A stretch of 38,643 nt of DNA from the IMG/VR virus record IMGVR_UViG_3300042483_000604; one strand, 5' to 3'. This stretch comes from a virus. Its lineage: Duplodnaviria > Heunggongvirae > Uroviricota > Caudoviricetes. The notes below the pieces were generated by a model. It worked only from the letters and a program-made list of their open reading frames with translations. It ran no database searches and had not been told where the DNA came from. Both the position numbers and the translations under genes were made by a program. The stretch's first letter is position 1; every line of letters starts with the position of its first letter. Of this stretch, positions 1-38,643 are shown piece after piece.

Positions 1-1755
1 CATATACTCTAAAAGAGATGCTATGTATGGTGTATAGTTAAATTTTTCCTGCTCTGCTCCTTCTGGTAGTCTCTTTTGTTGAGGTGTTTGATCAAAGCTT
101 ACATCTGCATACGTTTTTATGTACACTCCTATTCTATCTTGCTCAAATACTACTGTATATTTGTCTGAATCAATAGTTGTTCTTAATTGATCGAAAAGTT
201 CTATTAAATCTTCTCTATCTTTTGATGGAATAGCTCCTGATGGCTGTATTGGTGTTCCTGCTGATCCTTCTTTTATTACTTCTTTCTTAACTTTCTTTGG
301 AAAGAAACTTTCAAATACATTATCTACCGCAGTTAACATTTTATCTTCTACTGAATCTTCTTGCTGTGGTGCTATGATATCTATGATTACTTGCTTATCT
401 TCTTTTGATACTACTTTTGGAATCCATTTACCTTCTAATAAGAACTTTTCCGACTTTCTAATATCAGTTGCTGAGAATTTATCGTCCTCTTTGTTTGTGA
501 TGACAGGTAATTCTTTTACTTCTACGTTACTGTATTCACCTTTCTGCTTTTTCTTTTCTATTCCAGAGAATTTACCCATTTCATCAGCCATAGCTCCTGT
601 AATAATGTTTGTTACTTTGTCTTGATTTGCATCAATCCATTCATATGTATCTAATATTGGAGTTACTTTACTGATTACAATCTCCATTGGTACATTTATG
701 TATTTTGCATAGATTTCCCAAATAGCTTTTGATTGTTCTGCTGTAATTTTTACACCTTCTCTAATCTTAGGTCCGATAAATATTACAATTTTATCTGCTT
801 TAGTAGATAGGAATTTAGCATTTTCAAAGTGAGCTAAATGCGGTGGTTTAAATCCTCCAGCATAAAGTGCTACTACTTCAGATCCATCATCTAAAGCTTC
901 TGCAAGTGTTTGTGCTACTTTTTCTAATGCATCTTCTTTACCTTTTCCTTTGGCTGTTCCAACCTCTCCTGATTTAACAGATACCATTGATTTAAAAATA
1001 CCTGCTATTCTATTTTTAGATCTAGCATTTGTAAGTTTTTTAGCAACATCATCTAATAGATCTTCGAAAGAACCATCTATATTAAATCCTTTAAATAATA
1101 TCTTAATAGTACCCCAAGCTGTTGTTGACCATACCTCTTCTCTTGCTATTTCTCTAAAGTTTTCTAGTTTTACTTTTCTTAAAGACAGTTTTACCGATGA
1201 TAAGTTAAATTCAAACTCTTCACCTTTTTCTAGATTAGGTACATTTGATATACCCATTCTTCTAAATACATCTTGTGGGTCTTGTTCAAGTAAGATTACT
1301 TTTGCCAGTCCTATTAATAGTCCTTGCTTTTCAGCTGGTAAGTCTAAGAATGATCCTTTAAATGCATGCTCTTCTTCTGTAAGAGATATAATATTATCAA
1401 CCTGAATGTATTGATCTTCTTTTCCTACAATTGGATAGAGTACTGAGATTAGTTCACCTGAGTTATAGTACCTTCTTCCTGTATATTTTTCTGATTTAAA
1501 AGGTACAATTATGTTCTGCGGAAGAGCTAGAGCTGCATCGATAAGTCTTTGTTTAACTTCTCTCTTATCATCTCCTTCAAACCATACAATGATGTCTAAG
1601 TCTCCAAAGTCAGCTTTTGTACCTGCTTTAACAGATCCTGATAGAGAAGCTTTTTTAAAGCCTGGTATTTTACTTAGAACTTCTTCTACGTATTTGTTGA
1701 ATGTATTATGTACATCCCCTCTTTCGATTCTATTTCCTCCTGCTACTCCTGACAT
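1..1755 (-). CDS. Multidomain protein, 3'-truncated by the window edge (>=585 aa): N-terminal Pol-beta-fold nucleotidyltransferase + cytidyltransferase/NMNAT-like (HIGH) domain + further C-terminal region
   Basis: Not in the ORF track; translated by hand from ATG at 1755, open to base 1: MSGVAGGNRIERGDVHNTF...LSGSVKAGTKADFGDLDIIV...YIQVDNI (GS/DxD/D triad), then VALYAGGFKPPHLAH (HxxH motif, ~829-858) and KFSATDIRK (SxTxxR motif, ~457-474). Starts 1 nt after the stop of the upstream gene. Confidence 0.85.
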   Translation of the reverse strand, partial: MSGVAGGNRIERGDVHNTFNKYVEEVLSKIPGFKKASLSGSVKAGTKADFGDLDIIVWFEGDDKREVKQRLIDAALALPQNIIVPFKSEKYTGRRYYNSGELISVLYPIVGKEDQYIQVDNIISLTEEEHAFKGSFLDLPAEKQGLLIGLAKVILLEQDPQDVFRRMGISNVPNLEKGEEFEFNLSSVKLSLRKVKLENFREIAREEVWSTTAWGTIKILFKGFNIDGSFEDLLDDVAKKLTNARSKNRIAGIFKSMVSVKSGEVGTAKGKGKEDALEKVAQTLAEALDDGSEVVALYAGGFKPPHLAHFENAKFLSTKADKIVIFIGPKIREGVKITAEQSKAIWEIYAKYINVPMEIVISKVTPILDTYEWIDANQDKVTNIITGAMADEMGKFSGIEKKKQKGEYSNVEVKELPVITNKEDDKFSATDIRKSEKFLLEGKWIPKVVSKEDKQVIIDIIAPQQEDSVEDKMLTAVDNVFESFFPKKVKKEVIKEGSAGTPIQPSGAIPSKDREDLIELFDQLRTTIDSDKYTVVFEQDRIGVYIKTYADVSFDQTPQQKRLPEGAEQEKFNYTPYIASLLEYM

Positions 1756-1756
1756 A

Positions 1757-2665
1757 TTATACTTTATATTGTGTTAAGTTTGAATTATCTGGTAAGAACT
1801 TACCTTTTAATCCTAATCTTTCTTGATTTTCTATCCAATAAGATTGCAATTCTCCTGGTATATCTGCTCTTGTACTATCTAATATTTTTAAATAAGTATC
1901 ATATACAGCGTGTAAATCTTCCGGAGATAACCCCGCTTCCAGTGCTTCTGTTAATTTAAAATAGTCTCCTATCGTATCTCGATCTAGATTCAGACCATAT
2001 ACCTTATTCAAAAGGTCTATTGCTTGTTGCGGTTGATTTGCTACAATCTCTTGAGATTCTTTATCTTTTACCCCATAGTTATGAGAGAATGTATATCCTT
2101 TCTGAGAGAATAAAGATACAAGTAATTGTGTTCTATGCAATCCTTTTACGTTCCCTGAATATGTAGCTGAATGGTATGCAAACTGTAACCAATCAACATC
2201 TCCTACATTTACGTCTATTTGAACGTTTTGGCCTACTACTTCTACGTTTTCATCATACTGAGGAAATAATAGGAATAGAGCTCCTGCTCCTGATCCTTTT
2301 ACATCTGCTATGATTTCTGTATCCGCTTCTGCTATTTTTTGTGCTATTGCTACAATTACAGCTCTTTTTGTTAACTGATCATCTGTAGAGGTTCTAGCTC
2401 TCTTTTTAAATCCAACAAATAGGTCTTGAACATGTTTCTCATCTAAGCCCCAGTCGTTTATATCATCAAAGGATGACCCGGCAAGTGCTAGGTCAATATC
2501 CCCTGAATAGTCTTTCTTTCCTACAGATCCTAAAGTTTTCATTTCTCTAAAGAATGGTTCTGCTTTTGGAAATATAGTTTTGAACTGCTTAAAGAACTCT
2601 AATAGAGTAGGTTTAATATGTTCTTTTTTTATCGGTGCTGTACTACTAAATACGTTTCCTCCCAT
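1757..2665 (-). CDS. Pol-beta/PolX-fold nucleotidyltransferase
   Basis: LGSVGKKDYSGDIDLAL (GS..GDxD) and a third Asp in VQIDVN; no HhH or lyase domain seen. Confidence 0.75.
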   Translation of the reverse strand: MGGNVFSSTAPIKKEHIKPTLLEFFKQFKTIFPKAEPFFREMKTLGSVGKKDYSGDIDLALAGSSFDDINDWGLDEKHVQDLFVGFKKRARTSTDDQLTKRAVIVAIAQKIAEADTEIIADVKGSGAGALFLLFPQYDENVEVVGQNVQIDVNVGDVDWLQFAYHSATYSGNVKGLHRTQLLVSLFSQKGYTFSHNYGVKDKESQEIVANQPQQAIDLLNKVYGLNLDRDTIGDYFKLTEALEAGLSPEDLHAVYDTYLKILDSTRADIPGELQSYWIENQERLGLKGKFLPDNSNLTQYKV

Positions 2666-2669
2666 ATTG

Positions 2670-3164
2670 TTATGCTTTACTTTCGTTTACTGAAAAAAAA
2701 CTAGGGTCTGCTTTTAGGTTTGAATCTTTTTGCCAGATTTCGAACATAAAGTCACCAAAATATACTTCTAATTTACAAGTAAGACCTTTTGTATATTCCT
2801 CAAAATCTTCATCCTCTCCCATCAATTCTCCTGTTCCTGGATTAATATCGTCACTAAAGTTATATAGTACTTCCTCGTACTCATCTTGGTCTGGATCTTC
2901 TTCTAGTCTTTGTAATCTTTCTTGTTCTAGTATCTTTGCAAATTTACCACCTAACATAATTATAGGGTGATCCCCTTGTATTGTTAGTCCTGAGATCATT
3001 ATTGCTCTTTCAGAAGGTACTGCTGTAATTGGTTTAGCTAAGTCTATATCTGCTTTTCTGAAAGCCTGTTCTACTGTCTCTCCTTCATATTCCTCTTTTA
3101 GTAGTTTTGAATTAGCAGTTAATTTATTCTCTACTAAGAACTTTTTCAAATCAAAGTTTTCCAT
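2670..3164 (-). CDS. Acidic hypothetical protein with conserved leader MENFDLKKFLVENKL; candidate head-packaged protein
   Basis: N-terminus nearly identical to that of 5023..5733; rest unrelated. Confidence 0.7.
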   Translation of the reverse strand: MENFDLKKFLVENKLTANSKLLKEEYEGETVEQAFRKADIDLAKPITAVPSERAIMISGLTIQGDHPIIMLGGKFAKILEQERLQRLEEDPDQDEYEEVLYNFSDDINPGTGELMGEDEDFEEYTKGLTCKLEVYFGDFMFEIWQKDSNLKADPSFFSVNESKA

Positions 3165-3175
3165 CTTATTTATTT

Positions 3176-3211
3176 TACCTAAATATACGAATATTCTTTT
3201 GAATATCCAAC
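3176..3211 (-). promoter_or_regulatory. Host-type (Bacteroidota -33/-7-like) promoter
   Basis: Minus strand GTTG-N20-TATATTTAGGTA; same motif and spacing as copies at 35602, 37726, 38217 and 38473. Confidence 0.65.
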
Positions 3212-3232
3212 GATTATATTAAATAAATAGTA

Positions 3233-4015
3233 CTAAAGTTTGATAGTGGTCGGGTATGAAGAGAATTTAGGCTCTGTTGTTGGATTCTCTATTTCGTATA
3301 ATTTATAGATTAATTTGAATAATTCAAAGTTTTTTTCTATCTCATCTACTACTTTTAACTCCCATCCTTTACCTTGTATTTTTTTACCGCTCTTATCAGC
3401 TCCTCGAGTTGATGCTTTTAACCAAAGAATAGCTGTTCTGTCAATCTTAATTCCTTTTGTTTCTTCAATTGATTTAGCATAGGCTGCTAGTTGTAAGTCG
3501 TAGGATTTATGTAAATGGTTCGATGTCTTAAAGTCGATTAACCAATTCTCATCATTCATCTTTACAACGATATCGGCTGTTCCTGCATACTTGTGTTCAT
3601 CTGAGTAAGTAAATTCTTCTGTAAAGATTAGTTCAGGTTTTGCTACATCCCAGAACTCTTTGAATTTCATAATCATTCCCCATACCAATTCATTATAACG
3701 GGCATTACCGTAATCATCCATCCACTGGATTTCTTTACCTTCTAATAGTTCTTCGATTGCATTGTGAGTTTGAGTACCTTCATCTCCGGCTCTTCTCATT
3801 ATAATGTCTGAGTTATGTCCTACATCTTTTAACCATGATTCAAAGAACTTATTCTTTGGCATGTATTGAAGTACTGTAGTAACTGAAGGATAAAAGACTC
3901 CTTCCGATCGTTGATAAACCCTTCTATCTAAAAAATTAATCTGCTTTAATTCAGGTTTAAAGTCTAACCTTTTTTTGGCATGTTCTGATAGAACATTTTG
4001 TCCTTTTTGTATCAT
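3233..4015 (-). CDS. PD-(D/E)XK exonuclease (YqaJ/Cas4-like phage exonuclease)
   Basis: YPSVTTVL, GTQTH, YAGTADIV, IDFKTS, LQLAAYA motifs. Start moved to MIQKGQ (4015), 1 nt after the primase stop, rather than 4093. Confidence 0.85.
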   Translation of the reverse strand: MIQKGQNVLSEHAKKRLDFKPELKQINFLDRRVYQRSEGVFYPSVTTVLQYMPKNKFFESWLKDVGHNSDIIMRRAGDEGTQTHNAIEELLEGKEIQWMDDYGNARYNELVWGMIMKFKEFWDVAKPELIFTEEFTYSDEHKYAGTADIVVKMNDENWLIDFKTSNHLHKSYDLQLAAYAKSIEETKGIKIDRTAILWLKASTRGADKSGKKIQGKGWELKVVDEIEKNFELFKLIYKLYEIENPTTEPKFSSYPTTIKL

Positions 4016-4016
4016 A

Positions 4017-4937
4017 TTATGATAGTTTGTAGCGGAGTAACTTTCCGAAGTCCATTTCCTCTGCCTGTTGTACATAACGAGTGAAGCCTGCAAAGCCCAT
4101 CTCGCTTGGATCCTTATCTTGCATATCTACTAGATATACTTTCTTTCCCATATTCAGAAACTGTTCTGTATATGAGAGTGCTTTTTTAAATGCATCCCTG
4201 TCTAGGGCTACGTATATATCTTCTACCTGACTTGATACTATCTTTTTTATCAAAGATTTTGATAAAGACTTACCAAGTATTGGTACTGCGTTTCTTTTTA
4301 CTGCTATTGCATCAAATGCACCCTCTACAAGTACTATGGGCTGGGACCAGTTAATGAGGTTTTCGAACATTATAATATCTTTAGAAATCTCTGGACCTCT
4401 GTATTTATGGTATGCATCTTCGTAGGTCCTACCTACAAATGTATTTAGTTGGTTATTCTCATTATATGACGGAATAATTACTCTTCCGGCATATTCTCCT
4501 GACGTACAGTACCCTATATTGTATTTTAAGAAGTCTCTATCGGTAAAACCTCTTTTATATAGGTATCTTCTTACTTTATTTGCTATAATAGATGTATGAG
4601 ATGCTGTATAAAGTGCTTGAAACTCTTTAGGAAGTTCTACAGAAGTTGTTGGAGCATACCCTATTTCGTCACCTTTTCTTACATATTTAAGTATTTCATA
4701 TGCTTGTTCGGCAGGTACCTGTAACTGCTTAAGTAAAGACTTAATTGTACGTCCTTTAAGCCCACATACCCAGCATTCGAAAGGATTCTCTCCTTTTTCA
4801 TTGGTATGCATGTTTACCTCTAGCTTTGGTTTATGATGATTGCATTTTGGACAAGTAAAAGCATAGTTTTCCCTAGCTCTTTTGTGGGATTTTCCTAAAA
4901 CGTTCTCTATAAAACCTAATAAAATATTACTACTCAT
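4017..4937 (-). CDS. DNA primase (DnaG/T4 gp61-like): Zn finger + TOPRIM
   Basis: CPKC..H...CWVC zinc finger; RVIIP; VLVEGAFDAIA, ALDRDA and KDPSE TOPRIM motifs. Confidence 0.9.
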   Translation of the reverse strand: MSSNILLGFIENVLGKSHKRARENYAFTCPKCNHHKPKLEVNMHTNEKGENPFECWVCGLKGRTIKSLLKQLQVPAEQAYEILKYVRKGDEIGYAPTTSVELPKEFQALYTASHTSIIANKVRRYLYKRGFTDRDFLKYNIGYCTSGEYAGRVIIPSYNENNQLNTFVGRTYEDAYHKYRGPEISKDIIMFENLINWSQPIVLVEGAFDAIAVKRNAVPILGKSLSKSLIKKIVSSQVEDIYVALDRDAFKKALSYTEQFLNMGKKVYLVDMQDKDPSEMGFAGFTRYVQQAEEMDFGKLLRYKLS

Positions 4938-4960
4938 ATATGTACATAACCGATTGACAT

Positions 4961-4992
4961 CTTAAGATACGAAAAAAGGCTCACATAAGCAA
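4961..4992 (-). promoter_or_regulatory. Host-type promoter for primase/exonuclease
   Basis: Minus strand TTG-N20-TATCTTAAG, 23 nt upstream of the primase ATG. Confidence 0.5.
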
Positions 4993-4998
4993 GCCTTT
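4972..4998 (-). terminator. Intrinsic terminator downstream of 5023..5733
   Basis: Minus strand AAAGGCTTGC-TTAT-GTGAGCCTTT followed by more T: 10-bp stem with two G:U pairs and a U tract. Confidence 0.65.
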
Positions 4999-5022
4999 CT
5001 TTAGTTATTTTTACTCTACAGA

Positions 5023-5733
5023 TTACATCTTTCTTCCTGCATCTATTATAGCTTGCACTTGCCCTGCTAGATCTACATCCTCTTCCGCTATTACTGAGTT
5101 TCTAGTAAAGCCATCTGTTGCTGCTGCTCCTGCCCCTATTCCAGCTAAAGCACCTACTATTACTGCCGCTGCAACTATTGGCAATGCTGCTGCTCCAGCT
5201 CCAATTGTACCTGCCATTATTAATGGTGCTATAAGAGTTGTTAATGCTGCTCCTGCTCCTGCACTTCTTAGTATCTGTACGATTGTTTTATCTTTTTCTT
5301 TACGTCCTGAAGGATTATCATGGTATGCAGAATACTCGGCATTAGGACCGGATGATTTACCGCCTGAATACTGCCTTTGTTTTTCATTTGCAAAACGTAC
5401 CATATCTTCATATGCTTTGTCTGAGTCGTATTTTGACCTAACTACTCCAAGTTCTTCGGCGGTTTTAATTTCTTCAGGAGAAAATGCTTCACTAATATTC
5501 TCTGGTGCTTTAAAGTCACCGTCTACTATGTTAGCTGCTACCTTTGCTGCTTGTTTAGCTAATTGAGGATTGTTTGCTAATGTATCCTGCAGCTTTTGTA
5601 CTTCCGGTTTATTTATTAAACCTCTTACTAAAGCTAAGTCGATACCTTCTACCTTATTTTCGCTTAATAATTTAGAATTGTTTGTTAATTTATTCTCTAC
5701 TAAGAATTTTCTTAAGTCAAATGTGTTTTCCAT
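5023..5733 (-). CDS. Hypothetical protein with conserved leader and a C-terminal Gly/Ala-rich hydrophobic hairpin
   Basis: MENTFDLRKFLVENKL leader; ~50-aa uncharged stretch AGAGAALTTLIAPLIMAGTIGAGAAALPIVAAAVIVGALAGIGAGAAA. Confidence 0.7.
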   Translation of the reverse strand: MENTFDLRKFLVENKLTNNSKLLSENKVEGIDLALVRGLINKPEVQKLQDTLANNPQLAKQAAKVAANIVDGDFKAPENISEAFSPEEIKTAEELGVVRSKYDSDKAYEDMVRFANEKQRQYSGGKSSGPNAEYSAYHDNPSGRKEKDKTIVQILRSAGAGAALTTLIAPLIMAGTIGAGAAALPIVAAAVIVGALAGIGAGAAATDGFTRNSVIAEEDVDLAGQVQAIIDAGRKM

Positions 5734-6176
5734 TATACGTCTATTACTTTTATATTACCATAATACCTATCTTGCATTATGTTATCCATCTTAATTGAAC
5801 CTCCTGGTCCTTCTAAGTCTGGATATATTCCTAACATTTCTGCTTCTTCCATTATATCATCAATTGGAACATCTTGTTCAGATCCTGTAAAAGGTTCTAG
5901 ATTATCCATTGTGATGATTCCTAGTTTTGGATTTCTAACCTCTACATCGTATATGTATACAAAGTATTTAGTCTTTTGTCCTTTTATTTGCTGTGCATCT
6001 TCTAATTCTTCTGAATCAGTAGTTACTTTTTTTACTTTATTTCCTACTAAGAATACTGCTCCATAATCTCCTTCTCCTAAATACTCTCCTCCTTGATCAA
6101 CAATATCGTTAACAAGTTCTTGGTATTCTTGAGTTGGTGTGATTACCTCTTTTAGTATTCTGTAGATGCTAATCAT
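5733..6176 (-). CDS. Minimal protein-kinase-like protein
   Basis: Gly loop YLGEGDYGAVF, beta3 Lys (KVKK), alphaC Glu (SEEL), hinge IITMD, catalytic loop PDL...DNIM, terminal VIDV at the DFG position. Confidence 0.7.
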   Translation of the reverse strand: MISIYRILKEVITPTQEYQELVNDIVDQGGEYLGEGDYGAVFLVGNKVKKVTTDSEELEDAQQIKGQKTKYFVYIYDVEVRNPKLGIITMDNLEPFTGSEQDVPIDDIMEEAEMLGIYPDLEGPGGSIKMDNIMQDRYYGNIKVIDV

Positions 6177-6182
6177 TTATTC

Positions 6183-6587
6183 TTAGGTTATATCCATTTC
6201 GTAAGAACCAGCTTGAATACCTTTTGCTTTTAAAGCATCTACAATTTTAGATACTTCAGGGTCAGTGTAATCAGCTCTTTCTGGAAGATCTAATCCTGTA
6301 AGATTATTTATGATTTGGTTTGCTTCTTGGTAGTTAGATATTTTCTTATTATCTACATTTATTGAGTAGAATCTCTGGTTTGGGAAAGTATAGCTAATAT
6401 CAAGTCTTTGTATATTAGAAGCTTCTTCAGAAACAGATTCCTTTTCTTCGGTACCTTGCTTTGCAATTGTTGTTAAGATGTTTCTAAAATCATCTGTAGT
6501 ACCTCCTTTAGTCTCTCCACCTGGAGCATATTTTGAATATCCTTTTAATTCTTCTTGGATGATTCTTTTTAATTCAGATTTTTTCAT
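6183..6587 (-). CDS. Hypothetical protein with MKKSELKRIIQEEL leader
   Basis: Start moved to MKKSEL (6587) to avoid overlap; leader matches that of the adjacent gene. Confidence 0.7.
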   Translation of the reverse strand: MKKSELKRIIQEELKGYSKYAPGGETKGGTTDDFRNILTTIAKQGTEEKESVSEEASNIQRLDISYTFPNQRFYSINVDNKKISNYQEANQIINNLTGLDLPERADYTDPEVSKIVDALKAKGIQAGSYEMDIT

Positions 6588-6597
6588 TATATATGTG

Positions 6598-7173
6598 TTA
6601 TAGTATTGATTTAATTGCTGGGTATGCATTTAATATTGCTTCATCTGCTTTAGCTACTGTCTTTAAAGAGGCTAATGCTCCTTGGAACCATTCTGCTTTT
6701 GATAATCCGTTTACTGCTTCTGCTCCATACCCTGCTGCCATACTTGTAATAACAATTGCATAGATAGCTTTAGTTGTTGTTTCTAATGTATTTGGATCTT
6801 TTATAAAAAACCCTAACACTCTCTTAATTGGAGATTGAAAAGCTTTTTCATTATCATGTGCCCAGTGGTGTATTTTTTCTGCAAAGTCTTCTCCTTTTTT
6901 CCAGTTAAGTCTTTTCATTAACTTAGCAGCCATTTTAGAAATAAACCCTATAAGTGCATTTCCTGTTAAAACTCCTGCAATTACAGTTGCTACAATTGCT
7001 TCATCTAACTGACCTTCGTTCTGTTGCTTTTTATTCTTCAATTCAGACCCTATTGCTGTTGCAATACCGTTAGCAGTTGCCATTAAGTCTGTATCAAACT
7101 GTGCTTCTTCTGGTCCGTTATCCTGTATATTAAGTTCTTCTTTTATTAACTGTACTAGTTCCGATCTCTTCAT
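6598..7173 (-). CDS. Hypothetical protein with MKRSELVQLIKEEL leader and hydrophobic helices
   Basis: Hydrophobic segment AIVATVIAGVLTGNALIGFI directly after QLDE; second segment AIYAIVITSMAAGYGA. Confidence 0.7.
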   Translation of the reverse strand: MKRSELVQLIKEELNIQDNGPEEAQFDTDLMATANGIATAIGSELKNKKQQNEGQLDEAIVATVIAGVLTGNALIGFISKMAAKLMKRLNWKKGEDFAEKIHHWAHDNEKAFQSPIKRVLGFFIKDPNTLETTTKAIYAIVITSMAAGYGAEAVNGLSKAEWFQGALASLKTVAKADEAILNAYPAIKSIL

Positions 7174-7265
7174 TACTTATCTCTTTTATATTCTTCTATG
7201 ATTAAATACAATGCTAAGGTAACAACTGCTGCTATCCAATAATACGCTATGTTTCCTCCGTCCAT
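7173..7265 (-). CDS. 30-aa single-pass membrane peptide
   Basis: Hand translation MDGGNIAYYWIAAVVTLALYLIIEEYKRDK*; TAATG stop/start overlap with the next gene. Confidence 0.6.
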   Translation of the reverse strand: MDGGNIAYYWIAAVVTLALYLIIEEYKRDK

Positions 7266-7284
7266 TAGAATTTTATAGTTATTG

Positions 7285-7380
7285 TTACTTCTTTTTAGGT
7301 TTAATTATAAATAGTAAAGTATTTAATAGAATTGCAAAAGCACCTAATACTATTATGCCTGCTATTATATCCTGTATCAT
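7285..7380 (-). CDS. 31-aa single-pass membrane peptide
   Basis: Hand translation MIQDIIAGIIVLGAFAILLNTLLFIIKPKKK*; TAATG overlap with the upstream gene. Confidence 0.6.
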   Translation of the reverse strand: MIQDIIAGIIVLGAFAILLNTLLFIIKPKKK

Positions 7381-7637
7381 TAGTATTCTTTTATTCTTAC
7401 ATTTAACGTTCCTGTTCCTTTTATAAGTCTATGATAGACCTCTTTTGGTATAAAAATTTTACCTTCTAATACCTGCGGTAATTCATTATCGAATTGAAAC
7501 ATCCAATCGGTAGATTCTAATATCTCTACCTCTCTATCGTTTTCATCTCTATGCCATACAAACTCTTCTTCTGGGGTATCTTCTGTAAATTTTCTATAAA
7601 GATACTCTGATGTCTCTAACTGAAAATAAGGTCTCAT
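7380..7637 (-). CDS. Small cupin-like phage protein
   Basis: Start moved to MRPYF (7637), 1 nt after the upstream stop; FVWHRD...E and FIPKEVYHRL resemble cupin motifs 1 and 2. Confidence 0.6.
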   Translation of the reverse strand: MRPYFQLETSEYLYRKFTEDTPEEEFVWHRDENDREVEILESTDWMFQFDNELPQVLEGKIFIPKEVYHRLIKGTGTLNVRIKEY

Positions 7638-7638
7638 G

Positions 7639-8196
7639 TTACCAGTATCCACTAAAGTTTCTACTACCTCCCAATGATTTCCAATATCTTCCGATATTAC
7701 AAGCCCAGTATCCTGGTTTTGTTTTATCTTTTTTAGTAGCACATTTATGTCTAGCTGCAAAAGAAGATCTTGCTCCTGGCTCGTCGATCTTAACATTCAA
7801 TCCTGTTGTACCTCCAAAAGATACTTTTACTACATTTCCTTTTTTATTTTTAGTATAAACGTAGAATTTTTTGGATCCGCCTCTTTTTGGTTTGTTTAAA
7901 GGAACATCTTTACCTCTGTATTCTGCTTCTTCAAGTTCTTCATCGACCATTGGAAGATCTAAAGGAACTTTCTGTCCTTCATACATTCCATACTCTCCAA
8001 TATCTGTTAATTCTAGCAGTAGAATATCTTGTTCACTTAATACAATTTTACCGTCTCTAAAGGCTTGTCTTGCTTCAGCAAACAATTGTATAAACGAGTC
8101 AGAGGAGTACCTGTAGACACATTCAGATAGTGTTAGCTTGTTGTCTAAATGGTACTGAAGGTTTGGTAATCCAACTATTTCCTGTAATCTTATCAT
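7639..8196 (-). CDS. Conserved phage protein of unknown function (acidic N-domain, basic C-domain)
   Basis: KKFYVY..KVSFG..ARSSFAARHKC..GYWAC pattern, which I recognise from T4-like phage hypothetical proteins. Confidence 0.7.
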   Translation of the reverse strand: MIRLQEIVGLPNLQYHLDNKLTLSECVYRYSSDSFIQLFAEARQAFRDGKIVLSEQDILLLELTDIGEYGMYEGQKVPLDLPMVDEELEEAEYRGKDVPLNKPKRGGSKKFYVYTKNKKGNVVKVSFGGTTGLNVKIDEPGARSSFAARHKCATKKDKTKPGYWACNIGRYWKSLGGSRNFSGYW

Positions 8197-8630
8197 AAGA
8201 AATCTTTTCTAAAATATCTTCCTTCTATATTATCATTTATATAGTTGGAATCTGGTTCTATTACTCCTTTTATAAATAGTAATTTATTTTCATAGTATGT
8301 ATGAAGCTTTTTATTTGGAGTAAATATAAGAATTTCTCTTGAGAATTCCGACTGTTTACCTTCTTTTACTAAGCCTTTTATTTCTGAGTGAGAACCATAA
8401 TAGGTTTTCCAATCAGATTCTTTTCTAACTATTTTAGATTTACTAGCTCTTTTATCTGTTATTAAAGCTAATTCTTTTTTACCTAAAGCTTTTTTTGTAA
8501 CAGAAATAAGTTGTTTCTTTCCTAAGTATTTTCTACCGGTTGGTAGATGTGTTACTTCATAGATAAACCCGAAGTTGTCTCCGGGCATATCTTCTAGTTC
8601 TTTAATTTCTTTGTTTTGATATAACCACAT
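8193..8630 (-). CDS. GIY-YIG-family (Seg-like) nuclease domain protein
   Basis: GFIYEVTHLPTGRKYLGKK, WKTYYGS, FSREIL, YYE, YINDNI. Confidence 0.75.
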   Translation of the reverse strand: MWLYQNKEIKELEDMPGDNFGFIYEVTHLPTGRKYLGKKQLISVTKKALGKKELALITDKRASKSKIVRKESDWKTYYGSHSEIKGLVKEGKQSEFSREILIFTPNKKLHTYYENKLLFIKGVIEPDSNYINDNIEGRYFRKDFL

Positions 8631-8643
8631 TTTTATTTTGTTT

Positions 8644-11600
8644 TTATTTACTTTTTAGTAGTAAAATTTCATTTTGTAGTTCCTGTACTTGTTGGGATAG
8701 GTCTTGAATTGCCTTTACCATTACTGGTAGTAGGTTTGAATATCGAGCTTCTAATTTATCAGGATTACTATTTGACACTAAATCTAAGTGTTCTCCTATT
8801 TGACTATTCTCTTGAATTTCAAGCAAATCTTGTGCTATAAATCCTGCTGCTTTTATATCTTTTTTAGCTCCATCTCTAGTATCCCATTTAAAGATAATAG
8901 GTTTTAATTGATTTACAAACTCTATACCTTCTGTTATAGGTGTTACTTCTTTTTTATCTCTAATATCTGAAAGAGAGGTAATTGATGTTACTTGACAACG
9001 AAGCGTTGTAATTGAGCTGTTACCTAGTGTAATAGTATCTGAACCACCTCCTATAGCATTAGCTCCTATTACAATTTGATTAGTCTCATTACTGTTTAAA
9101 GCTCTGGTATTAGCTCCTAGGAATACTGAACTACTAGCCATACTCGCAATAGATCCATTTGAAACTAACCTACCTGCTTCAACACCAACTGCTGTGTTAT
9201 TACTTCCAGTTGAATTCGATTGCAGTGCTTTGTGTCCAATTGCTGTATTACTATTTCCGGTAGTATTAAAATACGATGCCTGGAGTCCTGTTGCTGTATT
9301 GTTAATTCCAATTGTGTTACTATATAATGCTCCTATTCCTGTTGCTGTATTTTCACTTCCAGTCGTATTATTAAATAATGCACTAGATCCAATTGCAATA
9401 TTAGAAATTCCAATTGTATTAGATGCTAATGTTCCACCACCAATTGCAGTATTATTACTTCCGCTTGTGTTTGAGTACAGTGCTTGTAATCCAATTGCAG
9501 TGTTGTAGTCACCTGTACTGTTTGTATACAGTGCTTCTTTACCTGTTGCTGTGTTACCGCTACCGTTTGTGTTTGTATATAGCGTATCTCGTCCAATTGC
9601 GGTATTTTCACTTCCGCCTGTATTAGATCTTAAAGCTCCATCTCCAAATGATGTATTAGATGACATATTGCCTTTCCCATTGTTCCAAACAGTTAAATCT
9701 GTAGCGTTTGACTCTAACCATGCAATAGGAGTACTTGTTACCCCTGTTAAAGCAGAACCGTTTCCTGAGAAAGACCCTGTGAATCCTTGAGTAGCAATTA
9801 CTGAACCTGTTACTTGAAATTGTGAACCTGATGCAAATACTAGATTTGATCTAGTAGTGCTGTCACTTCCGTTACCGATTATAAAAGCATTTTCAGCTGA
9901 GGATGTTATATTACTGTTTCCTACTACTGTTTGATAAGCTGCTGATGCAGTCGTGTATGCTCCTTGAGTGTGAGATGCAAATCCTTCTGCACGTGTAAAA
10001 TATCCTTCAGAGTGAGCAGCTGGTCCGTATGATACTGTTCCTCTACCTTCTGCATGTGATGATTCACCTTCTGCGTTATTACCAAATCCTTCTGCATGTC
10101 CAAATGCTCCTGAAGCAGATGTTTGTCTTCCTTCTGTATGTGAAAAGTCTCCTACTGCTACTGTAAAGTAACCTTCAGCATGTGAAGTAGATCCTTGTGC
10201 TATAGTTCCGTTTCCTTCAGCATGTGCTCCTGTTCCTGTTGCTTTAGTACCTTCCCCTTCAGCATGTGAGACAGTTCCTGATGATGTTGTAAATCTACCT
10301 TCAGCGTGTGAATAGTTTCCAGTGGATAATGTATTATCACCTTCAGCATGTGAATAGACTCCTGAAGCTGTTGTAGCATACCCTTCAGTATGTGATGCCT
10401 GCCCTAGTGAGAGTGTATTTTGCCCTTCAGCATGTGAGTAGGATCCTGATGCTTTTGCGAACTGTCCTTCAGCATGTGAACTGTATCCTGATGCTGATGT
10501 AAAGTATCCTTCGGCATGTGAAAAAGAACCGTCAGTACGTGTTTGATTTCCTTCAACATGTGATCCATACCCTACTGTTCTGGTACCAAATCCTTCTGCA
10601 TGTGATGACTGTCCTTGTGTTATTGTTCTTTCTCCTTCAGCATGTGAATAGTCCCCTATTGCTACTGATCCTGTACCTTCTGCATGTGAAAAGTTTCCAG
10701 TTGCTATATTTCCTTCTCCTTGTGCTAAAGATCCTGTTACTCTTAACGATCCTGTAATCTGAGCAGATCCTGTAAATGGAAAAGCTGCTCCACCTCCGCC
10801 GTTTAGAGCGTAAGAAGCTGTTACTGCGTAAGAAGCAGTCCCTTGTAAAGATCCTGTTATACCTTGGGTCACATTTAAAGATCCTGTTATAACAGAAGTT
10901 CCAATTACTTGAAATGCTCCTGCTGTTGCTCCAGAAGCTGATACCTGTAGCCTATATCCTGCATCTGTAAAATCAGTACCATGTATTACGTTTCCGTTTG
11001 CAAGGAATCGAGTTGATTCTACTCCATTGGTTGGGTATATTCCGATATATTTGGTACCATCTGTTTTAATAGTTCCAAAAGTAGTACCAACACCCAGAAT
11101 TAAATCTTGTAATTGGAATGTTCTTCCTGCAGCATATATGTCACCTGTCATTGTACCTCCTGCTAGTGGCAGGTATAGTGGAGCTGATGAAGCAGTTGTT
11201 GCATAAGAAGCAGTGCCAAATAATGAACCTGTTATTTGACCTAATACCTGTAATGATCCTGATACTGTTACTGTTTTGTTAGCAAAGTCTCCACCAATTA
11301 ACGGTGTACCTGAACCTGAACCGATATAAAGTTTATCGTACTCTACCACTACGTTACCTGGTCCTGCTGAATTACCTATGTATACGTTATTAGATCCTGT
11401 TACTGTGTATAGTCCTGCTGCATTCCCTATAGCTACGTTATTATTTCCTTCTTTATTTTGAATTAAAGCACTAGTCCCTATGCCGATATTACCACCTCCT
11501 GCAATACTATTCCCTAACGCTAAGATACCTAGAGCTATGTTAGAACCTCCTGTAGTATTATCCTGTAGGGCACCATTTCCTATAGCTATATTACTATTCC

Positions 11601-11925
11601 CTGTAGTATTCGATATTAGGGCTGCATTACCTAAAGCTACGTTACCGGTACCGGTTGAGGACATGCTATCGTCAAATATATTATTAGCTAAAGCATTTAC
11701 CCCTATCCCTATACTTCCAAGGTATGAATTATTACCCTTCAGCACTAATCCGTTAACTGACCCTGTTACTTCTAATGAACCTGTAATTTGTGCAGATCCT
11801 GTATAAGGGAATGCTGCTATAGCTCCACCGTAGTAGGATGCTGTTAAAGCATGTGAAGCTGTTCCGAATAATGAACCTGTAAACGATGTAGCTTCTACTG
11901 AATCAGCTGTATATTTTTTTGCCAT
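8644..11925 (-). CDS. Long tail fibre / receptor-binding protein with beta-roll repeats and C-terminal peptidase S74 intramolecular chaperone
   Basis: 14-aa N(T/I/V)A(I/L/T)GxxALxxNTxG repeats in two blocks, 18 SHAEG-type repeats, SDIRDKKEV cleavage motif, GFIAQD and a terminal coiled coil. Confidence 0.85.
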   Translation of the reverse strand: MAKKYTADSVEATSFTGSLFGTASHALTASYYGGAIAAFPYTGSAQITGSLEVTGSVNGLVLKGNNSYLGSIGIGVNALANNIFDDSMSSTGTGNVALGNAALISNTTGNSNIAIGNGALQDNTTGGSNIALGILALGNSIAGGGNIGIGTSALIQNKEGNNNVAIGNAAGLYTVTGSNNVYIGNSAGPGNVVVEYDKLYIGSGSGTPLIGGDFANKTVTVSGSLQVLGQITGSLFGTASYATTASSAPLYLPLAGGTMTGDIYAAGRTFQLQDLILGVGTTFGTIKTDGTKYIGIYPTNGVESTRFLANGNVIHGTDFTDAGYRLQVSASGATAGAFQVIGTSVITGSLNVTQGITGSLQGTASYAVTASYALNGGGGAAFPFTGSAQITGSLRVTGSLAQGEGNIATGNFSHAEGTGSVAIGDYSHAEGERTITQGQSSHAEGFGTRTVGYGSHVEGNQTRTDGSFSHAEGYFTSASGYSSHAEGQFAKASGSYSHAEGQNTLSLGQASHTEGYATTASGVYSHAEGDNTLSTGNYSHAEGRFTTSSGTVSHAEGEGTKATGTGAHAEGNGTIAQGSTSHAEGYFTVAVGDFSHTEGRQTSASGAFGHAEGFGNNAEGESSHAEGRGTVSYGPAAHSEGYFTRAEGFASHTQGAYTTASAAYQTVVGNSNITSSAENAFIIGNGSDSTTRSNLVFASGSQFQVTGSVIATQGFTGSFSGNGSALTGVTSTPIAWLESNATDLTVWNNGKGNMSSNTSFGDGALRSNTGGSENTAIGRDTLYTNTNGSGNTATGKEALYTNSTGDYNTAIGLQALYSNTSGSNNTAIGGGTLASNTIGISNIAIGSSALFNNTTGSENTATGIGALYSNTIGINNTATGLQASYFNTTGNSNTAIGHKALQSNSTGSNNTAVGVEAGRLVSNGSIASMASSSVFLGANTRALNSNETNQIVIGANAIGGGSDTITLGNSSITTLRCQVTSITSLSDIRDKKEVTPITEGIEFVNQLKPIIFKWDTRDGAKKDIKAAGFIAQDLLEIQENSQIGEHLDLVSNSNPDKLEARYSNLLPVMVKAIQDLSQQVQELQNEILLLKSK
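9961..10695 (-). repeat. 18 tandem 42-bp/14-aa coding repeats (xSHAEGxxTxAxG)
   Basis: Counted in the translation; DNA shows recurring CCTTC(A/T)GCATGTGA on the + strand. Confidence 0.85.
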
Positions 11926-11939
11926 TTTATTTTACTTTA

Positions 11940-14195
11940 TTACCAGTTATTTTGTACTATATTTACCCATTCATAAGTTGAAGCTCCTGTTTGCATTGAC
12001 ATATCTACATAAGAATTGTTTCCTGATGTTCTATATCTCAATGAACCTACATTCGATATACTTGCTGCTGCTGAATTATTTCCTACTTGTAGAGAACCTG
12101 TTATTGATAAAGAACCAGTAAACTGATGTGTATCGTCTAATGTATCTCCAAATCTAGTAGATCCTGAAGAGAATGATTCAGTAAAGTATGTTACAGATGA
12201 AGATATTATATATTGCTGTGCTGTAAGATTTCCTGTTACTGTTAAGTCTCCTGCTACTGTTCCTCCTGTAAGTGGTAAGTATCCTGGTGCTATAGATGCT
12301 GTTTGAGCATAAGAAGCAGATACCACACTTCCATTGTAATAAGAAGCTGTTTGAGCATATGATGCAGAAGCTACACTTCCATTGTAATAAGAAGCTGTTT
12401 GAGCATATGATGCAGAAGCTACACTTCCATTGTAATAAGATGCTGTTAAAGCATGAGAAGCAGATACTGCTCTTGAAGCTGTTACTGTTAATGTATTTGT
12501 TGTAGCATTATATGAATATAAAGTACTATCAATATATATTGCATTGTTTATCGTACCATCTGTAAATAACGGATAGTAAGGTCCTGTTCCTGTTGGTACA
12601 TCTATTACATCTATGTATGATGCTGATTGTGCATATGAAGCACTTAATGCAAAATTTGAGTAAGAAGCTGTTACTGATCCTAGTAGGTGACTTGCTGTTG
12701 CTGCATTTGTTGCAAAAGAACTTGATCCTGCTTGTAGTGCATAAGAGGCTGTTTGTATAAATGAAGCGGTTGCTGCATAAGAAGCAGAAGTTGCTATGGA
12801 AGCTGTATTACTAGATTCAGCAAAAAAAGCAGAAGTTGCTATAGATGCTGTATTGCTATTCTCTGCAAATGAAGCTGATATAGATGATGATGCAAACCCT
12901 ACTGCTTCTGTATATGAAGCAGATATTGCAAAAGTTGCTGTAATGGCTGTTGGTGAAACAATTCCTGTTATCCCTGATCCGTCTCCTACAAATAGATTTG
13001 CTGTTATAGTATCTGTTACTATTAAAGATCCTGTAATACTTGCACTTCCAGATAAAGATCCATCCCACTCTGCTGCTATACCTGTTAACCCAGATCCGTT
13101 TCCTGTAAATGATCCGGTATAAGATCCAGTATTAAATGAACCTGTAAATGTATTAAATGCTGTTAATGTTGTTAATCCACTTGTATTGAAATAGGAAGCA
13201 GTTGTTGCAAAAGAAGCAGATGTTGCTTGATTAGAAATTGTTGCGTAAGAGGCAGATACTTGAACTGGTGCCCATGAAGCAGATAATGCTTGAGAGGCGT
13301 AAGATGCTGTTCCTAGTAAAGAACTTGTTATAGATGTAGCGTGTATATTTCCTTCTACTTGTAATTTTCCTAGAGTTGGGGTTGCAGTTCCAATACCTGT
13401 ATTACCGCTTGAACTAATATACATTCTAGGTGTTACAAGTCCATTTGAGAAAAATCCTATACCATCGTCATATATTACTGATCCTAGTGCTGTAGTATTA
13501 AAACCTCCTGCTTTCCAGTGTATTCCGTTTGTTGGTACTATATCAACTCCTGCTACTGATTGTATCTTTCCTGTTACTTGTAGTGTTGATGATACTGTTT
13601 GACTACCTGTTATATCTAGAGATCCTGTTAATACTACATCCTGTATTAATGGATTAACATATGATGCTGTTTGTGCACTTGTAAATGATCCACTCCAGTA
13701 TGATGCTGTTGCAGCATAAGAAGAAGATATTGCGTAAGAAGAACTTGCTATCGAACCACTCCAATATGAAGCTGTACTTGCAAAAGAAGCTGATGTTGCA
13801 TTTGTTACAGATCCTGTAAAGAAAGAAGCAGTTACTCCTGTCAATCCTGATCCATTTCCTGAGAAAGAACCTGTAAAAGAACCTGTAAAGTTACTTCCTG
13901 ATGCCTGGTATCCGTTTAGGTTTAGGCTTGTTAAGTTTGATCCATTTCCTGAGAATGATCCTGAGAATGATCCAGATACTCCTGATGCAAATCTTAGGTC
14001 TACATTTCCTCTATCTACTCTAAGGGATCCTGATATATCTACACTTCCTGTAATTATTCCATCCCATTGTGAGGAAGCTGTTACGTATAGAAGGTTAGAT
14101 CCATCTCCATAGAATGCAGAGGCAGATATGGATTGACTCACATTAAGTGAGCCTGATACCTGTACATCGTTATTAAATATATGCTCGTTAGCCAT
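11940..14195 (-). CDS. Ser/Ala/Thr-rich tail fibre protein
   Basis: ASYA heptad-like repeats, FxG(D/N)GSxLT modules, GNTGIGTATP and YLPLTGGT fibre motifs. Confidence 0.75.
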   Translation of the reverse strand: MANEHIFNNDVQVSGSLNVSQSISASAFYGDGSNLLYVTASSQWDGIITGSVDISGSLRVDRGNVDLRFASGVSGSFSGSFSGNGSNLTSLNLNGYQASGSNFTGSFTGSFSGNGSGLTGVTASFFTGSVTNATSASFASTASYWSGSIASSSYAISSSYAATASYWSGSFTSAQTASYVNPLIQDVVLTGSLDITGSQTVSSTLQVTGKIQSVAGVDIVPTNGIHWKAGGFNTTALGSVIYDDGIGFFSNGLVTPRMYISSSGNTGIGTATPTLGKLQVEGNIHATSITSSLLGTASYASQALSASWAPVQVSASYATISNQATSASFATTASYFNTSGLTTLTAFNTFTGSFNTGSYTGSFTGNGSGLTGIAAEWDGSLSGSASITGSLIVTDTITANLFVGDGSGITGIVSPTAITATFAISASYTEAVGFASSSISASFAENSNTASIATSAFFAESSNTASIATSASYAATASFIQTASYALQAGSSSFATNAATASHLLGSVTASYSNFALSASYAQSASYIDVIDVPTGTGPYYPLFTDGTINNAIYIDSTLYSYNATTNTLTVTASRAVSASHALTASYYNGSVASASYAQTASYYNGSVASASYAQTASYYNGSVVSASYAQTASIAPGYLPLTGGTVAGDLTVTGNLTAQQYIISSSVTYFTESFSSGSTRFGDTLDDTHQFTGSLSITGSLQVGNNSAAASISNVGSLRYRTSGNNSYVDMSMQTGASTYEWVNIVQNNW
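12298..12441. repeat. 3 x 48-bp tandem repeat (TASYYNGSVASASYAQ)
   Basis: Units at 12298, 12346 and 12394; the last two are identical except for one base. Confidence 0.9.
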
Positions 14196-14208
14196 GTCTT
14201 ATATTGTT

Positions 14209-14844
14209 TTATACTTTTCTCTTAAATGCTGTTACTAGCATATTTATCTCGAAGTTTCCTCCTACTGCATTTACTGATAAAGAAGCAGATGTTAAAGAAG
14301 AAGCATTTAAGCTAAATGTACTATTTATTGCATCTCCTGTTGCTACTACATAATTATCTGATATATCTGCATGTCCTGATCTGTCCCAAGTACCTAATAA
14401 TGTACCTACTTTCTTTTCGTTTTCAGTAGCAGTTGTTAGGACATAGTCTGCTTTAAATCCAGCGTAACCTGCTGAGGCAGATATTGGGAAAGTCATCAGA
14501 GTTGTCACTCCTGAGAGGCTACTTGTTGAGTATTGAAATATATCTACTTTAGCAGCTGTTGTACTTCCTGTTGTAATAGTTAAAGTACTTCCTACTGTTA
14601 CTCCTTGAAGTGATGTACTTCCTGATATAACTGTTAAAGATCCTGTAATAGCTGCACTACCGCTTCTAATTCCATTCCAGTTGGCTGTTGTTATACCTGT
14701 TAGTCCTGATCCATTTCCTACATAAGATCCAGAAAAAGAACCGCTAAAAGAACCACTTCCTTGAAAAGTAGTTCCTGGTTGCATTATTATAGATCCTGAT
14801 ACTACTAAAGGCCCTATTACTGTTAAATTACTTATTGTTGGCAT
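14209..14844 (-). CDS. Short tail fibre-associated structural protein
   Basis: Shares the GNGSGLTGI..WNGIR..ITGSL module with flanking fibre genes; beta-rich C-terminal domain. Confidence 0.65.
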   Translation of the reverse strand: MPTISNLTVIGPLVVSGSIIMQPGTTFQGSGSFSGSFSGSYVGNGSGLTGITTANWNGIRSGSAAITGSLTVISGSTSLQGVTVGSTLTITTGSTTAAKVDIFQYSTSSLSGVTTLMTFPISASAGYAGFKADYVLTTATENEKKVGTLLGTWDRSGHADISDNYVVATGDAINSTFSLNASSLTSASLSVNAVGGNFEINMLVTAFKRKV

Positions 14845-14865
14845 ATTTTGTTATGTTTATTTTTA

Positions 14866-16698
14866 CTACGGTACTCTTACCATTACAAAGGGTCCGTCTT
14901 TATATAGAGCTCCAATCGGTAATGACATTACCCCTGCATAGTCTTGTTGTATATCTAGTAACTCAGGCATAAATACCTTTACAGCATTCAGTGTTAATAT
15001 TCTTTGTGCAAAATCTCCTTTTATTAAAGCGTCTGGTCTTGTTGAATTATCTATATAAAGCTGATCATACTCTTCTGATATGTAATCTCCTGAGTTTGCT
15101 CCGATGTATACATTTCTTGCTCCTTTTTCTAGTTTTGGACCTCCTGCTTCAAAACCTATACCTACATTTGCCTTACCGTCAATAAGGTTCCTAAATGCTC
15201 CTTTACCTACAGCTGTATTGTATGCACCGGTTTCTAGAGATGATAGAGTTTCTGCGCCTATTGACACATCTGCATATCCTTGCCTTACTTTAAATAAAGA
15301 TAAGTACCCCAAAGCAGTCTCAAAACTCGATTCATTAGCTTTAGATAGTACTTGACTTCCTATTCCTGTTGAATACTTTCCATTGTTACCTCCTCCTGCT
15401 AGATATCCTAAGTATGACGATTCGTTTCCTGCTCCTTGACCTGCTCCATACCCTACTGCAACAGTCTGACTGGTTGCTGATTGACCTGCTGCATATCCTA
15501 TTGAAACAGTTTGATCCTCTGCTTGTGATCCTGCATAAAATCCTACTGCTACACTACTACCTGGTGAATTATTTAATGTATTTTCCCCTACACCAATTGA
15601 ATCTGTTGTTGGGTTGTGTATTTTAATATTCTGATGAATAGTTGTAACACCTTTTAGGTTAATGGTCGGTGAAGACCCTGATACAATAAATGATCCTGTT
15701 ATCTCTGCATTTCCATTTCTTCTACCATTCCATATTGCTGTAGAAGTAATACCTGTTAACCCTGATCCATCTCCTATAAATGATCCTGAGAATATAGATC
15801 CTGATATTGAAGAAACTCCTGTAAAATTTACTGTTGTTCCTACTCCTCCTGATACAATTAATGATCCTGTTATTTGTGCATTACCGTTTCTAATACCATT
15901 CCACGTTGTTGATACTCCTGTCAATCCTGCTCCATTTCCTACGAAAGAACCAGAGAAAAGCGATGCAGACACCTGGCTATGTATAGTTACTTGACCAGTT
16001 GCAAAATCACCGTAAATAAGAGGTGTATCGTCTGGTATATTATTTATGTACAGTTTATTGTCCTGTAAGGGAGTATTTGTAATCGGTCCTGCTCGGTACC
16101 CTAAGTACAGATTTCCACCACCACTACCTACGTTTTCTGCTGTACCGTATCCTAAAGCTGTATTACTATCTCCTCCATTTAGGTTTATTAGTGAATCACT
16201 TCCTACTACTGTATTTGCTTCACCTGTTGCATTTCGTAAGGAAGAGTTACCTACTGCAATATTAAGTTGGTTATGCAACTCATACCCTGCATTTTGTCCA
16301 ATAAGTATGTTATTAGCGTCTAGAGCATTTGTTCCTGCACCAGATCCTATACTTAGATTTCCTGCTGCATCTATTGGTTCAAATCTTCCAGCTAGAGTTA
16401 GTATACTTCCATCAAAAGTAAGATACTGCTCTCCTTGAAGTGATGCTCCTCCAGTTGCTGTTAATAACCTATTGTTTTGATTACCATCTATTGTTACTGT
16501 ACCTCCTCCTGGTGCTGGTAATTCAACACTGTGGTATGTTGGGTCGTCTGTATCGTTATCGAACCATAATTTTAACTCTTTTGAAGTAGAGTTAGGTATA
16601 TTGTGAATGGAACTTGAGAAGTAAACAGAAGAGAAGTTCTCATCCATTTCTACATGGGTAAGAGCTGCTCCTTTACTTGTTCTAAATGTTATTGCCAT
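14866..16698 (-). CDS. Tail fibre protein with beta-roll repeats
   Basis: N-terminal RxxKGxALTxxEMDxNF anchor; two blocks of GxxAG repeats, each closed by LYIxN...LIxGDFA. Confidence 0.75.
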   Translation of the reverse strand: MAITFRTSKGAALTHVEMDENFSSVYFSSSIHNIPNSTSKELKLWFDNDTDDPTYHSVELPAPGGGTVTIDGNQNNRLLTATGGASLQGEQYLTFDGSILTLAGRFEPIDAAGNLSIGSGAGTNALDANNILIGQNAGYELHNQLNIAVGNSSLRNATGEANTVVGSDSLINLNGGDSNTALGYGTAENVGSGGGNLYLGYRAGPITNTPLQDNKLYINNIPDDTPLIYGDFATGQVTIHSQVSASLFSGSFVGNGAGLTGVSTTWNGIRNGNAQITGSLIVSGGVGTTVNFTGVSSISGSIFSGSFIGDGSGLTGITSTAIWNGRRNGNAEITGSFIVSGSSPTINLKGVTTIHQNIKIHNPTTDSIGVGENTLNNSPGSSVAVGFYAGSQAEDQTVSIGYAAGQSATSQTVAVGYGAGQGAGNESSYLGYLAGGGNNGKYSTGIGSQVLSKANESSFETALGYLSLFKVRQGYADVSIGAETLSSLETGAYNTAVGKGAFRNLIDGKANVGIGFEAGGPKLEKGARNVYIGANSGDYISEEYDQLYIDNSTRPDALIKGDFAQRILTLNAVKVFMPELLDIQQDYAGVMSLPIGALYKDGPFVMVRVP

Positions 16699-16708
16699 AG
16701 TACTTTAT

Positions 16709-16716
16709 TATAAATA
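16709..16716 (-). promoter_or_regulatory. Putative late promoter TATTTATA
   Basis: 10 nt upstream of the fibre ATG; recurs upstream of other structural genes. Confidence 0.5.
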
Positions 16717-16737
16717 TCTTCTTTTAATCTTCTATTG

Positions 16738-18375
16738 TTAGATACCTCCGTACATAATATATGCTAAAGCATAGTAAGGCGGTAGGTTTTTATTAGTACC
16801 TGATTCCCCTGTCGGTGAGTCTTCTACGAATACATTCTGCCCTACACCTGTTCCTTTCAACCCTGTCGTATTATTGTATATTTGACCACTTGTTGCTGCT
16901 GTAGCTTCTGCATCTCCTCCCTGTACCTGTCTATTCCCATTACCGTTATCACTGACGTTTGTGTTAATATTATGTGTGTGCCCCGGGTCTACTATCCTTA
17001 TATTGTGTGAATGCTGTACAACTACTGCATCTTTGGTACCACCGGTTGTTGTTGCTGTACCTGTCACATTAGTTGTTGGTGTTACTCCGTAGTTTGTAGT
17101 AGCTCCTATTATAAACTTGTCCTGTAGATTTGGTGTTACTATTCCGTTTATAGTTTGTCCATTACATAAGTACCATCCTGTTGGGATTGCTGAGTAAGTT
17201 CCTGACCAAAGTATAATACCTCCTTTTGGAATTGGTGCTGCATCTATCTTCTGTACTAGTCCTGCTGATGTTGCTACTAAAGCACTTGTTGTTGCTGCAG
17301 AACCTGCTGATAGTAATTTTATAGTTGCATTCCCTGTAGTCGTAAAAGAACCTGTTACAATAGTGTCTCCGTTTACATCCAATTTAGCATTAGGTGTAGG
17401 AGTATTGATTCCCACATCCCCAGCTTGGGTAATTCTCATATTTTCTGTCCCTACTGTTGCAAAAGTTAATCCAAAGAATCCAGATAAGTTAACAGGGTTT
17501 GTTCCGCTTACTTTACTTAACCCATAATGTGCATAAGTATCTCCTGATGAGCCTGTAGCATAGTTATCCCAAACTCTAAAACCTATTTTCCCGTTTACAA
17601 TTTCTGTTGAGATATTACCATTTACAAGTAGTTTTTCTTGTGTAGTACTTGTTCCAATACTTACTTCATCTCTAAAATACCCTCTACCTTCTACATGTAT
17701 TGCTCTTGTAGGTAACAATGTACCTATACCTAATCCTACAGGAGTCCATGCCCCTACCCCTGTGGTTGTATTGCTTCCTATATTAATTATAAGGTGACCT
17801 GGTTGTTGTGGTTTTGTACCGAAGACCGGATCAGTAGGTATGTATGTTTTTATGTATAGATTATTGTTATTGTTGTTATCTTTTCCTATAGTACCCATAA
17901 AAGTAGATCCTTGGTAGAAGTCTACAGTAGCTTTCTTAGCCTGACTGTTACCGGAAGTGGTGCTCTCTAACCTTAATGTGGCTGGAGTAATAGTTGAACC
18001 TACTGCATGTATTTTTGTATTGATTGCAGGAATAGTTGCTCCTATTCCTAATTGCTGTGAAGTAGTGTATATGAACCCTGTATCTGCATCTAATCTAGGA
18101 TCTGTAGCATGTCTAAATTGAATGTTCCTTGGATTTCCTGCTACCACAAGTGTTGGATTGTTTCCTGTAGTTGGTTGTAATTCAATCTCTACAGACCTAG
18201 CAGGTCCGAAATTGTCATCCTGTGACATATTTAGGTTTGCACTCCCTGTGTACCATAGGTAAAGTCGGTTAGTATCTGTATCTACGGACGCTGAATAGAA
18301 GAAAGATGAGAAATTTCTATCCATCTCATTATAGGTAAGTGCTGATGCTTTATTTGTTCTTAATTGTATTGCCAT
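16738..18375 (-). CDS. Tail fibre / baseplate protein with tail-collar domain (T4 gp10/gp12-like C-terminus)
   Basis: IPKGGIILWSG..IPTGWYLCNG..TPNLQDKFIIGA, HSH/HTH motifs, NLPPYYALAYIM; same N-terminal anchor as 14866..16698. Confidence 0.8.
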   Translation of the reverse strand: MAIQLRTNKASALTYNEMDRNFSSFFYSASVDTDTNRLYLWYTGSANLNMSQDDNFGPARSVEIELQPTTGNNPTLVVAGNPRNIQFRHATDPRLDADTGFIYTTSQQLGIGATIPAINTKIHAVGSTITPATLRLESTTSGNSQAKKATVDFYQGSTFMGTIGKDNNNNNNLYIKTYIPTDPVFGTKPQQPGHLIINIGSNTTTGVGAWTPVGLGIGTLLPTRAIHVEGRGYFRDEVSIGTSTTQEKLLVNGNISTEIVNGKIGFRVWDNYATGSSGDTYAHYGLSKVSGTNPVNLSGFFGLTFATVGTENMRITQAGDVGINTPTPNAKLDVNGDTIVTGSFTTTGNATIKLLSAGSAATTSALVATSAGLVQKIDAAPIPKGGIILWSGTYSAIPTGWYLCNGQTINGIVTPNLQDKFIIGATTNYGVTPTTNVTGTATTTGGTKDAVVVQHSHNIRIVDPGHTHNINTNVSDNGNGNRQVQGGDAEATAATSGQIYNNTTGLKGTGVGQNVFVEDSPTGESGTNKNLPPYYALAYIMYGGI

Positions 18376-18385
18376 ATTACTTATT

Positions 18386-19459
18386 TTATATATCTATTTT
18401 TACAATGAAAGTCATATCTGTGTTTGCAGATTTTGGTACTGGTTGACCTAATTTCCCTACTGCTATTAATTCGTTTGCATCGTTGTATAGTCCAACTGTT
18501 GTTATATAGGGTTGGAAATAACTTCCTGTTATATTACTGTTTAAATCTCCTGCTGATGAAGGAAGTGTATTTGAATACTCTGTTCCATCGTTATAGTAGG
18601 TTGTTTTTATTGAACTACTTATTGCTGAAGGATTATATGTATGGTTGAATTCTGACTCTCTAACTCTACAGTGATAGTTATGTGTATAAATAGGGTGATT
18701 AGATTTCCATCTTATTGTTCCATCCACATAATTCATTAGGTAATTTGCTACAAGCTCGTCTGTAAGAATAATTTGACCATGAGTATATATTACATTTCCT
18801 ACATACTTTTTAGGGTTAGAACATTTTAAATAAAGATTACCTTCTCCATCGTCTACTATTGTAGAAGAGTACCCTTCTGGTATGTCTAAGTATTCTCCTC
18901 CAGCTGCTGGTGTTTCCTCTACGTAATCTCCTTCATTACTTAAGTAATCGTTACCTATTGTAGCACAGGCGTTAGGTGTAGATCCGTATATGTTAAAGAA
19001 GTCTTCTACGTAATCATCTTCAGAATTTTCTCTAGCGTAAGAGGATAGTACATAACTTGAAGAAACTCCTGATTCAGGTACTATCTCTAAAGAGAAAGGC
19101 TCTATGTGAGTACCTACAATATCTCTTGGCATAGAGTAAACCCCTATGTAAGACTTTATATTTCTAGATCCACTAGTGTATGAAGATTGTAAGAAGTTTT
19201 CGTAAGATCCTGTAGTTGTAATACTTCCGCTTTGGAATAAACTGTAATATAAGTGGTTTATGCTTTGGAAAATTAATCTCTTATATGAAATACTTTGTAT
19301 TTCGTTTACAGGTAAGTAGTAATTTGAAGAACCGGAGATACCTGAAAGTGTCTCTATATTATTTGCGCTATATTCACTACCAGATACTGCCCAAGATTTT
19401 CGGGCAGTGTAGGTTGTGATGTAAGCATCTTGCTTGTTTAGTTTTTTGTAAGCACTCAT
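18386..19459 (-). CDS. Baseplate/fibre-attachment structural protein
   Basis: C-terminal PYITTVGLYNDANELIAVGKL, paralogous to 19463..20497 and similar to tail-fibre attachment (DUF3751-like) domains. Confidence 0.65.
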   Translation of the reverse strand: MSAYKKLNKQDAYITTYTARKSWAVSGSEYSANNIETLSGISGSSNYYLPVNEIQSISYKRLIFQSINHLYYSLFQSGSITTTGSYENFLQSSYTSGSRNIKSYIGVYSMPRDIVGTHIEPFSLEIVPESGVSSSYVLSSYARENSEDDYVEDFFNIYGSTPNACATIGNDYLSNEGDYVEETPAAGGEYLDIPEGYSSTIVDDGEGNLYLKCSNPKKYVGNVIYTHGQIILTDELVANYLMNYVDGTIRWKSNHPIYTHNYHCRVRESEFNHTYNPSAISSSIKTTYYNDGTEYSNTLPSSAGDLNSNITGSYFQPYITTVGLYNDANELIAVGKLGQPVPKSANTDMTFIVKIDI

Positions 19460-19462
19460 TCA

Positions 19463-20497
19463 TTAATAATCCAACTTGATTCTTACTAATGCTTCTTTTG
19501 TGAAATCCTTTAAGAGTGGTTTAGATAGTTTTGCTACTGCTAAAAGGTCATTATTATCGTTATATAACCCTACTGTTGTAATATATGCTTGAGGTGTATT
19601 GATCATAATATCATGTCTCAATTCTCCTGAACCTGTAATGTTAGAAGGGTTTGTTGAATAATTAAATTCACTATTTCTTACTCTAACAAATATATAGTTT
19701 GAAGATACTGTTTCTTCTGCTTGTGCTTCAAAGTACAATCCTCCTGAGATAGCATTGTAGAATTTTCTTGTATTTTCACTATCAGTAATAGGGCCAACAG
19801 CTTGAACTGTAGCTAAGTCTATACCTCCTGCTCCGGCTGTATCGTCTAATGCTTCTCCGTTAAGTACTATGATTCCTACATCTGGTAAAAATTTACCGTA
19901 ACTTCCTCCTGTTTGGTTATATCCACTGGTTGCAGATGTAACGTTAAGGTCCCATGGTTGCCCGTTTGATCCACTAATAACGTCGTAAACTCTTCCTGAG
20001 TCTACATAAGAGATAGTTGTTAATGCTTTACTATTATCTGTTAAGGATATAACATCTCCGTTTGGACCTTTTAGTTTTAAGTTAAAACTACCTGGTAGTA
20101 GTTTTTCTTTATACCTACTTCTGTCTATAGAGATTACATAAATGTAGTCAGAAGATTGATTTTGAAATTGAAAAACTGTATCTTCATCTCCAAATACTAA
20201 ATTCCTATACTGTCCGTATATTGTCGCTGATGGTGATTTTCCTGCTGCTCCTACGTTATAGTTTACTGATCCTCTCCCTAATCTATCTCCATAGGTAATT
20301 CCCATTTGAGCTACTGCTGTAGCATCATTGTTGATATTTGCATTAAATATCCTAGTGTAGTATTCTCCAGAAGTGGAGTACTGAGCAGATGATGTAAAAA
20401 ATGTAGTTAACAATTTACTATTTGTAGACCATAGAGGAGTTACTACTGACTCTGCACTGATGGATATATCTTCTGGATCTAATCTTTTAAATGCCAT
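19463..20497 (-). CDS. Baseplate/fibre-attachment structural protein (paralog of the downstream gene)
   Basis: RVRNSEFNYSTNPS...YITTVGLYNDNNDLLAVAKL...IKLDY versus RVRESEFNHTYNPS...VKIDI. Confidence 0.65.
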   Translation of the reverse strand: MAFKRLDPEDISISAESVVTPLWSTNSKLLTTFFTSSAQYSTSGEYYTRIFNANINNDATAVAQMGITYGDRLGRGSVNYNVGAAGKSPSATIYGQYRNLVFGDEDTVFQFQNQSSDYIYVISIDRSRYKEKLLPGSFNLKLKGPNGDVISLTDNSKALTTISYVDSGRVYDVISGSNGQPWDLNVTSATSGYNQTGGSYGKFLPDVGIIVLNGEALDDTAGAGGIDLATVQAVGPITDSENTRKFYNAISGGLYFEAQAEETVSSNYIFVRVRNSEFNYSTNPSNITGSGELRHDIMINTPQAYITTVGLYNDNNDLLAVAKLSKPLLKDFTKEALVRIKLDY

Positions 20498-20500
20498 ATC

Positions 20501-21160
20501 TTATTGATTTACTTTTACTATAGTTACTGGAATAGTTAATCTAGCACCTGAATCTCTACCAATCACTGTAAGTGTTGTTTGAAGTGATGTATTATCTCCA
20601 AATAGTGTATTAATTGTTGTTGCAGTTATGTTGATAGAAGTTCCAATTACTGCTTTAGAAACGTTTGTTCCTAGGGTAGTAGTTGAGTTTAATCTTTCAG
20701 CTTCTGAGGTATTAATACCTACTCCATTAAATGTATTTGTTACTCTAGCGTCTGCAATAGTTGCTACATATCCTCCAGCTTCAAAAGTTTGAGAAGATCC
20801 TAAATAATTTAATGTTTGAGGAGTAATTGCAAGTGATGCTCCTTGTTTTAATCTAATAGCCGAGAATCCTAAATCTAGAATTGGTAACTTAGCAGTTCCT
20901 CTTGGAAGAGTTGTAAGTTTATACTTCATGATTTGAGTTTCATCCGGAAATGCTTCTAGTAGTGGCATTTTTTCAATAGCCTCTCCATAATATGCTGATC
21001 CATTTGGATGTGTTGGATTATATAATGTGTAATCAATCTCATCATCTGCTAAAGCAAATTGAGTGATTTTGAAAGAACCATCACCTCTTGCAAGTAATTC
21101 TCTTCCTTTTTTAGTTAAAATTGCATCAACTGTTACAATTGAATTATCTAAGTATCCCAT
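20501..21160 (-). CDS. Conserved baseplate structural protein
   Basis: AILTKKGRELLA..FKITQFALADDEIDY resembles the N-terminus of fibre-attachment domains; position in the baseplate module. Confidence 0.6.
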   Translation of the reverse strand: MGYLDNSIVTVDAILTKKGRELLARGDGSFKITQFALADDEIDYTLYNPTHPNGSAYYGEAIEKMPLLEAFPDETQIMKYKLTTLPRGTAKLPILDLGFSAIRLKQGASLAITPQTLNYLGSSQTFEAGGYVATIADARVTNTFNGVGINTSEAERLNSTTTLGTNVSKAVIGTSINITATTINTLFGDNTSLQTTLTVIGRDSGARLTIPVTIVKVNQ

Positions 21161-21179
21161 TTTGTGTTTTTTATCTTAT

Positions 21180-21187
21180 TATAAATA
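21180..21187 (-). promoter_or_regulatory. Putative late promoter TATTTATA
   Basis: Intergenic, 19 nt upstream of the ATG at 21160. Confidence 0.5.
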
Positions 21188-21214
21188 TACGTTTTTTTAT
21201 TATTTTATACAACC

Positions 21215-22450
21215 CTAAGTTATACACAGACTACTGCTACTATAAACTAACCCGTATTCATCTGTCTCTAGTATCTCTTTTGAATCTTTTACCCATATTC
21301 TAGAATTTGTTGAATTTACAATTTTTGCACTTGTATTATCTACTTTAAAAATCTTTAAAGGCTTTACTGTAAGAATTTTACCGTATTGCGGCAAGGTTGT
21401 AGGTGCTGTATTTAGGTATCCTCTTGTTACTATCAATGTATTTGGTAAACCTCCTATTCCTGGTCTAATTCCAGTTACCCTTAATTTTTCTGATAGTATT
21501 ACTCCTGTGTCTTTATTTTGGATCTGTAATATACTGCCTATTTCGACAGGACTTATATCAAGTGAACTGGTTGTTCCGTATGCTAGAGAAATAACAGGCG
21601 CAAGATTTTGTTGCAATAATTCATACTTTGTACTTACAAGTCCGTCGAAAGAAGGTGTCTCCTGGTCTCCTGTAAATAGAAATTCTGTCGTTACCCTATC
21701 TGTTAATGATCTTGAACATATTAACTGATATGCAGAGGATGATGGATTCTGTTCTCCTACAAATGTTTTAGCTGTTATTGCAGGTGGAATTCCTTTATAA
21801 CTCTGTGCATCTGTTGTTGATCCTCTATACCTTGCGTTACTCCATCCTGTAGATGAGTAATTACTGTCTTGTATTTGTGCTTTTTCTGCTGAACCTGATA
21901 ATATTTTCGGTAGGTTTGTAGGATTTACTCCTGATCCTACCCTGTCTGATTGCTGTATGTAAGTGGAGTTTCTATTTACCAGTGCATTACTGATTAATGG
22001 ATTGAAATCACTATATTCGTACTTCTCATCTTGAACATAAGGTAGAAAAGCAACCTCTATTTGATCTACTCCTCCTTGATCTTCATTATTAGGAGTTCTA
22101 TTAAATTCTATCGGCAATATTTCAAAGTAGTAGTAATCACTTATTGGATTACTAAAACTATTAGGATACTTAGACCTACTTTCGATAGGTATTAAATATA
22201 CCTGCCCATCTACAACAAATCGGATGCTGGTTGCAGTTAGTAGTACATTCTCTAGATCTATTTGATTTAGAGGTGATGTCTGTAAACTCCAATCTCTCCT
22301 TGTAGCAACTGTTACAGTAACCCCTGTTACCATAACCTTGTTAGCGTTGTCTGTAGGATGTGGTTCACAGCATACATTTATACTGGCATCCTTATTTATA
22401 TTGGTAAGGTTGTCTGTTTGATGTAAGAAAAGGAATGTTGCTATATTCAT
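21215..22450 (-). CDS. Putative baseplate-associated structural protein
   Basis: Gene context; AQIQDSNYSSTGWSNARYRGS segment; function not otherwise assignable. Confidence 0.55.
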   Translation of the reverse strand: MNIATFLFLHQTDNLTNINKDASINVCCEPHPTDNANKVMVTGVTVTVATRRDWSLQTSPLNQIDLENVLLTATSIRFVVDGQVYLIPIESRSKYPNSFSNPISDYYYFEILPIEFNRTPNNEDQGGVDQIEVAFLPYVQDEKYEYSDFNPLISNALVNRNSTYIQQSDRVGSGVNPTNLPKILSGSAEKAQIQDSNYSSTGWSNARYRGSTTDAQSYKGIPPAITAKTFVGEQNPSSSAYQLICSRSLTDRVTTEFLFTGDQETPSFDGLVSTKYELLQQNLAPVISLAYGTTSSLDISPVEIGSILQIQNKDTGVILSEKLRVTGIRPGIGGLPNTLIVTRGYLNTAPTTLPQYGKILTVKPLKIFKVDNTSAKIVNSTNSRIWVKDSKEILETDEYGLVYSSSSLCIT

Positions 22451-22465
22451 TTTTATTTTTATTTA

Positions 22466-25400
22466 TTAAAGTGTAGACCAACTTGCACCTGTACCTGGGC
22501 CATGGAGACTGTTACATAGTATTACTCCTGTATTAGCGCTGTTTGTGTTTTGAACTTGTGTATTAGGGTACCCGTTAGTGTAAAAGTATGCGTATGTTCC
22601 ATCACTATACCATCCACTTATAGGTACGTCAGTTCCAACAGTTCTTAAAAGTTTTCCTGCAGTCCATAATCCTGGGAAGTCATAAGGAGGTTGGTTAATT
22701 AGCTTTGTATAGTATACTTGTCCGAGTAGTCCTACTTCCCCTGATGAGACATTTAAAGCACCGTTTGTACATGCTTCGTTTGGACCTCCTGCACCATAGT
22801 TTATTCCTATATTTACAATCTCTGTTGCTACTCCTGATTTAAGAAGTCTAATAACTCTTTCACAATTGTCCGGTACGTTTACTAATTTAACCCACACTGC
22901 CCTAGAACCAAATGTAAAGTTCTGTGCTTGTGCAGTTGTTAGTTGCTGTATAGCAGGTACAGTAATTGCTCCCCAGTTACTAGGTTTAGCAAGTCCGGGA
23001 TATACGTAGTAGGTTGCATTTGGCAATTCTCCTTCAAAGAAAGTTGTTAAGTCTATATTAAGTACGTCATTTCCATAATCTCCTGCAAAGAGGTCAATTT
23101 GTGTATCTTCCTGTGGTGACAAGAAACAGTTATAAAATGCTCTACTTACTGATGTTTTACAGGTAGGGTCATATGTATCTGCTACAGTAACGGTATACCT
23201 GTCCCCTGTAATACCGCCGACAAATGTATAAGTAGAGGTTCCTGGAGGAAGTGGTACCGGTGTTTCGTTATTCTTCTGTACTGTATACACTACTTGAGTG
23301 TTTACGCCTAGTGGGAACCAGTTTGCGAAGTTATAACTTGCTCCTGCTATTATATAGTTTGGTGCTGTAATAGGTCCTAATGTACAAGCTACGGTACGGA
23401 AGTTTACCGTTTCGTAACATGTCTCGTTTGATCGTCCGTATATAACTGTTGAGTTGTATTGAGGAGCTGTAAAAGTGTACGTAGATGGAATTACTTGTCC
23501 TGTTGCAGAATTAAGACGGTATACTGTATTAACAGGTGCTGATACTCCATTTTCTCCGAATAGTGGACCTAGTGCGTATGGAATATTTGGCTTTACAGTA
23601 AATGTATCGTTGGCTAATGGCTTTAGTGTACATGTTCCTGGTGGCAGGTCTTCATAAAACTTTATATTAAACTGAACTCTTGGTGGGATTCCTTTCTTTA
23701 ATACATTATTATTATTAAGCTCTCCTGTTGTTACTCTAATAAAACTATTTGCTAATTCTCCATCAAACTTTGCTTCTTCTTTGTTTTTAGCAAGTGATAC
23801 GGTTCTTCCTATTGGTGTTTCTACCACCTGTTTGTAAGAAGCTGTATATTCTACTACTGCTCCAAAAGTATCTCCGTGATATCCTTCCGTGAAAGCTGTA
23901 TTAATAGATGATGTATAGTTGAAAGCATTATCCATTGAAGCAGATAGAATTGTATCTACGGATGCTTTTACTGATTTTGCTTTTGATCTATTAAGTAAAT
24001 TTGGTTTAATTATTATACCCGTATCTGCTACTGTTCTAGCAGGTACAAAGTCTTTAACCATCTTAAAGATTACGTTATCAAAAAATTTAATTAACCTAAC
24101 ATATGCTCTTACATCGTATTGTGATAAATTTCCTAATATGTCTTCTGCTACTTTATAAAGACCCTCGTAATCTGGGAGTATTAGATTGCTTGGATCTCCT
24201 ATATACTGATCTATATTGAATGTAGCCAGATTTGGATCTGCTAATGATTTAGATATAATATACTTATCTACGTTATCTGTTGGAGAAAATCCTACTTCAA
24301 TAACATGTAAGTCATCTGTATACTTATTATCTCTTTTTATTATAGATGTATAGCTTGATAGAGTATCTCCTGGTATGATACTTCCTGTATTGTCAATTCT
24401 TATCTTATCTAAAGAACTTGTATAGTACTGGTAGTCTCCGTAGAATGGTCTTTCATTTGTATTTCTACCTCCATATAGTTTTATATTTAATATATCTGAA
24501 GGAATACCAAAACAGTTTATAAGTGCTCTTAGTCCTCTCTCTGTACCTTTTGTTTTTAGTAAATAAGAAAGGTTATGGTAAATTCTTTTTTGGATCTCTT
24601 TTTCATAAGTATCAAAAGAAGAAGGCTCAATAGGTGTATTAGATCCTATTAATGATCCTGTTATATAAAAATTAATCTTCTCACTTCCAGATATATAACC
24701 CTGTCCTATAAAGCTTGAAAACAAGTCTTCAATAGACTTATTAGAAGTATATAATTTAACTCCAAAATTCTTTAAAGCTTCTCCAACTAAGTCTTTAGAA
24801 ATACCTTTGTTCATTCTATTATCAGCATCATACTTATCTGTTACTGCATCTGCATATAACCATAAGTTATCAAAATGCTGACCTATCATATGAATAAATG
24901 TCAGGTAATTCTCATTATTTACATCTTCTCTAAGGTATGATGGTATGGAAAATATTAATGAATTATAATTTGTATTATCATATGAAATTGCTTCTGCAAC
25001 TTGGTTGGAATACCATAGAATTGATTGTGGTGTAGTACTTACTTGGTTCTGGTATGGTTTACTATTATTTGATTTTGGCCAACTAGAACTTCCTGATTCA
25101 TAATATAAGAATCTTTCGTAATGATCGAAGTTATTTAAAACTCCTTCCATTAATCCTTCAAAATATGTTCTACTTCCTGATATTCCTTGAAGACCTTGTA
25201 CTCCTTGAGTACTTGGTGTTTGATTATCTATAGCTGATAGACTTGCAGAGTATGATGTAACTAAGTCTAATTTATACTTAAAATTAATTAATCTCTCTTG
25301 AGCTGATGAAAAATGTATAAAGTCACTATATGATGTATGGTCAATACTTATTTCAACTCCTTTTTCGTTAACTAGAGAGAATAGTTGACTATTTGCATTA

Positions 25401-26206
25401 TTTACTGGGTAGCTAAATAATTCATCGTAGTTAAAGTATTGGGTAGGTATGATGTTCTCATCTTGTATTTCTATATTGAAGTTAGCAGGTTTTAGAGTTG
25501 GTAATACTACCGGTTCTGGTGTTATTTCAGATTGTACTTCGTATGCAAGAGAATCAGCTACTAATTCAACTACTCTTAACTTACTCTTTATTCCATAAGT
25601 AAAAGGTAGTGGTTCGTATAGTTTTACTGTTACTTCTTTCTCTGTTAAGTTATCTAAGGTATCTATGTTGATACCGATAAGTAAATCGTTATCACCAAAA
25701 TTTAATCTAAACTCATTAAAGAAAGCTTCGTTATTTAATTTATCCTTTATTACAGTGGTAAATCTTTCTAGATCTGTAGGGGATAATGTTAATGAAGCAA
25801 GTTTTAATTCTGTTCTATCTGGTGAGATGTCTTGTATGTAAAGCTCTGCAGTTGAGGTATTATCTGTAAATAGGTCGTTTAAGAAGTGGTATAGTAACTT
25901 AACTCCTCCATTACCGTAATCAAAAGCTATACTATCCTGTATAGGATCTATTGTAAGTACTGATGTCCCTTCTTGTCCTGCAGATTGAGCGTTTCCTAAC
26001 TGTTTATAACCTCTATAATCATATTCACTAAATAGTATCTCATCACTAAGTGTTAATAGGTGAAGTTCAACTACATGCTTACTGGTATCAAAAGAACTAT
26101 TTACTTCAAAAGAAGAAATTAACTGTGTATCCTCTGTAGAATATCTTTCAACACCTGCTATATTTTCCGGTATGTCTCTACTAGCTATATAATTTATTTC
26201 TGCCAT
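22466..26206 (-). CDS. Large baseplate wedge protein (gp7/P2 gpI-like core) with C-terminal Cys-containing repeats
   Basis: IPSYL..FIHMIGQHFD and LLKTKGTERGLRALINCFG wedge motifs, KMVKDFVPART; variable beta-rich tail. Confidence 0.65.
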   Translation of the reverse strand: MAEINYIASRDIPENIAGVERYSTEDTQLISSFEVNSSFDTSKHVVELHLLTLSDEILFSEYDYRGYKQLGNAQSAGQEGTSVLTIDPIQDSIAFDYGNGGVKLLYHFLNDLFTDNTSTAELYIQDISPDRTELKLASLTLSPTDLERFTTVIKDKLNNEAFFNEFRLNFGDNDLLIGINIDTLDNLTEKEVTVKLYEPLPFTYGIKSKLRVVELVADSLAYEVQSEITPEPVVLPTLKPANFNIEIQDENIIPTQYFNYDELFSYPVNNANSQLFSLVNEKGVEISIDHTSYSDFIHFSSAQERLINFKYKLDLVTSYSASLSAIDNQTPSTQGVQGLQGISGSRTYFEGLMEGVLNNFDHYERFLYYESGSSSWPKSNNSKPYQNQVSTTPQSILWYSNQVAEAISYDNTNYNSLIFSIPSYLREDVNNENYLTFIHMIGQHFDNLWLYADAVTDKYDADNRMNKGISKDLVGEALKNFGVKLYTSNKSIEDLFSSFIGQGYISGSEKINFYITGSLIGSNTPIEPSSFDTYEKEIQKRIYHNLSYLLKTKGTERGLRALINCFGIPSDILNIKLYGGRNTNERPFYGDYQYYTSSLDKIRIDNTGSIIPGDTLSSYTSIIKRDNKYTDDLHVIEVGFSPTDNVDKYIISKSLADPNLATFNIDQYIGDPSNLILPDYEGLYKVAEDILGNLSQYDVRAYVRLIKFFDNVIFKMVKDFVPARTVADTGIIIKPNLLNRSKAKSVKASVDTILSASMDNAFNYTSSINTAFTEGYHGDTFGAVVEYTASYKQVVETPIGRTVSLAKNKEEAKFDGELANSFIRVTTGELNNNNVLKKGIPPRVQFNIKFYEDLPPGTCTLKPLANDTFTVKPNIPYALGPLFGENGVSAPVNTVYRLNSATGQVIPSTYTFTAPQYNSTVIYGRSNETCYETVNFRTVACTLGPITAPNYIIAGASYNFANWFPLGVNTQVVYTVQKNNETPVPLPPGTSTYTFVGGITGDRYTVTVADTYDPTCKTSVSRAFYNCFLSPQEDTQIDLFAGDYGNDVLNIDLTTFFEGELPNATYYVYPGLAKPSNWGAITVPAIQQLTTAQAQNFTFGSRAVWVKLVNVPDNCERVIRLLKSGVATEIVNIGINYGAGGPNEACTNGALNVSSGEVGLLGQVYYTKLINQPPYDFPGLWTAGKLLRTVGTDVPISGWYSDGTYAYFYTNGYPNTQVQNTNSANTGVILCNSLHGPGTGASWSTL

Positions 26207-26545
26207 CTACTCTATTTTTGTTTCTAAGTCAAGGATTTGTTGATTTGCTTGTAATAGCTGAATTCTTAACTGCGCTATTTCATCTAAAAGAGGTTGTATA
26301 TCTTCTGTATCTCTTTCGTAAGATATTAATTCTGAACTTTTTCTTATTAAATACTCATGTGAGTTCTCTTCTCCCTCTATATCAATTGTAAAATACAGTT
26401 TTTCATACAACCTGAATAGTTCTTCTGCTGTATCTGTATCTTCCTCTGGTATTGGTTGAGTATATGTTCTAAACCCTTTATCAATTACCTTAGAAAATTC
26501 TGTCTTATTATAGACTGTTTTTATTATTTGAATATCATTAGCCAT
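26207..26545 (-). CDS. Small baseplate-module protein with C-terminal coiled coil
   Basis: Overlaps/abuts its neighbours; LLDEIAQLRIQL heptads. Confidence 0.6.
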   Translation of the reverse strand: MANDIQIIKTVYNKTEFSKVIDKGFRTYTQPIPEEDTDTAEELFRLYEKLYFTIDIEGEENSHEYLIRKSSELISYERDTEDIQPLLDEIAQLRIQLLQANQQILDLETKIE

Positions 26546-27647
26546 TTCTTACTACTTTGAATATATTTTGATTATCCACTACTGTAGTGCTTCCGTCTAA
26601 TGTCGTCTTAACTAATATACGATAATATCTCTCAGGTTGCAAGCCATCCATATACACATCAAAGAATGGTCCTGTTGGATCGCAGCTAATTTTTGTAAAC
26701 TGTGTATCGAAATCAATAACCATCTCCTCTGTATTCTCATCTCGTAATCCCCAATATGAACTTGAAGGAAGAGCGTAGTTTGTTAAGTATATTGAAGAGG
26801 TTGTAAAAGTTCTAACCGGGTATTTAGGTTTTGCAGTTAATCTAAATCTCTGCTTTCCTACGTCTGCATACTTTCCTCTATTATTCTTTATACCGATAGT
26901 TGATATGCTATTTGAAAGAACTGATAAAGATCCTGTAGTGTATGTACTATCATCCCACTTGAATTCTAAGAATGGTGGATAAATTGTATTTGTGTCTAAG
27001 CTGTAATACTTTAGCCTAATAGAGGAAGACATGTTATACTCTATATCATCTGAGAGTTTAAAGATAAACCCGTCATTTACCAATGTATTGGAGTTGATTT
27101 GACTAATTGCTCTTGTTACATTTATAGAAACATCGTGAGTAGAATTTATACTATGTGATTGTGTAAATTCCATGTTAAATCCTGCTGAAGCTGTGTACCA
27201 GTTTCCTCCTCCATTTAGTGGTGAATCATAAGAACCTGTTACAAAGGATGGGTAAGATCCTTGCAACCAAGGGCTAGCCTCTGTTGATTGTCTATATTGC
27301 CAAGACACTCCAGTTTTATTAGTTGGAATATCTCCAAACTTCCCTATCCCACTATCCCATGCTCCATAGACTGGGTATGCATATACGGTGTAATCTATAG
27401 GGAGTTCATATGCTTCTGCCAGGTACATACCAAGGCTTGCACTATATCCTAATGCTCCGATTTTATTTGCAATTACATCCTTAATATCTGCTGTACTGAA
27501 TTTGGTAAGTATTCGGTTTGTTTGACCTACTCCTGTTATATCTGGGTATCCTCCTAATTCAACTATTTCGTCTTTACCTGCATTTCCTAAGACATTCTCA
27601 CTTGATATGAATGCATCTTTTTCTGGGAATATTCTGTATACTGCCAT
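26538..27647 (-). CDS. Beta-rich virion structural protein
   Basis: IFPEKDAFI...PPFLEFKWDD beta-sandwich-like domain plus a second Ig-like domain; context. Confidence 0.55.
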   Translation of the reverse strand: MAVYRIFPEKDAFISSENVLGNAGKDEIVELGGYPDITGVGQTNRILTKFSTADIKDVIANKIGALGYSASLGMYLAEAYELPIDYTVYAYPVYGAWDSGIGKFGDIPTNKTGVSWQYRQSTEASPWLQGSYPSFVTGSYDSPLNGGGNWYTASAGFNMEFTQSHSINSTHDVSINVTRAISQINSNTLVNDGFIFKLSDDIEYNMSSSIRLKYYSLDTNTIYPPFLEFKWDDSTYTTGSLSVLSNSISTIGIKNNRGKYADVGKQRFRLTAKPKYPVRTFTTSSIYLTNYALPSSSYWGLRDENTEEMVIDFDTQFTKISCDPTGPFFDVYMDGLQPERYYRILVKTTLDGSTTVVDNQNIFKVVRNG

Positions 27648-27648
27648 G

Positions 27649-29472
27649 TTATAGTGTTGTTATTCTTCCTTTAATATCTCTATCTAAGTATTTTACTTCA
27701 AAAATCATAGGATCATAAGAAGGGTATACTATATTACTTTTTGTTGCTCCTTCTACATCGTATGCATATTCTGAGTAATCCCCTCCTGCTTTGTTAAGTA
27801 CTCTAACTCTCTGTACTGTTTGTACTCCTTTTTCTTGATCTAGTAATGTATATATACTTGACAGGTTAATTGGCTGGTTAATATTCCATTTAGTAATATT
27901 AAAATAATCTCTTAATCTATTTGTACAAGCAAGTAGGACATCTCTACCGGAGTAGTTTGGCCTAACTATTATGTCAAAGTCAACTTCAATATTAACTACA
28001 AATGCATTTTTTATGTTAATAGCATCTGTTAGTAATATGTACTGAGATAAGTAGGTTTTTAGGTTATTATGTAGGTTAGGTGTTGCTTGTATAAGATTTC
28101 CGTTATTATCATAAGCTAATGTATATATAGAAAGTGATAAAGGATTACTATCTATTATACTATCTACTCTAGAATTAGGGTTTGATAACTGATCTTGAGC
28201 TACATATACCTTTGCAATTGAGCCATATTTCGACGGTAGTGACAGAGATCTAACGATATAATCCTGTAAAGAAACTGTCCTACCTTGTTCGTTAAAAGAT
28301 TTAAGAGCATTCTGTCTTAATTCCTCTACCGTATCTCCATCTCTACCTCCAGTAGCTGCTTGGGGGTTATTAAACGCTACTGTTGACTGTCTTGAAGTAT
28401 TCCCTAAATAGCTTGCATTTATTATAGTTGTAATTGTATTTGCAGGTACATTAGCTGCTACTCCTCCTCCTACTATATACCTAATAGTAAGTGTGGTATT
28501 AGAAGGAGCTAACCCGTAAGTCTGTGTAATTAGGAAGTTAGATGGATCGTATGCATAGTCAATATTAATATTAAATGGTGCAAGCCCTAATCCGATATTA
28601 GTAGGATCTGGTGTTAATACTGTATCAGTAGTACCTGTTACTCCTGAGCCAAACTGTATCTGTAATTGTCCTGTAGAGTTAAATCTAGTAACAAATCTCC
28701 TAGGTACTCTTTCTAAAGTTAATAAGTACGGAGCTACGTTACTGTCTGATGCTCCTACGTTAGGGGTATCTTTAAAAATAGTATCTTGCCCTAAGAAAGG
28801 AACTTCATACCATGTATTTCCGTCACTATCTACTATAGAATGAATTCCTACTATATTAGTATCGTCTACTGTTATTGTCTTAAATTTTTCAACAGTTCCA
28901 ATTGCTTCTGTTACAGTTCTTATCTCTCCTGAATATGCTTTAGTTGTTTTTCTAAGTATAAATTCAGTAGGAATAAAAGTAATAGGATCTAGTTGAGAGA
29001 TTGCAACTGTTGTTGGATTGTATGAACTAGAAAAACTAAAATCAACTGGTTGATCAATAATAAACCTAGCTTGACCTGAGGTTGTAGATGCAAGTTGTGT
29101 TCCTGATGATAGTTGCGGTGCTGTAGTCCAGTTTGGTTCACCATCAGTACCTGGTAATATTGTACAAGATACTTCTATATCTACTTCTGAAACTGTAGTA
29201 ACTTTTGGACGATACCCCATCATATAAGCTAAGTTATATAAATTTGCAGGGTTTTTAGCATATTGTAGGTATGTTTCTTGAAGTTGTGTGTCTTGGTAGA
29301 AAGATAAAATATCACCTACATATGCAGCCATCTCTATAAACATCATACCTGGTGATGTTGGGGAGAAGTCGTTATAAGCGTCTGGGAAGTAATTCTTTGC
29401 GTACTCAGTTAACTGGGTTTTAAAATCGGTAAAATCCCTATTTACATATTTTATATCTCTATCTTGAGCCAT
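27649..29472 (-). CDS. Baseplate wedge subunit (T4 gp6 / baseplate J-like)
   Basis: YVNRDF..FIEMAAYVGDILSFYQD..MGYRPK, IQFGSG, ATGGRDGDTVEELR, RTVSLQDY. Confidence 0.9.
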   Translation of the reverse strand: MAQDRDIKYVNRDFTDFKTQLTEYAKNYFPDAYNDFSPTSPGMMFIEMAAYVGDILSFYQDTQLQETYLQYAKNPANLYNLAYMMGYRPKVTTVSEVDIEVSCTILPGTDGEPNWTTAPQLSSGTQLASTTSGQARFIIDQPVDFSFSSSYNPTTVAISQLDPITFIPTEFILRKTTKAYSGEIRTVTEAIGTVEKFKTITVDDTNIVGIHSIVDSDGNTWYEVPFLGQDTIFKDTPNVGASDSNVAPYLLTLERVPRRFVTRFNSTGQLQIQFGSGVTGTTDTVLTPDPTNIGLGLAPFNINIDYAYDPSNFLITQTYGLAPSNTTLTIRYIVGGGVAANVPANTITTIINASYLGNTSRQSTVAFNNPQAATGGRDGDTVEELRQNALKSFNEQGRTVSLQDYIVRSLSLPSKYGSIAKVYVAQDQLSNPNSRVDSIIDSNPLSLSIYTLAYDNNGNLIQATPNLHNNLKTYLSQYILLTDAINIKNAFVVNIEVDFDIIVRPNYSGRDVLLACTNRLRDYFNITKWNINQPINLSSIYTLLDQEKGVQTVQRVRVLNKAGGDYSEYAYDVEGATKSNIVYPSYDPMIFEVKYLDRDIKGRITTL

Positions 29473-29882
29473 TATTGTTCGAAATTAATTAATAATTCGT
29501 CTTGTATATTTGTTTGATCTACACTATATCTTATGTAGATTGTTACAGTATGTGTGTCTGGTATTTCTTCTACTAGGAGCTGTTCTATTATTACATTAGG
29601 AAACCAATCTACTATTCCTCTTCTAACCTCTATCCTGATCTCTTCTTGAGTATCCGGTGTCATTTGGTTAAATAATAATGTTCTTAGGTTTGTTCCAAAA
29701 TTTGGATTTAAAAACCTTTCCTGCCTTCCTGTTAAAAAGAAATTAATTAAATTAGATTTAAGTGCATCTTTTGTTGTGTATGTAGAGTTGAATACAGCCT
29801 TAGAGGAAAACGGGAGACTAACGCCAACTGCTTTCCTAGGTTGTAAATCTATTGGATGTATTTTTTGTACACTAAATGCCAT
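29472..29882 (-). CDS. Baseplate wedge / sheath initiator (T4 gp25-like)
   Basis: LINFFLTGRQERFLNPNFGTNLRTLLF is the gp25/GPW signature. Confidence 0.9.
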   Translation of the reverse strand: MAFSVQKIHPIDLQPRKAVGVSLPFSSKAVFNSTYTTKDALKSNLINFFLTGRQERFLNPNFGTNLRTLLFNQMTPDTQEEIRIEVRRGIVDWFPNVIIEQLLVEEIPDTHTVTIYIRYSVDQTNIQDELLINFEQ

Positions 29883-30301
29883 TATCCTCCGAATCTTTGT
29901 TTATCTTTCTCAACCGATGCTTTAAAAACATCTCCTGCTCTCATCATGAAGTCAAACTGAGATATATCTAACCCCGGTTCAGGACCTTGTCTAAAGTTTT
30001 CCATCATTGGGTTCATACCTAATCCTGGTGCAGATACCATATCAGATGTTGCACTTACTAAGTTTTGGTATTCTCCCTGAGTCATTGAATGTTTTGTCTC
30101 ATTCATTAAATCCATAATAGGATTACCTGTAGGTACTGGTTTTGCAACTATGGGTTTATGGTCTGCATACTTCGTTACATGTTGTACTACGGGTTTGTTT
30201 GAAACAGGTTTTACATCTTCAGAAAGAATTACTGCTAACTCTTCTCGAACTGCTTCTCGAACTGCTTCTTTAATTAGGTTTTTTAATAAGTCTAACTTCA
30301 T
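29882..30301 (-). CDS. Hypothetical protein with MKLDLLKNLIKEAVREAVREEL leader
   Basis: Leader similar to those of 6183..6587 and 6598..7173; preceded by TATTTATT (30305-30312). Confidence 0.7.
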   Translation of the reverse strand: MKLDLLKNLIKEAVREAVREELAVILSEDVKPVSNKPVVQHVTKYADHKPIVAKPVPTGNPIMDLMNETKHSMTQGEYQNLVSATSDMVSAPGLGMNPMMENFRQGPEPGLDISQFDFMMRAGDVFKASVEKDKQRFGG

Positions 30302-30318
30302 ATTAATAAATAGTTATA

Positions 30319-31434
30319 TTATGGTAATTGATTATCTATTCTAAATTTCAATTCTTCTAGAAGTATATCTGTAGAAGAACTAAAAGATGGCTGCCCTCTT
30401 AGTACAATTACCCCTCTTCCATCTCTTGCTACAGCATACCTTCTTGGTGCTATTTTAGGAGAGTTAGGATCCTGTATAACAGCTAAAGTATACCCTCTAT
30501 ATGTGTATTTTGGATCAGGTTGCCCTGTTAGTGGATCTATAGGAGTACCTTCTGTACCTGTGTTACCTTTAGGTTGTGCTGTTGCTAATATAGCGGCTAA
30601 ATCTGCAGTTGTTGCACTATCAGTACTACATTGTTGAATTGCAATATCTATTGAATCTAATCTGTTTTTTATATTGTCAATAGGCGGTATTATGGCATCT
30701 ACTGTTGATAGAATTGCATTACCTTCGTTTGTATATTTTTCTACAAGCTTATCTAATTGTATTAATTTATCTGAATATCTAGTTAAAATATTAGCTGGTA
30801 TACCTAAACCTCCTACTTGTGGAGGTATTATTGCTGTCGGTATTGGTATGTTTTTGATAATTGTAATAGCTAATCTAACAGTACTTGCTATACTTACCAA
30901 CTGCCCTGCTGTACCTTTATATTGCTGTGCTCTTTTTTGAAAAGCTCCTATATTTTTTGAAAGATTATTTTTAGTCTTTACAATTCTTTGAAGTTCTTTT
31001 GCATTTGGACATTCATTAACAAATTTACTTAGAGCTTCTAAAACTCTTTGCTGTACTTGAGCAACAAGTTTTCCTCGCATTCCTCCTATCTGTATTGCAA
31101 TTACTCCTGCAATTCCTTTTGCGGAAGGTCCTGCTGCTTTTAGTAGTGCTCTAGTTTCTTGTATCCTCCTCTGTAAGTCTTTTGCTCTTTTTGCCGCAGC
31201 TTCTGCTTTTGCTTTATAAGCTTCAAATTTTGCTTTTGCTTCATCAAACTGTGCCTTAGCAGCTTGTGCTTTCTCTAGAGATGCACTTATTTTTGTGAGT
31301 CTTGCATCTGATTTTGCTAAATTCTTTGCTCTTTCAATGGATTCCTCTGCTCTTGCAAGCTCTTGAAGTGCTAGTTCTTTTCTGGTAGTAGCAGCAACTT
31401 CTAACTGTTCTGGTGTTGGTTGTATATCTGCCAT
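30319..31434 (-). CDS. Coiled-coil-rich protein in the baseplate hub region
   Basis: Ala/Lys-rich helical N-terminus, IPIPTAIIPP..GLGIP segment; translationally coupled to the gp5-like gene. Confidence 0.6.
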   Translation of the reverse strand: MADIQPTPEQLEVAATTRKELALQELARAEESIERAKNLAKSDARLTKISASLEKAQAAKAQFDEAKAKFEAYKAKAEAAAKRAKDLQRRIQETRALLKAAGPSAKGIAGVIAIQIGGMRGKLVAQVQQRVLEALSKFVNECPNAKELQRIVKTKNNLSKNIGAFQKRAQQYKGTAGQLVSIASTVRLAITIIKNIPIPTAIIPPQVGGLGIPANILTRYSDKLIQLDKLVEKYTNEGNAILSTVDAIIPPIDNIKNRLDSIDIAIQQCSTDSATTADLAAILATAQPKGNTGTEGTPIDPLTGQPDPKYTYRGYTLAVIQDPNSPKIAPRRYAVARDGRGVIVLRGQPSFSSSTDILLEELKFRIDNQLP

Positions 31435-32573
31435 TACTCTGTGAAGACTTTATTTGATTGAAATTGTTTTATCTGAGTTCTTAAAGATTTTACTACTGCT
31501 TGTAGTTCTGGTCCTGCTGCGTTTAGTTGTGTTACTGGACCTCCGCTTACTGCTGCAGCTGATGATAATGCAGATGCTACACTACTTAGTGCATCTAATA
31601 GAGAATTCATCCAGTTTTCTAACTGTCTTCCTAATATTACAGGTTCTTTTGTTCTTGCTGTTCTAGCTTTTACCCCTAAGTATATCTGCTTGGCATCTAC
31701 ACACATATAGTCTGTTGCATCGAAATTTAAAGTTCTTGCATTTAATCCTATAGATTCTTTAGCGGAAATAAAAGCACTATCCTCTTTTGCATTAAAGTAT
31801 AACCTTCCTCCATTCAAAAGTACTTGGTTACCTAAATACCTATCAGAAGTGATAGGCGGTACATCGTAAGAATCTCTTTTTGTATTAATAGACTTAAGCG
31901 GTATTACGTGTTTTGATGTAAAATATAAGGAATTAAAATCATCGTTTATATTTTCTTCTATAGGATCTATCCCGTTATCTGTAGCTATTTGACCATTACT
32001 TATAATGATTAAAGGGCTTCCATTATTTGAATCTCCAATTAAAGTAGATTCTACTCCTCTATTTCCTCCAAATCTTATAGATTGACCTAATCTACCTTCT
32101 ATTAAAGTATCTCCAGGTGCTGCCTGTAGTGGATTTATGTTAGCTGCTTCTGCTGCCCCCCCTATTAACCTATCTTGCCACCCTACTTGCTTTGTATCTG
32201 GAGAGGCATTATGATGAGGTGAGTTCCAGATATTAACTATTTTAGTCCAGTATTTCACTGTCGCACCTGGTGTTCCTTGACTATTTGCTCCTGGTGCTGA
32301 TTCTATCTGAACCATTTCACCTTCCATAGGGATCACCCTCATTGTAGCACTTCCTTGGTAAGCAAACTGTAAAGAATCTATTTGACTTTCATCCCCTGGT
32401 ACTTTAGGGAATTTATAGAATACTCCATTTAACATAGAGGGGTCTTTACAGTTAGGGTCGTTTATAGATAGAATAGTGCTTACTACTCTTCCAAACTGTC
32501 CTCCTGATGACGATCCTCCTGTAGAACTTCCTGAAGAGCCTTTACTGGGTGTAAAATGTGATTTACTCGCCAT
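31434..32573 (-). CDS. Baseplate hub/spike protein (gp5-like OB fold + beta-helix)
   Basis: GRVVS..IPMEGEMVQI (OB fold), PGDTLIEGRLGQSIRFG, QVLLNGGRLYFNAK, EPVILG. Confidence 0.65.
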   Translation of the reverse strand: MASKSHFTPSKGSSGSSTGGSSSGGQFGRVVSTILSINDPNCKDPSMLNGVFYKFPKVPGDESQIDSLQFAYQGSATMRVIPMEGEMVQIESAPGANSQGTPGATVKYWTKIVNIWNSPHHNASPDTKQVGWQDRLIGGAAEAANINPLQAAPGDTLIEGRLGQSIRFGGNRGVESTLIGDSNNGSPLIIISNGQIATDNGIDPIEENINDDFNSLYFTSKHVIPLKSINTKRDSYDVPPITSDRYLGNQVLLNGGRLYFNAKEDSAFISAKESIGLNARTLNFDATDYMCVDAKQIYLGVKARTARTKEPVILGRQLENWMNSLLDALSSVASALSSAAAVSGGPVTQLNAAGPELQAVVKSLRTQIKQFQSNKVFTE

Positions 32574-32923
32574 TACTCTTCGTCTTTTTTATCTAATTGC
32601 TTCCCTAGTTCTTCACTCTGTTCCATTAGTTTTGCAAGCTCTTCTGGGTTAAAAAAGTCTGTTTCAGACCCTTTTCCTGTTCCTTCAAGTCTTTGAACAA
32701 GTGCTACCATTTTAATAAGATGTTCGTCATTCTTTACTCCAACTTCTAAATACTCTTTAATCATAGGAACAACTAAAGTTGCATCTCCTATGTTCTCAAC
32801 AAGAGGTTTTAACTCTCCAATAAGAGCGTTAATCTGTTTCTCTTTATTCTTAGAATTGTCGTAAATTTCTTTTAAAACATCAGAAACGGTCTTTTTTCCA
32901 AATATTGTTGTCTCTAATCCCAT
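32573..32923 (-). CDS. Conserved helical phage protein
   Basis: DATLVVPMIKEYLEVGVKNDEHLIK; first gene after a putative late promoter. Confidence 0.6.
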   Translation of the reverse strand: MGLETTIFGKKTVSDVLKEIYDNSKNKEKQINALIGELKPLVENIGDATLVVPMIKEYLEVGVKNDEHLIKMVALVQRLEGTGKGSETDFFNPEELAKLMEQSEELGKQLDKKDEE

Positions 32924-32936
32924 AGTCTATTTATTA

Positions 32937-32944
32937 TATAAATA
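32937..32944 (-). promoter_or_regulatory. Putative late promoter TATTTATA at the head of the baseplate operon
   Basis: Intergenic, 13 nt upstream of the ATG at 32923. Confidence 0.5.
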
Positions 32945-32956
32945 TCGAAAGATATG

Positions 32957-33655
32957 TTATTGAATAGAAAAACCTGCATCTTGGTAGGTTTTGTATATTT
33001 TATAGAACTCTTCTTTTAGTTTAGATATTACCCGTGTAAGTGTAGGAGTTTCACAATCAGTCATTTCTCTTATGTAGATATACAGAGCTTTCTTTCTAAA
33101 AATCTCTAAATCATGACGTGTTTTAAATAAGGTTAGAATAGCATCTGCTACTCTCTGGTCTTGTTCTTTAGGGAAGATCTCCTCCATATTATCATAACTA
33201 CTTTCAACAAAGTAATTTACTATCACTGCTAGAGTTATTCTTCTTTCAGAATCCGGTAAACCTTCTACTTCATAAGAATCTTCCATTTCTTCGAAAGACC
33301 CTATTTGCTTTAGTTTCTTATAATTACGGTTATTGTAATTGATAAGCCACCTCTTTACTATTGTTTGGAAATAGGAAAATGCTTTAGCTCCGTTGGTAGA
33401 GTCAAATCTATGAAGTTTCTCTTCTACAAGCATGCTAACTACATCTAACTTTAAATCCTCTATACTATCTACATCTAAGTAGTAAAATTTAAAAGTATGT
33501 ATAATATTCTCTGCTAGTTTATAAAGGGGGTGATATATCTCTTTTTTAAATACATTATCCCTAAAAACAGGATCAGAGGATGCGTTATATCTTACGATTG
33601 CATCCTCTGTTTCTTGTGTGAAATAGTAGTTATCTTTATTTGGTGGTTTTGCCAT
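32957..33655 (-). CDS. Sigma70-region-2 protein, T4 gp55-like late sigma factor
   Basis: YYFTQETE..KLAENII..LHRFDSTNGAKAFSYFQTIVKRWL resembles the gp55 FDP..NPFAYFT motif; start moved to MAKPP (33655). Confidence 0.7.
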   Translation of the reverse strand: MAKPPNKDNYYFTQETEDAIVRYNASSDPVFRDNVFKKEIYHPLYKLAENIIHTFKFYYLDVDSIEDLKLDVVSMLVEEKLHRFDSTNGAKAFSYFQTIVKRWLINYNNRNYKKLKQIGSFEEMEDSYEVEGLPDSERRITLAVIVNYFVESSYDNMEEIFPKEQDQRVADAILTLFKTRHDLEIFRKKALYIYIREMTDCETPTLTRVISKLKEEFYKIYKTYQDAGFSIQ

Positions 33656-33929
33656 AGTCTTCTGGGAGACGGAAATCATTTATTGTATCTTGTATTTCTT
33701 TCATGAAATTGAAGAAAACTCCTACTTCATCATCTGATCTAAATGCTCCTGACTCATCTAATTGTTCAACGTAAATTTTTGATTCACTAATAAGATACGA
33801 AACTTTCCTTAAATAATCAACTTGGTACTCTAACACGTCTTCTTGTTTGATTACCTTACGATTTAGATTATAAACTACATAGACTAGTACTACAATAATT
33901 ACCCCTAAAATTCCTGCTATTATTTCCAT
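33636..33929 (-). CDS. Membrane-anchored small protein
   Basis: N-terminal TM helix IIAGILGVIIVVLVYVVY; GAFRSDDEVGVFF segment. Confidence 0.65.
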   Translation of the reverse strand: MEIIAGILGVIIVVLVYVVYNLNRKVIKQEDVLEYQVDYLRKVSYLISESKIYVEQLDESGAFRSDDEVGVFFNFMKEIQDTINDFRLPEDYGKTTK

Positions 33930-33930
33930 A

Positions 33931-34668
33931 TTAAATTCCTTTTACTAAATTCATTAATCCTTCTGAGGCATTTACTTTCTTACCTGTAGAAGAAGTTGTC
34001 TTCTCTACTTTTGGTGTAGAAGTTCCTCCTGAAGCTTTCCAAGCATCGTATTCTATTTTAGAAGCTAGGAAATCTGCTTGATGTAAAATATAAACTATAT
34101 TAGTTCTTAATTTAGAATCTGGATTAAAAGTCATGTAATAAGGTTTATTAACATCGTCATACAATCCGTCATGTAATTTAATAGCTAAATATTCTTTCTC
34201 ATTCATAGCTATACCATTTTGCTGAAGAATAAAAAGGGAACGGTCTTGAATAAGCATAAAAGAAAGGTCTTTATTATGCGTATAAACTTCTCCTAATTTA
34301 TCTCTTCTCCAGGCATCTGTTTGAGGAAGGTAATTTGGTTGCCCTTTAAAGCCTATTTTTCCTAAATCATGGTTAAGAGCAGCAAAAACTAACTCTTCAT
34401 CATTAAAATCAATAGTAGCTCCCATTTCCTGCCATAGTTGTTTTGTCTTTAAAGCACAGTGAACAACTCGGTTGACATGGTCAATATACCCTCCCGGGAA
34501 GGCATTATGATAAGTAGGTTTACCGGAAGCAGGAGCCATAATCATCTCCTCACCTAAAGAACAGTAAAGATGTGTTAACTTTTCTTTACGTTCTCCGGTA
34601 ATAAAAGTATCTACAATTTTAAGATGCTTATCCCAATTCTTTTCAATCTGTTCTGCCGAAAGGTTCAT
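33931..34668 (-). CDS. HD-domain phosphohydrolase (YhaM/Cbf1-like)
   Basis: APAS..HNAFPGGYIDH, LNHDLGK, IKLHDG, LHQAD. Confidence 0.85.
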   Translation of the reverse strand: MNLSAEQIEKNWDKHLKIVDTFITGERKEKLTHLYCSLGEEMIMAPASGKPTYHNAFPGGYIDHVNRVVHCALKTKQLWQEMGATIDFNDEELVFAALNHDLGKIGFKGQPNYLPQTDAWRRDKLGEVYTHNKDLSFMLIQDRSLFILQQNGIAMNEKEYLAIKLHDGLYDDVNKPYYMTFNPDSKLRTNIVYILHQADFLASKIEYDAWKASGGTSTPKVEKTTSSTGKKVNASEGLMNLVKGI

Positions 34669-34841
34669 TAGTCTTGGTGTTCGGTATTTAGTAGAGTTCT
34701 CATATCCCCTATCTTTTCTAATAACTCTTCAACTTTTGCATAACCTTCCGCTTGTTCATTACGGTGTATATGATACCCGATTTTCTTTACTTCGGATTCA
34801 AATCTTTCTAATTTCTGTTCAAATAAGGTCTTGTTTCTCAT
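34668..34841 (-). CDS. 57-aa helical hypothetical protein
   Basis: Hand translation MRNKTLFEQKLERFESEVKKIGYHIHRNEQAEGYAKVEELLEKIGDMRTLLNTEHQD*; TAATG overlap with the HD gene. Confidence 0.7.
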   Translation of the reverse strand: MRNKTLFEQKLERFESEVKKIGYHIHRNEQAEGYAKVEELLEKIGDMRTLLNTEHQD

Positions 34842-34895
34842 TTTTTTATTTTTAGTTTATTAATACTTCTTTATACTTTATAAATCCATATAGGG

Positions 34896-34926
34896 GTAAG
34901 TTATGAACTTTTTTTTTGGGAAACAA
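34896..34926 (-). promoter_or_regulatory. Degenerate host-type promoter for the HD/sigma operon
   Basis: Minus strand GTTG-N20-TAACTTAC. Confidence 0.4.
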
Positions 34927-34929
34927 CTC

Positions 34930-35583
34930 CTATGGTTCAAACACTACTTTTAACTCTTTTAAAATGGTTTTTTTGTTCTCTCCTAAAGTAACTTCTATGT
35001 AAATTGTAGCAGATCTACCTATGAAATCCGGAAAAAACGTCATGGATTGCTGAGGCCTGTAAGTGTATTTGCTGTATGTAGCGAAATAAGTCTTATATGC
35101 TGGGTGATTTACATTCACATTAGGATTGCGTTGAATAGTATATCCTGTTAGGTTCATTATGTTTGTTTGTCCTATAAGCTGTGGGAAGGTATAAGTTTGT
35201 GTTCCAACAGGAATAGGAGTGTTCATTTGATTGCTTGACCATAGGCCTAAGTAAGAATAAACAGGGTAGGTCCATATAACATTCCCTGGTGTATAGAAGA
35301 AATTAGAGTCAAAACCCACGCTTACTAAAGGAATTCCATTAATAACATAGTGAGGATCCAATTCATTTACATCACCTTTTACTGTAAAATAATTCAATCC
35401 AGCATGTTTAATATGCCAAACACCTTGAGCATCTTGATAAGTTCCAGGATGTCCTTGGGTATCAATTCGGAATTCAGCCCCACAATTACCGTTTAAACAT
35501 ACATTAGGTTCGATTTCAGGAGTAGAACAACTAAATACGAATAAAGAAAGAAGTAATAAGAATAAATTTTTTAACTGTTTCAT
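34930..35583 (-). CDS. Putative lipoprotein
   Basis: MKQLKNLFLLLLSLFVFS|C: basic n-region, hydrophobic h-region, lipobox Cys19. Confidence 0.7.
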   Translation of the reverse strand: MKQLKNLFLLLLSLFVFSCSTPEIEPNVCLNGNCGAEFRIDTQGHPGTYQDAQGVWHIKHAGLNYFTVKGDVNELDPHYVINGIPLVSVGFDSNFFYTPGNVIWTYPVYSYLGLWSSNQMNTPIPVGTQTYTFPQLIGQTNIMNLTGYTIQRNPNVNVNHPAYKTYFATYSKYTYRPQQSMTFFPDFIGRSATIYIEVTLGENKKTILKELKVVFEP

Positions 35584-35601
35584 AACATATCTTTTTGATT
35601 G

Positions 35602-35637
35602 TACCTAAATATACGGAGAAAAAAGGAGGGGAGCAAC
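35602..35637 (-). promoter_or_regulatory. Host-type promoter
   Basis: GTTG-N20-TATATTTAGGTA. Confidence 0.65.
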
Positions 35638-35689
35638 TATTTTACAAGTTATTTTCGAAGAATCGCCGCGCAAGATTTTTTATATATCC

Positions 35690-36322
35690 CTAATAAATTA
35701 TGCATTCCCCTACCGTAAACAATGCTCCTACCTCGCGAATCTTATCAAAAGCCTCAAAAGGGGTTACCTTGAAAAACTCTCTAGAACCTCCTCTATCAGA
35801 AGAAACCCTAACGGAAGAAAAATGCTTGTGAACGGCCTTCTCCACTTTTAAAGCAGAGCCTTTCTTTACAGGAAGAGCAAATTTTGGAACCCATTCCTCA
35901 ACTGTGGCTGTAGCGTTTATTGCCGTGACTCTCCTAGGAACGTCATGAATGGTCATTCCTATCTTAACGAGGGAAGTATACCCGGGATTAACCAGAACGT
36001 AAACATACTCGATATCATCAGTAGACCTCTCCTGTATCTTCTTATTCTCTATACCATGGAAGTATCTCCAGGAGAAAGTATTTGTATCCTGGTCTACTTG
36101 TCCTTCAGATACCTCTATAAGATATCTTGCCGAAAGAAAGTCAAGGAGTTTACCTGGAGATATATGTCTGTGTTTGGATTGTAGTGTAATGAAGTTCTCT
36201 TTCCACTTCTTTCCTACCTTAGGGTAAGGCAAAACAGACTCTGGTGAAGAATCAACAATAGTAATTTCCCCTATTAATTCCAAGGACATGGCCTCTGCCA
36301 TACTAATTTTATCTCTATACAT
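35690..36322 (-). CDS. T5orf172-type GIY-YIG domain protein
   Basis: YVYVLVNPGYTSLVKIGMT..RRV..VEKAVHKHF..REFFKV. Confidence 0.8.
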   Translation of the reverse strand: MYRDKISMAEAMSLELIGEITIVDSSPESVLPYPKVGKKWKENFITLQSKHRHISPGKLLDFLSARYLIEVSEGQVDQDTNTFSWRYFHGIENKKIQERSTDDIEYVYVLVNPGYTSLVKIGMTIHDVPRRVTAINATATVEEWVPKFALPVKKGSALKVEKAVHKHFSSVRVSSDRGGSREFFKVTPFEAFDKIREVGALFTVGECIIY

Positions 36323-36337
36323 AACCGTTTTATTTTT

Positions 36338-36535
36338 TTAGTTGAAAAAATCTTCAAATACCGAAGTTAAGAAAGCACCTGCTACTATAGGCCAAGCAAT
36401 AATAGTACCTAAGATCTCCATAAGAGTGAATGGTTCACTTGATCTTGTTAGACGAATGGATAGATCTACAAATGCTGCACAAATAAATCCAATAGCTCCG
36501 TATTGAATTAATACGTTTAAAATTAACGTTCCCAT
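36338..36535 (-). CDS. Small two-TM membrane protein
   Basis: Two hydrophobic helices, WP motif. Confidence 0.65.
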   Translation of the reverse strand: MGTLILNVLIQYGAIGFICAAFVDLSIRLTRSSEPFTLMEILGTIIAWPIVAGAFLTSVFEDFFN

Positions 36536-36560
36536 AACCTTTTTGTTTTTAAATTATACA

Positions 36561-36591
36561 TAAAGATAAGAATTTATTAACAATCTTCCAA
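36561..36591 (-). promoter_or_regulatory. Host-type promoter
   Basis: GTTG-N20-TATCTTTA; the TTG lies in the 3' end of the upstream gene. Confidence 0.55.
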
Positions 36592-37005
36592 CTTTTTTAA
36601 GGAAAAAAGGTCGAAATATTTCTGTAAAATAGCACATTTTTCATAATGCTCTACCAAAATAAAAGTCTCTATCATTTCTTCTAAAGCATATACAATAGCC
36701 TCCCTTCCGAATTCTTCCTCTATAATAGATAGCGTATCTGACTGTAGATCCTCAATGCTCCCGATATATTGCATAAGGTCTGTAAAATACCTTAGTTTAA
36801 TATTTTCTTTATTGGAGAGATACTTTTCGCCTAACTTCTTTGTATATAAAAGATCCATTACATAATAATTCTCCACACCTGTTACCATTGTACCGAATCG
36901 AATAACTGGATCTTTTAGTAAATCCTCTACGTTATGTTCTTTATATACTTCCTCATCTGTAGCAGAAAATATATCAAATATGCTGTTGCTATTTAGTCTT
37001 TTCAT
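36577..37005 (-). CDS. Hypothetical protein with C-terminal UVR-like motif
   Basis: ILVEHYEKCAILQK resembles the UvrB/UvrC E.YE.AA.L motif. Confidence 0.6.
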   Translation of the reverse strand: MKRLNSNSIFDIFSATDEEVYKEHNVEDLLKDPVIRFGTMVTGVENYYVMDLLYTKKLGEKYLSNKENIKLRYFTDLMQYIGSIEDLQSDTLSIIEEEFGREAIVYALEEMIETFILVEHYEKCAILQKYFDLFSLKKLEDC

Positions 37006-37093
37006 CTTATATAAATATATATCTTTCTTATAATGAAAAATTTTCCGGAAAAAAACTGGGGGTAGTTGGAAAATTGATCAAAATGTTCTATAT

Positions 37094-37124
37094 TAAATAT
37101 AAGAAATAAAAGTTCATAATACAA
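37094..37124 (-). promoter_or_regulatory. Host-type promoter
   Basis: TTG-N20-TATATTTAA. Confidence 0.5.
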
Positions 37125-37400
37125 TATAAGAGGTAGGTTAGGGGTATAGGTGGTAACCGTGCTAGGGTTTAGCAGCTATATAGACCAAACTTTAGAGAGA
37201 GGACAACTTGGGCAGTAATTCTTCCTTTGGAAGGACTAGGATTGGATTGGTTGGGTCCATAACAACATCTCTCTTAAAGCTATGTAGTATATATAAATAT
37301 ATACCCCCATACCTCAATTTTTATCAGAAATAGATTACTCTATGTGGCTCCGGATACCCGAGTACCAACCCGTTGAGGGAACTTAACTATCAAACTTCTC

Positions 37401-37433
37401 TCAACTTGACCTCACCTTGACGTCACCTTGACC
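37401..37433. repeat. 3 x 11-bp tandem repeat TCA(A/C)CTTGAC(C/G)
   Basis: tcaacttgacc / tcaccttgacg / tcaccttgacc in intergenic DNA. Confidence 0.8.
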
Positions 37434-37439
37434 TACAAG

Positions 37440-37462
37440 AAAAAAAAGAGGCCTAAGCCTCT
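37440..37462 (-). terminator. Intrinsic terminator ending the early gene array
   Basis: AGAGGC-TTAG-GCCTCT followed by a T tract; the loop contains the TAG stop of 37453..37716. Confidence 0.8.
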
Positions 37463-37716
37463 CTTATAAATTCTACCAAGTCTTCAAATCGATACCTAAC
37501 TACTACTTTCTTATTCATTACAAAGCTAAAAGCTGTAAAGCCTACCCTTCCTATCTTTAATACATTGGCATGATGGCCTTTATATAATACTTCTTCATCT
37601 ATAGAAGATCTAGATTGTTTCATTATACAATCATCATAGTAATAAGTCTCAGCTCCTTTATAAGATGGTCCTTTTACTTTAAAGCTTACTCCATTTAAAA
37701 ATTGTTCTCTTGTCAT
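37453..37716 (-). CDS. Small early hypothetical protein
   Basis: Has its own promoter cassette upstream and a terminator downstream. Confidence 0.7.
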   Translation of the reverse strand: MTREQFLNGVSFKVKGPSYKGAETYYYDDCIMKQSRSSIDEEVLYKGHHANVLKIGRVGFTAFSFVMNKKVVVRYRFEDLVEFIREA

Positions 37717-37725
37717 ATTGTATCT

Positions 37726-37776
37726 TGTTTTAATTATTGATACCTAAATATAAGAACTATTATTTAATTAAGCAAC
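37726..37776 (-). promoter_or_regulatory. Early promoter cassette copy 1
   Basis: GTTGC..N..TATATTTAGGTATCAATAATTAAAACA; 27 bp identical in all three copies. Confidence 0.8.
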
Positions 37777-37998
37777 TATTTTTAATGATCTTTTATCTAC
37801 TGAGACTAGCTTATTACTTTTAGTTCTTAAGACTGCTTCATCATTCTCTCTATGCATCTGTACTAACAATCCTATTATCTTTCTACCAAAGAACTTATCT
37901 TGTCCTTCATATACCATCCCTAACATTGGAGTAAGAGTCTTAGGAAGCTTTTGAGGAGCTCTTAGCTTCCACTTACCCTTTATACATTGCTCTCCCAT
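37768..37998 (-). CDS. Small early hypothetical protein
   Basis: Abuts the upstream gene; basic, beta-rich. Confidence 0.6.
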   Translation of the reverse strand: MGEQCIKGKWKLRAPQKLPKTLTPMLGMVYEGQDKFFGRKIIGLLVQMHRENDEAVLRTKSNKLVSVDKRSLKIVA

Positions 37999-38208
37999 CT
38001 ATGCTGCCTCGCTATCTAATACAGCTTGAACATTCTCTAATGCTATCTTATAACCAAAGTTCATAGCCATCTGCATTAATAATATATCCATTGAACCTCC
38101 ATTGGCTTTAGCAAAGGCTTCTAAGTCCTCTCTCTTATTAGGAGTTGCTACTAATCCTCTCTCTAATCCTTTAAACGATGTTTCTAAAAATTGTTTTAAA
38201 TCTTCCAT
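37999..38208 (-). CDS. Small early hypothetical protein
   Basis: ATG 8 nt after promoter cassette copy 2. Confidence 0.7.
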   Translation of the reverse strand: MEDLKQFLETSFKGLERGLVATPNKREDLEAFAKANGGSMDILLMQMAMNFGYKIALENVQAVLDSEAA

Positions 38209-38216
38209 AACTTATT

Positions 38217-38267
38217 TGTTTTAATTATTGATACCTAAATATATGAATTAACTTTGTAACTAGCAAC
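38217..38267 (-). promoter_or_regulatory. Early promoter cassette copy 2
   Basis: 49/51 identical to copy 3. Confidence 0.8.
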
Positions 38268-38274
38268 CTTTATT

Positions 38275-38463
38275 TTAAAAAGATCTTTCCCAATCTCTCT
38301 CTTTGACATCATCAATAATGTCCGAAAGTGTTTGACATAATTCTTCTTCAAAATCAACATCATCAAGAGATGTTCCTGCTTCTTTGTACTCTGCAATTAG
38401 TTCATCAATCTCTTCAATGAATCTTACTTTAATCAACTTTAATTCTTTAAATGCTTTTGCCAT
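38275..38463 (-). CDS. Small acidic early protein
   Basis: ATG 9 nt after cassette copy 3; D/E-rich. Confidence 0.7.
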   Translation of the reverse strand: MAKAFKELKLIKVRFIEEIDELIAEYKEAGTSLDDVDFEEELCQTLSDIIDDVKERDWERSF

Positions 38464-38472
38464 GATTTTATA

Positions 38473-38523
38473 TGTTTTAATTATTGATACCTAAATATAC
38501 GAACTAACTTTGTAACTAGCAAC
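38473..38523 (-). promoter_or_regulatory. Early promoter cassette copy 3
   Basis: GTTGCTAGTTACAAAGTTAGTTCGTATATTTAGGTATCAATAATTAAAACA. Confidence 0.8.
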
Positions 38524-38525
38524 TT

Positions 38526-38642
38526 TTAATTTGTAACTGTAATAAAGTATTCTAAATACTCTCCATTGTCATCCCAATAGATCTTCATTTGAGATCCTTC
38601 TTGTGTAATGATAGTAGTATAGTCGTGAAACAAATCTACAAT
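38526..38642 (-). CDS. 3' end of a small gene entering from the right edge
   Basis: Open frame ...IVDLFHDYTTIITQEGSQMKIYWDDNGEYLEYFITVTN* ending just before cassette copy 3. Confidence 0.55.
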   Translation of the reverse strand: MVDLFHDYTTIITQEGSQMKIYWDDNGEYLEYFITVTN

Positions 38643-38643
38643 A

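Follow-up and report, generated by a model that had tools for sequence, protein, structure and literature searches.

Glycosylation of virion proteins has been shown so far, as far as we found in the literature, only in a few mycobacteriophages, and there without a short sequon. For these phages, the decoration of virion proteins has been proposed, or shown, to be the work of phage-encoded glycosyltransferases (GTs) (Freeman et al. 2023, Cell Host Microbe, as cited in PMC12619734). A related arrangement is known from streptococci and staphylococci, where GtfA and GtfB, two GT-B-fold proteins of which one has a degenerate GT signature, work together in the cytoplasm and place O-GlcNAc on serine-rich-repeat adhesins, acting on Ser in S-A-S-type repeats. 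Chloroviruses encode a cytoplasmic glycosylation machinery, in which a GT-B enzyme of the virus is believed to modify its structural proteins without recourse to the host secretory machinery, and the capsid glycans are N-linked at atypical sites. Finally, Bacteroidota possess a general O-glycosylation system with the sequon D-[ST]-[AILVMT], which acts in the periplasm, where phage virion proteins do not go.

The window, that is, the whole stretch of 38,643 nucleotides analysed here, encodes a set of tail proteins (Table 1) in which the tripeptide [ST]-[GAS]-S is strongly over-represented. A preliminary description had counted by hand 8, 7, 11 and 11 copies in the 357-, 369-, 1246- and 211-aa proteins and only 2 in the ~1,350 aa of primase, exonuclease, HD, NTase and sigma-like proteins together, all of which proved exact on recount. 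Expected counts were obtained by shuffling whole proteins, or residues within 30-residue or 15-residue blocks. For these four tail proteins, the whole-protein shuffles give p values of 0.0005 to 0.0015 (expectations in Table 1), and the block shuffles leave the expectations almost unchanged, with the excess staying roughly 3-fold. When the 9 globular baseplate proteins are pooled, 39 motifs are found where 14.6 are expected (z 6.6), and the pentapeptide hydrophobic-[ST]-[GAS]-S-hydrophobic occurs 15 times against an expectation of 1.5 (z 10.8). The main carriers of the excess are T-G-S and S-G-S, followed by S-A-S, T-A-S, T-S-S and S-S-S. The window's non-tail proteins, on the other hand, contain 8 motifs against 7.1 expected. 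In other words, the motif is rare in the enzymes because their composition predicts exactly that, and there is no depletion. The true signal is the excess in tail proteins, and only this half of the earlier contrast between a tail rich in the motif and enzymes nearly free of it is retained.

Table 1. Tail proteins encoded in the window, with observed and expected (whole-protein shuffle) numbers of [ST]-[GAS]-S motifs
Feature	Coordinates	Strand	Remarks
Tail fibre or spike, 1093 aa	8644..11925	-	C-terminal Peptidase_S74 chaperone domain; 35 motifs vs 11.3 expected
Fibre, 751 aa	11940..14195	-	[ST]-[AG]-S-[YF] repeats, e.g. SASYAQTASYYNGSVA x3; 61 motifs vs 18.7 expected
Fibre-module protein, 211 aa	14209..14844	-	SGSFSGSFSGSY...GNGSGLTG...ITGSL; 11 motifs vs 3.5 expected
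Tail-spike-like protein, 610 aa	14866..16698	-	2 copies of the fibre module of the 211-aa protein; 8 motifs vs 3.7 expected
Tail-collar-domain fibre protein, 545 aa	16738..18375	-	4 motifs vs 1.8 expected; alone not significant
Peripheral baseplate protein, 357 aa	18386..19459	-	8 motifs vs 2.4 expected
Peripheral baseplate protein, 344 aa	19463..20497	-	3 motifs vs 1.6 expected; family 148 vs 52
Baseplate protein, 411 aa	21215..22450	-	5 motifs vs 1.7 expected
Large baseplate wedge protein, 1246 aa	22466..26206	-	11 motifs vs 3.4 expected; family 331 vs 98
Baseplate protein, 369 aa	26538..27647	-	7 motifs vs 1.7 expected
Inner wedge proteins, gp6-like (607 aa) and gp25-like (136 aa)	27649..29882	-	Internal negatives; gp6-like 1 vs 1.55 expected, gp25-like 0 vs 0.11; family ratios 1.3 and 0.4

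One could argue that such an excess is an artefact of S/T/G-rich composition, of low-complexity clustering of small residues or of a motif chosen post hoc. Indeed, S, T and G are commoner in the tail proteins than in the enzymes, and raw counts therefore exaggerate the contrast between the two. Yet a roughly 3-fold excess is left by all three shuffling schemes, the permuted motifs GS[ST], S[ST]G and [ST]GT show no enrichment, and SGS and TGS are the most over-represented of all well-populated tripeptides (observed at least 12 times) scored in the baseplate set. What is more, the Microcystis phage Mel-JY01 independently shows the same excess. We reject the artefact as highly improbable and consider the tail-protein excess confirmed; the preliminary description had foreseen that it might vanish once S, T, G and A content is controlled for, and it does not.

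The same pattern is seen well beyond the window. In this Flavobacterium phage and hundreds of its relatives, the motif stands at 3-6 times the chance level in outer tail, baseplate and fibre proteins. Over 160 related loci, 3623 motifs against 1050 expected occur in proteins encoded downstream of gp6, as compared with 294 against 362 upstream. In immuto, a close relative (~85% nucleotide identity), a genome-wide scan finds excess at p<0.01 in virion proteins only, apart from a marginal case, an ORF of 116 aa (2 vs 0.1). The N-terminal part of its sheath has 10 motifs against 3.8 expected, while the tube has none and the capsid protein 3 against 1.8. The scarcity in gp6 and gp25, pointed out earlier, is likewise borne out (Table 1). 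Besides Mel-JY01, the Rhodothermus phage RM378 is enriched for the motif as well; no enrichment is seen in its sheath and homologous baseplate block, which counts against a reading of the motif as a glycosylation site. In the T4 baseplate, fibres and sheath there is no excess (5 vs 5.9; 17 vs 17.1), and the pentapeptide occurs 0 times against ~1.4 expected. Therefore, neither fibre repeat structure, already thought insufficient in the preliminary description, nor general tail composition explains the enrichment.

The tripeptide is directional: T-G-S and S-G-S occur at 6.05 and 6.34 times expectation, and S-G-T and T-G-T at only 0.95 and 0.77 times. Likewise, the ratio drops to about 1 or below when the first position holds N, D, A or G, when the third holds N, A, G or T, or when a large residue of any kind occupies the second. 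The motif class had been well chosen, in that evolutionary substitutions at conserved sites remain within it (e.g. TGS/TAS/TSS or SGS/SAS). The usual context is [WFY]-[VIY]-[ST]-[GAS]-S-[LIYF], with hydrophobic or aromatic flanks, and the codons at motif sites are heterogeneous, so that a DNA motif is not at issue. The serine at position 3 (Ser-3) is conserved at 0.70 among homologues, compared with 0.39 for other serines of the same proteins (p 7e-7). In particular, 7/7 sites of the 369-aa protein are kept in 35 to 59 of 67 aligned sequences (the window protein and 66 homologues), and 6/8 sites of the 357-aa protein in 12 to 16 of 18 (the window protein and 17 homologues). Motif copies also exceed expectation at non-conserved columns. 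At least four motif-bearing families are mutually without profile-level similarity (hhalign probability <1%, the 357/344 pair excepted, whose C-terminal domains are homologous), in keeping with the earlier remark that the motif recurs in non-homologous folds.

Could such a motif be purely structural? The main rival explanation is that of a lineage-specific strand-start, turn or bulge element that carries no modification, in which the small middle residue packs between two hydrophobics and the hydroxyls cap or hydrogen-bond between subunits, the triplet being handed down within a phage superfamily and used repeatedly in its beta-rich outer tail proteins. The positional conservation of the sites, with Ser-3 far ahead of other serines, the flanks, and the regular repeat to which the motif belongs in the fibres all agree with it. 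The 369-aa protein, modelled with confidence (pLDDT 91.6) as two carbohydrate-binding-module (CBM)-like beta-sandwich domains, has its sites within beta strands or directly ahead of them, and in the L051 homologue Ser-3 is often retained while positions 1 and 2 drift. It should be noted that a conserved serine beside hydrophobics, at or just before a strand, would be expected of a structural role too. However, the equally beta-rich tail, baseplate and fibre proteins of T4 do without the excess, and position 3 does not admit Thr, although it is the better beta-former. Moreover, the motif appears in mutually dissimilar families and in the outer sheath domain, it arises above expectation at non-conserved columns, and the homologous folds of the megaphage LR756508 and of L051 manage without it at most sites. 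A structural role is, in our view, unlikely, though it deserves more weight than any other alternative.

As for an enzyme that might read the motif, none is encoded in the window, as was noted from the start, and GT genes are also absent from the phage's own 58.7-kb contig, which stops short of the position syntenic to a 10-kb sugar and glycosyltransferase cluster in immuto. The latter comprises a GT1, a GT1-like and two GT2 genes along with sugar-nucleotide enzymes, and the late-promoter motif TATTTATA stands upstream of this GT operon as it does upstream of the structural operons. A methyltransferase accompanies the GTs both in immuto and in Mel-JY01. The core gp181-gp180-gp179-gp178 is kept in a 162-kb uncultured genome (G001); Mel-JY01 retains gp181, gp180 and gp178, and RM378 retains gp181 and gp178. 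The core GT pair is present in every motif-rich lineage examined with a complete genome, the gp180-like match of RM378 being weak. In IMG/VR, gp180 adjoins gp181 in 79/80 loci, with variable sugar-nucleotide genes, and in the ESM Atlas the members of the gp181 cluster are all (100%) viral. Against the glycosylation reading speak the distance of ~33 kb between GT and tail genes in immuto, the lack of the GT genes on the 58.7-kb contig, and the stop codons that interrupt the gp181 homologue of Mel-JY01.

The products of gp181 and gp180 are paralogous across 152 residues. The former matches Glycos_transf_1 above the Pfam cut-off and the latter below it, and for both families the best solved relative is the chlorovirus GT B736L (PDB 3OY2; E 2.6e-8 for gp181 and 0.0048 for gp180), the match to the gp181 family profile spanning residues 199-342. 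The similarity is limited to the C-terminal Rossmann domain. The two proteins are predicted to form a heterodimer: the model of their complex scores 0.87 against 0.00 for the best control, with contact agreement between runs of at least 98% and a partner pLDDT of at least 88. The 0.87 mark is reached by 58/80 solved complexes and 2/110 mismatched pairs, counts that hold only roughly here, where self-made alignments were used. As to the substrate, only dA, dC, dT and fdPreQ1 have been reported in immuto DNA by LC-UV-MS (bioRxiv 10.1101/2023.04.13.536721), and DNA is therefore an unlikely target of the GTs.

Given this conserved, late-expressed pair of sugar transferases in the relatives, the motif is probably a sugar-attachment tag. 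Our main reading, to which we assign a probability of about one half, is that [ST]-[GAS]-S is the O-glycosylation acceptor motif of a GT4 pair of the gp181/gp180 type. In this view, [ST]-[G>A,S]-S would mark those parts of the tail that face outwards, namely fibres, peripheral baseplate and outer sheath domain, and serve there as acceptor or recognition motif. Its reader, active in the cytoplasm at a late stage of infection, would be a two-subunit GT4 encoded by the phage and homologous to immuto gp181 and gp180; this enzyme would O-glycosylate the invariant Ser-3. From there, a variable glycan would grow through the action of the conserved GT2 (gp178) together with sugar-nucleotide and extending enzymes that differ between lineages. 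In this scheme the GT module presumably acts on the motif-bearing tail proteins, with Ser-3 as the likely acceptor residue, and we infer that the window phage carries such a module itself. The earlier suggestion of a sequon for a phage-encoded GT is partly supported, by the motif and by the GT module in relatives; the phage's own contig has no such genes. Co-variation of motif and GTs is seen in only about four positive lineages, all interrelated, and one or two negative ones, and such a small number of independent cases counts against the reading. LR756508 shows only a weak motif excess; its lack of gp180 agrees with glycosylation, and the gp181-like gene that it retains weighs against it.

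Alternatively, some other trans-acting reader may be at work, be it another modification of serine or a motif patch that forms a weak glycan-binding surface, with the GT cluster serving a different purpose. Candidates are phosphorylation by a small kinase-like protein (5733..6176) and nucleotidylylation by Pol-beta NTases (1..2665). The specificity and distribution of the motif point to a lineage-specific reader without identifying one, an aromatic at -2 might share a strand face with the two hydroxyls, and the 369-aa protein is CBM-like. That said, it would be unusual for a binding patch to converge, across many folds, on a single exact tripeptide with a fixed direction, the GT module is the only conserved virus-specific enzyme module found to track the motif, and the kinase and NTases are tentative leads. 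We consider such a reader improbable, and more so than a structural role.

If glycosylation is indeed what the motif stands for, bacteriophages would have their first defined protein-glycosylation sequon and a first case of tail-wide glycosylation, as opposed to one of the capsid or of tube C-termini. For hundreds of environmental phages, the sequence by itself would suffice to predict the sites. The large islands of "orphan" glycosyltransferases that are common in big aquatic phages would also find an explanation, and a sugar-coated tail might make a difference to host recognition, adhesion to polysaccharides, grazing or stability. More broadly, and more tentatively, a very large superfamily of aquatic myoviruses, for the most part uncultured and with Bacteroidota, Cyanobacteria and Rhodothermus as hosts, may coat its exposed tail with O-glycans at [ST]-[GAS]-S by means of a virus-specific heterodimeric GT4, the glycan being diversified by lineage-variable enzymes. 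The idea lends itself to direct testing, as both immuto and its Flavobacterium host have been cultured.

How does the proposed scheme compare with the known systems? Bacteroidota include the host of immuto, and an O-link to Ser/Thr would be common to both. Their sequon is nevertheless a different one, as the preliminary description maintained, with a hydrophobic middle residue at 0.89 times and D-[GAS]-S at 0.95 times expectation, and [ST]-[GAS]-S is also found in a cyanophage and a Rhodothermus phage. With the mycobacteriophages, as far as the cited account describes them, the scheme would share cytoplasmic action late on structural proteins. There, however, the glycans sit at capsid and tail-tube C-termini of phages of Actinobacteria, whereas here, on sequence evidence, the candidates are many tripeptides within the chains of fibre, peripheral baseplate and outer sheath proteins, in phages of Bacteroidota, Cyanobacteria and Rhodothermus; the tube and capsid proteins of immuto, where sites of the mycobacteriophage type would be expected, are unenriched. 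GtfA-GtfB resembles the present case in that gp181 and gp180 are adjacent paralogues, modelled as two GT-B-fold subunits that bind each other, and in the dense SAS and TAS repeats of the fibres. Its acceptors, on the other hand, are long disordered Ser-rich repeats, in contrast to the mostly single tripeptides in folded beta-sandwich proteins seen here. GtfA and GtfB are absent from PDB profile searches with gp181 and gp180, which return B736L, TreT and BshA-like GT4 enzymes, and a Pfam search of the immuto GTs finds no DUF1975 insertion, a feature of GtfA/GtfB. For chloroviruses, we know of no two-subunit arrangement and no [ST]-G-S motif. That said, the gp181 and gp180 families are significantly similar in sequence to B736L of chlorovirus NY-2A, and the chlorovirus scheme, in which a viral GT-B enzyme acts on the virus's own structural proteins, resembles the one proposed here.

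All long open reading frames of the window lie on its minus strand, and the window, which is contained in a 58.7-kb viral contig, shares approximately 85% DNA identity with Flavobacterium phage vB_FspM_immuto (hereafter immuto), a 160-kb myovirus. In the region of interest, genes for gp25-like and gp6-like wedge proteins are followed by those for proteins of 369, 112, 1246, 411, 219, 344 and 357 aa, and then by a collar-domain fibre, a spike-like protein, a 211-aa fibre module and two large fibres. The proteins in the series from 369 to 357 aa have no family match; by Pfam and PHROGs most baseplate proteins are without a family, as is the motif-enriched block of Rhodothermus phage RM378. The fibre module, G-[ND]-G-S-G-L-T-G, includes an N-G-S triplet (NGS in the fibre set: 11 vs 3.6 expected) and gives a below-threshold Pfam match to a Chlorovirus glycoprotein repeat.

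Coordinates of the features discussed in the text
Feature	Record	Position	Strand
Baseplate and fibre region	window	8644-27647	minus
Two large fibres, with fibre module	window	8644-14195	minus
Fibre module, further stretch	window	14209-16698	minus
357- and 344-aa proteins (homologous C-terminal domains)	window	18386-20497	minus
Major capsid protein of this phage	58.7-kb contig (G000)	54950-56608	
Glycosyltransferase cluster	immuto	49.2-60.0 kb	
gp013-gp015	immuto (L081)	10527-13422	
Homologue of the 369-aa protein	L051	11395-12447	
Five ORFs matching the 357-aa protein	Mel-JY01 (L094)	27125-36071	
Split gp181 homologue	Mel-JY01 (L264, L266)	83444-84932	
p124	RM378 (L268)	45985-47136	

The preliminary description had held that the tripeptide [ST]-[GAS]-S, hereafter the motif, is enriched in tail proteins and nearly absent from enzymes. 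Each of its hand counts was reproduced exactly, and the enrichment stands up to composition-matched shuffling, which predicts 2.4, 1.7, 3.4 and 3.5 motifs in the tail proteins where 8, 7, 11 and 11 are seen. The other half of the contrast is accounted for by composition: the non-tail proteins of the window contain 8 motifs with 7.1 expected, so it is the tail proteins that are enriched and not the enzymes that are depleted. When the nine globular baseplate proteins are pooled, 39 motifs are found against 14.6 expected and, in the pentapeptide form, with a hydrophobic residue on either side, 15 against 1.5; with all tripeptides scored, the most over-represented well-populated ones in the baseplate set are SGS (13 vs 3.3) and TGS (12 vs 3.4). 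Shuffling inside blocks of 30 or 15 residues leaves the expectations nearly unchanged from those of whole-protein composition, and the global and local shuffles, together with permuted motifs, rule out an artefact of composition or low complexity. A DNA-level motif is likewise ruled out, the 57 sites comprising 46 distinct 9-mers with Ser codon usage at background; with codons this heterogeneous, the signal is at the level of protein.

How specific is the motif? Across 160 related IMG/VR loci, with gp6 identities from 92% down to 36%, the proteins encoded up to 9 kb downstream of gp6 contain 3623 motifs with 1050 expected (pentapeptide form: 900 vs 106), and those upstream of it, namely the inner baseplate and others, contain 294 with 362 expected, counts that are not phylogenetically independent. 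The effect is present in the window alone, in Microcystis phage Mel-JY01 alone and in RM378 alone. What is more, T-G-S (6.05x), S-G-S (6.34x), T-A-S (2.6x), S-A-S (3.0x) and T-S-S (2.2x) are enriched, and the mirror triplets S-G-T (0.95x) and T-G-T (0.77x) are not, nor are triplets with N, D, A or G at position 1, with N, A, G or T at position 3, or with a large, charged or Pro middle residue. An aromatic residue (W, F or Y) is preferred at -2, one of V, I and Y at -1, and one of L, I, Y and F at +4. The motif is real, specific and widespread, and it is directional and narrow. In these loci, S-G-S and S-A-S stand at 0.42x and 0.52x in the proteins upstream of gp6 (inner baseplate and neighbours), a shortage which may mean that the motif is avoided where it is unwanted.

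Across the immuto genome, p < 0.01 for an excess is reached in the peripheral baseplate and fibre block, in the tail sheath and in two proteins of the head-neck region, of 139 and 373 aa (17 vs 3.0 in the latter). The sole ORF outside the virion modules to reach this level encodes 116 aa (2 vs 0.1), and there is no excess in approximately 80 kb of replication and metabolism genes, or in the tube, gp6, gp25 or major capsid protein (3 vs 1.8 in the last); the major capsid protein of the present phage, encoded outside the window, has 6 vs 2.0 (p 0.018). All ten sites of the immuto sheath fall within residues 62-393 (10 vs 3.8, p 0.003), and no site falls in its conserved core (Pfam Phage_sheath_1 and Phage_sheath_1C, residues 431-701), where a mere 0.6 is expected. 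In solved sheaths, the N-terminal and insertion domains are on the outer face and, by analogy, the motif-bearing part of the immuto sheath probably faces outward. A general property of myovirus tails is ruled out by the T4 control, in which gp7 to gp11 have 5 motifs vs 5.9, the fibres 17 vs 17.1, and the pentapeptide form is at 0 vs approximately 1.4.

A single promiscuous domain is ruled out as well, since the only one in common is the C-terminal domain of the 357- and 344-aa families (hhalign probability 99.2%), every other family pair staying below 1% in profile-profile comparison. The 357-aa protein has BLASTP matches in five consecutive ORFs of Mel-JY01 (E 1e-8 to 4e-22), and its family thus seems to have expanded there by paralogy. 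In the 369-aa family (the window protein and 66 homologues at approximately 55% identity), each of the seven sites of the window protein has the motif in 35 to 59 of the 67 aligned sequences, and changes remain within the class (TGS/TAS/TSS, SGS/TAS/SAS); the 357-aa family shows this pattern at six of eight sites. Over five families, the third-position Ser is kept in 70% of homologues vs 39% for other Ser of the same proteins (p 7e-7), and in non-conserved columns motif copies amount to 1.05 to 1.9 times the whole-protein expectation.

The model of the 369-aa protein is confident (pLDDT 91.6; that of the 357-aa protein, at 58, was left out) and consists of two beta-sandwich domains resembling carbohydrate-binding modules (8wab, TM 0.68 normalised to target), with the motif sites within strands or in the coil immediately preceding them. 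In a strand, both hydroxyls and the -2 aromatic would be on one face, and the hydrophobics at -1 and +4 on the opposite one, together with the small residue in the middle. Could the motif, then, be a structural feature specific to this clade? This is the serious rival, and conserved Ser at strand edges would be expected from structure too. That said, LR756508, a 484-kb megaphage with homologous baseplate proteins (gp6 38% identical), has only 11 motifs vs 5.0, and its homologue of the 369-aa protein, like that of one IMG/VR lineage, L051, has lost almost all sites, so the fold can dispense with the motif. We regard a purely structural role as rather unlikely. In the L051 homologue, SCS, DAS, TES and AAS stand at nearly all seven sites, and the third-position Ser is often retained. 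In the hunt for further motif-poor lineages, LR756508 had only three IMG/VR relatives, near-identical, and a profile scan gave 80 additional loci, nearly all motif-rich.

A reader of the tripeptide that is specific to the lineage would explain the data most economically. No glycosyltransferase (GT) is encoded in the window or its 58.7-kb contig; the genes in question would lie outside the contig and are known from relatives. Immuto has a 10-kb cluster with a core of gp181 (GT4-type, 480 aa), gp180 (its degenerate paralogue, 436 aa), gp179 and gp178 (GT2), the rest being a DegT/WecE-type aminotransferase (by record annotation), a sugar-type methyltransferase, a PglD-like acetyltransferase, an epimerase/dehydratase and more GTs. 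A complete 162-kb relative retains gp181, gp180 and gp179 at 89 to 92% identity, with the sugar-nucleotide part replaced. Of 80 IMG/VR loci collected around gp180, 79 have gp181 next to it and 67 contain gp178, and the immuto sugar-nucleotide genes occur in just 5 to 9. Mel-JY01 has homologues of gp181, gp180 (43%) and gp178 (37%) in the same order, the first being divided by stop codons into ORFs of 190 and 302 aa; a sequencing error, decay to a pseudogene or a GT-B enzyme that is naturally split could account for this. In RM378, gp181 (E 1e-47) and gp178 (E 3e-20) are present, along with a neighbour that is weakly gp180-like (E 3e-5); inside the baseplate block of this phage, p124 is annotated as 'similar to UDP-galactopyranose mutase', which hints at galactofuranose synthesis tied to virion genes. 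Matches to gp180 in 50,697 phage records are confined to immuto and Mel-JY01, and LR756508 has a gp181-like gene with gp180 nowhere in the record. The pair is absent from the part of the genome covered by a 93.5-kb contig (55% complete). In the ESM Atlas, every member of the cluster to which gp181 belongs is viral. The modelled gp181-gp180 complex scores 0.87 vs 0.00 for the best control, with at least 98% contact agreement among runs and partner pLDDT of at least 88; the score mark is reached by 58 of 80 solved complexes and 2 of 110 mismatched pairs, counts that, given our own alignments, hold roughly.

What would this pair act on? The coding strand of immuto has 30 copies of TATTTATA, 26 of them intergenic, and 24 of the latter stand 9 to 41 nt upstream of a start codon. 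A lysis operon and almost every structural operon are preceded in this way, the genes concerned being those for baseplate, terminase, portal, sheath, tube, tape measure and lysis. The sequence thus appears to behave as a late promoter, and one copy 30 nt before gp182, a small gene heading the GT operon, suggests that this operon is expressed late. The same promoter-like sequence is found upstream of the structural genes on the minus strand of the window. Also behind it, in the lytic phage immuto, are gp013-gp015, among whose products one has a C-type lectin domain and another combines a cohesin domain with a C-terminal sorting domain for type IX secretion (Por_Secre_tail). By LC-UV-MS, immuto DNA contains dA, dC, dT and fdPreQ1 in place of dG, and no further nucleoside (bioRxiv 10.1101/2023.04.13.536721), which argues against DNA as the target and makes DNA glycosylation unlikely in immuto. 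These phages go unmentioned in a NAR 2026 paper on glycosylated 5-hydroxycytosine. The surface polysaccharide of one host is an unlikely target too, because the module is common to phages of Flavobacterium, Microcystis and Rhodothermus.

The late GT4 pair is the only conserved, virus-specific reader candidate found, and for this reason we favour the motif as an O-glycosylation acceptor, on which the pair would act; we give this roughly even odds. The positive lineages are few and all mutually related, and LR756508, Mel-JY01 with its split gp181, and RM378, whose sheath is not enriched, are imperfect cases. As for known systems, host Bacteroidota O-glycosylation is ruled out, as its motif differs and the present one is found in a cyanophage as well, and the best solved relative of gp181 and gp180 alike is the chlorovirus glycosyltransferase B736L.
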